Assembly (NCBI RefSeq): GCF_020745735.1
Contig: NC_083409.1
Span: 18,434,341-18,498,340 of the forward strand
Direction: 5' to 3'
Source of the DNA: Hemiscyllium ocellatum
Lineage: Eukaryota
Length of the DNA stretch: 64,000 nucleotides
A model generated the notes under the pieces. The model made no database searches and was not told the DNA's origin. It saw only the letters and a list, made by a program, of their open reading frames with translations. Below are positions 1 to 64,000 of this stretch, one piece after another. Made by a program: the position numbers and the translations under genes. Numbering within the stretch: position 1 is the stretch's first letter; the number at the start of each line of letters is the position of its first letter.

Positions 1-1955
1 ATGTTCGGTGAAATGTTCCTCAGTTTACGTTTGCTCTTCCCGATGTAGAGAAGACCACATGGGGAACACCTGATGCAGTAATCTAGGTTGGAGGAGAAGC
101 AGGTGAACCTCTGTCTTACCTGGAAGGACTGTTTGGGGCCTTGGATGGAGGTGTGGGATTGGTGTACCAGCAGGCTTTGCATGTTTTCAGGTTGCAGGGG
201 AAGGTACCAAGGGGTTCGGGATGGTTGCAGTGCGAGTGGCACAGATCAAGAATTATCGAAGGGAATGGTCCTTGTGGAAGGCAGCCAGGGGTGGGGAGAG
301 GAAGATGTATTTGTTGGTGTTGTCTAGTTAGAGTTGATGGAAGTGTTTAAGAATGATGCGTTGGATTCAGAGATGGCTGGGGTGATAGGTGACAACAATA
401 GGGATTCTGCCTTTATTGTATTTAGAGGGGGGTGGGTTTAGAGCAGTGGAACAGGAAATAGACCTGGTGCAGTGGATGGCAGAAGGAGGAAAAGCACATT
501 GTTCGTAACAGTTGGACATCTGTGATCAGTGGAATATCTCCTCATCCGAGCAGATGGGGCAGAGGCAGAGGAATTGGGAGAATGAAATGGAGTTCTTACA
601 GGATACTGGGTGAGAGGAGGTGTAGTCCAGTTAGATATAGGAGTCTGTGGGTTTGTAGTAAATGTCTGTCTGTAGATTATCACCAGAATTGGAAATGGAG
701 AGGTCAAAAAAGGGGAGGGAGGTGTCCGAGATGGACAAAGGGAATTTGAGGACGGGGTGGAAGTTGTGGGCAAAGCCGATGAACTGCTCCAGTTCAGCCT
801 GGGTGCAGGTCACTGCACTGATGCAGTCATTGATGTAATTGCGGAAGAGTTGGGGCACAGTGCCTGCGTAGATACTGAAGAGGGACTGTACAGCATAGTC
901 GATAAAGAAGTAAGCGTAGCTGGGACCCATCTGGGTGCCCATGGCCACTCTCTGGATTTGGAGGAAATGGGAGGAGTTAAAGTAAACGTTGTTGAGGGTG
1001 AGGACTAGTTCAGCAAGTTGGAGGTGGGAATTGGTGGAGGGGACTGGATAGGTCTGTTGCAGAGGAAAAGGTGGAGGGTCTGGAGGCCATCCTTATTGGG
1101 TATGGACATATATAAGGACTGCACATCCATAGTGGAGATAAAGCGCTCAGGGCTGGGGATGTGGACGTTACTGAAGAGATGGAGGGTGTGGTTGGTGTAG
1201 CGGAGGTAGGTGGGAAGTGCCTGAAACAAGGAGGAGAGTTGAGGTAGGATGAGAGGAGTTCGGTAGAGCAGGAGCATGCTGAGACAATGGGTCAGCTGGG
1301 GTAGTTGGACTTGTGGATCTTGAGGAGCAGGTAGAACTGGGCCTTGTGGGGCTGGGGGACTATGAGATTGGAGGCAATGGAGGGGAGATCACTGGAGGCA
1401 ATGGGGGCACTGACAGTGCATGTGATTTTGGCCTGATGGGTCACCGCGGGGTCATGGGCAAGGGAAAAGTAGGGCATAGTATTGGAGAATTGGCGTTTGC
1501 CCTATGTGACATTTAGGTCTGTTCTCCAGACTAACACCACCCCACCTTTGTCAGTGGGCTTGATAGTGAACCAGGGGTTGGTGCAGAGAAAGTGGAGTCC
1601 TCAATCAGAGTAGGGTTGGTTGGAGAGGGTGACGGGGTTGCGGGAGGACATGGAGAAAATGAGGCTGCTAATGTCACCTCAGTGGTCAGCACTGAAGAGG
1701 TCTAGGATGTGTACACAGCTGGTGGTGGGGGATGGCGGGGGTGACCAAGTGAAGGAGGAATGTTGGAGGTGGGACGAGGGGTCCTCAGAGGGAGGTTGGG
1801 AGTTTTTGTTCAAGAAAAAGACACGGAGGTAGAGGCAGCGGAAGAAGAGCTCCGCTCGTGGCGGGTGCGCGTTTTGTTGAGGTGGGGTCGGGCGGGAACG
1901 ACTGTGAGCCTTTTCCTGAGGACAGACGTTTTAGCCTCAGAGAGCTCGAGGTCAG
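1..1955 (-). mobile_element. Penelope-like retroelement, decayed (RT + GIY-YIG)
   Basis: Fragments AMGTQMGPSYAYFF...FAHNFHPVLKF...TDIYYKPTDS (RT), TIKPTDKGGVVLVWRTDL, and CIRCSPCGLLYIGKSKRKLR (GIY-YIG, bases 1-120). Multiple frameshifts. Confidence 0.88.
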
Positions 1956-1959
1956 GGGA

Positions 1960-2740
1960 GGGATCCCCGGTGGAGGGCTCTCTAAGTGGGAGTCCTCCCC
2001 ATTTCTCTCGGGGATCTGGGGTGGAGGGTGCTGCATGCAGCAGTCCCCTGCAACCGCAGATTGCGGTGGTTCACAGACTCCCAGCACAACTGCTTGTTCT
2101 GTGGTGCTGTGGAGTCCATGGACCATGTATATATTGGGTGTGGGCGTTTGCACTTCCTTCTTGATTTTCTTAAAAACCTCCTCCTCTGTTTTTGGTTGCA
2201 CTTCAGTCCCACGCTCCTGATCTTCGGGCACCTGGTACGGAGGAGAGAGGGCATGTCTGAAGACCTGCGCGTGGGTCTGCTCCTGGGCCTGGCCAAACTG
2301 GCCATAAACAGATCCAGGCAGCGGGCCGTGGAGGGGGACGTGAGGGCCGACTGCCTGCTCCTCTTCCCTGGTTACGTTAGAACCCGGGTGTCCTTGGAGA
2401 GGGAGCACGCGGTGTCCAGCAACACCCTGGAGTTGTTCAAGGAGAGGGGGGCGCCGCAGGGAGTGGAGGGCATTATATCCCCCTCCAACTCTATTTTGAT
2501 TTAATCCCTGCGCTCCCCTTCACTGTTTGATCACACAGCATTGTCCTTTGATGTGAAGGGCACTGCTTGTCACAGGCCACTCGGGTGTTTCCTTTCTTCC
2601 TGATGGTGGAAACTGAATCAAGTTTCGGACACCTTGTGTCTCTCACTGTGTCTCACACCTGCACACACACACCATGGGTGCTGGGGAAAAAATAAGCAAG
2701 ACCACTGTTAGGCAGTAGAGTAGGGCAATAGAAAAAAAAT
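1960..2740 (+). mobile_element. Tx1/L1-type LINE, 3' fragment
   Basis: ORF 1986-2504 contains DLGWRVLHAAVPCN...CLFCGAVESMDHVYIGC (C-terminal CCHC domain), followed by a 3' UTR ending in an A-rich tail. Confidence 0.75.
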
Positions 2741-3687
2741 AAACAGGAGTGTCAGAGGTTCTAAGAAAAATAAATGGGGACTGTCAGAAGTATTGATAGG
2801 AGAAAGGGAGGACTGCAGATGCTGGAGATCAGAGCTGAAAATGTGGTGCTGAAAATGTGCAGCAGGTCAGGCAGCATCCAAGGAGCAGGACTCTGCGACC
2901 TGACTGAATAACAACCTGCGAACCAACACCCTCCTTCTGTCACCCTCAATCTCCCCATGCTTACTCTTGATGCCCCTTCGATCCAGCTTGTGCTGCCTTT
3001 GGGGGAGGCTGACCTTCCCTCCCTACCTCACCCAGGAACAAGGTCATCATCCTAAAGGAGCACAGTCACGTTTTTAACCTGAGGGGCATCACAGCTGGGA
3101 CAGGAGGAGACAACTTGGCACCTTCATGGTGGTCATACCTGTCATTAATCCACGGCAACCTCTCTTGGAGCTGCAAGAATTCAACCTCCCTCCCTCAGAC
3201 AGCTCCCCTCCCTGGAAGGTAATATTGCTGCTCCTAATTTCGGGCTAATTGACAACTGAAATAGAACTATGGTGAGCCAGCATTGGCTGGGCAGGCAGCC
3301 ACTACTGCTCTGAACCTGTATCCAGAAAATCCCCTTGTAATTGGGCAACACATTAGGGAGCATAGTGCCCACTGCCTCTGAAACCCCTCCTTTACCGAGA
3401 ATACACTCTCAGCTGCCATATGAAACACTATAAACTCTGTGTCCTGTGATCCTGCCCCTCCAGCTAGCTGATGAAGGAACAGCGCACCGAGTACTTCTAC
3501 TTCCAAATAAACCTGTTTGACTCAAACCTGGTATTGTGTGCTTTTTAACTTTGGCAATCTGAATGAACTGCCTCTCAGACTGAATCAGCTGAGCTGTTTT
3601 TCATTCATGATTTGAGAAGATTAAAGCCTGATCTTCAATCCCCAGCACAAAGCCCATTCTCAATCCATCGCTTGGAGACACAAACCT

Positions 3688-3866
3688 CAGAGAGACACCT
3701 ACAGGCAGCACAGAGTAACACACTCGCACTGAGAGAGACACCTACAGGCAGCACAGAGTAACACACTCGCACTGAGAGAGACACCTACAGGCAGCACAGA
3801 GTAACACACTCACACTGAGAGAGACACCTACAGGCTGCACTAAGTAACACACACTGAGAGAGACAC
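3688..3866. repeat. 43-bp minisatellite, about 4 copies
   Basis: Unit gagagagacacctacaggcagcacagagtaacacactcgcact, nearly perfect in copies 1-3. Confidence 0.95.
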
Positions 3867-4212
3867 AGCCGACAATGTCTGTGAATGGCTGAAGATTGTT
3901 TCAGGGGCTACCCAACACGCCACAGAGATTGCACAGTGCAATCCCATCAGCTGGGCCTGGAAGGAATGCGTCGGGTTGTACTTATTGAGTCCTAACAACT
4001 TTCAGTTTCTGTTCTTTTTGGAATCTTGTAATCTACATAAATTTCTGACCAAAGGGATCATTTGAAAATGATTAATGATAGATGATTGTAATTGATTGAC
4101 AGGCCAAGCAACCAATTGTGACAATGACCTGCTGAAATGCAGCCAATCAACTGGGGAGGGGGAGGGGGTCATCTATTTCCAAAGCACACGAAACAGAGAT
4201 TGAATCTTCATC

Positions 4213-4218
4213 TTTATT
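4213..4218 (-). terminator. Paralogous poly(A) signal of the pseudo-C
   Basis: AATAAA on the minus strand in the same aligned position as 27422-27427. Confidence 0.55.
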
Positions 4219-4741
4219 CCCTTTTCCACATTCACATTGACAGAAAAAAAACTGCAACTAACAGCCCAGACAGAGGAAGCTGCTCAAATTCACAGCCACA
4301 ATGGCGTTTGAGGAAAACACTTGTGAAGATTTGCTCAATAACATGAGAATCCTGTCCCTTTAAACAGTGATAAAACCTTAAATTGGAACTGACAGCGAAG
4401 CAGGAAGAAGATCTGGTTTACTGAAGCAGAGACTTCTGAGGTTCACATTGTTTTTATACAGCTGACAGTCTTCAGCAACTTCAAAAGATTTTACTTGGCA
4501 TACAGTCAACACTTCCCAATCAAACACTCCCCAGACAAGGACAACATGAGCTTTGACATAGCGCAAAGTCTCATGATACTGTCGCAGTGACCGACTTCAA
4601 CATCCAAACCTCAGATGTATCTCTGAGCCAGTCCTGAGAAGGAAGAGAGTTGAAATTCAGTGCTGACAATGACCTTTGTCCTGCCAGCTCAGCCCTGTTA
4701 TATTTAAAGTTGTGTCTCCTCTGTGGACTGTCTCCAACACT

Positions 4742-5048
4742 CTACACACATTCTGATCTCCTGATGCTCTTGCTGAGTGGAGAGGGGAGGAGAAGCGAGT
4801 GTTGGACTCCCAGTCAGACCCAGAGAGGGTCAGCAGGCTGCTGACACTGTAGGTGCTGTCCGAAGCTCGCAGGTAGTTGCTGGTCTGAACCCCGTCCGAA
4901 ATGACTGCACCATCCTTCTTCCACTGCACCTCCAGCTCATCGGGATAAAAGTGATTGGCAAGGCACACCAGGGTGGCAGTGCCCTTGGCATTGACCTGCT
5001 CCGGGGAGGGGGGCAGCAGGGTCAGCTTGGGCTGAGAGTTCTCACGGC
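4742..5048 (-). pseudogene. IGKC: Orphan Ig kappa C pseudo-exon with 22-nt frameshift deletion
   Basis: Aligns to 27956-28284 with 6 substitutions (counted by eye) and lacks plus-strand gtcacgtgggtgagggcacagg near 4790. This removes the second Cys and shifts the frame to a stop at 4657. The acceptor is intact, but I found no J or V between 5049 and 27300. Confidence 0.93.
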
Positions 5049-6929
5049 CTGAAAGACAAAAGAAACAATTTTAATCCCTGCAAAGCAAATGGATTTTGAC
5101 TCTCAGTATATTCACTGGCAATACAATCATATTGAACATTTATAGTCAATACAGAATAGACCCGACAAAAGAACAGGTATTGTTTAAATTGCTTCATGGG
5201 ATATGAGAGTCACTGCCAGGACCAGCATTTATTGCCCATCCCTAATTGCCCCTGAAAGAGAAGGGATAGTTTTAGACCATCGTTTAGGGAATGAATGTGG
5301 GCAGCTGGAAGGGCTATCAATGGGGGAGCATTTCAGTGACAGTGATCAGAACTCAGATTGAGTGTACGGATGGAAATGGAGAACAATGGAGCAAGTGTAA
5401 AAGTTTTCATTTGGGAATAAACTATTTTACTAAACTGTGCGGTGATTTAGCAAAGTGGACTGAAATCAAGTACATGGTGGAAAATCAGTGTCAGGGCAGT
5501 GGGAGACCTCGAAGGATGAGACAGAGATTGTTCAGAATCTGTTCCCACAATGAGTAAGGGTGAGACTCCCAAATATAGACTCTCAGCCTGGGATGTCAAA
5601 AGGCAGCAGAGTAGGGAAGACCAAACAGTGATGGTGATGTTGGTTATCTGGAGATCAAACCTGCAGAAAGCTGAGAGGAGGATAGAAAATGCAGGGGTGA
5701 CATTGAACAGGACCTGAGGAAGGCAAAGAACTGACAGGATGAAATATGTCCAACTGAATCAGGGAAATCCCAACGAACAAGAGGATTGAGGTCATGTACT
5801 GACATGGATTGGGAACTGGTCGGCAGACAGGACAGAAACAACAAGTCTTTTTCTGAATGGCAGGTAGTTACCAATTGTCATACTACAGGGGTCAGTCCTT
5901 GGTACCCAGTTATTCATAATATACAATCATAGAATCATAGAGACCCAAAAGGCCCATCAGCCCATTGTGTCCAGACTGGTCAAAAAAATAGCAACCCAAT
6001 AATTTTCATCCATTCTTCCAGTATGAGGGAATTAGATGTGGTATGTGTTCAAGAAGGAATAAAATATTGTTCTTAGGATTAAAGGGATCAAAGAATGTGG
6101 GGAGAAAGGAGGAACAGGGGATTGTGTTGGATGATCGGCTGTGATCATATTGAAGGGTGGAGCATTCGAGGTGTGTAAAATGATGAGGGCCCTGGACAGA
6201 GTGGGTAGGAAGGACTGATTTCCATCAGCAGAGAAGCAATAGCTATGGGGAGAGATTGAAATGAATTGGGGCAGGGTTTGAGGGGAGTTGAGGAGTAACT
6301 GTTTCCACCCAGAGGCTGGTGAGATCTGGGACTTACTGACTGAAAGGGTGGGAGAGGCCAAAACCATCATCACATTGAAAAAACACTTGAATATTCACTT
6401 GAAACAGCGAAACCTCCAGAGCTATGGAGAAAAGCTGGAAAGTAGGATGGAGATCAATACATCTTTAACAAACCTGCTATCACCCACAGATCAGGAGAAC
6501 TTTATCTGAGAACATTGGAGCAGACTTGGATCCACACACTTCATTGGGTGTCCATGTGGAAGGTTCCAGATTACATTTCAAACCTTGCTGCACACCAATG
6601 GGCTGAGGTCAAGGGTGAGGCTACAAAGAGTCTCACTGCCCCAGGGTCAGCCAAGGTCACTTCTCCTAATGACTCAATGACCCCTGGAAGGTGAGAGTAC
6701 ACGGACAATGGGTGAGGGTCAGGATCAGGAAGCTCCAACCTTAAAGAAAGACTTGAATTTGTGTGGCACCTATCCCCAACTCAGGATGCCCCAATGGCTC
6801 TTTCCAGCAGAGTGTGCACAGTAAGATCCCAAACACATGATGATAATTAGCAGGGAAATAGATTTTTATTGATTTTGATTGGGGTATAAGTATTGACCAG
6901 GGCACTGGGGGAACTGCCTGCTGTTCCTC

Positions 6930-7680
6930 CAATGGTGTCATGGAATGGCATCTTTCACAACTGAAGGATTCCCAGTTCATCCAAAAAAAGTATAGTTCCT
7001 TCAAAGTGGAGTTGCAGGTCGATAGTGTGGTGAAGATGTTGTTCAATATGCTTTCCTTTATTGGGCAGTGCATTGAGTATTGGAGTTGGGAGCTGTTGCG
7101 GCTGTACAGGACATTGGTTAGGGCACTTTGGGAATACTGTGTGCAATTCTGGTCTCCCTGCTACAGGAATAATGTTGTGAATGTTAAAATGCTTCAGAAA
7201 AGATTTACAAAGATGTTGCCAGGGTCGGAGGGTTTGAGCTATCTGGAGAGGCTGAATAGGCTGAGGCTATTGTCCCTGCAACTTTGGAGGCTGAGGGGTG
7301 ACAATATAATGGTTCATAAAATCATGAGGGGCATAGATAGGGTGAATAGAGAAGATCTTTTCTCCAGAGTGGGGCTGTTGAAAACTAGAAGGCATAGGTT
7401 GAAGGTGACAGTGGAAAGATTTAAAAGGGACCTAAGGGCCAACCTTTTCATGTGGAGGGTGGTACATGTATGGAATAAGCTGCCAGAAGAAGTGGTGGAG
7501 GCTGGTAGAATTACAGCATTTAAAAGGCATCTGGATGGGTATATGAATAGGAAGAGTTCAGAGGGATATGGGCTAAATGCTGGCAAAGGGGACTAGATTA
7601 ATTTCGGATATCTGGTCAGCATTGATGAGTTGGATTGAAGGGTTGGTTTCCGTGCTGTACAAATCTCTGACTCTAACTGA
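6930..7680 (+). mobile_element. CR1-type LINE 3' fragment
   Basis: ORF 6940-7596 contains [19 protein letters not shown]...VVHVWNKLPEEVVEAG (CR1 RT C-terminus). Confidence 0.88.
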
Positions 7681-9574
7681 AGTTCAATTGAACCCTTAAC
7701 ACCTCAGACTCTCCCAAAGACATTTATAGACAGTTTTGTTTGAAAACCAGTCACTGTTACAATGTCGGGAAAGTGGCAGCCAGTTTCTACTCAGCAAGAT
7801 CCCATAAAAGCAATGAGATCAAAGACCACTGTTAATGATGCTGGTTCAAAGATAAATATTGTCCTGAACTCAACTCAAAGACCCAATAATTCGGTTGAGT
7901 TGGATGGAAAATGAGGAAATAGAGTGGAAAGGAGCAGGTAGGTTGGTGGTTAGTGATGGGATTGATTGTTACCAGAAAATAAAAGGAAGGGGCAGAATTT
8001 TTGAATATCAAAGGAACCATGTGCAGGGAAAATCAATAATAGAACAAACTTAAAGAGGTTTTATCTAAATGCATGAACCATTCCGAGTAAGGGAGACAAA
8101 GTGATGCCACAAATTGAGGTAAATTGAGTTTCCAAGGGATTTAAACTAGTTAAAGTGGAGGAGGGCTCAGGAGAAGTTATTCAGGTTTCTGGAAGATATA
8201 ATAGGACAGAGAGTACGGAAAGGATCAAGAGTTGAACATCAAACACAAGAGATAAGAGGACAATGATGGGAAGAAGTGCAGTCAATGCAGGAATGAACTT
8301 GTAGTGCAGATTGAATCTGGCAGGTATGATGTTGTGGGTATCACAGAGATATGGCTGTCAGGGGCTCTGGGCTGGGAACTAAATATCCAAGGATATATGT
8401 CCTATCAAAAGGACAGGCAGATGGGCAGAGGGGCAAGAGTTGCCATTTTAGTAAGAAATGAAATTAAATCAATAGCAAGAAGTGATATAGAGTCAGAAGT
8501 AGAATCTGGGTGGGTAGAGTTGAGGAACTGCAAGAAATAAAGAATCTGATGAAAGTTATGTCCAGGTCTCCAGGCTGTAATCAGGATCATGATCAGGAGG
8601 GGACAATGGGGAACACAATAATCTGATGCAAATTCCCCATCAACGCTCACCCATCCCTTAGGCACAGCAAGATCAAAAGCCAAGAAATTCAAATCAACTG
8701 TTTGGGAGCCAGAGCCACTGGGAACCCGAAATTGATGAATATGACCAGCAGGACCTTGTTACTCAGAATAACAATTGCATAAGAACAATTTGGGAAATAA
8801 ATATTCCATAAATTAGACTTGGGTTTTCTTTACTCTTCAAATGAGATGGAATTGCCCCGTGTGTCCCTGGAGTCAGATTGAGAATGTTCAGTCCGGGGGA
8901 GTCTGGGAGTCACGGCTGGGGGGGACAGTCAATGATAAACTGGTTCCACTTTCTGCTGTCATATTCTGTAGCCCCTGGGCTATCTCAGTGACAACCATCC
9001 AGGGCTCAGGGTGGATTCCAGAGCAGCTCATTGTCCTGACTTTGTGTTCCTCAGTCCACATGTGGCTCCAGCAATCTCACTCCATGGTTCTCGTATCAGT
9101 GGGAACCATGGGGCTGAAATCTTATCCAAACAGAATCTCACACAGCGGGGAGGCTGCTGGTGGATCAGAAACCCCTTGGATTCAGTCCCAGATTCCACTG
9201 TGGCTCTTTCATTCAAACACAGCATTAGCACACTGACACCACATTCAGAGGGCAATCCTGAGATGGGGCAAGTTTGGTTCTTGATTCCAATGTGAGGAAA
9301 TGGGGGCTGGGTGTGAAATGTCTAGTCTGAAACTGGTGGGGGTACTTTATAATGAAGAATAGAAACTGATGTCAGAATAAAGTCAGGTGTTGATGGGAGT
9401 GAGGAATATCTCAGTGATCTGTCTCCAGAATCCACAGCCTACACACATCCTTCTGTCAGACCCTGAAGGCTGAGAAACAGCTCCTTGACATCTAACATTT
9501 CTCCAACTTTCCCAGAAATGGTGAAATATTTTCTTTGTCAGTGATTCCCTGGGACAGGACATATTAAAAAGTGC

Positions 9575-11187
9575 ATTTTAGAATGGATGGCATTGAAGTA
9601 TGTAGGGAAGAGGTTTTGGGAATACTGGAAAGGATGAAAATAGATAAGTCTCATGGGCCTGATGGCATTTATCCTAGATCCTCTGGGAAGCTAGGGAGGA
9701 GATAGCAGAGCCATTGGCCTGGATTTTTATGTTGTCATTGTCAACGGGAATAGTACCAGAAGACTGGAGGATGGCGAATGTGGTCCCCTTGTTCAAGAAG
9801 GGGAGTAGGGATAGCCCGAGTAACTATAGGCCAGTGAGTCTGACTTCTGTGGTGGGCAAAGTCTTAGAGAGAATTGTAAGGGATAAGATTTATGAACATC
9901 TGGATAGGAATAACGTGATCAAGGATAGTCAGCATGGTTTTGTGAAGGGCAGGTCGTGCCTCACAAACCTTATTGAGTTCTTTGAGCAGGTGACTAAGGA
10001 GGTGGACGAGGGTAAAGCAGTAGATGTTGTGTATATGGATTTTAGTAAGGCGTTCGATAAGGTACCCCATGGTAGGCTAATGCAAAAACTATGGAGGTAT
10101 GGCATTGAGGGTGCATTAGAGGTTTGGATTAGAAATTGGCTGGCTGGAAGGAGACAGAGGGTAGTAGTTGATGGTATAGGTTCATCTTGGAGTGCAGTTA
10201 CTAGCGGTGTACCTCAAGGATCTGTTTTGGGACCATCGCTTTTTGTTATCTTTATAAATGATCTAGAGGAGGGGCTTGAAAGCTGGGTGAGTAAGTTTGC
10301 GGATGACACAAAAGTCGGTGGAGTTGTGGATAGTGAGGAAGGATGTGGCAGGTTACAGCGGGATATAGACAAGTTGCAAAGCTGGGCAGAAAGGTGGCAA
10401 TTGGAATTCAATGTAGCTAAGTGTGAAGTCATTCACTTTGGTAGGAGTAACAAGAAGATGGATTACTGGGCTAATGGTAGGCTACTTGGTAGTGTGGATG
10501 AGCAGAGGGATCTTGGTGTCCATGTACACAGATCTCTGAAAGTTGCCACCCAGGTAAATAGTGCTGTGAGGAAGGCATATGGTGTACTGGGCTTTATTGG
10601 CAGAGGAATTGAGTTCCGGAGTCCTGAGGTCATGTTGCAGTTGTATAAGACTCTGGTGCGGCCTCATCTGGAGTATTGTGTGCAGTTTTGGTGGCCATAC
10701 TATAGGAAGGATGTGAAGGCATTGGAACGAGTGCAGAGGAGGTTTACCAGGATGTTGCCTGGTATGGTAGGAAAATCGTATGAGGAAAGACTGAGGCACT
10801 TGGGGCTGTTCTCATTGGAGAAAAGAAGGTTTAGGGGAGATTTGATAGAGGTGTACAAGATGATTAGGGGTTTAGATAGGGTAGACACTGAGAACCTTTT
10901 ACCGCTAATGGAGTCAGCTGTTACAAGGGGACACAGCTTTAAATTAAGGGGTGGAAGGTATAGGACAGATGTTAGGGGTAGATTCTTTACACAGCGGGTT
11001 GTGAGTTCATGGAATGCCCTGCCAGTAGCAGTGGTGAACTCTCCCTCTTTATGGTCATTTAAACGGGCATTGGATAGGCATTTGGAAGTTATTGGGCTAG
11101 TGTAGGTTAGGTAGGATTCGGTCGGCGCAACATTGAGGGCCGAAGGGCCTGTACTGCGCTGTATTTTTCTATGTTCTATGTTCTATG
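9575..11187 (+). mobile_element. Young 5'-truncated CR1 LINE with open RT domain
   Basis: 463-aa ORF 9714-11105 (NYRPVSLTSVVGK, QHGF, YMDFSKAFDKV, GVPQGSVLGP, SKFADDTK), ending in a (TTCTATG)n tail. It is absent from the paralogous site at about 26026. Confidence 0.96.
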
Positions 11188-11477
11188 CTGTGGGAAGGGA
11201 ACTGTTGCCTCTCAATGACAAAGCCAATGGAAGGATGTGGAGCTGGCACTGTGAAATGTTAGGGCACAGAGGATGACACCAGAAGCAATTCAATGTTGTC
11301 ACTCTCTGCTTTGCAATTGCTAAACTAGTAATAATTGGTTTTTGCTCACAATTTGGTCTCTTGTATTCGATCCACTTGCCTTTCTTGCTTTGCTTCTTTT
11401 GACTTGAGTCTGTGGGTAGCTCCATCAAAACCCAATTCCCTCACTCTCATCCAGGCCCCTGAAGAGATTAGAGACAA

Positions 11478-11720
11478 AAGAAAGTGCAAATGCTGGAATC
11501 CAAGGTTGACAAGCAGGAGGCTGGGAGAACACAGCAAGCCAGGCAGCATCAGGAGGTGGAGAAATCAATGTTTTGGCTGTAATCCTTCTTCAGGAATGGG
11601 GGTGGGTTGGGAGGTGGGGGAATGATGGGGGAGCTGCAGATAAAGGGAGTAGTGGGGGGCAGGGTGGTGAGATGGGGATAGGTGAAGGTAGGTAGAGGAT
11701 TGGTTGATGGGAGGGATGAA
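11478..11720 (-). mobile_element. Penelope terminal-repeat fragment with degenerate hammerhead
   Basis: Same repeat family as 21290-21450 and 61360-61500. Minus strand ATTC-CTGAAGA-A-GGAT-TAC-AGCC-AAAACATT at 11562-11597. Confidence 0.65.
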
Positions 11721-12964
11721 TACAAATTACTCTCCCATCGACTCATCAGGTCATATTCTCTACCATTCTCAACCTATCCCTACCTCAACACCCTGCTCCG
11801 CCCCATTCCCTTTATCTCCTTTTCCAATCTTTCCTCATCACAGCCCACTCATTCCAGGGATCAATCGGGTAAAATTCCTGTGAACCACCTCCGATGCATT
11901 TATATTCTTCCTTCAATAGGGAGACCAAAACTACCCTCAGTATTTGAGATGTGGTCACACCAATGTCCAGGAATAACTGAAACATCGCAGTCTCACTTTC
12001 TGGTCCTTAAGCACGTTTACACTCTCTTGTACCAGGCTTTTTACTGTCCATCTCTAATTGCCCTGGACCTGGTGGTGATTAGCTCCCATCTTGAACCCCT
12101 GCAGTCAGTCTGCTGTTGGTAGACCCACAATGTCATAGGAGGGGAATTCCAGGATTGTGACCCAGTGATGATGTAGGAACTGCTTCATATTTCCAAGTCA
12201 AACTGGTGAATGACTTGGAGAGGAACTTGCTGGGGTGATGGTCCCGTGTACCTGCTGTCCTTGTCCAAATATAAGTGGTCATGGGTTTGGAAGCTGTTGT
12301 CTCAGGATCTTTGGTGAATCTCTGCAGTGCATCTTGTAAATAGTACACAGAGCTGTTACTGAGCGTCGGTGTGGGGGGAATGCATGTGTGTGAATGTGGT
12401 TCCAATCAAGCGGGTAAACTTGTTTTCAACAAAATTTAAATAAAATAATATAAAACAGCATAAAATTAAATAAAATATAATTTTGCTGCCTTTTTGATAA
12501 AACATCACTGAACCCAAAAAGTTAAACCTCCTCTCCCACAGAGGCTGCACCTGTTCCCTTTCTCCAGCATCGTGCTTCTATTTGAGATTTGCAGTATTTT
12601 GTTTATGTATCTGTTTTAATGCCATTGGTTATAAGAGAAGCATTGGTCAGCACACTGGGGAGATTTTCCCTGAGATGGTCACAAAGCCCTTATATTCACA
12701 TCGACCTGAGAGGGCAGTGGTTTAACCGATCATCCAGCAGATGGCGTCTTTGCCTTTGCCAGCCTCAGGACAGTGCTCCAGTGTCTGGAGTGGGGCTTGA
12801 AAACCTGCAGGTTCAGGTGACGGTGTTATCACTGAACCCATCTATTCTTTTCTGGGATGTGGGAGTCACTGGCAAGACCAGCATTTGTTCCCCATCCCTA
12901 CCTGTCCTGAAACTGAGTGGCTTCTTTAGCCTTTTAAATGGCAGGTAAGGGTCAGCCACATTAC

Positions 12965-14463
12965 TGGAGTGCTGTTTTGTACATTCTGTGATACATGGAG
13001 ACTCTGTCAGTATTGGGTATCGCAAGGTATGTTCCCTCCATTGAACACTTTCCAACACACTCTCTCCATCTTTCTTTACTCCTTATTGACTCTACTACAA
13101 TTGTCCCTGTTCCCCCACCCCGTCCCGGTCCCAGAGGGATTGATGGCCGGAGTTCATGACCCCGCACTGTGTGAAGGTTGGTGTGAAGTGAGGCCAGTGT
13201 GTTGGAGATTGGGCTCCTGCCTCAGGCCCAGGTGTTGGGGCCTGTTCAACAATCTGCACATTGTCCTTTTCCTCTTTCTGAATGAACTGGATCAAGTTGC
13301 AGCAATGAGCTGGCGACAAGGTGTCTTGTCTAAAATGTTTCCAGCACTGGGCACAGAACTGGCTGAGTAGGAGGAGACAGAGGGCAGTGATGGGGGGATG
13401 GTTTTCAGAATGGAGGGCTGTGACTCGTGGTGTTCCACAGGGAACTCTGCTGTATATGGTCTACATAAATGATTTGGAGGAAAGCGTAGCTGGTCTAATT
13501 AGTAATTTTACAATTGATACAAAGATTGGTAGAAGTGCAGAGAATGAGAAGGATTATCTAGGATATGGCAGGATAGAGATGCTTGGACAGAAAAATGGCA
13601 GAGGTAGTTTAATCCAGACAAATGTGAGGTGATGCATTTTGGAAGGTGATGTACAGGTGGGAATTATACAGTGAATGACAGAATCCTTTGGAGTATTGAT
13701 ATGCAGAGGGATCTGGGTGTGTATGTTCACAGATCACTGAAGGTGCCAGCACAGGGAGGTAAGGCAGTAAAAAAGGCTGATGGCCTGGTTGCCTTCATTG
13801 GAAGGGGCATTGAGTGTAAGGACAGACAAGTTATGCTGCAGCTTTATAGAACTTTAGTTCGGCCACACTTGGAATAGTGCACACAGTTCTGGTTGCATAG
13901 AACTGCACACAGTCCAAAAAGAAGGATGTGGATGTTTTGAAGACGGTGCAGAAAATGTTTACCAGGATATTGTCTGGTATGGGGGGGATTGTAGTTCTGA
14001 AGAAAGGTTGGAGAGACTGAGTTTGTTTTCACTGGAATGCAGGAAAATGAGGTGCGTCCTGATAGAAGTTTACAGAGTTGTGAATGGGATAGGCAGAGTG
14101 GAAATAATGAGACTTTTTCCCAGGGTGGAGGGGTCAAATACTAGGGGACGCAGGTTCAAGGTGCAGGGGTTTGGGGGAATTCATTGTAAAGAGGTGTACA
14201 AACCAAGTATTTCACACAGAGGAAGTTGACTACCTGGAACACACAGCCAGAGGAGGGGGTGGAAGCAGACACAATAGAAGTATTCAAGAAATTCCTGCAC
14301 TAATGCATGAATAGGAAGGGAATAGAGGGATATGAATCCTGTCGATGAAGATAGTTTCAGTATAGAAGGGCAAAATGTATCAGCACAGGCTTGGAGGGCC
14401 GAAGGGCCTGTTCCTGTGCTGTATTGTCCCTTGTTCTTTGGTCCCTGCTGTTGAATTGGATTC
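12965..14463 (+). repeat. Left arm of a local inverted duplication (partner about 16596-17970), includes a CR1 3' fragment
   Basis: Shared non-CR1 flanks on both sides (gggcctgttcaacaatctgcacattgtcc and gtccctgctgttgaattggatt) occur reverse-complemented at about 17690 and about 16600. Confidence 0.85.
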
Positions 14464-15019
14464 TCGGGAGCCAGCTCCATATGAAGAGCCTGTTCTCATT
14501 CTTTTGTTGGAGTTCATGGGGCAGCTGCTGCTTCCTTGTTACGTCACTGATCAAACCAACAATGGGGAAAGCCTCTTGATATTTTAAATACACTGTCTGC
14601 AGGAAAATGTTTGGCTGAGGTTTTAATATTGTTTAATAAGATAATGACATCAATACACCAGTGTTCTTTACGGCTGGGAGCATTTAACATCATAGTCCTT
14701 GTTTCAAGTGGACTCTCACTCATGATAATACAGTTTTCAATGTTTCTCTCCCTTTATGTGTTACGAAGAGATTTGCCAACATGTTTTGGTGAGGACAGTG
14801 CATCTTCATTGGAGGATTGGAAGATGATATCTTCAGGACACACACACTAAACAACCCCACCACCCTGTGGCCGACCATTTCAACTCCCCATCCACTTGCT
14901 AAGGATATGCAAGTCCCTAGGCCTACTCCACCGCCAAATTGAAGCCATCTAACAACTGGAGGAAGAACACCACATCTTCCACCTTGAGACCCTCCAATGA
15001 CACGGAATGAATGTTATAG

Positions 15020-15640
15020 AGTCATAGAGTCATAGAGATGTACAGCATGGAAATAGACCCTTCAGTCCAACCCGTCCATGCCGACCAGATATCCCAACTC
15101 AATCTAGTCCCACCTGCCAGCACCCGGCCCATCTCCCTCCAAACCCTTCCTATTCATATACCCATTCAAATGCCTCTTAAATGTTGCAATTGCACCAGCC
15201 TCCACCACATCTTCTGGCAGCTCATTCCATACACATACCACCCTCTGCGTGAAAAAGTTGCCCCTTAGGTCTCTTTTGTATCTTTCTCCTCTCACCCTAA
15301 ACCTATGCCCTCTAGTTCTGGACTCCCCAACCACTGGGAAAAGATGTTGTCTATTTATCCTATCCATGCCCTTCGTAATTTTGTAAAACTCTATCAGGTT
15401 ATCACTCAGCCTCTGATGCTCCAGGGAAAACAGCACCAGCCTGTTCAGCCTCTCCCTGTAGCTCCGATCTTCCAACCCTGGCAACATCCTTGTAAATCTT
15501 TTCTGAACCCTTTCAAGTTTCACAACATCTTTCCAATAGGAAGGAGACCAGAATTGCATGCAATATTCCAGCAGTAGCCTAACCAATGTCCTGTACAGCC
15601 GCAACATGACCTCCCAACTCCTGTACTCAATACTCTGAAT
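15020..15640 (-). mobile_element. CR1 3' fragment
   Basis: ORF 15104-15763 contains EYRSWEVMLRLYRTLVRLLLEYCMQFWSP...CVWNELPE. Confidence 0.88.
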
Positions 15641-15950
15641 GTTGATGTTACTTGTTTCCTCATCTCCACTCCCCCAGCTTATCCCAGATCCAACCCTCCA
15701 ACTCGGCACCACCCTTTTGAACTGTCCTACCTGTCCATCTTCCTTCCCACCTATCCACTCCACCCTTCACTCTGACCTATCACTGTCACCCCCCCACCTC
15801 CACGTACCTATTGCAATCTTCATTACATTTTCCCCAGCCCCAATTCCCTCCTATTTATCTCTCCGACTCCTCACTCCCTCCTCTCCATTCCTGATGAAGA
15901 GCTTATGCTCAAAACGTCGACTCTCCTGCTCCAGGGATTCTGCCTAACCA
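15640..15950 (+). mobile_element. Penelope 3' end/terminal repeat with hammerhead motif (G12 mutated)
   Basis: ATTC-CTGATGA-A-GAGC-TTAT-GCTC-AAA-ACGT-C-GACT at 15887-15922. Confidence 0.7.
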
Positions 15951-16595
15951 GCGCTACATGATTTCACTCTGTGCTGTGGTAACAGTGTGTTAAAGCCCAG
16001 TGCAGGTCATCCGTCATCTCAATCGGAGCACAGGGTCTAAGGTTGGTCAGTAATGTCTGGCCCCAGAACAATAACACTGACTGACTGGAGACAACCCAGA
16101 TCAAGTCCCAGTGAGAGTGCTATTGACCTTCACACTCAAAGCCCACCAAGGAGGTGGTTGTTGTTAGTTTCAATGTTGCCACAGATTAAATTCTCCCAGA
16201 GATTCATAATTCATTCCAGATTTTAAACAAGGGAGGGATGTTGTGGGGAGACAGATGGGAAGGCATGGAGAGGAAACAAAAAGGAGAGAGAATTGCCCTT
16301 CTGTTACACTGTTCATGAGCTCAGGATGTTCAAAGATGTTTTACAGCTAATGGAGAAATTCCAAAGTCTAGTCATTGTTGTAATATGGGCGGGGGAATGA
16401 CAGCTCCCCCGAACAGAAGGAATGCAAAAACTGCTATCACTATGAGAGTGGAAAGGTCGGGTGGAGACAATGACAGTGACACCCTCCACAGAGAGAGAGG
16501 GGAAAGTACGCAGACACATTTAAAACTGTATTAACACAAGTGAGAAATCAAACAAACACCCACTCCATCATGAGTCTTCCTGCATTGTTGGTTTG

Positions 16596-17970
16596 AATCC
16601 AATTCAACAGCAGGGACCAAAGAACAAGGAACTATACAGCACAGGAACAGGCCCTTCGGCCCTCCCAGCCTGTGTTGACACATTTTGCCCTTCCTCACCG
16701 AAACTGTATTCACCTACAGGATTCATATCCCTCTATTCCCTTCTTTTCCGTGTATTCATCCAGGTATTTCTTGAATGCTGCTATTGTGTCTGCTTCCACC
16801 ACTTCCACTGGCAGCGTGTTCCAGCCCTCACCACCGTTTGTGTGAAATACTTACCTCACACATCTGTTTTAATTCCCCACTGCACCCACCCACCCCCTCC
16901 CACACCTTGTACCTGTGTCCCCTAGTAACTGACCCCTCTACCCTGGGAAAATCCCTCATATCAGACAGCATTCTTGGTACATTTTTTCAGTACCCTCTCC
17001 AAAGCATCCACATCCTTCTGGTCATGGTGACCAGAACCATATGCAATATTCCAAGTGTGGCCAAACTAAAGTTCAGTAAAGCTGCAGTATAACTTGTCTA
17101 TCCTAATCCTCAGTGCTCCTCCCAATGTAGCCAAGCCTGCCATTGCCTTTTTTACTACCTTAGGTGCTGCCACCATCAGTGATCTGTGAACATGTACACC
17201 CAGATCCCTCTGCATTTCAATACTCCAATGGATTCTGCCATTCACTGTGCAGGTATTCTGCCACGTGCTTCATCTTTCAAAATGCATCATCTCACATTTA
17301 TTTGGATTAAACTTCATCTGCCATTTTCTATCCATGCATCCAATTGATCTATGTCCTGCTGTATCCTCTGATAATCTGATCATTAACTGCAACTCCAGCA
17401 ATCTTTGTGGCATCCACAAACTCATGAATTAGACTAGCCATGTTTTCGTCCAAATCACTTATGGAGACCATGGACAGCAAAGGTACCATCATTGATCCCT
17501 GCAAAACCCCACAAGACACAGCCCTCCATTCTGAAATCCATCCTTCCATCACTATGCTCTCTCCTCTGACTCAGCCAGTTCTGTATCCAATGCTGGGAAC
17601 ATTTTAGACAAGACACCTTGTTGCCAGCTCGTTACTGCAACTTGATCCAGTTCATTCAGAAAGAGACAAAGGACAATGTGCAGATTGTTGAACAGGCCCC
17701 TACACCTGGGCCTGAGGGAGGGGCCCAAGCTCCAATACACTACACATGAAATTTAAGACAGAGTGGGGTCATGAAGTCTGTCCATATGTTCCTTTGGGAC
17801 CGGAAAGGAGTGAGGAAATAGAGGCAATTGTAGAAGAGTCAATAAGGATTAAAGCAAGATGGAGAGCGCGTTTTGGAAAGGGATTAGTGGAGAAAATATA
17901 CTTTTTGCCACCCAACGTTGACATAGTCTCCGTGTATCACATCATGAATAAAATAGCACACTGTGAGGAC
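16596..17970 (-). repeat. Right arm of the local inverted duplication
   Basis: Reverse complement of 12965-14463, roughly 80% by eye. Confidence 0.85.
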
Positions 17971-18064
17971 AATCAAAAGTTACACCAAAGTGCTTATTTT
18001 TGATATATCACAGCATGCAGAGCATTTTTATTGTGGTGCAATTAGGTATCCTGGTTCAAAAGAT

Positions 18065-18066
<2 letters not shown>

Positions 18067-18100
<34 letters not shown>
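18067..18100. repeat. (TC)17 microsatellite
   Basis: Direct reading of the sequence. Confidence 0.97.
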
Positions 18101-18103
<3 letters not shown>

Positions 18104-20136
18104 TGTACAGATCCAGCTGGTTCGATCCTCACAGAGCCCCAGTTTATTTGGACTGTACAGTAATGTGGAAATGTCGATGGTGGACTGGGGTACACCTGAT
18201 AAAGGAGCAGCGCTTCAGAAGCTTGTGATTTCAAATGAATCAGTTGGGCTAGAACCTGGTGTAGTGAGTCCTCTGACTTTGTATTGTTCAGGCACAGTGA
18301 AACAGCTGCTTTCTAGTTACTATGGAGGACTTGCACAGCTGCTGAAGACTATGGGTAATGACTCCTTCCATTAGCTGCAAACACACCAGTAGTCATTCCA
18401 GTGGATTCCAGTGGGAATGACCAATCAGTTGCTTTGACCTAGTTCCCCAGTTAATCAGGCCATGGCTGACCTGGAATACATTCTCCCTTTGTCCTGTAAA
18501 CCGTACTGCCCTGAGAAAATGGATATTGAAACCCAACCTCAACAGCTTTTTATTTTGGATTGAGGGTTCCAGATTTCCATCACTCTGTCGGAAAGAAATT
18601 TTCCTGAAATCGTCTGAATTACAATTTTAACAACCCTCTTGTTCTGGACTCTGGGACTGGAAAAAACAATTTACATCAACACTGTTCATCACCTCTGGGG
18701 AAAAGTCTCACTGATGTAACCTGTTCTTTCTCATTACCAGTTTCTGATCTGAAGGTGACATCACAGGCTGGATACTGAGAGGGTGGATCCTGTTATCGGG
18801 CAGATGAGGACTGGAGGGCAGGTTTAACACAAACCAGTCTCCAGTTTAAAGGGAAGGAGGGGTTTTCTTGCTGAGGATTGATAGTCTGTGGAATTCTCTT
18901 CTCTACATGGGAATGGAGGTTCACTCATGGAGTTGGCACAAGGTTACAGTCGACAGATTTTTTGATGAACAAGGCAATTAAGGATAATGGGAGGGGGTGG
19001 GGAAGCAGAAAGTACGGGCGAGACCATAACCAGATGAGCAGTGATCTTCTTCATTGGCACAGCAGCTCCCAAAAGGCCTGCTCCTGCTCCTGGGCCCTAT
19101 GTTCTGACAGAGGCTGCAGCAATTCTGGACCCCCATCTTTCCTTTGTCACTCACTGACAAAAATGTAATTTTAAAATGAAAATTATTTTTTTGAACAAGA
19201 CCAACTCAATTCTTGTTGCAGTCATTTTCTTTGCTGGCTTTTAATTTCAACAGGGTTTTAGCAACACGTCATTTGTCTAATGTTGCAGTGGAGACAGACA
19301 CAAGGCAGTGAGGCCTCAGAGAACACCGAGAGCTTTCACTCTGCACAACAAGGCTGTCAGCACAAGCATCTGGTGACAGGATTGTAGGGGGTTGAAAAGG
19401 AGAGAGTCACGGAGAAAAGAGACCTTATAGTTCAAAATAAAACCTCTTCCTATATTCCCACACTTTAATGAATTAATGTTAGAGGATTAGAGACCCAGAA
19501 CGGTGAGAGTGTGCTGGCTCAGAGGCTAAAAGGCAGAGAGCAAGGAGCTGCATTATTCCTTCTCATTGTTATTTCTGCTTCATCATTGGTGAGCTTCATA
19601 AATATTGCCCACCCCCAGTTGCTTGGACGAAGTTCTTTGCTGAGCCAGATCATGGGGTCATTAAAAATGGATCATGTCACGGTGGGGCAGGAGTCACAGA
19701 CCAGGCACCCTCGCCAAAAGAACATTTGTGAACATCACATTGAATTTCATGTCTTTTTTTGTACAAATTCCAGCACCTTCCTTTCCAGATATTACATGGC
19801 TCACCACCGCCCTCTCCAGGACAATTAGGGGAAGGCAACCAATAACCAACACGTCAACGCCCGCCCCATCCCGGGAGAAATCAGGAGAAATGATGTAAAA
19901 TTAAAATGATCAAACTGGTGAGGCTTGAATTCATCTCTTTGAAAGACTGGACTCTCGGTCAGAAACAGAGCCATGACATGGGTGAACCTGGTTTGTCAGA
20001 CTGAAAGGTGGAGAGTCCTTTGGATTGACGCTGGGATCAGCAAAAAAATGAATTGCACTCAAAGATTGAACAAACAGCTATCAAAGTGGGTCACCAAACT
20101 GCAGAGTACAGCACTTGCAGCGACGCGTCCCCACCA

Positions 20137-20443
20137 CGGTGGCACAGTGGTTAGCACTGCTGTCTCACAGCGCCTGAGACCCGGGTTCAATTCCCACCTC
20201 AGGCGACTGACTGTGTGGAGTTTGCACGTTCTCCCCGTGTCTGCGTGGGTTTCCTCCGGGTGCTCCGGTTTCCTCCCACAGTCCAAAGATGTGCGGGTCA
20301 GGTGAATTGGCCGTGCTAAATTGCCCGTAGTGTTAGGTAAGGGGCAAATGTAGGGGTATGGGTGGGTTGCGCTTCGGCGGGTCGGTGTGGACTTGTTGGG
20401 CCGAAGGGCCTGTTTCCACACTGTAAGTAATCTAATCTAATCT
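20137..20443 (+). mobile_element. tRNA-derived SINE (HE1/V-SINE-like), full length
   Basis: A box ggcacagtggtta, B box gggttcaattcc, core tgtggagtttgcacgttctccccgtgtctgcgtgggtttcctccggg, CR1-like 3' tail ggccgaagggcctg and (TAATC)n end. Confidence 0.9.
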
Positions 20444-21289
20444 CTCTCCTTGCTGTTGCCCTTCCCTAACTGTCCTGGAGAGGGCGGTGGTGAGCCATGA
20501 GTTTCTCGAAGAGAATCTGACAGAGGGACAAGGTCATGTCCTCGGCCTGAGCACAACTGCCTGACCTGCTGTGCTTTTCCAGCACCACACTTTTTGACTC
20601 TGAGTAAACTATCCTTCAGGAGAATGAGCTGTGGCACATGGGAAAACCTGGGAGTATTGGAAAGGCATCAGCAGCCTGGTCAGCCTGCAGAGGGGCAGAA
20701 ACAGATTTGATGAATGAGATGATATCCTTTCAGAGCTACACAGTTTACATTGTTACTGACGGTGACTCCATGGGCAATGCTCCTGCTTCAGAGTCAAATG
20801 GTCATTGCATTGAAAGCCACCTCAGAAATGAGAACACAGAATCCAGGCTGAGACTGCAGTGAACTCTGACACAATGTTATGTATGGGATGTTCATTTAAA
20901 GCCCCACCAGCACCATCCAGACCCCAATCCCTCCACCTCAGGGGGCTCGACAAGATCCCATTCTGAAGAGATTCCCTCAGGTATCCTGCTCAATATTCAA
21001 CTAATGCCACCAAAAGGATTTGTCTCATCATTCGTTTGCTGATTTTGGGACCTCAGCATTTTGTCTTGTGAAGGTGATTGCACTGTGCAGGCAGCTTTAA
21101 ATATCCTGGGACGATTACAAAAAAACACTGCACCAACAAGTGTTCTTTCTTCCTGTCACATAACAGGGGAGTAAATCAGTAACTGAAAATCCACACTGAA
21201 GGCAAACACTGAAGCTTCAGCTGAAAGGCTTTTTGCACCACGTTAACCTGCGCCCTGGGCATTTCCTTCCAGTGTCCGAGATCGTTACC

Positions 21290-22830
21290 AGGCTGGGATG
21301 GAGGCTTACAGGAGGCTGGAAGAACACAGCAAGTCAGGCAGAATCTGGAGGTGGAGCAGTCAACATTTCGGGTATAACCCTTCTTCAGAACTGCAGGTGG
21401 GGGTAAGGGGAGCTGCAAATCAAGGTGGGATCGGTTGTTTGCGTGGGTGGAGGGGAATGGTGGAGTGGAAGGTATTGATGGATGAACACAGGTAGAGGGT
21501 TGGAAGTGCTTAGTCGATGGGAGGAATGAATCCATATGGTGGCTGGAAGGGAGGGTCCGTAAGTGGAATAGAATGGAGGAGGGGGACTGGAAAGGGAGTC
21601 GAAAGTTGGGAAAGGCAGGCTTTTTGAAACTGGAGAACTCAATGTTGATTCCTCTGGGTTGTAAGCAACCCCGGGCAAAAGATAATTATTTGTTCCTCCA
21701 ATTTGCAGTCTGATTGCTTATGGTAATGGAGGAGGCAGAGGATAGTCATGTCAGAGAGGGAATAGGAAGGGGAATTGAAATAGGCAGTGACTGGGAGGCC
21801 AGGTCAGCCTTTGTGAGCATGGCTGAGATGCTCATCAAAACATGTCCTTAGTTTACGTTTGGTCTCACCGATGCAGAGAAGACCACAACGGGTGCACCGG
21901 ATACAATAAACTAGGTTGGAGGAGAGGCAGGTGAACCTCTGTCTGACCTGGAAGGACTGGGGCCCTGGATGGAAATGACAGGGTTTGGTGTGTGGGCAGG
22001 TTTTGCATCTTTTACAGTTGCAGGGGAAGGTACCAGGGTTTTGTTGGGGGAGGAGGGGGTAGGTGTGAAGTGTGGTGAAAACCAAGGATTGGCAAAGGGA
22101 ACAGTCCTTGTGGAAGGCAGAGAGGGGTGGGGAGGGGAAGATGTTCTTGATAGTGGGGTCGAGCTGGAGTTGTCAGAATTGTTTGAGGATGATACGTTGG
22201 ATGCGGAGATTGATTGGACGTAAGGTGAAGACAAGGGGGACCCTGTCTCTATTGCATTTTGGAGGGGAGTGTTTAGATTTGGGGAGCAGAGAATGGAGGA
22301 GGTGCGGTGGAGGGCTTTCTGGATGGCAGAGGTGGGAAAAGTACATTGTTCAAAATAAGTGGACATCTGGGACACTTGGGAGGGGAGCATCTCCTCGTTC
22401 GAGCAGATATCACGGAGATGGAAGAATTGGGAAAACGGGGTGGTGTTCTTGCAGGATACTGGTTGGGAGGAGGTGTTGACCAGGTAGTTGTGTGAGTCTG
22501 TGGATTTACAGTAAATGTCTGTTCCTAGACTGTCACCGGAGATGGAAATGGGGCAGTCAAGAAAGGAGAGGGATTTGTCCAAGATAGACTACGTGAATTT
22601 GAGGGCAGGTTGGAAGTTGTTAGCAAAGTTGATGAACAGCTCCAGTTCAGCCTGAGTGCAGGATGCAGTACTGATGGAGTCACTGATGTAATGGTGGATG
22701 ATTTGGGGAATGGTGCCTGTGCATGTACTGGTGAGGTGTTGTTTGATGTAGCCGACAACAAGCAGACATAGCTGGGACCCATGGCCACCCACTGGATTTG
22801 GAGGAAATGGGAAGAGTTGAAGGAAGCTGA
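21290..22830 (-). mobile_element. Penelope-like element, decayed (RT, GIY-YIG, terminal repeat)
   Basis: MGPSYVCL and FINFANNFQPALKFT (RT); CIRCTRCGLLCIGETKRKLR (GIY-YIG); terminal repeat at about 21290-21450. Confidence 0.88.
21357..21393 (-). ncRNA. Minimal type-I hammerhead ribozyme motif with intact core
   Basis: RNA CAGUU-CUGAAGA-A-GGGU-UAU-ACCC-GAA-AUGU-U-GACUG: 5-bp stem I, 4-bp stem II, near-palindromic stem III, GUU cleavage triplet. Confidence 0.65.
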
Positions 22831-25800
22831 CAGATCACATGGAAATGTTTGGAAAAGGTTCACAAGGACACAGTCCAGGCTTCCTGCAAATATCAGCCTT
22901 CCTTCTATTGTAGTGCTTCTTCATAGGAGCTTCTCTATGGCGGTTTCAAGTACACATCCTCCGTGGAAATATCACAGACTTTCTGAAATGGAATGAACTG
23001 AAAGAAGAGAAGGAAATGGGAAGAATTAACCAGACAAGGGTGAGCATCAAGAGAGATGGGAGTGTGTGGGAGACTCTGTGCCATTAAAAAATCCCAAAGG
23101 AGTTTCACAAGAAAAGCTCAAATCTTTACAAGGATTTAACAGGGAGATGACTTACTGACATCAAACAGGTTGGGTGTTAGGGACCCTGTGCCTCTGGTGC
23201 CTAACTCTATATGAGACATTACAGTCAAGGATGGTTGATGTGTAAATAAAGGGTGACTTGATGATGTGGAGTTATTTCATGATCAATGACCGCGGGCATA
23301 GATTTAAGGGAAATGGCAGAAGATTAAGAGGGAATGTGAGGAAACATGCTTTCATGCAGAAGGTGGTGGTAATTTGTAACTTGCTTTCTGTAAGGGTAGT
23401 TGAGGCAGAAGCTCTCCCATAACATTGACGTACTTTGATGTGCAGCTGTGATGCCAAGGTTTACAGGGCTGCGGGCCAACTGCTGGAACATGGAATTAGA
23501 ATAGTGAGGTGGTTGTTCGGCTGGCTTTGGCTCATTGGGCCGAAGGGCCTTGTTCTTGTAGACCTGTTGTAGACATCTGACTCTGCCAGGACTCCAGCAA
23601 TGTGGCTGACCCTTACCTGCCATTTGAAAGGCCGAGCAAGCCACTCAGTTTCAGGGCAGTTAGGGATGGAGAACAAATGCTGGTCTTGTCAGTGACACCC
23701 ACATCCCAGGAAAGAATAGACGGCCTCAGTGGTAACACCGTCACCTGAACCTGCAGGTTTCAAGCCCCACTCCAGACACTGGAGCACTATCCTGAGGCTG
23801 GCAAAGGTAAAGACGCCATCTGCTGGATGATCGGTTAAACCACTGCCCTCTCAGGTCAATGTGAATAAAAGGGCTTTGTGACCATCTCAGGAAAACTCTC
23901 CCCAGTGTGCTGACTAATGCTTCTCTTATAACCAATGGTATTAAAACAGATACAAGAGTAAAATACAGCAAATCTCAAATAAAACAAGATGCTGGAGAAA
24001 GGGAACAGGTGCAGCCACATTAGAGAGAGGAGGTAATAATGTTTTGGATTCAGTGATGTTTTATCAAAAAGAAGCCACAGTTTTTGATGATTTTATTTCA
24101 TTTTAACCTGTTTTATGTTATTTTGTTTTATTTAAATCTTGTTTATCAAATTGCAGCCGGCTTGATTGGCACCACATCGACATATATCCATTGCCTCCAC
24201 ACTGACCCTCAGTAACAGCTGTGAGCACTATCTACAAGATACATTGCAGAGGTTCAGCAAAGATCCTGAGAGAGCACCTTCCAAACCCATGACCACGTCC
24301 ATCAAGAAGGACATGGTAGCAGATACACAGGAACACCACTCTTTGCAAGTTCCCCTCATTGAAATATATCGCTGTTCCTACATTGTTATTGGGTCAGACT
24401 CATGGAATTCCCTTCCTCCGCACATTGTGGGTCTACCTACAGCACACAGACTGTAACAGTTCGAGAAAGCAGCTCAGCGCCACTGTGTACATGACAATGA
24501 GAGATGGACAGTAACAAGGCTGGTGCAAAGTAAGAGCAGGTGTGATTAGGGATCTGAAAGTGAGAATGTGATGTTTCAGTTCTTCCTGGACATCTCAAGG
24601 TTTGTATGAACTTTTGGTCTCCTAATTGCAGAAAGAATATAAATCCATTGGAAGTGTTTCAGAGGAGTTTTACCCGACTGATCCCTGGTATGAGGGGGCT
24701 GTGTGGTGAGGAAGGATCGGAAAGGCTGGCCTTGATCTCACTGGAGTTTCAAAGAGTGGGGGTTTTTCCTGTCCCACTGTATTCTCCAAACCCTTACCTG
24801 ACCCCCTCTTGGGTCATACCCTCCTGCCCCTTACTAACATGGAATTGGACTGCCCAGTCCTGAGGCTTACACCTTCCATCTGGAACAAAGTCTCCAGGTA
24901 GCTCTGACCCTCCCTGATGTATCAGGATTCTTACAACTCAGCTTCCAATCCAAACCCCCTGAGTGGGAGTTGCTGTAGATTTATACAGTCACTACAGATG
25001 TATTTACCCTGAATCATTTCAGTTTAATGAACAAATGCTGATCCCACTTACAAATGAAAGAAATCAATTCTTTCATGAAACTAGTAATTGTCCTCAGTCT
25101 CTGGATCAATGTTTCAGTACTTTTCATTTCTAGGATTTCCCTATTTGAGGTTTCCTAAGCATACTATTTATATGGTTCCTTACACAAAGCTCTTCCCAGC
25201 TGATCTGGTCAACAGACTCCTGTCCCCTTGTTTATTATTTTGCTATTTTCAAACCAAGTGCATGTGCAGGCTCCCATCAGCTGAAGTGACAGTTCCAAAC
25301 CAGTTTGGAAAAGCAAAGGTAGACCTCCTTCCCACAGTTCACCGAACTCCCACATTGACCAAACCTCCCAGCATCCCCCTCTGTGCCAGCTGCACTGAGT
25401 GCCAACTGCAGGATATAGGCTGCCCTGTATTTATACTGGTGCTAATTGATATCACTTTGTTCTGTCGTGCTATTAGAGTCATAGAGACAGCACAGAGACA
25501 GAACCTTCGGTTCAACTTGTCCACGCTGACCAGATATCCCAACGCAATCTAGTTCCACTTGCCAATGCTCAGGATCTGGGTTAAGTTAGATCATTTCTCA
25601 GTCTGAAGCTTCCTTCTTTCAGCCTGAGAAATACGTTACTTTTATAACCAACAAATGTGACTTTAATGCTGGAATCTGTTTTGAAGATTAATGGGCTCAA
25701 TGGTTTGATTCAATGTGGTAAGATAAGAAATATCTGTGTCACTTGCTGTAATTCAGTCTTCTCTAACCAATCTCTTCAGGGGCCAGGATGAGTGTGAGGA

Positions 25801-26994
25801 GATTGGGTTTTGATGGAACTACCCACAGACTCAAGTCAAAAGAAGCAAAGCAAGAAAGACAGGTGGATCGAATACAAGAGAGCACATTATGAGGGAAAAC
25901 CAAAGGAGAGAGTGACAACACTGAATTGCTTCTTGTGTCATCCTCTGCGCCCTTACGTTTCACAGTGTCAGCTCCACATCCTTCCATTGACTTTGTCATT
26001 GAGAGCCAACGGTTCCTTTCCCACAGCCCTTTTTAAAATGCCCTGCCCAGGGAATCACTCAGACAGAGAATATTTCACCTTTTCTGGGAAGGTTGGAGAA
26101 ATATTGGATGTCGATGAGCTGCTTTCTCAGACTTCAGGGTCTGACAGAAGGATGTGTGTAGGCTGTGGATTCTGGAGACAGATCACTGAGATGTTCCTCA
26201 CTCCCATCAACACCTGACTTTATCCTGAAATCAGTTTCTATTCTTCATTATAAAGTACCCCCACCAGTTTCAGACTAGACATTTCACACCCAGCCCCCAT
26301 TTCCTCACATTGGAATCAAGAACCAAACTTGCCCCATCTCAGGATTGCCCTCTGAATGTGGTGTCAGTGTGCTAATGCTGTGTTTGATGAAAGAGCCACA
26401 GTGGAATCTGGGACTGAATCCAAGGGGTTTCTGATCCACCAGCAGCCTCCCTGCTGTGTGAGATTCTGTTTGGATAAGATTTCAGCCCCATGGTTCCCAC
26501 TGATACGAGAACCATGGAGTGAGATTGCTGGAGCCACGTGTGGACTGAGGAACACAACAGTCAGGACAATGAGCTGCTCTGGAATCCATCCTGAGCCCTG
26601 GATGGTTGTCACTGAGATGGTCCAGGGGCTACAGAATATGACAGCAGAAAGTGGAACCAGTTTATCATTGACTGTACCCCCCAGCCATGACTCCCAGACT
26701 GAACATTCTCAATCTGACTCCAGGGACACACGGGGCAATTCCATCTCATTTGAAGAGTAAAGAAAACCCAGGTCTAATTTATGGAATATTTATTACCCAA
26801 ACCCTGTGGAATTGTTATTTTGAGTTCCAAGATTCTGCTGATCATATTGATCAATAGAGTGTCCCCAGTGACCCTGATCTGAATTGCTTGGCTCAGGATC
26901 TTGCTGTCCCTGATGGATGGGTTGGTGTGGAGGGGGAATTGCCATCAGAATATTTTGTTCCAGGGATGGATCAAGTTAGTATAGTGGGTGACAA

Positions 26995-27092
26995 GGTGGC
27001 TCAGTGGTTAGCACTGCTGCCTCATAGTGCCAGGGATCTGCGTTCGATCCCTGCCTCAGGAGAATATCTATGTGGATTTTGCACATTCTCTC
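26995..27092 (+). mobile_element. 5' fragment of tRNA-derived SINE
   Basis: ggtggctcagtggttagcactgctgcctca...gttcgatccc (A and B boxes). Confidence 0.7.
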
Positions 27093-27421
27093 CAAATACA
27101 AATCAAATGCTGTATGGAATATTTACTTTGCAAACCCTGTGGTATTGTTATTCTGGGTAGTAAGATCCTGCTGGTCAAATTGATCAATAAAATGCGAACT
27201 GAACTGCTTGGCTCGGGATCTTGCTGTGCTGAAAGGATGTGTTGGTGTTCAGGGGAATTCCCATCAGATTATTGTGTTCCCCATTGCCCCCTCTATTCTC
27301 CCCTTCCTGCTCCATACCTGGGGGTGGGGTGGAGCTTTTCACTTCGTACACCTATCCCTGAGGACTCAGCTCTGGCCATTCCCAAAGCACACACAGAGAC
27401 AGAGACTGAATCTTCTTCATC

Positions 27422-27427
27422 TTTATT
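27422..27427 (-). terminator. Probable poly(A) signal of the intact kappa C
   Basis: AATAAA on the minus strand about 530 nt after the stop, followed by GT/T-rich sequence. It is conserved in the paralogue at 4213-4218. Confidence 0.65.
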
Positions 27428-27955
27428 CCCTTTTCCAGATTGACATTGACAGAAAACAGTCAGCAATTAACAGCCCAGACAGAGGAAGCTGCACAAATTC
27501 ACAGCCACAATGGAGCTTGAGGAAAACACTTGTGGAGATTTTCTCAATAACATGAGAATCCTGTCCCTTTAAACAGTGACAAAACCTTAAATTGGAACTG
27601 GCGGCTGAGCAGAAAGGAGGTCTGTTTTACTGAAACAGAGACTTTTGAGGTTCACATTGTTTTTGCACAGCTGACAGTCTTTAGCATCTTTGGAGAGGTT
27701 TTACTTGACATCGCAAGTTAACACTGTCCCCATCAAACACATCCAGGTCAGGGAAAGCATGGGACTAGATAAAGAGTAAAGTTTTCTCTACACTATCCCA
27801 ACGACCAGCCTTAACCCCTGAAGCTCAGAAGTATCTCCAAGCCAGTCCTGAGAAGGAAGAGAGTTGAAATTCAGTGCTGACAATGACCTTTGACCTGCCA
27901 GCTCAGCCCTGTTCTATTTAAAGTTGTGTCTCCTCTGTGGACTGTCTCAAACACT

Positions 27956-28284
27956 CTACACACATTCTGATCTCCTGATGCTCTTGCTGAGGGGAGAGGG
28001 GAGGGTCACGTGGGTGAGGGCACAGGAGAAGCGAGCGTTGGACTCCCAGTCAGACCCAGAGAGGGTCAGCAGGCTGCTGACACTGTAGGTGCTGTCCGAA
28101 GCTCGCAGGTAGTTGCTGGTCTGAACCCCGTCCGAAATGACTGCACCGTCCTTCTTCCACTGCACCTCCAGCTCATCGGGATAGAAGTGATTGGCAAGGC
28201 ACACCAGGGTGGCAGTGCCCTTGGCATTGACCTGCTCCGGGGAGGGGGGCAGCAGGGTCAGCTTGGGCTGAGAGTTGTCACGGA
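27956..28284 (-). CDS. IGKC: Ig kappa constant exon, intact
   Basis: Acceptor ttgtctttcag|TC CGT GAC. Translation (I)RDNSQPKLTLLPPSPEQVNAKGTATLVCLANHFYPDELEVQWKKDGAVISDGVQTSNYLRASDSTYSVSSLLTLSGSDWESNARFSCALTHVTLPSPLSKSIRRSECV* is a C1-set domain with both Cys, Trp and a penultimate interchain Cys; phase matches J. Confidence 0.97.
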
Positions 28285-28869
28285 CTGAAAGACAAGAGAA
28301 ACAATTTTAATCCCTGCCTTTTGAAGGTACATAAACTCTCTGAACATTAACTGCTAAAACGTTTGAACATTTGTACCCAGTACCTAGCAGACCTGACAAA
28401 GCACTGGCATTTTAAAAATTGCTTTTTGGGACGTGTACGGCACTGGCAGAGCCAGTCGCTGCCCATCCCTAATTGTCCTTGAGAAGGTGATGGTGACGCA
28501 GCAGAATGATAAGGGACAGTCCTGGACCACCATTTAAGGAATGAATGTGGGCAGCTGGAAGGGCTATCAATGTGGGAGCATTTTAGTGACAGTGATCGGA
28601 ACTCAGTGAGATTGAGATTAGGGATGGAAATGGAGAACCGTGGAGCAAGTGTAAAAGTTTTGATTTGGGAACAATCCATTTTACCAAACTGTGTGGTAAT
28701 TTGATAAAAGAGTACTGGAACCATCGACTTGATGGGAGATCAGTGACAGGGCAGTGGGAGGTCTCCAAGGATGAGACAGGCACAGAGATCATTCAGAATC
28801 TTTTCCCAAAAGAGTAAGAGTGGCACTCCCAAAGAGAGAGTCTCAGCAAAGATGTGAAACTATCGATAT

Positions 28870-29085
28870 GATGTGGAGGCTCTGGTGTCCGACTGGGGTG
28901 GACATGTTCAGGAGTCACATGACACCAGGTTACAGTCCAACAGGTTTATTTAAAATCACGAGCTTGTGAAACGCTGCTCCATCTTCAGGTGAAGCGACTT
29001 CAGTGCTGAAGGAACAGAGCTCTGAAAGCTTGTGATTTGAAATAAGCCTGTTGGACTATAACCTGGTGTCGTGTGACTTCTGACC
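28870..29085. mobile_element. Foldback non-autonomous element: two inverted Penelope-type termini
   Basis: agtcacatgacaccaggttacagtccaacaggtttattt... at 28913 pairs with ...aaataagcctgttggactataacctggtgtcgtgtgact ending 29079. The same repeat occurs singly at about 3465-3550 and 18163-18285. Confidence 0.75.
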
Positions 29086-30559
29086 TCAAATGAAGCCCCG
29101 TTAGAGCACAATGAGAGAACTGTGTGCAGTTCTGGTCACCACATTGCAGGAAGGATGTGATCCCCCTAGAGATGGGGACAGTGGAGATTTTGTCAGGAAT
29201 GAGGAGTATTAGCTTTGAGGAATGATTGGTTTGGCTGGGACTGGTTTCTTTGGAACACAGGAGGCTGAGGGGAGATTTGATCGATGGTGTGTAAAATGAT
29301 GAGGGGTCTGGATAGAGTGGGTAGGAAGGACTGATTTCCATCAGCACAGAGGGCAATAACCATGGGGAGAGATTGAAATGAATTGGGGGCAGGGTTCGAG
29401 GCGAGTTGAGGAGTAATTGTTTCACCCAGTGGCTGGTGGGATCAGGACCTCACTAGCTGAAAGGGTGAGAGCGGCAGAAACCCTCATCACATTGAAAAAA
29501 CACTTGGATATTCACTTGAAACACCAAAGCCTCCAGAGCTATGGAGCAAGAGCTGGTATGTGGGGTGGAGTTCGACACCTCTTTAACAAACCTCCGATCA
29601 CTCACAGCTCGGGAGAACTTTATCCAACAACATTGGAGCAGAGTTGGATCAGCACACTTCAGGAAGGAGTCACGTTGGGTGTCCATGTAGAAGGTTCTAG
29701 ATTTTGTTTCAAATCTTCCAGCTCAGCGCTGGGGTAAGGTCAAATGTGAGGGTGCAAAGAGTCTCAGTGTCCTGGGATCAGACAGTGACACTGCTCTTAA
29801 TGATCCCATGTTCCCTGGAAGATGGAAGCGTGTATCCAACGGGCAAGGGTCAGGTTCAGGAGACTCCAACCTCAAAGAAAGACTTGCATTTATGTTGCAC
29901 CTGCCTCCACCTAAGGATGTCGCAGTGGCTCTTTCCATCAGACTGTGCTCAGCAAGATCCCAGAGAGCTGGGTGACAATGAGGCGAGGATCAGATTTTTA
30001 GTGATGCTAATTAGGGAATCAATATTGACCAGGACACCAGGAGACACCGTCCTGCTGTCTGTCTAATAGAGCCATGGAATGGCATCTCTGATATCTGAAA
30101 GGCTCCCAGTGCATCAAAAGAGAGACTTGTATGTCAGGCTCTCCCAAAGCATTTACAGAGAGTGAGGGACTTGTCTGGACACTGGTCACTGTTGTAATGC
30201 AGAAAACACAATTTGCACACAGCAATATCGCACAAACATAAATGAGATTATGAAGCATGTTCAGTGATGTTTCAGGGATAAATATTGACCTGAAGTCAAC
30301 CCAAAGAGAAAGCAAATGGGTTCACTTGCACAAAACGTGAGAAAATGAAAGGCACAGAAGGTGGGAGTCGTGGTTAGTGATGGGTTTGATTGTTACCAGA
30401 AAATAAAAGGAAGGATCAGAATTTGTGAATGTCATATTGTAACAAGGCAATACAGACCGTAGAAATAACCTAAAGTCTTTGTATGATAACGCATTCGGAA
30501 TAAGGTAGACAGAGTGATGCCACAAATTGAGGTTCCCAAGGACTTTAAAATCATTAAAG

Positions 30560-31878
30560 TGACGCAGGGCTCAGGAGAGGTTAGTAAAGTTTCCAGAATA
30601 ATTAATAGGACATAGATTATGGAAAGGGTCCGAAAATTAATTTTAGGCACAGTGCATAAGGGGACAACTATGAAAAGGAGGGTAGTCAATGCAGGACTGA
30701 GGGTGTTGTACCTGAATGCAGGGAGTATCCGAAATGAGGTAAATGAGCTTGTAACACAGATTGGAATTGGCAGGTTTGATGTTTTGAGTATCACAGAGAC
30801 CTGGCTGTAAGGGGTTGAGGGCTGGGAATGAAATACTCAAGGATGCACATCCGATTGACAGGACATGCTGATGGGCAGATGGGGGTGGGGTTACCTTCTT
30901 GGTAAGAAATGAAATGAGATCAATCACAAGAAGGGATTTAGAGTTGGAATGCATTCAATCTGTGTGGGTAGAGGTGAGGAGTTGCAAGGGAGAAAGAGCA
31001 TGATGAGAACTTAGCACAGGACCCCCCAGCAGCAGTCAGGATATGAGGAAGAAAATAAATCAGGTGATAGAGAAGGCCCTGCTATAATAGTCATGAGGGA
31101 CTTCAATATGCAGGGAGACTGGAAAATTAAGTTGTTTGGGGATCTCAAGGGTAGGAATTAATGGAATGTTTACGACATGGTTTTTAGAGCAGCTTGTGGT
31201 AGAGATCACTATGGAACAGGCAATTCTGGATTGGGTGATGTGTATTGAAGCAGACCTGATTAGGGAACTTAGGGTGAAGGAATCCCTTGGGGGCATTGAC
31301 CGTAATATGACAGAATTCACCCTGCAGTTTGTGACAGGGAATCTGGAGTCAGTTGTACCGGTAATGCAATTAACTTAAGGTAACTACAAAGACATGAGGG
31401 AGGAGCTGGCCAGAGTTGGTAAGAAAGGAAGCTGAGCATAAGAGAGAATGGAGCAGCAATGGCAGGAGTTTCTGGGGGTAATTTGGGAGGCAGAGCAGGA
31501 ATTCAACCCAAGGAAGAAGAAAGGTACTGAGTGGAGGCCAAGGCAACCATGGCTGATGAGGGAAGTCAGGGTCAGCATAAAAGCAAAAGAAAAAACATGC
31601 AATGTGGTGAAGATTATTGGGAAGCCGGAGGATTGGGAAGCCTTTAAAAAACAGCAGAGAGTAACTAAAAAAAAGTAAGGGTGGGTGTGTAAATAAAATA
31701 TAAGGGTCAGCGAGTTAGTAACATAAAAGAATATTGCAAGAGGTTTTCTTTAGATATATGAAAGGCAAGAGGGAGTCAATAATAGAAATTGTACCACTGG
31801 AAAAGGCAGAAGTAGTAATGGGGAACAAAGAAATGGTGGAAAAAGTGCATCGGTGCCTTAAATCAGCTTTCACAGTGG
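30560..31878 (+). mobile_element. CR1 ORF2 endonuclease region, decayed
   Basis: LRVLYLNAGSIRNEVNELVTQIGIGRFDVLSITETWL (APE endonuclease start), followed by EQAILDWVMC. Confidence 0.85.
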
Positions 31879-32492
31879 TGTGGCAATGCTGCTCATTTCA
31901 CAAGTTTGAGTTGTCCTTGGATTTTTTTTCAAGAGGGGTTGTAAAGGCAGAGGTTCCAATTTGTCTGGGTTAGGGACTTTGCTCATGGCTAACAGATACT
32001 GCCTAAGGCAACAGTCAGGGAAAAGGCTTTTAGGTTTTATATTAAACACTTGTCCAATAAAAGGAGAATGGCCAGTTCTTCCAGTTTGCTGTTTTTGACA
32101 AACAGTCGGTTGGAAGCTCCTGGATAAAGAAAGCTGCTGGTGAGAAAGGTTCCCCAATTCAACATTTTCCAGTGGACTCACTGTCTGAAATTCCTCTCCT
32201 GTAAGAACCCCTGTGTTTATATTTACCTTTTTGCCAAGGCTATTACAGCAAATTGGAACAACTCTTTGTCAAGTTACATTTTTTCGTCAGTTGGGTTTTC
32301 AAATAGTTAAGTTATTCTAAATTCTGTTTTCTTTTGATTGTAAATAAATACTCTTTTCCTTCAAGCTGAGTGGTTTGGCCAGTTGTATCATTCCTGGAAT
32401 ATCCAGGTTACATTTGCTGAACACAATTCGAAAAGGTAAGGTCTGGGCTGCATTCTTAAAATGTTTTGAAGGGTCTGGCCTGGTCCATAACA
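31879..32492 (-). mobile_element. Possible solo LTR
   Basis: About 610-bp AT-rich non-coding insert between CR1 pieces. The minus strand starts TGTTATGGACCAGGCCAGACC and ends in CA; I found no convincing TSD. Confidence 0.35.
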
Positions 32493-32494
32493 AT

Positions 32495-33910
32495 GTCACA
32501 GAGTCCTACAGCATGGAGACAGGCCATTTGGACCAAACTGGTCCATGCCAACCAAAATGTCCATTTACGCTAATCCTGCACTTGGCCCATATCCTTCTGA
32601 ATCCTTTCCTTTGCTGTATTTGTCCAAATGCCTTTTAAATGTTATTAATGTACCCACCTCAACCACTTCCACTGGCAGCTCATTCCATATGCGAACAATC
32701 CTATGTGTAAAAAGGTTGCCCCTCAGGTTCCCTTTTATTCTTTCCCCTCTAACCTTAACTGATGCGCTCTAGCTCATATTCGCAAACCTTGGGGAAAAGA
32801 CCGAGTGAATTCACCCTATCCATGCCTCTCATGATCTTATGAGGTCCTCCCTCAGTCTCCTACACTCTAAAGAAAAAAGTACTCTCCCTTTAACCCAAAC
32901 GATTGAATCCTGGCAAATTTCTTCTGCACTCTTTCCAGTTTAATAACATCCTTCCTGGAACAAGGTGACCAAAACTGAACACAATATTCCAAGTGTGGCT
33001 TCACCAGTGTCCTGTATAACTGCAATATAACTTCCCAACATCTGTAGTCAATGCCCTGACTGATGAAGGGCACTACAGAAAAAGCTCTCTTCTCTGCTCT
33101 ATTTACTGTGACTCCATTTTCAGAGAACTGCTTATCTGAATTCTAAGGACCCTCTCTTCCACTATATTCCTTAAGGCCCTATCATTCACCCTCAAACTCC
33201 TACCTTGCTTTAAATTTCCAAAATACAAGACCTCACATTTATCTATATTAAACTCTATTTGTCATTTCTCGGCCCACTTCCCCAGCTGAGCAAGGTCCTG
33301 CTGCAATTTCTGATAACTGTCCGCACTGTCCACGATGCTGCTTATTTGAGTGTCATCAGCAAACTCACTAACCATGCCTTGTACATTCTCATCCAAAACA
33401 TTGTTATAGATAACAAACAGCAATGGGCTCAGCACTGACCACTGAGGCACTCCACTAGTCACAGGCCTCCAGTACAATAAGGATACTTCCCCTATTACCC
33501 TGTGCTTTCTACCATCAAGCCAATCATGTATCCAATTTGCCAGGTCACCTTGGATTCCATGCAATCTAACCTTCCATAACAGCCTACCATGTGGAACCTT
33601 ATCAAAGGCCTCACTGAAATCCATATAGACCACGTCTACCATCCTGCCCTCATCAACCTTCCTGGTCAATTCATCAAAGTAACTTAATTATGTGAGGCAT
33701 ATTCTCCCACTCACAAAGTCATGCTGACAACTCCTAATCAAATCCACTCTTTCCAAATGCATGTGTATCTAATCTTATCAAACAACTTACCCACCACAAA
33801 TGTTAAGCTTATAATTCCCAGGCTTTTGTTTTTCAGCCCTTTTTGAACAATGGCACAGTCTTCGCTATCCTCCAGTCTTCTGGCACCTCACCTGTGGCTA
33901 ACCATGATGC
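32495..33910 (-). mobile_element. CR1 RT/3' fragment
   Basis: VDVVYMDFSEAFDKVPHGRLL...SGVPQWSVLSPLLFVIY...EFADDT. Confidence 0.88.
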
Positions 33911-33939
33911 TTAAATATCAGCCAGTACACCTGACCTTC

Positions 33940-35545
33940 AAGAGAGTTGGGAGCAGAAGTGAGTGGAGAGGGCATCACTAAGGTGGAGGGGTTGAGGCAG
34001 CTGAAAGGTCTGAAGGTGGATAAATCATTCAGACCCGATGGACTACACTCCAGAGTTCTGATGGAGATAGCTAAGGTAATTGTAGGGCCATTGGCTGTGA
34101 TCTTTCAGAAATCACTGGAGTTGGGGTGGTCCCAGAAGACTGGAAAATAGTGAATGTAACATCCCTGTTTAAGAAAGGAGGGAGGCAGAGATGGGACATT
34201 ATAAGCTGGTTAGCCTGACCTCGGTCATTGGTAAGATTTTAGAGGTCTACTTAAGGGTGAGATTGCAGGTATTTGGAATCTCACCCTTAAGCCTGGTAAA
34301 ATTGCAGCCTGGTAAAATTGGGCTGAGTCAGCACAGCTTCATCAAAGGGAGGCATGCCTGATAAATCTGTTAGAAATCTTTGAGGAGGTAACAAGTGAGT
34401 TAGACAAAGGAGAGCCAGTGGATGTGATCCATTTGGATTTCCACCAGGCCTTTGACAGGGTACAATAAAGGAGACTGCTAAGTCAAATCAGAGCCCATGC
34501 TGTCAGGAGCAAGGCACTGCGAAGTGTAGAGGATTGGCTGGCCGGCACAAAGGCGAGAGTAGGGACAAAGGGATTTTTTTCTGGATGGCTGGTGGTGCTT
34601 TGTGGCGATCCGCAGGGATCTGTGTTGGGACCACAACTATTCACATTATCCATTAACAATCTGGATAAGGAACTGAAGATATTGTTCATATGTTTGTAGA
34701 TGACACAAAAATTGGTGAAAGGACAGGTGGAGTTGAGGAAGTGGGGGAGATTGCAGAAGGACTTGGTCAGGCTGGGAGAATGTGCAAAGAAGTGGCAGGT
34801 GGAGTACAATGCGGGGACTTGTGAGGCTAGATACTTTGGTGGGAAGAATAAGTGAGGAAAGATTTCAGAAATCTGAAGCACAAAGAGAATTGGGAGTCCT
34901 TGCTCAGGTTTCTCTGAAGGTTAACGTGCAGGTTCACCATTGGCTGTTTGAAAGGCAGTTACAATGTTAGCATTAACTTTAACGTCAGAGGTGTACTGCT
35001 GCGTTTGTATAAGTCTCTGATCAGACCACATTTGGAATTTTGGTCTCCTTATTAAGGAAGGATGTGCTGTCATTGGAGAGGGTCCAGAGGAAAAAGTGAG
35101 AAAGAATAAGAATGATCCTGGGAATGAAGGGGGTGTCATATAAAGAGTGGTTGAGGATTCTGGATCTGTATACAATTGTGTTTAGAAAGATGATGGGGGA
35201 ATCTTATTGAAACTACAGAATATTGAGAGGCCTGGAGAACATGGAGAAGGTGTTTCCACGAATAGAAGAAACTCGGGCCCGAAGGCACAGCCTCAGAGTG
35301 AAGAATGATCCGTCAGAACTGAGATAAGGAGGCATTTCTTCAGCCACAGGGTGGTGAATCTGCGGAACTCATTGTCACAGAGGTCTATGGATGCCAAGAT
35401 GTTGAGAGTATTTAAAACAGAGACAGATAGGTTCTTGATCAGTAAGGAGATCAAATGTTAAAAGGAGAATGGGGCTGAGAAACACATCACACAAGATCAA
35501 ATGGCAGAGCAGACTCTCTTCTGACTGGCCCAATTCTGCTCCTAT
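33940..35545 (+). mobile_element. CR1 RT/3' fragment, decayed
   Basis: GLKVDKSFRPDGLHSRVL, followed by degenerate RT and 3' end sequence. Confidence 0.82.
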
Positions 35546-35602
35546 ATCTTAAGTATTTTGGGTTTATGTAGAGGTTCCTTGAAACCCTGGAAAACTGGAA
35601 GT

Positions 35603-35940
35603 ACGGTCACTTAGTGGTTAGCCCTGCTGCCTCACAGCGCTATGGACCCAGGTTTGATTCTAGCCTCGGGCGACTGTCTGTGTGGAGTTTGCATGTTCTC
35701 CCTGTGCCTGCGTGGGTTTCCTCCGGGTGCTCTGGTTTCCTCCCACAGTCCAAAGCTGTGCAGGTTCGGTGAATTGGCCATGCTAAATTGCCCATAGTGC
35801 AGGTTAGGTACATTAGTCAGGAGTAAATGTAGGTTAAAAAGGTAGGGGAATGGGTCTGGGTGGGTTATTGTTCGGAGGGTCAGCGTGGACTTGATGGACC
35901 AAATGGCCTGTTTCCATACTGTAGGAATTCTGTGATTCTA
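35603..35940 (+). mobile_element. tRNA-derived SINE (HE1-like)
   Basis: Same head, core and tail as 20137-20443. Confidence 0.85.
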
Positions 35941-35974
35941 TGGACATTGAAAGTACTGGATTGTGGGCCCTGCT

Positions 35975-37700
35975 GTTGCTGTTTCTCAAAAGAACTTTGA
36001 CAAAAGATAATCAGGGAGTGGTGAGAGTGAGCATCAGGTTGCATGAGGGAACTGCTTGTCCTGCTTCCTGGAATACCATGAGTACAGGAAGTGTGGTCAG
36101 TGACAGCAGTTGGAACTCCGGGTTTCGGAGCTTGAGCAGCAGCTGGTGTCAGTGCGGAGCGTCCGTGAGGCTGAGAGCTCCGTGGAGAGCACGTTTCTAG
36201 ATGTGGTCACTCTGCAGTTTCAGAGTATGCAGGGAGAGAGGGAATGGGGGAGCAGCAGACAGTCCAAAAGGACCAGGCAGCTAGTACAGGAATCCCATGA
36301 GTGTATCTCACTCTCCAACCAGGATTCATTTCAGAATCCTGATCAGAATGATGGTTCATCTGGGGCGTGCAGCCAGAGCCAAGTCCCTGGCACCACGGGG
36401 GGCTCAGCTGTATAGGGGGCACAAGGAAGACTGGAAGAGTGATAGTGAGAGGAGATTCGAGAGTGAGGGCATCGATAGGTGTTTCTGCAGCTGCAGATGG
36501 GAATCCAGGATGGTGTGTTATCTCCCTGGTGCCAGGGTCAAGTCTGTCACTGAGCGACTGCAGAGTGTCCTGAGGGGAGAGGGGGAACAGGCAGCAGTCG
36601 TGGTCCACATCGGTCCCAGTGACAGAGGGAGAAAAGGGATGTGGTCCTCCAGTCAGAATTTAGGGAGTTCCAGAGGGAATTAGCAGCAGGAGCTCAAAAG
36701 TAGGAATTTCCAAGATTACCCCCAGTGCCCCACACAACTGAGAATAGAAAGAGGAGGATAGCACAGGTGACGGTGGAACTGAAAAGACAGTCCAGGAGGA
36801 AGGGCTTTCGATTATTTTAACATTGGGACTGTCTTTGGGAGGAGATGGACATGTACAGACCAGACGGGTTGCTCCTGAACAGACCTGGGACTGAGTTCCT
36901 TTGGGGTGATTTACTCGTGCTGTTGGAGAGGGTTTAAACTATCTTGGCCTGTGGGATCCAGGAGCTAATACCAGAGAGGAACACAGAGGTGCACAGAATC
37001 CTGGGAGAGATAGATAGCACCAGAATAAGGAATAGAACTTCTTACCCAGTTTCAGAGTGAGGGAGAGAGAGTAATAAATTCTAAATCAGGGTCACTGTGT
37101 AAGGATGGGACTGCACGGAGTGTTGGGAATAAGACTGGGAAGGTACAGCCACAGAGTGTTAAGTGGAAATCTGATGTGTGTCTCTCACATAGGAAGATAA
37201 GATAATAAGAACATTAGAAATAGGAGCAGGAGTGGGCTATCTGACCCATCGAGGATGAGGAACGTGAGTTATGAAGATAGACTGAAGACATTGGGACTGT
37301 TTTCCTCAGAGAAGAGAAGGCAGAGAGGAGATTTGATCGAGAAATTCAAAATCAGGAGGGGTCTGAACAGAGTAAACCAGGAGAAAATGTTCCCACCTGA
37401 GAAAGAATTGAGAGGGAGAGGCCATGGATTGAAAATAATTGGTAAAAGAGGCGAAAGTGAGATGGGGGAAAAACATTTTCAGCCAGTGGGTGGTTAAGGT
37501 GTGGAATGCACTGCCTGAGAGTGTGGTGGAGGCAGCTTCAATTAAAACATTCCGAAGGGAATGAGACTGTTATTCAAAAAGGAACAATGTGCAGGGTGAC
37601 AGGGAGAAGGCAGCAGAATGACACTCAGTGAATTGCTCATTCAGAGAGCCGGTCCAGACAGGATGAGTTGAATGGCCTCCTTGTGCACTGAAACGATTCT
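35975..37700 (+). mobile_element. Internally deleted CR1: ORF1 (coiled coil + SGNH esterase-like) joined to 3' end
   Basis: LELRVSELEQQL; CYLPGARVKSVTERLQSVLRGEGEQAAVVVHIG; then SYEDRLKTLGLFSSEKRR at about 37260. Confidence 0.8.
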
Positions 37701-37760
37701 GTGATTGTGTGATTGAGCAGAGTTAAAGCTGGGGGAGGTGGGAGCTCGGTGTCTCACTGT

Positions 37761-37788
37761 GCTGCTGCTGCTGCTGCTGCTGCTGCTG
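37761..37788. repeat. (CTG/CAG)9 microsatellite
   Basis: Direct reading of the sequence. Confidence 0.95.
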
Positions 37789-38158
37789 AGGTCAGTGAGA
37801 TCAGAGACTGGGACAGGGAGCCAGAGCTCACATCAAACTCTGCCCCGTGTCCGTCACACTGAGACTGGCAGGAGGCTACTCACTGATTTCACTCCATGCT
37901 GCAGGAATGGGACCACAGGCTGCAAATGGACAGAGCTCCTCCACACGGTGAGTAAAACTTACTGACTTATATCTTGCTGCTTAAGCAGGGCAATAGGACG
38001 ACAGAAATACAGCTGGACACCCTGTTAGACACAGTGCTCCTCGTTCAACCATTTCATTCACTGCAGCTCCCCACTAACACCTGCATCAATTCAGCATTTG
38101 TGATTTAGAAAGTTTCAGTATTGAAAGGGTTAATAACGGAGGATTGAGGTTTACTTAC

Positions 38159-38193
38159 TCAGTCTGAGCTTGGTTCCTTTACCGAACGTAAGC
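38159..38193 (-). CDS. IGKJ: Ig kappa J segment (LTFGKGTKLRL)
   Basis: G CTT ACG TTC GGT AAA GGA ACC AAG CTC AGA CTG A|GTAAGT: FGXG motif, consensus phase-1 donor at 38158, preceded by the 23-RSS. Confidence 0.97.
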
Positions 38194-38232
38194 CACAGTG
38201 AGAGCTCCCAGTGTAGAGGCTGTACAAAAACC
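38194..38232 (+). other. J recombination signal sequence, 23-bp spacer
   Basis: Plus strand reads CACAGTG (38194-38200), 23-nt spacer, ACAAAAACC (38224-38232). It faces the V 12-RSS, so joining is deletional. Confidence 0.98.
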
Positions 38233-38640
38233 TCAGCTCTCTGCTTCCCTCTGTCACTCTCACCCTCTCCCTATTTCCCAGTCTGTCGGTCACTCTCACC
38301 CTCTTTTTGCCCCTATCAGTCTCTCCCTCATTCATGTGTCTTTCTGTCTCTGCCTCTGGGTTGTGAACTTTATTTTTTGTTGTTAAATCTTGCAGCTGTT
38401 CTTCACATGTGGCCATGCAGTGGAAGGGGGAAACTTGAGGCCTTCAGTGAGCGTTGAGACACCACAGGGACTGGAGTGTGTCGTGGGCAGTGACAATCCC
38501 AGCATGGGGTAATTTGATCAGTTTCATTTAGATCTAACTGTGGGATATGACAGTTCAGGCGGTGGGACTGTGTGTCCATTATTATGCATTTTATATAACC
38601 GTGGATGTGTCAGTACAGGAGGTGATTCTGTGTGCTTTGA

Positions 38641-38668
38641 GGTTTTTGTATGGCTCTGTGTCACTGTG
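38641..38668 (-). other. V recombination signal sequence, 12-bp spacer
   Basis: Minus strand reads CACAGTG (38668-38662), 12-nt spacer, ACAAAAACC (38649-38641). Both elements are consensus; V-12/J-23 is the kappa configuration. Confidence 0.98.
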
Positions 38669-38967
38669 TCGAGGGGAGCTGTAATCCTGCATACAGTAAT
38701 AGTCAGCGACATCCTCATTCTGAACGTTGCTGATTTTCAGGGTGAAACTGGTCCCTGATCCACTGCCGGTGAATCGATCGGAGACTCCTGTGAATCGATT
38801 TGTTGCAGCATAGATCAGGAGAGAGGGTTTCTGACCTTCTCGCTGCTGGTACCAGGAAAGCTCATTGCTAACAGATTGACTGGCCGTACAGGTGAGTGTT
38901 GCGGTCTGGCCCAGTCCCACTGACAGCACCGGGGGAGACTGAGTCATGATGATGTCCCCACTGATAC
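38669..38967 (-). CDS. IGKV: Ig kappa V exon (L2+V), open frame, unrearranged
   Basis: Acceptor ctgacccctcag|GT ATC AGT. Translation [98 protein letters not shown](R) has both conserved Cys, WYQQ and DYYC, no stops, and directly abuts an RSS. Confidence 0.97.
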
Positions 38968-39154
38968 CTGAGGGGTCAGAGAGAAACACAGTGAAGTCAG
39001 AACTGTCACAGAAAGAGCCTGTTCAAATGAGAGATTGTTGGAGACACTGAGCATTCCTCTGGTTTCAGCATTTTCCCTTCAATCACAAGTCAGTGGAATT
39101 GGAGTGAAATGGAGAGCAGCTAAAGATTCAAGGTGGAAAGAGAGAGATTTGTAC

Positions 39155-39203
39155 CTGCGACACAGAATGCCAGGGGCCAGATCAGCTGGATGTGTGAAAT
39201 CAT
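39155..39203 (-). CDS. IGKV: Ig kappa light chain leader exon (L1): MISHIQLIWPLAFCVA+G
   Basis: ATG at 39203, 49-nt hydrophobic exon ending at a phase-1 donor (GCAG|GTACAA). It splices across a 187-nt intron to the V exon acceptor, giving the leader MISHIQLIWPLAFCVAGISG before DIIMTQ. Confidence 0.93.
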
Positions 39204-39263
39204 GGTGTGTGCTCCTGTCCCTGTGCCTGGTTCCTGATAAACTCTCCCTTCACTGGGCTCTGC

Positions 39264-39358
39264 TTTATAAAGCTGCAGCCTGTGAGAGTCTGACTGGGTG
39301 TTCCTCAGTATGTAAATGGCATCAGGCAGAGAGAGCCACGTCAGCCCCTCACACTTCC
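39264..39358 (-). promoter_or_regulatory. V-kappa promoter: TATA, octamer variant, CRE-like and Ets motifs
   Basis: Minus strand TATAAA at 39264-39269; ATTTACAT at 39310-39317 (one mismatch from ATTTGCAT, sense orientation, about 107 bp before the ATG); TGACGT at 39338-39343; GGAAGTG at 39352-39358. Confidence 0.75.
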
Positions 39359-40319
39359 ACTTCTCTCTCTCTCTTTGTCTCAGAGAGTGATTGATGTGAA
39401 CAGCACTGAATGAGGCCATTTGTCCTATTGTATCTGTGCTGGTAAACAAAGATGTGATGACACTAATCCCATCCTCCAGCTCATGGCCCATTACCCTGGG
39501 GGCTATAGCAACACAAGGGAATATCTAAACACTGCTCCAATGTCACGAGAATTTGTGACTCAACCAGCCTTTTAGGCAGTGAGTTCCAGACTCCCACCAC
39601 CCTCTGGGTGAAAACATTTCTCCTCAATTCTCCTCTCACTCTGCAACTCAACTGGGCCTGGATTCACTCGAGTTTAGAAGGATGAGAGGGGATCTGATTG
39701 AAACACATAAAATTGTAACAGGGCTGGGCAGGGAGGAGGTTTCCCCTGGTTGGGGAGTCTGGAACCAGGGGACACAGGCTCAGGGGGATACAGGGTCGAC
39801 CATTTAGGACTGAGATGAGGAAACATTTCTTCACTCAGAGAATGGTCAACCTGATGAATTCTCTACCACAAACAGCTGTGGAGGACAAGGAACTGAATAT
39901 ATTCAAGAAAGGAGTTGTTTTGTGTTTTAACAGCATGAAGGAAATGGGGAGAAAGCAGCAGCACAGCATTGAGAGAGAGGATCAGCCATGATCATACTGA
40001 ATGACACACAAGACTCAAAGGGCCGAATGGCCTGCTCCTGCTCCAAGTTTCTATGCGTCCATGTCTGTGTTACCTTCAATCTCTGTCCCTGGTTATTGAG
40101 TCCTTTACTCTTGTATAAAGTACCTTCCTATGCAACATATCACTGCCTTATCTTATACCTCTCTATCAGGTCCCTCTCAACCTTCAATGCTCCAAGGAAA
40201 ACAGCCCCAACCTTTCCAATCTTTCCTCATAGCTGACCCTTCATCCCAGGCAGCATCCTGGGAAATCTCCTCTGCCCCCTCTCAAGTACAATCACATCCT
40301 TCCCAGAATGTGGTGATCA

Positions 40320-40680
40320 GGACCTTTCTCTCTCTCTCTCTCTTTTCCCCTTTCTGTCTCACATCTGCTACTTTGATCTCTCTACATCTATCTCTCTCTC
40401 CCACTGTTAATCTCTCTCATATTCCCTCTCTCTCACTCTGTCTCATAGCCACTCCCTCCAACTCACTCACGCTTCCTCACTCCGTCTCATAATCTTTCTC
40501 CATCTCTCACTGTCTTCGTCACTCGCTCCATCTCTCACTTCAATTGAAAGCCTCCAAATGTTATCTGCCCCTCTCTATTTCTCCCTCTGTTTCTCCCTCA
40601 TTCTCCGCAGCCCACTCGGCCTCTATTTCTCTCTCTCTGTCTCACTTCTCTCTCTTTCTCACAGTGTCCCAGGTGGTGAC
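40320..40680. repeat. Degenerate CT-rich polypyrimidine tract
   Basis: About 360 bp of almost only C/T with sparse A, about 1 kb upstream of the V promoter. Confidence 0.85.
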
Positions 40681-41144
40681 AGTTGAATTCAGGATATATC
40701 TCTCTCTGCTCTGCCCCACTAATGGATGTTAACCCTTGACCCCAGAAGCATGTCTTCTCCTGGAGTAAAGGCCCATTTCCACATTGACCAGGTTTTGGTA
40801 TCTCTCAGGAAGATGGACAGATTCTTGTTAAATGAAGGGCAGTTCTGTGCTGTTGGCCTATTCTCACTGGGGACTGGTTTGGACACAAACCTCATTCCAT
40901 GAAGGCCCAGCAGAGAGAGGAGATCCTCAGGCCATCAGTGTGAGCTGGAGGGACAGCACAGGCTCTGACCCACTAACCCATCCTGTCCATTCACAACATG
41001 TTCCAATCCCTTCCCCTCTCCTTCCCCTTCTACGATCAGTCTCTGAGTCAGTGTGTTTTACTGGGATGAGGGTTGGACCATCACACAGTTACAACAGAAA
41101 GGAACTGAACCCCACACCCACCATGGTGTCCACACTGCACTGGA

Positions 41145-42730
41145 CTCTCCAACAGAGTCCAGTAAACATGGACGTCAGTTCACGAGAGTGCCCCATAGAG
41201 AGACATGGGCCTCCTTCCCACTGAGCTCCCAATAGAGACCAGTAAACATGGGCATTGTTCCTGCTTGAGCCTCCAATAAATGTTGGCCTCCTTCGTAATG
41301 GACTCTCCAAAGGAAACCAGTAAACATGGACCTCCTTCTGACTGGATACTCCAAGAAGACCAGTAAATGTGGGCCTCCTATTCACTTGTCCTTCTAATGG
41401 TGACAAGTGGATAGTTGAGTTTTTGAAGAAATAGATAGCTTAAGATAGATCAGTACACATCGTCGACATGGACTTTAGCAAGGCCTTAGACAAGGTTCCC
41501 CATTGTAGACTGCTTAGTAAGATTATATCACAGAGGATCCAGGTAGAGTTAACCAATTGGATATAAAATGGGCCTGATGGTAGGAGGCAGAGGCTGGTGA
41601 GAGAGGGTTGATCTTGAGACTGGAGGCCAGTGACCAGCCATCTTCCACAAGAATCGATCCTGGATCCACTGTTGTTCATCATTTACATGAACAATTTGTA
41701 TGAGAAAATAGCAGGAATGTCAGTAAGTTTGTGGCTGACATTAAAATTGTTGGCATCGTGGACAGGTAAGAAGATTATCTAAGAATGCAATGTCATCTTC
41801 ATCAACTGGGCCAGTGGGTCAACAAATCCAGATGGAGCTTAATTTCGATAAATGCAAGGAGTTGCATTTTGGTAAGACCAACTAGGGCAGGAATTACACA
41901 ACTGATGGTAGAGCCATGGGGAGTGTTGTTGAACAGAGACACTGAGGGGTACAAGTGCATAGTTCCTTGAAAGTGGTGTCACAGGTAGAGAGGGTGGTGA
42001 AGAAGGCATTTGGCACGCTCACCTTCACTGGTCAAAGCAGGGAGTACAGGAGCTGGGACATCATGTTACAGCTGTACAAGGCATTGGTAAGGCCACATTT
42101 GGACACTGTGTACATTCCTGCTTACCCTGCTATAGGAAGGAAGTTATTACACTGGTTTGGATAAAAGAAAGATTAACAGGGATGTTACCAAGGTTGGTGA
42201 GTTTGAATTACAAGGCGAGGATGGATAGTCCGAGAGATTTTTCCAATGAATGCAGGAGATTGAGGGGTGACCTTAGACAGGTTTATAGAATCATTAGGGC
42301 CATAGATAAGGTGAATAGCCAAAGTTTTTTTTTCCCCCAGGGTAGGAGAGTCTAGTATGAGAAGGAATACTTTTAAGTTGAGATGGGAAAGAATTAGAAG
42401 GGGCCTGAGAGACAATCTTTTCACACAGAAGTTGGTGTGTATGTGCAATGAGCTGCCAGAGGAAATGGTAGAGGGGAGTACAATTACTAGATTTCAAAGA
42501 CATTTTTACAGGAACATGGATAGGAAGGATTTAGAGAGGATTGGGCCAAACGCATGCAGATGGGACTAGTTCAGTTTTGGAAACTTGGTCGGCATGGATG
42601 AGTTGAGCAGAAGGGCCTGTTGCCACGCTGTAAACCTCTATGACTCTATGATGATGTAAACATGGGGCACCTTCCCATAGGACCAATAAACAGTAAACAT
42701 GGGCCTCCTTCCCACCGGACTGTCCAGTAC
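41145..42730. repeat. Degenerate ~40-bp minisatellite split by a CR1 insertion (about 41400-42650)
   Basis: The motif ccagtaaacatgggcctcctt recurs near 41161, 41201, 41241, 41278, 41320 and 41362, and resumes near 42655 and 42692 after a plus-strand CR1 RT/3' fragment. Confidence 0.78.
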
Positions 42731-44199
42731 CTGAGCTGTAACCCCACATCCTGTCCATTACGTAGGTCTCTTATTTCAATCTGCACAACATTGTTTGTCT
42801 CTGCATTACCTCACTCTCTTGACCACAGAAACCCCAATTCCTGCTCATCCCACCTCCTGACTCTATGATTTCAATGTCCTCTCCCAGCTTCCTGAAGCCA
42901 CATTCCATAAACCCCAACTTGTCTGATATGGAGTGATCCCTTCCCTGTCTCACAACTACAGTTGTTCTAGAATCTGACCTCACTGCCAGCCAATTGCCTC
43001 CATAGCCTCCCTCCTCCCTCACTCTGTGTCCTGCTGTAGACTCACATTCCCTCCCTCCCCCTTCCACCTTCTGTCTCTGGTCTCCTGCCCATTGCTGCTT
43101 CCTCCATCCCACCATTGACAGCAGAGCCTTCAGACCCTGAGAGTACCCTCTCTACCTTCCTGCCCTTCATCCCTCCCTCTCTCGTTGTTTGTGATATTGA
43201 ATATACTGTTCAGTTCCAACACTTTTGGGTCGCTGTTCCCTTGCCATTGATTTGCTGCTTTATTCTAGTAAATCTAGACTGGTGTGTTCTCTGAGTTGGT
43301 TCAAGAGTGTTTTGCTTGAGAAAACATTTCTGTGAACTGGTTTGTCTGTTTCTCCCAGTCTTTGTGTAAAGGTGAGACTAAGTGTGTAAATGCTGTCATT
43401 TCATGGAGCAATCCAGTCAGTCCCACCCCCTCCCCTACTCGACACCCAGGGCCTTGCAGGTTTATTTCCATCAAGAGCCCATCCAATCTGCCATTGCCAT
43501 CACTGAGTGTCTTCACCTGCCTCACCTGAATGGGCACTAATTTCCAAGTCATTACCAATTGCTGCTAAAAAAAGTTCTTCCTGACATCCCATATCTCTTG
43601 CCCAACAAAATGCAAGGTAATCTCAATGTGAAGATGGGATTTTGTCTCCACACGGACTGTGCAGTTGTCACCCTTACTGATACTGTCATGGACAGATACA
43701 CCAGCAGCAGGCAGGTTGGTGAGGGTGATAGTGAGTATGATTTTCCCTCTTGTTGGTTCCCTCACCACTTGCCCCAGGTCCAGTCTAGCAGCTGAATCAG
43801 GTGGAACTTGACCAACTTGCTCAGTAGTGATGCTTCTGAGCAGCTCTTGATGGTGGGCTTTGAAGTCCCTTACTCAGAGTATATCCTGCATCCTTCCCAC
43901 CCTCAGTGCTCCCTCCAAGTGTTGGTCAACATGGAGGAGGACTGACTGCTCAGTTGAGGTTGGAGTGGAGGGCGGTGCTATGTGGTAATCAGCAGGAGGT
44001 TTCCTTCCCCATGTTTGACCTGCTGTCATGAGGCTTCATGGGTTCCATAGTTAATGGTGAGGACTCCCAGGGCAACTCCCTTCCGACTGTACACACCACT
44101 GTGTTGCCTCCCCTGCTTGGTCTATCCTGCCAGTTAAAAACTGAATGAGGGAACAATTCCATTCAGGTTTTACAGCTTGGAGACAGAGCTGCTGCTGGA

Positions 44200-44560
44200 T
44201 TCTGTTTCTGATCTCCGAGTGCAGGTGTATGTGTTTGTGAGAGAGTGACTGTCCTTTTTCCCATCACTGTGCTGTTTCTGAAAAGAAAAATCCCAGAACC
44301 AGCCTCCTGTGCTGTCAGGTTCTTGGGAGTGCAGACAGTTCACAGTTTTCTCCCGTCTCAGTAACAAACATCCAGCTGCTCCGAGCTCTTTATTTCACTT
44401 CCTCTTTTGGTGAAGTTTCAACCTTGCGATCTGACAGTCTTTGCAGTTATTTTTTACACTGGGGCTTTCTGCTGTGGTCAGAATCTCTAATAATAAGTGT
44501 CCAATCAGTGACAATCACAGCAGCTAAGAGCAGTCAGGACTGAGGAGCCAGGCTCACTGG
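44200..44560. promoter_or_regulatory. Candidate B-cell enhancer (EICE plus E-boxes)
   Basis: Minus strand AAAAGAGGAAGTGAAA at 44393-44408 (PU.1 consensus fused to an IRF half-site, GGAAnnGAAA). E-boxes CAGCTG at 44373-44378 and CAGGTG at 44222-44227. The segment looks non-repetitive and lies between TE fragments. Confidence 0.4.
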
Positions 44561-44739
44561 GAAACACATTGGGAAGATCAAAGCCATTCCCCTTCAGCTC
44601 CCAGTACAAACTCCATCCCTCTCCCTGAGCACTGCCTGCTGCTCAACCAGACTCTTTACAAACTTGGCCTCATCTTTGGGGCTGATCTGAGCACCATATC
44701 CTCCATCTCACAAAGATCAGCAACTGAAAATCTCTGTCA

Positions 44740-45000
44740 TGTGCATGGGACTCCAAACATGACCATACCAATGTTGCGCTTGCACACATCACAGCCACTG
44801 CCCTCCGTAACCTTCAGCTCATCCCAAATTCTGCTGCCCCATATCTAAACTCGTATCAAATCCCATTCCTCCAACCCCCTGCGCCCTGTGCCTACATTGG
44901 CTCCTGGTCCAGCAACACCTTGATTTTCAAATTCTCATCCTTGTTCTCAAGTCCCTCCCTGTCCTCCACTCTCCCTATCTCTGTAACCTCCTCCAAACTG
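44740..45000 (+). mobile_element. L2-type LINE 3' fragment
   Basis: Translates approximately as LQLIPNSAA...HWLLVQQHLDFQILILVLKSL, an L2 RT C-terminal signature. Confidence 0.6.
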
Positions 45001-45199
45001 CCTCACTCAGTGTGATCAACAATCTTGGATATATGGCTGTCTATTCCTTCATCCAAGTCATTTAGAAATATCGTGAAATGCTGAGGTTCCAGCCCAATTC
45101 CCTGGGGACACCACTATCCAGATTTTGCTCATTGGAGAGCACACACATTATCCCTCCTCTCTGTCTCCTACCTCCAAACTAATTTCTGACCAAAGATAA

Positions 45200-47540
45200 A
45201 TACTTTTCTCTAACTGGCGAGAATGGGAGAAAGCAGAGGGACATAGTGGAAGGATACTTGTCAGACTGGAGGCCTGAGTCTAGTGGAGTGCCTCAGGATT
45301 GATGCTGGGCCCATTATTGTTTGTTATCAATATCAATGATTTAGAAGACATTACAATAGCCGGTATTGTGGACAATGAGGAAGGTTATCAGATATTGTAA
45401 CAGGACCTTGATCAGCTGTGGAAGTGGGAAAAGAAATGATAAATTGAGTTTAATGTAGATAAGTATGAGGTCTTGCATTTTGGAAAGTTAAATCAAGGTA
45501 GGAGTTTCATGGTGAATGGTAAGGCCTTCAGGACTGTAGTGAAACAGTGGGATCTCAGAGTTCAGGTGCACAGTTCTCTGAAAGTTGAGTCACAGTTAGA
45601 CAGGGCAGTGAAGAAGGCTTTTGGCACACTGGCCGTCATCAGTCAGGGCACTGGGTGTAGAAGTTGGGAAGTTATGTTTCAATTGTACATGACGTTGGTG
45701 AGGCTGCACTTGGAGTATTGTGTTCAGTTTTGGTCACCTTGTTATATGAAGGATATTATTAAACTGGAAAGAGTGCAGAATAAATTTACAAGGATGTTGC
45801 CAGGTTTCAACATCTGAGTTTTTGGGAGAGTTTGGGCAAGCTAGGACATTTTTCTTAAGAATGTTGGAGACTAAAGGGGAATCTTTTAGAAGTGTATAAG
45901 ATCTTGAGAAACATGGATAGGGTGAATGCACTCAGTCTTTGTCCCAGGGTTGGGGAATCAAGGCCTAGAGGGCATCAGTTGAAGGTTAGAATAAACGGGA
46001 ACCTGAGGGGCATCATTTTTACACAGAAGGTGGTAGTCGTATGGAATGATTGAGGAGGGTACATGAACAACATTTAAAAGGTATTTGGACAAATACATAG
46101 ATAGTATGTAATTTGAAGGATATGGGCCAAGTGCAGGGAAATGGGGTTTGTGTGGATGGATATTTTGGTCAGCATGGTCTGGTTTGGGCCAAAGGGCCTG
46201 TATCTGTGCTGTAGGACTCGATGACTCTATGACTCTACAATTCCACATGTTTCCATGTTTATGAACAGTCTCTCAAACATAGAAACAGAGGAACTAGGAG
46301 CAGGAGGAGGCCATTCAGCCCTTCGAGTCAGCTCTGCCAGTCAATATGACCATGACTGATCATCCAACTTAGTCTCCTGTTCCCATTTTTTCTCCATAAC
46401 CTTTAATCCCTTTAGTCCTAAGATCTATACCTGTCGCTTTCTTGAAAACATTTAATGTTTTGAGCTCAACTGCTTTCTGTGACAGAATATTCCACCAGCT
46501 TCCCACTCTCTGGCTAAAGAACTGTTCCTTATCTCAGTCCGAAATGGCCTTTCCATTTTCTTTAAACTGTAATTCCTGGTTCTGGATTCTCCAGTCATCA
46601 TGAACATAATTCCTGTGTTTTCTGGTCTTGTCCTGTTAGGATTTTACAGGTTTCAATGTGATTCCTCTCAAATTTCTAAACTCCAGTGAATATAATCCTA
46701 ACTGATCCAGTTTCTCATCAGATCTAAGTGCTGTCCTCCCAGGAATCAGTCTGGTAAACCTTCGCTGCCCTCCCTCCACAACCAGAACATCCTTCCTCAG
46801 GTAAGGAGACCAAAACTGCACACAACAGAAACATAAAATCACACAGTATAGAAGAGGCCCTTCAGCCCATTAACTGTGTACTAGCCAAACTACAGTAAAC
46901 CTACACCAGTCCCACTTTCCAACATCAGGCCCATAGCTTGAATGTTCTGATATTTCAACTGCTCACCCAACTACTTTTTAAAGTTTGTGAGGTTTCCCAC
47001 GTCAACTACCCTCCCAGGATGTGCGTTCCAGACCCCCACCACCCTCTGGGTAAAAAACACTTTTCTCAAAACGTCTTGAAACCTCCTATCTTTGACATTG
47101 AATGTGAGCCAACTTGTTATTGACCCTCCCAAGAAGGAGAACAGCTGCTTTCTCTCCTCCCTGTCCAATCCCCTCATAACCTTATACACCTCTATCAGAT
47201 CCCCCCTCCACCTTCTCTGCTCTGAAGAAAACAACCCGAGCTAATCCAATTTCTCTTCATCACTGAGAGGTTCCATCCCACACAACATCCTGGTGATTCC
47301 CCTCTGCACCCCATCCAGTGCAATCACATCCTTCCTACAGTGTGGTGACCTGAACTGCACACAGTACTCCAGCTGTGGCCTCACCAATGTTCTGCTTAAC
47401 TGCCACATCTCCTCCTGCTTTTATAACCGATACCTGACATGACAAAGGCAAGTGTCCCCTATGCCTTCATAACTGCTCTGTTAACCTGTCTTGCCATATT
47501 CAGGGATCAGTGGAGAAGCACCCCAAGATCACGCTGTTCC
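45200..47540. mobile_element. Cluster of CR1 3' fragments (one plus, two minus)
   Basis: [12 protein letters not shown] (45473-45817 +); [13 protein letters not shown] (46636-46842 -); RGDLIEVYKVMRGLD (46971-47234 -). Confidence 0.85.
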
Positions 47541-47544
47541 TTTG

Positions 47545-50500
47545 AGCTTCCTCAGTTCAAAGACCAAAGAGCAATGAAAATTACAGCACAAGAACTGGCC
47601 CTTCGGCCCTACTAGACTGCACTGGTCCAAATCCTCCATCTAAACCTGTCATCAATTTCCCAATGGTCTGTCTCCCTTTGCTCCCTCCCCATCCATGTAT
47701 CTATCTAGATATATCTTAAATGATGCTATTGTACCTGCCTCTACCACCTCCACTGGCAACGTGTTCCAGGACCAATCACTCTCTGTGTGAAGAACTTTCC
47801 ATACATATCTCCTTAAATGTTTCCATTCTCACTTTGAACTCATGACCCAGAGTAATTGAGTCCCCCACTCTGGGAAAAAGGCTTCTTGCTATCCACCCTG
47901 TCTATATCTCTCATGATTTTGTAGACCCCAATCAGGTTCCCCCCGCAACGTTCGACTTTCTAATGAAAATAATCCTAATCTACTAAACCTCTCTTCATAG
48001 CTAGCACCCTCCATACCAGGCAATCCTGGTGAAACTCCTCTGCACCCTCTCCAAAGCATCCACATCTTTCTGGTAATGTGGCAACCAGAACTGTACGCAG
48101 TATTCCAAATGTGGCCAGGCCAAAATCTGATATAATTCTAATATGACCTTCCAACTCTTTTGCTGAATACCACGTCTGGTGAAGGAAGGTATGCCATATG
48201 CCTTCTTGAACACTCTGTCGACCTGTGTTGCCACCTCCAGGGTACAATGGACCTGAACACCCAGGTCTCTCTGGGCATCAATTTTCCCAGGGTGTTCCAT
48301 TCACCGTACAGTTTACTCCAGATTTGGATCTTCCAAATTTCTTCAGATCGCATTTGCCTGGTTTGAACTCCATCCGTCCGTTTCTCTGCCCAACTCTCCA
48401 ATCTGTCTATATTCTGCTACATTCTTTGACGGTCCCTTTCAATATCTGCTACTCCACCAATCTTAGAGTCATCTGCAAACTTGCTAATCAGTCCACCTAT
48501 ACCTTCCTCCAGATCATTTATGTATATCATAAACAAGAGCGGTACCAGCACAGATTCCTGTTCTCCATTTTGAGAAACTCCTTCCATTACTACCGTCTGT
48601 CTTCTGTTGCCCAGCCTGTTCTCTATCCATCTAGTGAGTACACTCTGGACCCTATGCGACTTAAATTTCTTTATCAGGCTGCCATGGGGAACTTTATCAA
48701 ACGCATTCCTGAAATCCATGTGTATGACATCCATAGCCCTCCCTCATCAATCAACTTCATCACTTCTTCAAAAAATTCTATAAAGATGGTAAGACATGAC
48801 ATTCCCTGCACAAATTCATGCTGCCTATAACTAATAAGTCAATTTTCTTCCAAATGTAAATAGATCTTATCCCTCAGTATCTTCTCCAGCAGGTTCCCTA
48901 CCACTACATCAGGCTCACTGGTTGATAGTTGCCTGGATTATCCTGGCTACCCTTCTTAAACATTAGCAATTCTCCAGTCCTCTGGGACCTCATCCATGTT
49001 CAAAGTTGCTACAAAGATATTGATTAAGGCCCCAGCTATTTCCTCTCTTGCTTCCCTCAGTAACCTGGGATCAATCCCATCCCGACCTGGGGACTTGTCC
49101 ACCTGGATGCCTTTTAAAATACCCAACACTTCCTCCCTCCTTAAACCTACTTGACCCTGAATAAACAAACATCTATCCCCAACTTCAACATCTGTCATTT
49201 CCCCCTCCTTGGTGAATACCGACGTAAAGCACTCATTAAGAATCTCATCAATTTTCTCTGACTCCACACATAACTTTCCTCCTTTTTCCTTGAGTGGGCC
49301 AACCCTTTCTCTAGTCACCCTCTTGCTCCTTATATATGAATAAAAGGATTTGGGATTTTCCTTAATCCTATTTGTTAATGATATTTTGTGACCCCTTTTA
49401 GCCCTTTTAATTCCTCACTTCAGATTGGTCCTACTTTCACGATATTCTTCCAAAGCTTTGCCTGTTTTCAGCTACCTCGACCATATGTATGCATCCTTTT
49501 TCCTCTTAGCTATGCTCACAATTTCATCTGTCATCCAGCGTTCCCTAATCCTGCCATTTCAATCCCTTATTTTCACAGGGACATGTCTGCCCTGACTCGA
49601 GTCAACCTCTCTTTAAAAGCCTCCCACATATCAAATATGGATTTCCCTTTAAACAGCTATTCCCAATCCACATTCCCCAGCTCCTGCCAAATTTTGCTAT
49701 AGTTGGCCTTCCCCCAGTTTAGCCATCTTCCTTTCGGAGCACTCTCGTCTTTGTCCATGAGTATTCTAAAACTTATGGAATTGTGGTCACTGTTACCAAA
49801 ATAATCCCCTAGTGAAATTTCAACCACCTGGCCGGGCTCATTCCCCAATACCTGGCCCCTTCCTGAGTTAGATTATTTCCACATTACTCTGTAAAATCCT
49901 CCTGGATGCTCCTTACAAATTCTGCTCCATCTTAACTTCTAACATTGAGTGAATCCCAGTCAATGTTGGGAAAATTAAAATCTTCCATCACCACCACCTT
50001 GTTACTCCTACATCTTTCCATAATCTGTTTACATATTTGTACCTCTATCCCACGTTCACTCTTAGAGCCTTGTAGGATAGCACCGACATTGTTACTGCAC
50101 CCTTCCTGTTTCTGAGCTCTGCCCATATTGCCCCACTGCTCGAGTCCTCCATAGTGCCCTCCTTCAGCACACCTGTGATAACCACTCTGACCAATAATGC
50201 AACTCCTCCATCCCTTTTACCTCCCTCTCAAACCCATCGGATACATCTGTATCCTGGGATATTTAGTTGCCAATCTTGCCCTTCCCTCAACCACGTCTCA
50301 GTAATAGCAATAACATCATACTCCCAGATACTAATCCAAGCCCAAAATTCCTCTGCCTTACCTACTACACTTCTCACATTAAAACAATACACCTCAGACC
50401 ATCTGTCCCTTTGCTTTCATCATCTGCCCCCGACCTACTCTTAACCTTAGTCACGCTAACTTCAATATCTAGTTCCTGACAGGCTTTAGTTACTCCCTCC

Positions 50501-51010
50501 TTATTGTCCACTAACTTCCTCATTTGGTTCCCATCCCTCTGCTACACTATTTTGAACGTGATCAAACATATCCCACAGGACACTGGTTTCAGTCCTGCCC
50601 AGGTGTAGACCACTCGATTTGTAATTGTCCCACCTCCCCAGGAACCAGTCCCAATGTCCCAAAAATCTGAACCCCTCCCTCCTGCACCATCTCTCAGGCC
50701 ACGCATTCATCCTGCCTATACTTTCATTTCGACTCTGACTAGCACATGGCACTGGGAGCAATCCTGAGATTACTACCTCTGAGATCCTACATTTTAATAT
50801 GGTTCCTAACTCCCTAAATTCTGCTTGTCGGAACCTCATCCCATTTATTACCAATATCATCGGTGCCTACATGAACAGTCACAGTTAGCTGTTTACCTCC
50901 CCCTTCAGAATGTCCTGCAGCCGATCTGAGACATCCCTGAGCCGTACAGCTGGGAGGCAACATGCTATTCGTGAGTCTTGTCTTTGACCACAGAACCGCC
51001 GATCTACTCC
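47545..51010 (-). mobile_element. Near full-length decayed CR1 (ORF1 esterase, endonuclease, RT, 3' end)
   Basis: VTVHVGTDDIG (ORF1), VVVMEDFNFPNIDW (EN), VDKSPGRDGIDPRLL, DVIHMDFRNAFDKV, SKFADDSK (RT). Confidence 0.88.
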
Positions 51011-53975
51011 CTTTACAAAGTCCAAACAAACCATATCCATGGGCCCCCCTTATCAAATCCACTCACTACATCCTCAAACAATTCCAGTCGATTTTTTAAG
51101 CATGATTTCCCTTTCGAAAATTCATGCTTACTATCTCCAGTTCTGTCACTGTTTTCAAAGTGCTAAGCTATCAAATATTTTGTAATGAACTTGAGCATTT
51201 TCTCCACTGCTGATTTCTAGCTAATTGGTCTAAAATGTTTGATTTCCCCCCTCTCTATCTCTCTCTCTCTCTTTCAATAATCGTGTTAAATTAGCTCCCT
51301 CCACTCTGTTTGACCTATTCCACAGTCGACAAACAGATAACCATCAATGTTTCTAATATTTTACAACCCACTTCCTGAAGCACTCCTGAAAATAGATTAT
51401 TTGGCCCTGCTGATTTAACACACTTTAATTTTCCCAGAACCATTTTCCTCAACAACTGATTTCCTTCAGCTCATTCCTCTGATAAAACCCCAAGTTCACC
51501 AACATGTCTGAGATTTATTTGAGAATTCATTTGTGCAGCAAGATCCAGAATATGTTTATCTGTCATCTCTTTGTTCCAACGATAACATTATAACACTTAT
51601 GTGAAACTTCCTTGAATGTCATCTGGACGTCCATATAAACAACACATTCCCTTATCTCCCACATTAGTGACCTCGTTAAAACATGTAACCAGGTTAGTTA
51701 AAAATGTCTGACCCTTTTTAAATCCATGCTGACTTACTCTGATCTGTTCATATTTGTCAGACATTCTGTCTCTAAACCAGATTCAATTACTTCCCAACAA
51801 TAGACATTCAACGGAGATGTTCATTGTGAGTGAGGTTAGTAAACAGCTAGCACTGACATGACGGGCTGAACAGCCTCCTCCTAGAGTCACAGAGTCAAAG
51901 AGATATTCAGAATGGAAACAGACCCTTCGGTCCAACTTGTCCATGCTGACCAGACATCCCAAACCAATCTAGTCCCACCTGCCAACTCCTGGCCCAGATC
52001 CCTCCAAACCCTTCCAATTCATATACCCATTCAGATGCCTTTTAAATGTTGCAATTGTACCAGCCTCTACCACTTCCTCTGCTCTCACCACCTTGTGCAT
52101 GAAAAAGTTGCTCCTCAAGTCTCTTTTATATCTTTCCCCTCTTACCCTAAACCTATGCCCTCTATTACTGGACTCCACCACCCCAGGGAAAAGACTTGGT
52201 CTCTTTGCCCTATCCATGCCCCTCATGATTTCATAAACCTCTGTAAGGTCACTCCTCAGCCTCCGACACTCCAGGGAAAATATCCCCAGCCTATTTAACC
52301 TCTCCCTATAGCTTAAATCCTCCAACCCTGGTAACATCCTTTTAAATCTTTTCTGAACCCTTTCAAGTTTCACAACATCTTTCTGATAGGAAGGAGACCA
52401 GAATTGAATGCAATACTTCAAAAGTGGCCTAGGTGACCTCCCAATTCCTATACTCAATAATCTGACCATTAAAGGAAAGCATATCGAATGTCTTCTTCAT
52501 TATCCTATCCAACTACTACTCTACTTTCAAGGAGCTATGAACATGCACTCTAAAGTCTCTTTGTTCAGCAACACTCCCAAGGACCTTACTATTAAGAGTA
52601 TAAGTCCTGCTCAGATTTGCTTTCCCAAATGCAGCACCTTACATTTATCTAAATTAAATTCCATCTGCCATTCCTCAGCTCAATTGCCCATTGGATCAAG
52701 ATCCTATTGTAATCTGACGTAACCTTCTTCACTGTCCACTTCACCTCCAATTTTCATGTCATTTGCAAACTTACTAACTCTACCGCCTATGTTCATATCC
52801 AAATCATTTATGTAAATGACAAAAAGTAGTTGACCCAGCATCAATCCTTATGACACTCCACTGGCCACAGGCCTCCAATCTGAAAAACATCCCTCCACTA
52901 CCACCCTCTGTATTCTACCTTTGAGCCAGTTCTGTATCCAAATGGCTAGTTCTCCTGTATTCCATGAGATCTAACCTTGCTAACCTGTCTCCCATGGGGA
53001 ACCTTGTCGAATGCCTTATTGAAGTCCATTCAGATCCTGTCTAATGCTCTGCCCTTATCAATTCTTTCTGTTACTTCTTCAAAAGATTCAATCAAGTTTG
53101 TGAGACATGATTTCCCACACACAAAACCATGCTGCCCAACCCTAATCAGTCTTTGCCTTTCCAAATGTATGGACAATTTGTCCCTCAGGATTCCGGCTCA
53201 TTGGTCTACAATTCCCTGACTTGTCCTTACCACCTTTCTTAAATAGTGGCACCAATTAGTGAACCTCCAGTCTTCTGGCACATCATCTGTGACTATTGAG
53301 GATACAAATATCACAGTAAGAGGCCCAGCAATCACTTCCCTAGCTTCCCACAGAGTCCTAGGGTACACCTAATTAGGTCCTGGGGATTTATCCACTTTTA
53401 TGCATTTCAAGACATCTAGCACTCCTCGTCTGAAATATGAACATTTTTCAAGATGTCACCATCTATTACTTTACGTTCTATATCTTCAATATCCTTCTCC
53501 ACAGTTAAACAGAAGCAAAATACTCGTTTAGTATCTGCCCCATCTCCTGCGGCTCCACACAAAGGTCGCCTTGCTGATCTTTGAGGGGCCCTATTCTCTC
53601 CTTAGTTACTCTCTTGTCCTTAATGTATTCGTAAAACCCCTCTGGATTCTCCTTAACCTTATTTGCCAAAACATTCTCATGTCCCCCTTGTTGCCCTCCT
53701 GATTTCCCTCTTAAGAATACTCCTACTGCCTTTGTATACCTCTCAGGATTCACTCGATCTATCCTGTCTATACCTGACATATGCTCCATTCTTTTTCTTA
53801 ACCAAACCCTCAATGTTTCTTGTCATCCAATATTCCCTACACCTACCAGCCTTTCCTTTCACCCGAACTAAAATATACTTTCTCTGGACTCAAGTTATCT
53901 CATTTCTGAAGGCTTCTCATTTTCCAGCTGTCCCTTTACCTGTGAGCAACTTCCCCCAATCAGCTTTTCAGAGTT

Positions 53976-54259
53976 TTAGATTAGATTACTTAGTGTGGAA
54001 ACAGGCCCTTCAGCCCAACAAGTCCAGACGGACCCTCCGAAGAGCAACCCACCCAGACCCATTCCCTATGTTTATCCTTCACCTAACACTATGGACAATT
54101 TAGCATGGCCAATTCACCTAACCTGCACTTTTTTAGACTGGGGAGGAAACCCACGCTGACATGGGGAGTATGTGCAAACTGCACACAGACAGTTGCCTGA
54201 GGTGGGAATTGAACCCGGGGTCTGGCACTGTGAGGCACAGCATGTTTGCCCACCGTGCC
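53976..54259 (-). mobile_element. tRNA-derived SINE (HE1-like)
   Basis: Reverse complement of the 20137-type SINE, with the (TAATC)n tail at 53976. Confidence 0.85.
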
Positions 54260-55171
54260 TGATACTGGCAAAATTAGCCTTCCTCCAATTTAGAACTTCA
54301 ACTTCTGGATCTGGTCTATCCTTTTCCATCACTATTTTAAAATGAATAGAATTATGCTCGCTGAGCAAAAGTGCTCCTCCACTTGCACCTCAGTCACCTG
54401 CCCTGCATTATTTCCAAGAGAAGGTCGAGTTCTGCACCTTCTCTAGTAGGTACATCCACATACTGAATCAGAAAATTGTCTTGTACACACTTAACAAATT
54501 CCTCTCCATCTAAATCCTTAACACTATGGCAGTCCCAGTCTATGTTTGGAAAGTTAAAATCCCCTACTATAACCACCCCATTATTCTTACTGATAACTGA
54601 AATCTCCTTAAAAATTTATTTCTCAATTTCCCGCTGACTACTGGAGGGGGGCTATAGTATAATCCCAAGAAGGTGATTATCCCCTTCTTTTTTCTCAGTT
54701 CCACCCAAATAATTTCCCTGGATGTATTTCTGGGAATATCCTCCCTAAGTACAGCTGTAATGTTATCCCTTATCAAAAATGCCACTCCCCCTCCTCTTGG
54801 CCTCCCTTTCTGTCCTTCCTATAGCATTTGTATCCTAGAACATGAAACAGCCAGTCCTGTCCATCCCTGAGCCATGTTTCTGTAATTGCCATGCTATCCA
54901 GTCCCACGTTCCTAACCATGCCCTATGTTCATCTTCTTCCCTGTTAGGCCTCTTGCATTTGTTCCCGCCTGCCCTGACTCTTTGACTTGCCTTTGTTCTC
55001 AACTATACCAATCTCAGATTGAAATATTTCCTCACTATCTCCCTGGGTCCCTCCCACCCATCTTACTAGTTTAAATCCTCCCAAGCAGCTCTAGCAAACT
55101 CCCTGCCAGTATATTAATCCCCTTCCAATTTAGGTGCAATCCGTCCTTCTTGTACAGGTCACTTCTACCTC

Positions 55172-55819
55172 AAATTTGCCACCCAGGTAAATAGTGCTGT
55201 GAGGAAGGCATATGGTGTACTGGGCTTTATTGGTAGAGGAATTGAGTTCCGGAGTCCTGAGGTCATGTTGCAGTTGTGTAAGACTCTGGTATGTGCCTCA
55301 TCTGGAGTATTGTGTGCAGTTTTGGTCGCCATACTATAGGAAGGATGTGGAGGCATTGGAACGAGTGCAGAGGAGGTTTACCAGGATGTTGCCTGGCATG
55401 GTAGGAAGATCTATGAGGAAAGGTGAGGCACTTGGGCCTGTTCTCATTGGAGAAAAGAAGGTTTAGGGGAGATTGATAGAGGTGTATAAGATGATTAGGG
55501 GTTTGATAGGGTAGACACTGAGAACTTTTTACCGCTAATGGAGTCAGCTGTTACTAGGGGACACAGCTTTAAATTAAGGGGTGGTAGGTATAGGACAGAT
55601 GTTAGGGGTAGATTCTTTACGCAGCGGGTTGTGAGTTCATGAATGCCCTGCCAGTAGCAGTGGTGAACTCTCCTCTTTATGGTCATTTAAGCGGGCATTG
55701 GATAGGCATATGGAAGTTATTGGGCTAGTGTAGGTTAGGTAGGATTTGGTCGGCGCAACATCGAGGGCGAAGGGCCTGTACTGCGCTGTATTTTTCTATG
55801 TTCTATGTTCATGTTCTAT
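55172..55819 (+). mobile_element. Second copy of the young CR1 subfamily (3' 650 bp)
   Basis: Nearly identical to about 10543-11187, including the (TTCTATG)n tail. Confidence 0.92.
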
Positions 55820-57826
55820 TAAAAACAGCTTCCAAAGATCAAAAATGTGAATCCTTCTCCCATACACCAGCTCCTTAGCCATGCATTCATCTGCTCTATC
55901 CTACTATTCCTGCCCTCACTAGCTCATAGCACTGGGGGTAATTTAGATATTACTACTCTCGAGGATCTCCTTTTTAACTTCCTGCCTAACTCTCTGCAAT
56001 CTACCTTCAGAATCTCAACCTTTTCCCTTCCTATGTCGTTGGTTCCAAAGTGTACAATGACCTCCTGCTGGTCCCTCTCCACCTTAAGAACATTTTGCAC
56101 CCTCCCTGAGACATCCTTGATCCTGGCACCAGGGAAGCAACACAACATTCTGGCTTTTCACTGCTGGCCACAGAAACATCTGTCTGTACCTCGGGCTAGA
56201 GAGTCCCCTAACACAGTCGATCATTTGGAACCCGACATACGTCCCATTACATTAGAGCCAGTGTCAATACCAGGACTTGGCTGCTCATGCTAAGTACCCC
56301 TGAGTTTCCATGACTCCCTACATTTTCCAAAGCAGCATACTTGTTTGAAATGGGAATAGCCACAGAAGACACCTGCACCTCTCTGGCCTTTCCTGAAGTT
56401 ATGGTAAGAGCCCATGGGATCCAAGGCATTTTGGCAAATTGGATCCAAATATGAGGCAAAGAGTAATGGTGGAGGGTTGTCTTTGTGATTGGAAGCCTGT
56501 GACCAGTGGTGTAAGACAGGGATTGGGGCTGGGACCCTTGCTGTTTGTAATGTACATTAACAAATTGACTGTGATTGTATAATTCAAAAGTTTTCAGAGG
56601 CCACATAAATTGGTGGTGTTATTGATATTGATTTGATTTTTATTTTAGTGTATTGTCACGTGTACTCGAGTGCAAAAGTATTGGAGTACAGTGAAAAGTA
56701 TGTAACGTCACCTCACAAGGTGCCATCTTAGGTACAAGGACCTCAGTACAGAATCGTAAGAACAAGGTAGAAAGAAAGAATAAAGTTCAAAGTTACACGT
56801 TGCAGATCTTTTTAGTTTTAAGTAGAAAATGAAGAAATAAAGCTGAAAGTTCAAGCATTAAAGCCTTTCTTTAGAACTTAGCAACCATGGGATCATACTT
56901 TAAGTAATCATCTCGAGACCAGAAGTCCGGGCTGAGGCCTTCCCTGGTGGAGAGACCACCATTACAGAAAGGACCACTATGTGGGCTGAGAGACACCCAC
57001 TCTGGGCCACTCAGAGATCGCCACACTAGGCCGAGTGACCATCACGCTGGGCTGACAGTCTAGCATGCTGGGCTGACAGGCCACCATATTGAACTGAGAG
57101 GCCATCATGTTGGACCAAGAGTCTGTCTCGTTGGGCTGGAAGATCTCCCTGCCAGGCCAGGACACTGCCACACCAAGCCAGGAGGCCACATCATTAGGTC
57201 TGCACTAGGTCAGAGGCCTGGTGACTGAGGCTGGGAGTCGTGCCCAGGAGAAGAAATAAGGGAGAAGGACAAAAGAAAAACACAAAAGAAAAGGAAAAGA
57301 GAAGTGGAATAGAAAGAAGAAAAGGAAACAGACGAAGCAGATGAACTCGGGCTGAAGCATCATCTACTCTGCTGCCATCTTGGATGACTGGGTCTCAGGC
57401 TAGAGTCTGATATTGGTCAGCTGGTAACTTGGGCAGAGCAATGGCAGATGTAATTTAATCCTGATACCTCTGAGGTGATCTAACTTGGGAGGTCTAATAA
57501 GGGTAGGATATTCACAATGAAAGGCATGTGCCTTGAGTGTCCTCATGCATGAATCACAGAGGGTTGGTCTACAGGTACAATAAAATAATTAGGAAGGCAA
57601 ATGGAATTTTGTCCTTCATTGCTAAAGGGATTGAGTTTAAAAAGCGGGAATGTTATGTTGCAGCTGTACAGGGTGTTGGTGAGGCCACACCTGGAGTACT
57701 GCGTGCAGTAATAGACTCCTTACTTGAAAAAGGCAATATTGGCATAGAGAGGTGCAGAGTTCACTAGGCTGATTCCGGGGTGGAAGGGGGTTGGCTTATG
57801 AAGGGAGACTGCATCGACTGGGATAT

Positions 57827-58026
57827 NNNNNNNNNNNNNNNNNNNNNNNNNNNNNNNNNNNNNNNNNNNNNNNNNNNNNNNNNNNNNNNNNNNNNNNNNN
57901 NNNNNNNNNNNNNNNNNNNNNNNNNNNNNNNNNNNNNNNNNNNNNNNNNNNNNNNNNNNNNNNNNNNNNNNNNNNNNNNNNNNNNNNNNNNNNNNNNNNN
58001 NNNNNNNNNNNNNNNNNNNNNNNNNN
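57827..58026. other. Assembly gap (200 N)
   Basis: Run of n characters. Confidence 1.
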
Positions 58027-60529
58027 GTGTCATCTGCAAATTGGAGATATTACTCTTAAGTTCCCTCATCTAAACCATGAACAAATATGAACATTACTGA
58101 CATGAATAGAGAAGTGGTTGGCAGGCTGGAAACAAAGAGTAAAAAAAACAGACCTTTTTCTGAAAAGGTCTGTTTTTTTTTACTCTTTGTTTCCAGCCTG
58201 CCAACCACTTCTCTATCCATGTCAGTACACTGCCCCAGTCCATTGAGTCTTACTTTTACTCGCTAATTTCTACTGTGGGACTGTTTAAAAGCCTTCTGAA
58301 GGTTCCAGATAAACCACATCCGTTGGCTCCCCCTTGTCAAATCTGCTCATTCCATCCTCGAACAATTCCAGTCAATTTGTTAAGCATGATTTCCCTTTCA
58401 CAAACCATGCTGACTCTGTCTAATCCTATCACTGTCTTCCACGTGCCCAGTGATTAAATCTTTCACAACGAACTTGACTATTTTTCCCAATACCAATGCC
58501 AGGCTGACTGGTCCAGGTTGCCCACTTTTCTCTCTCCCTCCCATTTTAAACAGTGATGTTACATTCGCAACTCTCCAGTCACTGGGAAAGTTCCAGAATC
58601 AATAGAATCTTGAACACCAATGTTCCCAAAATTTTTGGGCAATTCCTGAAGTAATCTGAAATGTAGGTTATTGGTCCCTGCGGATTTATCAAACTTTAAT
58701 CCCATAAATTTTCCAAAACCATTTCCCGAATAAAACTAATTTTCTTCAGTTCTGCCCTCAGTCTATACCCTGACGTCCCAACATGTTTCAAATGGATTTG
58801 AGTTTTCCTTTGTGTACAAAGATCCAGAATGCAGCAAAGGCAGAAATTTCCTTGTCAGCTTTTGTCAGCGATACTTGTCAATATACTTTCATCAAATCAA
58901 TTTTCAATAGGAATGACACACTACCCACCATTTCAATGCAATCTTCTGACCTGGGAATAGGTTACAAATCCATCTTTGTGACTACATTCACTTTCCTATA
59001 GTGTACACAGAATCGAATTGAAACATCTGGCTGAGTCACCAAACAAGAGAACTCCAACTACTCTTAACAGTTCAATCAGGGGACCCTCTCTTGTTTGTGA
59101 TCAGTAATTTGCTGATTTTTAGGTGGTTTGAATCACCCCCAGATCCCTGGTTCCACAAATGGGCTGATTTAAAACTGTGAAATTAAGAAGGCAATAGACA
59201 GGTGTTTCAGGGCAAAAGAATCTCTGTGTTTATTCAGAACAGGCCTGTGTCTGGAAGCTCTTGTTCAGATAGCGTTTGGTTGGTGTTCCTGCTCTCGGGT
59301 GTCCTTTGTTACGATAATGCTCTTGGTTTGGTGTCTGGATTCAGCTTCTCTGTTCAGCCTCTGTGGTTCTTGGTTCTAAAGCTGCTTGTTGGTTGTGTGT
59401 GTTAGTAGGCCGAGGTTGTAAAAGTTAGTTTCAGTCAAGAGATTGTGTACTGGTTGGTGTCCCTTTCAGAGTTGAGGTGTGAACTGGAATTCCAGGCAGA
59501 ACAATAGTTCCAGGCAGCCATTTTTTACAAAAAATCCAGGGTTTTAGATGATCGTGACTTTTGCTCAATCCTACACAAGAGAACTCCAATTACGCTGACA
59601 ATTCAATCAATTGATTCTCCAACAAGTATTGAGCTTCATTTGTTACTTTGACTTATTTCTCTGGTTTTAATCAAAATGGATTTTGTTTAATTGGGTCTGA
59701 ATAACCTACATCCACATCATGTTCGATTAATCTGGGACACCTAAGTGTATCTTTTAAAGACCATGTATCAGTGTAGAGTTAGGCCATTCAGCCCATCACG
59801 TCTGCTCTGCCATTCGATCATAATTGATTTGTTTGTCAACCCCATACTCCTGCCTTTTCTCCATTACCCTTGATCCCTTTACCAATCAAGAATCCATCTA
59901 TCTCTGTCTTAAATACACTCAATGACTTGGCCTCCACAGCATTCTGCAGCAATGATTAATCCACAGATTAACCACTCTCTGGATGAAAAATCTCCTCCTC
60001 ATCTCAGTTCCAAAGGATGGTCCCTTCACTCTGAGGCTGTGCCCTCAGTCTCTCTGCCAAGTGGAAATATCTTCTCCATGTCTACCCAATCCAGGCCTCT
60101 CAGTATACAGTATGTTTCACTGAGATTCCCCCTCATCCTTCCAAACTCCATCAAGTACAGATCGAATACAGGCCCCAACCACTCCTCACACAAACTTCTT
60201 TGTATTCTCTGAGCAATCTCACTCTGTCCCTCTGTTGATCTTCCTCCAGATGCAAAAATACAGTGTCTGAATTCTCTAATATCTCTGAATTTGTTCACCT
60301 CATAGGAGGAAGTTCACTTTGGAAATTGTCCAATTGCCTTTGGATCTCATGCTTTTTCTCATCCCCTCCTCCATTATACTCACTACTTGACACACCTGTA
60401 CACTACTGAATGGTTCCTCAAAAACTGGGAGAGGAATTAAGGATGCTGGTTCAATCACATGTTGAGGTTTACCTATAACTTGACAAGTGTTTTTAAAAAA
60501 TTATTCATTTTGTGTAATGTGAGCATCAC

Positions 60530-61830
60530 TGGTTGGCCAGGATTTGTTGCTTATCCCCAGTTGCCCAAGGCCAGCTTTTATTGCTCATCCCTAATTCAAC
60601 TCTTTTGTCCATGTTTGAACCAATCTGTAATGAAGCCAGGAGCTGAGTGACCCTGGTGGAACCCAAACTGGGCATCACTGAGCAGGTTATTGCTGAGCAG
60701 GTGCTGATTGATAGCACTGTTGATGACACATTCCCTCACTTCACTAATGATCGAGAGGAGACTGATGGGGCGGTAACTGGCTGGCTTGGATTTGTCCTGC
60801 TTTTTATGTACAGGACATAGTTGGGCAATTATCCACATTGTTGGGCAGATGCTAGTGTTATAGCTTTCCTGGAACAGCTTGGCTAGGGAAGTGACAAATT
60901 CTGGAGCACAAGTCTTCAGTATTATTACCAGAATGTTGTTAGGGCCCATAGCCTTTGCAGTACCCAGTGCCTCCACCCATTTCTTGATAACACGTGGAGT
61001 GAATCGAATTGACTGAAGACGGTTATCTTTAATGCTGAGGACCACTGGCGGAGGCCAAGATGGATCATCCACTCAGAACTTCTGGCTGAGGATTTCTGCA
61101 AAAGCTTCAGCCTTATCTTTTGCCCTGATGTATTGGACTCTTCCATCATTGAGGGTGGGGATATTTGTGTTGAGCCCGCCCATCCAGTGAGATGTTTAAT
61201 CGTCTACCAGTACTCATGACTGGATGTGACAGGGCTGCAGAGCTTAGACCTGATCCATTGGTTGTGGGGTGTCTAATACTGTTTATCAATTGCTGCTTGT
61301 GCTGCTTGCCATGCAAGTAGTCCTGTTTGGTGGTTTCACCAGGTAAATAACTCATCTTGGTAAAAACAATGGCTGCAGATGCTGGAAACCACAGTCTAGA
61401 TTAGAGTGGTGCTGGAAAAGCACAGCAGTTCAGGCAGCATCTGAGGAGCAGTAAAATCGACCTTTTAGGCAAAAACCCTTCATCAGGAATACAGGAATAC
61501 CTCATCTTGATGAATGACTGGTGCTGCTCCTGGTACGCCCTCCTGAATTCTCCATTGAACCAGTGTTGATCCCCTGGTTTGATGATAATTGTCGAGTCGG
61601 GGTTGGAGCACAATTCTGCTGCTGTTGATGGCCTATAGTACTTCATGGATGCCCAGTCATGAGTTGTGATATTGGTTGTAAGTTTGTCCCAGTTAGTCTC
61701 GTGATAGTGCCTCACAACACGATGGAGGCTATTCTCAATGAAGGCTGGTGTTGGTCTTCACAAGGACTTGCGGTGGTCACCCTTACTGATACTTTCGTGG
61801 ACAGATGCATCTGCAGCTGGCAGATTGGTA
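60530..61830 (-). mobile_element. LINE of a second CR1/L2-group family, EN-RT fragment
   Basis: TAKAMGPNNI...LAKLFQESYNTSICPTMW...PVHKKQDKSKPASYRPISLLS...AQFGF. Related endonuclease fragments lie at about 43560-44140. Confidence 0.8.
61360..61500 (-). mobile_element. 141-bp Penelope terminal-repeat insertion with 9-bp TSD and hammerhead motif
   Basis: Flanked by ctcatcttg at 61351-61359 and 61501-61509. Minus strand ATTC-CTGATGA-A-GGGT-TTTT-GCCT-AAA-AGGT-C-GATT at 61455-61490. Confidence 0.82.
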
Positions 61831-62269
61831 AAGATGAGTTCAAGTATGATACATTTATAAAACTTTGCCACATCTTTATATAATTTTGGCTCAATAAAAC
61901 ACCTGATTCTGGATGCCTGTGGACAATTGGACAATTTCCAAATCCCCATGGTCCTGTCATGGAAATCTGATGTGCTCCTCACAATATCTCCCTGTGATAG
62001 CTGGATGGTACCACGAGCCAATGTCTAACCAACCATTCTTCATCTGGGGGTCCATGGAGGGGCGGTGGGGTGGGGGGGTGGGGGGTGGTCTCCACTTCCT
62101 CATCAGTGCTCCATTCTGAAGATAATAGCATTCTGAAACCCCTCCAGCCTCGACCTCAGTATGAGCTGGCAGTGCTTATTTATTTCATTCGGGATCTGCT
62201 TTTTGGATCTGCTGTAATTAGTGACATCATACCAAACACTCCATCTGAATTGTCTTCACCCTTTTGGAA

Positions 62270-63700
62270 AGTTTCAATGATCCTTTCACTTGCTGTGGTG
62301 TCACATCAACCCTTATTGATGGATTTTGTTTAACCATTGCCCTGGTTACCCCACACGAAGGAGAGAGACCAGGAACCTGTTCCTGTCATTGTTCTGTTTC
62401 TTGGCCCTCCTTTGGACATTCTGTAATTATCGGGGAAGCTACTGCCTTCAGTCCTGACAAACCATTCCCCAGAAGGAAATCGACTCCCTCAACAGGGAAT
62501 GTTTTCCCCACTCCGACAATTACTTCTCCTGATAACAAATCACATTCCAGTTGTACTTTATGAGTGGAAGTGGAATATATTCTCCACCAATCCCATTGAT
62601 GAACACCTTAGAATCCATCGAGCTCTCTGGAGGGAAAATCAATTCTTTCTCCAGTAAAAGTGATTGTATTGCCCCTGTATCTCTCAGTTTGATTCTGGGT
62701 TTAGCTGAAGAAAAAGGAGTCACCATTCCTTTTGATAAAAATCCTGTCCACCTCTTATCTACCTTCCAACTTCCTTTACTGATGACAGAATTCACCTCCA
62801 GCCTTTTTGTTATAGTTACAGCTACAACCTGCTCCATGGGATTATCTGTTTGCATTCCCTCCTCTGACTCATTTTAATTAACTCCCATAAATCTCCTGGG
62901 TCTACCTCACAGCTTCCAACATTCCATACGCACATGGCCCACCTTATTCCAAGAGAATCATTTCAACTTCTGATCATCGCTTCCACCCTCAGCAATTTCC
63001 TTCTTAATCTGAAGAGTAGTTCTTGGGCAGGTCCCTCCTGTCCATTCTCTCCCCTGTCTACCTGCCTTCCACACACACTCCCAATTTTTATTTTTCTTCC
63101 ATTTCTGGGCCTGATGGGTAAAAGGTTTCTGGATTAATCACCCATCAGGTGACTTCTCCACCTCCTGATGCTGCTGGGTTGTTGTGCTCTTCCAGCCTCC
63201 TGTTTGTTGACTTTGGATTCCAGCATCTGCAAGGTTTTGGCTTTAATGAAGACTATAATCATTAACCATTCTAGCTGCTTGTCATGCTGTTCTTCCCCTT
63301 CAGGCTTTTACATGAATTCTGATTCTAGAAGGGAAGGAAGTTTTAAATTCTTCTAAGAGAATAATTTCTCCGACAGCATTGTAAGTATTCTCAGCTGTTA
63401 ATGCTCTATCCACCTGTCAACATTATTTTGCTGAATTCTCTCAAACTCAGTAGAAGTTTGTGGAGGCTGTTTCTGTAAGTTCTGAAACATCTGTCTGTAT
63501 GTTTCTGGGATCAACGCATCTGTGCTTTTCACCTTTTGACTTCCTCGTGATCCTGAGAATGTTCCTCTGGCAGGGATCTAGAAACTTCTTGTGCTTCCCA
63601 AGTTAATTTTGCATGGGCAAACTCCATTGTTTTTCCTCGCCTCACTTGTTTAAATATCTTCTCAAAAGACATGAAAAATGTCTCCACCTCCTTCTCTTCA
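62270..63700 (-). mobile_element. Gypsy (Gmr1-like) LTR retrotransposon gag-pro remnant
   Basis: Zinc-knuckle relic NKVGHVRMECWKL (about 62915-62955), protease-like KLRDTGAIQSLLL, and PVEGVDFLLGN. Frameshifted. Confidence 0.75.
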
Positions 63701-64000
63701 TAGTCATAGAGTCATAAAGCAAACAAACAGGCCCTTCTGCCCACCATGTTGATGCTGATCAGGAAACACCAAACTGCACTAATCCCATTTACCTGCACTT
63801 GGTCCATAGTCTTCCATGCCCTGGCATTTTATGTGCTCATCTGGATGTGTCTTAAATGTTGTGAGAGGAGCTGCCTCCATCACCTTCTCAAGCAGCACAT
63901 TCCATATTTCTACCACCCTCTGGGGTAAAAAAACTCCTCAATTCCCTTCTCCACCACCTTTTCATCCCATTAAGCTTATTCCCTCCGGTCATAGACATGT

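Follow-up and report, generated by a model that had tools for sequence, protein, structure and literature searches.

A probable partial inverted paralogue of a shark kappa light-chain cluster, with its C block turned against its own flank

An intact kappa cluster and its left-hand relic

The window, meaning the whole stretch of 64,000 nucleotides of Hemiscyllium ocellatum DNA that was analysed, contains a complete kappa V-J-C unit lying whole on the minus strand. This right-hand unit has the composition of a shark kappa mini-locus, with a 12-RSS V, a 23-RSS J and one C1-set exon on the same strand, and homologues of its V occur in Chiloscyllium, Hemiscyllium and nurse shark. In the gene-proximal part of its 3' flank, a segment is tandemly duplicated (26780-26961 / 27113-27280) around a SINE fragment. 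The features of the unit are as follows.

38159-39022, minus strand: V and J together, with homologues in Chiloscyllium and Hemiscyllium
V exon ending at 38669, minus strand: followed by a canonical 12-RSS at 38668-38641
38193-38159, minus strand: J, with a 23-RSS at 38232-38194
27318-31046, minus strand: Block B (UTR, C exon and 3' part of the intron)
28284-27956, minus strand: C exon, within Block B
27422-27427, minus strand: poly(A) signal
27311-27317, unstranded: point p, beside G runs and about 105 nt beyond the poly(A) signal
23587-27310, minus strand: Block F (3' flank)

To the left of this unit lies a relic built from copies of Blocks B and F, designated B' and F'. The original prediction had read 4150-8590 as a direct copy of 27315-31050, a claim that self-BLAST and pairwise alignments proved near base-exact: 4150-8592 is a direct copy of 27318-31046, comprising the poly(A) end, the C exon and 2.7 kb of J-C intron. 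The adjacent piece, predicted at 8600-12975 as an inverted copy of 23590-27300, was likewise borne out, with 8593-12974 corresponding in inverted orientation to the 3' flank from 27310 to 23587. Within B', identity to the right cluster is 82% at 4175-5600 / 27378-28859, 79% at 6166-6990 / 29281-30124 and 68-74% at 7704-8592 / 30134-31046, and its outermost homology can be traced back to 4150, equivalent to 27318. Within F', the aligned segments are 8593/8610-9587 (27310/26961-26014), 11187-11481 (26027-25757) and 11821-12974 (24723-23587). Chance is excluded as a source of this homology, since the E-values are effectively 0. The relic and the sequences between it and the intact unit comprise the following features.

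2790-4149, unstranded: Y', abutting the poly(A) end of B', with a 43-bp x 4.2 tandem repeat at 3689-3866
4150-8592, gene sense minus: Block B' (3' UTR with the poly(A) end, C exon and 2.7 kb from the 3' side of the J-C intron)
4213-4218, minus strand: poly(A) signal of the relic, AATAAA, 63 nt from the block end at 4150 and conserved in the Chiloscyllium punctatum cluster L001
4742-5048, minus strand: pseudo C-kappa exon, with the splice acceptor AG kept
6992-7703, plus strand: LINE 3' fragment in B', left copy only, the right copy running from 30124 straight to 30134
8592/8593, unstranded: novel junction between B' at its intron-side end (equivalent to 31046) and the inverted flank at its gene-proximal end (equivalent to 27310)
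8593-12974, plus strand: Block F' (3' flank, inverted copy of 27310-23587)
9588-11186, plus strand: 5'-truncated LINE in F', left copy only
12969-14463, unstranded: distal left arm X', an inverted copy of 17959-16595 at 81% identity
14464-16594, unstranded: non-palindromic central spacer, where identity drops to ~45%, with a LINE fragment at 15014-15645
16595-17959, unstranded: distal right arm X
17960-23586, unstranded: 5.6 kb present in the right arm only, containing a Penelope-like element (21807-22920) and a SINE-like repeat (20135-20440)

An old inverted duplication

Self-comparison of the window on both strands confirmed the predicted layout and extended the palindrome further, to 14463 / 16595. 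The relic thereby belongs to an old and larger palindrome (8593-14463 / 16595-27310), of which it is the left arm, with the collinear inverted arms, the spacer and the older LINE fragment common to both arms that characterise an inverted segmental duplication. The LINE fragment in X and X' must be older than the duplication, because it is present in both arms. Transposable element fragments sit at the same places in the two copies (30134-31046 / 7704-8592 and 13348-14443 / 17590-16600), which indicates that the copies arose by segmental duplication and not through independent insertions. The LINE 3' fragment at 6992-7703, on the other hand, entered B' after the duplication. The LINE at 9588-11186 retains an intact reverse transcriptase ORF of 475 aa (9678-11102; Pfam RVT_1, E 1.6e-37). 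The possibility that the flank was transposed in inverted orientation out of a direct tandem arrangement was rejected, the spacer at 14464-16594 having no specific homology to the sequence from 31047 onward.

The outgroup allows the original order of the blocks to be established. In the C. punctatum cluster L001, the counterpart of the B' end passes directly into that of the F' start at 15002/15005, so that the collinear order from UTR to flank is ancestral; the two other contigs from this species, L002 and L003, contain V-J regions only. An F-type flank is carried by both L001 and the right cluster, and the ancestor of B' therefore had one as well. Background identity between left and right is similar in all three blocks, at about 77-81% (77% in B, 77-79% in F and 81% in X), and K is ~0.22-0.27 for C block, flank and distal arm alike, which indicates that the three are of one age. 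That the C block has been flipped against its own flank is well supported.

These observations also bear on the idea that B' and F' came from different donor clusters and became adjacent by chance, Y' being the native 3' flank of a cluster subfamily. Read depth, which suggests several genomic copies of Y' and of its join to the UTR, would fit such an origin. However, the ancestral sequence is divided between the two pieces to within 7 bp, both are equally diverged from the right cluster, and B' shares with that cluster, whose flank is F-type as in L001, lineage-specific transposable element insertions that L001 does not have. A chance meeting of two donors is accordingly judged very improbable.

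Junctions and breakpoints

The reads bear unequally on the two junctions by which the original prediction was to be judged. The inner one, 8592/8593, is spanned by an exact Logan contig of 171 nt (8536-8706; sample S9, run X19), and all four junction words sampled are present in 8 runs of two studies; given this contig and the words in reads, the join is not an assembly artefact. An ORF crosses this join, and no record of it was found. The words were seen in organism A only, a weak negative for other organisms with four words sampled. A contig of organism C tracks F' at 94% identity and leaves it exactly at 8591, and could represent either a paralogue or an unflipped orthologue. The outer end at 4150 is bridged, among the matches listed, only by a contig of ~92% identity (X1 record 1, 4056-4189). 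Read depth suggests that the sequence to its left has several copies at an identity of at least 90%, and the join between Y' and the UTR may exist at other loci. That a 4.4-kb piece was misoriented during assembly is extremely improbable. The region is indeed repeat-rich, with no exact contig across 4150 among the matches listed; against this, the inner junction lies in an exact contig of another sample and its words in two studies, the left and right copies are only ~77% identical and could not have been confused by an assembler, and no gap lies nearby, the sole run of N being at 57827-58026.

The two pieces had been predicted to meet at about 27310 in the intact cluster, and the meeting point was located at p (27311-27317), the sole stretch of that cluster found in neither left-hand piece. 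Between them they divide the ancestral sequence at a single point, no more than 7 bp being lost, and the junction of q to p contains at most 4 bp of filler. The second breakpoint, q, is the intron end of B'; it cuts an old LINE on the plus strand within its endonuclease region. At this end of B', an ORF on the plus strand (8256-8537) matches Pfam Exo_endo_phos at E 3.8e-4, which is below the Pfam cut-off, and an ORF past q (31097-31375) has no Pfam match. The cut LINE probably continues past q in the right cluster, as suggested by a degenerate SDH-type motif with a spacing of ~300 bp, the same as in the LINE copy at 49797.

No inverted repeats flank the inverted segment beyond chance-level matches of 14-24 nt within 3600-9100, and inversion by NAHR is thus not indicated. 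The heptamers CACAGTG and CACTGTG are absent at p, at q and at the left-hand junctions, so that a RAG-mediated inversion is not indicated either. No exact match to the CTCF consensus was found, with two one-mismatch cores only. An L1/Tx1-type ORF2 C-terminus is located at 1986-2501, 1.6 kb from the left-hand counterpart of p. It has been considered that p, lying ~45-105 nt past the kappa poly(A) signal by G runs, might be a recurrent fragile site, broken by a retrotransposon endonuclease or in association with termination; here such a cut would have freed the C block and turned it round. This is a speculative reading of low probability which, if true, would mean that antibody mini-loci are regularly remodelled and killed through transposon-driven breakage.

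The original prediction envisaged a complete plus-strand V-J-C sister, convergent with the intact cluster, that lost its C block to a single two-break inversion of 4.4 kb, with a V-J remnant expected to the left of the window. Several features favour this, namely the palindrome with the flank of the intact cluster, the partition at the single point p and the equal age of the blocks. Breakpoint p is divided to within 7 bp. A simple inversion would also place the inverted remainder of the LINE, equivalent to 31047 onward, directly left of 4150, and the sequence beyond 31046 was not found there: positions 1-4150 have no match to 31047-40500 in either orientation, and no reciprocal inversion junction. 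For Y' (2790-4149), which occupies that place, neither the right cluster nor L001-L003 holds a homologue; Pfam and Rfam give no match, and in the rest of the window it matches two short repeats only. A complete sister is also at odds with a window that holds no second V, J or RSS; in 1-4400, none was detected by sensitive blastn against 30500-40500, by tblastn or by motif scans. Of the proposed sister, what is supported is an old inverted copy of the cluster's rear half, the complete unit being an assumption; the reversal of the C block and its split at p stand, and the single clean inversion lacks its reciprocal junction at 4150. The loss of a whole sister gene by one such inversion is therefore unproven, and is considered unlikely.

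Loss of function and gene conversion

With no V or J within reach and a C exon broken by a 22-bp deletion, the relic is non-functional. Since the window has no V, J or RSS besides those of the right-hand unit, the relic does not constitute a kappa mini-locus. The deletion, near 4790, removes the second conserved Ig cysteine and shifts the frame, in an exon that is otherwise identical to the live C exon at 302 of 308 positions (98%) and to that of C. punctatum L001 at 285 of 330.

Two tracts stand out from the 77% background identity between the relic and the live neighbour. The first (4643-5048) covers the C exon and is 97.8% identical to the neighbour and 86% to L001. The second lies in the flank:

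8799-9477, unstranded: high-identity flank tract of 680 bp, 98.2% identical to 26790-26120, with a longest exact run of 158 nt

This second tract is only ~72% identical to L001. Such sharp-edged near-identity on a diverged background, for which constraint offers no explanation, suggests that both tracts of about 98% probably stem from recent gene conversion between the relic and its live neighbour. It follows from the flank tract, at 98% here and ~72% in L001, that near-identity of non-coding sequence between neighbouring units is not by itself a sign of regulatory constraint.

Proposed history of the relic

The reading preferred here, and held to be probable, is that the relic is a partial and inverted germline paralogue, derived from the rear half of the kappa cluster next to it, with its C block (q to p) flipped, no longer functional and still converting. 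According to this model, a partial inverted copy would have been made that began at q in the J-C intron, took in the C exon and the UTR, and extended over at least 6 kb of 3' flank. Within it, the 4.4-kb C block between q and p has been turned round relative to its own flank, presumably through breakage and rejoining, with a conservative break at p (a 7-bp window ~105 nt past the poly(A) signal) and a second at q in the old LINE. This flip may have taken place after the inverted duplication, in two steps with the reciprocal end lost, or together with it in one complex event. The dead copy would have kept exchanging sequence with its live neighbour by gene conversion.

The one-step version is possible, if tentative, and suits the observations no less well than a complete sister flipped by inversion. 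A partial copy, from the distal flank through q, would have been inserted by template switching or by joining of fragments, with a break at p leaving the flank inverted and the C block direct; V and J would never have been present and Y' would be the insertion site. Such an event covers the partition at p, the q-to-p junction with its filler of at most 4 bp, the missing reciprocal junction and the lack of V-J, and is consistent with breakpoints that have neither inverted repeats nor RSS heptamers. However, it calls for more simultaneous breaks than a duplication followed by an inversion, the sequence does not demand simultaneity, and the divergences it predicts are the same as in two steps.

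The locus is a case of ordinary decay within a large gene array. In an array of ~200 copies, the "distinct way to lose a cluster" of the original prediction amounts to a modest claim, and the accepted view of shark antibody gene function is unaffected. The locus does offer a base-resolved example of decay in the shark multicluster light-chain array, in which part of a unit is duplicated in inverted orientation, its C block is flipped, a few bases are deleted and conversion goes on. V-less, misoriented relics of this kind will be included wherever "C exons" or "clusters" are counted in shark genomes.

Comparison with known systems

Complex inversions and inverted duplications arise by non-homologous or replicative repair (NHEJ, FoSTeS/MMBIR). 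The relic resembles the products of these processes in having no flanking inverted repeats, at most 4 bp of filler or microhomology and a loss at one junction, although the mechanism cannot be read from one old locus without an intermediate. Palindromes of sex chromosomes are inverted segmental duplications whose arms are homogenised by gene conversion. As in these, inverted arms surround an unduplicated spacer and tracts of high identity lie on an older background; in contrast, the arms are old here (~77-81%), conversion is patchy, the outer block is flipped and one arm is longer by 5.6 kb.

Multicluster light-chain loci with units on both strands are also known from the VL-JL-CL clusters of teleost IgL in zebrafish (PMC3014032), where units facing opposite ways serve to join V and J of intact clusters by somatic inversion. 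The case described here is instead a germline structural rearrangement in a relic, with breakpoints that carry no RSS. In cartilaginous fish, Ig light-chain genes are organised as V-J-C clusters that include non-functional copies, as in the nurse shark (Lee et al., 2000; PMC2193156). The right-hand unit is like these clusters, with one 12-RSS V, one 23-RSS J ~440 bp away and one C exon. The dead copies in nurse shark are germline-joined or point-mutated, whereas the one next to this unit is a V-less rear half with its C block inverted relative to its own flank.

The intact kappa locus and its rearranged copy

Exactly one intact kappa mini-locus has been found in the window, on the minus strand, and no further V-, J- or C-like sequence occurs there besides this right-hand cluster and a C copy to its left. 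The right-hand cluster comprises the following features:

38669, minus: end of the V exon
38668-38641, minus: canonical V-side heptamer, 12-bp spacer and nonamer, directly after the V exon
38232-38194, minus: J-side nonamer, 23-bp spacer and heptamer, directly before J
38193-38159, minus: J
28284-27956, minus: C exon
27422-27427, minus: poly(A) signal

The translated V matches kappa light chains from Chiloscyllium punctatum (up to 92%), Hemiscyllium ocellatum and nurse shark, which places the genome among the orectolobiform sharks. The J-C intron, approximately 9.9 kb long, is crowded with LINE fragments. Upstream of V, two non-coding blocks (44308-44657 and 40755-41030, about 5.3 kb and 1.8 kb from V) are 94-95% identical to 3268-3615 and 8375-8651 of the C. 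punctatum kappa contig L002, in surroundings of 77-88%. Just past the tail of the live gene, at 26780-27280, a stretch of about 180 bp is tandem-duplicated around a 100-bp SINE-like fragment, a repeat with further copies at 20135-20440, 35603-35931 and 53976-54259; the stretch is single-copy in the left relic and in L001, another C. punctatum kappa contig.

Self-comparison of the window has upheld the layout of the original prediction, in which a direct copy of the C block adjoins an inverted copy of the 3' flank:

4175-5600, 6166-6990 and 7704-8592: direct copies of 27378-28859, 29281-30124 and 30134-31046
8610-9587, 11187-11481 and 11821-12974: inverted copies of 26961-26014, 26027-25757 and 24723-23587
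6992-7703 and 9588-11186: LINE pieces, insertions private to the left copy

Fine alignment pushes the block ends outward and sharpens the coordinates, the direct block reaching 4150 (= 27318) to 8592 and the inverted block starting at 8593 (= 27310). The two pieces abut at 8592/8593, any ambiguous filler between them amounting to no more than 4 bp, and 27311-27317, a putative break point past the poly(A) signal referred to here as p, are the only bases of the intact cluster found in neither piece. A 5'-truncated LINE in the relic flank carries an uninterrupted 475-aa reverse-transcriptase ORF (9678-11102), and a partial copy at 55146-55810, 45 kb off, is 94-95% identical, which suggests that this family has been recently active.

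Reality of the junctions in reads

With only about 77% identity between left and right, the assembler could not have exchanged one copy for the other. Sample S9 (run X19) yields a 171-nt read contig that matches 8536-8706 without any difference, and all four sampled 31-mers of a 63-nt query centred on 8592/8593 are present in eight runs from two studies, one of which may represent the source sample of the assembly (S1), the other being separate (S9). The join at 4150 is less directly verified, because the one bridging contig among the listed read pieces differs at 10 of 134 nt; this contig also hints that a paralogous locus has the same join. Among reads over 3700-9300 from a related organism (C, run X9), a 302-nt contig tracks the inverted flank of the relic at 8591-8862, gap-free and at 94% identity, and diverges precisely at the junction, its other 30 letters being unmatched; it may represent an unflipped orthologue or a paralogue.

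Ancestral order and the probable flip

A C. punctatum cluster with 10 kb of flank (L001, BEZZ01000502.1) served as outgroup. Its UTR continues directly into the flank, for which reason the collinear order of the right cluster is ancestral and the left order derived. L001 is matched as far as 15002 by the terminal part of the left direct block (4173), and from 15005 onwards by the beginning of the left inverted one. The left C block and the right-cluster intron share transposable element insertions absent from L001, so the ancestor of the left block was closely related to the right cluster and must have carried this type of flank too. Given that the ancestral sequence is partitioned within 7 bp and that divergences are equal, the inverted flank copy is very likely the C block's own. 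This supports the proposal that, within an inverted sister copy, the C block was turned round with respect to the flank belonging to it: breakage at p would have parted the two, which would then have rejoined in opposite orientation. One idea is that p could be a candidate preferred break site of kappa genes.

The inverted homology extends further, 12969-14463 being an inverted copy of 17959-16595 with a LINE fragment at the matching place in both distal arms. The centre of this palindrome (14464-16594) is non-palindromic, and the right arm is longer by 5.6 kb (17960-23586), a stretch made up in part of a Penelope-like element and a SINE-like repeat. Left and right share a background identity of 77.2% across the C block, 77-79% across the flank and 80.8% across the distal arm (K 0.22-0.27), similar values which indicate one old duplication. 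By 31-mer share, this genome is only about 5-9% diverged from related ones (organisms B to D), so the duplication is several times older than these species splits. The distal block that is best preserved between the arms (96% identity) holds an identical pair of CTCF-like cores, each one mismatch from consensus, which face each other at 12734-12747 (plus) and 23813-23826 (minus); in the live cluster the site is about 4.1 kb past the C exon. Two minus-strand Penelope-like copies, 73% identical and in the same orientation, lie at the left edge of the window (1-1400) and within the additional right-arm stretch (21807-22920); a reverse transcriptase and a GIY-YIG-like C-terminus are seen by eye, and Pfam gave no match.

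State of the relic and probable gene conversion

The relic C exon (5048-4742) has kept its splice acceptor, and a 22-bp deletion causes a frameshift and takes out the second conserved cysteine. Deletion aside, its identity with the live C exon reaches 98% (302/308), compared with only 86% between the live C exon and the L001 one. A non-coding tract of about 680 bp (8799-9477), 1.2-1.8 kb behind the C exon, is likewise 98.2% identical to the right flank at 26120-26790, with exact runs of up to 158 nt, and only about 72% identical to its L001 homologue. Considering the 77% background and the lack of comparable conservation between the cluster lineages, the best reading of these tracts, of which one is direct and the other inverted, is recent gene conversion between the relic and either its live neighbour or a close third copy. 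The near-identity of the non-coding tract would thus reflect gene conversion and not necessarily regulatory constraint. As the deletion sits within a converted tract, it would be the younger of the two.

The second junction and the mechanism

The second break point, q, at 31046 in the J-C intron, cuts an old plus-strand LINE in its endonuclease region. Both copies share the N-terminal part: an ORF at 8256-8537 (Pfam Exo_endo_phos at E 3.8e-4, short of the Pfam cut-off) matches 30742-30988 by tblastn. In the right cluster the element continues, with a degenerate SDH-type motif about 300 bp on, spaced as in the LINE copy at 49797, and reverse-transcriptase pieces at 34123-35437. After a clean two-break inversion the remainder would be expected, inverted, immediately to the left of 4150, and a comparison of 1-4400 with 30500-40500 in both orientations gave no match. 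A Penelope-like element is also present in this leftmost sequence, along with:

2790-4149: 1.4 kb adjoining the poly(A) end of the relic
3689-3866: tandem repeat within this segment, 43-bp unit x 4.2, 94% matches
1986-2501, plus: CCHC C-terminus of an L1/Tx1-type ORF2 (weak Pfam zf-RVT match, E 1.5e-4, below cut-off), with a C-x2-C-x7-H-x4-C zinc knuckle as in such C-termini

At 4044 the assembly has T, against C in every contig aligned there across all four runs, the possible source sample among them; the assembled base may be wrong, or the coverage may come solely from paralogues.

The loss of a complete sister cluster by one inversion has not been borne out, since a clean two-break inversion predicts a reciprocal join at 4150, and its absence contradicts the simplest form. 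The V-J side may have been lost during or after the inversion, or the copy may never have reached past q, one complex event with a break at p having inserted two fragments in opposite orientations. No inverted repeats were found at the ends of the C block and no RSS heptamers at p or q; inversion by homologous recombination and RAG-mediated inversion, respectively, are therefore not indicated. The left structure is a well-resolved, ordinary relic of a large, fluid gene array.
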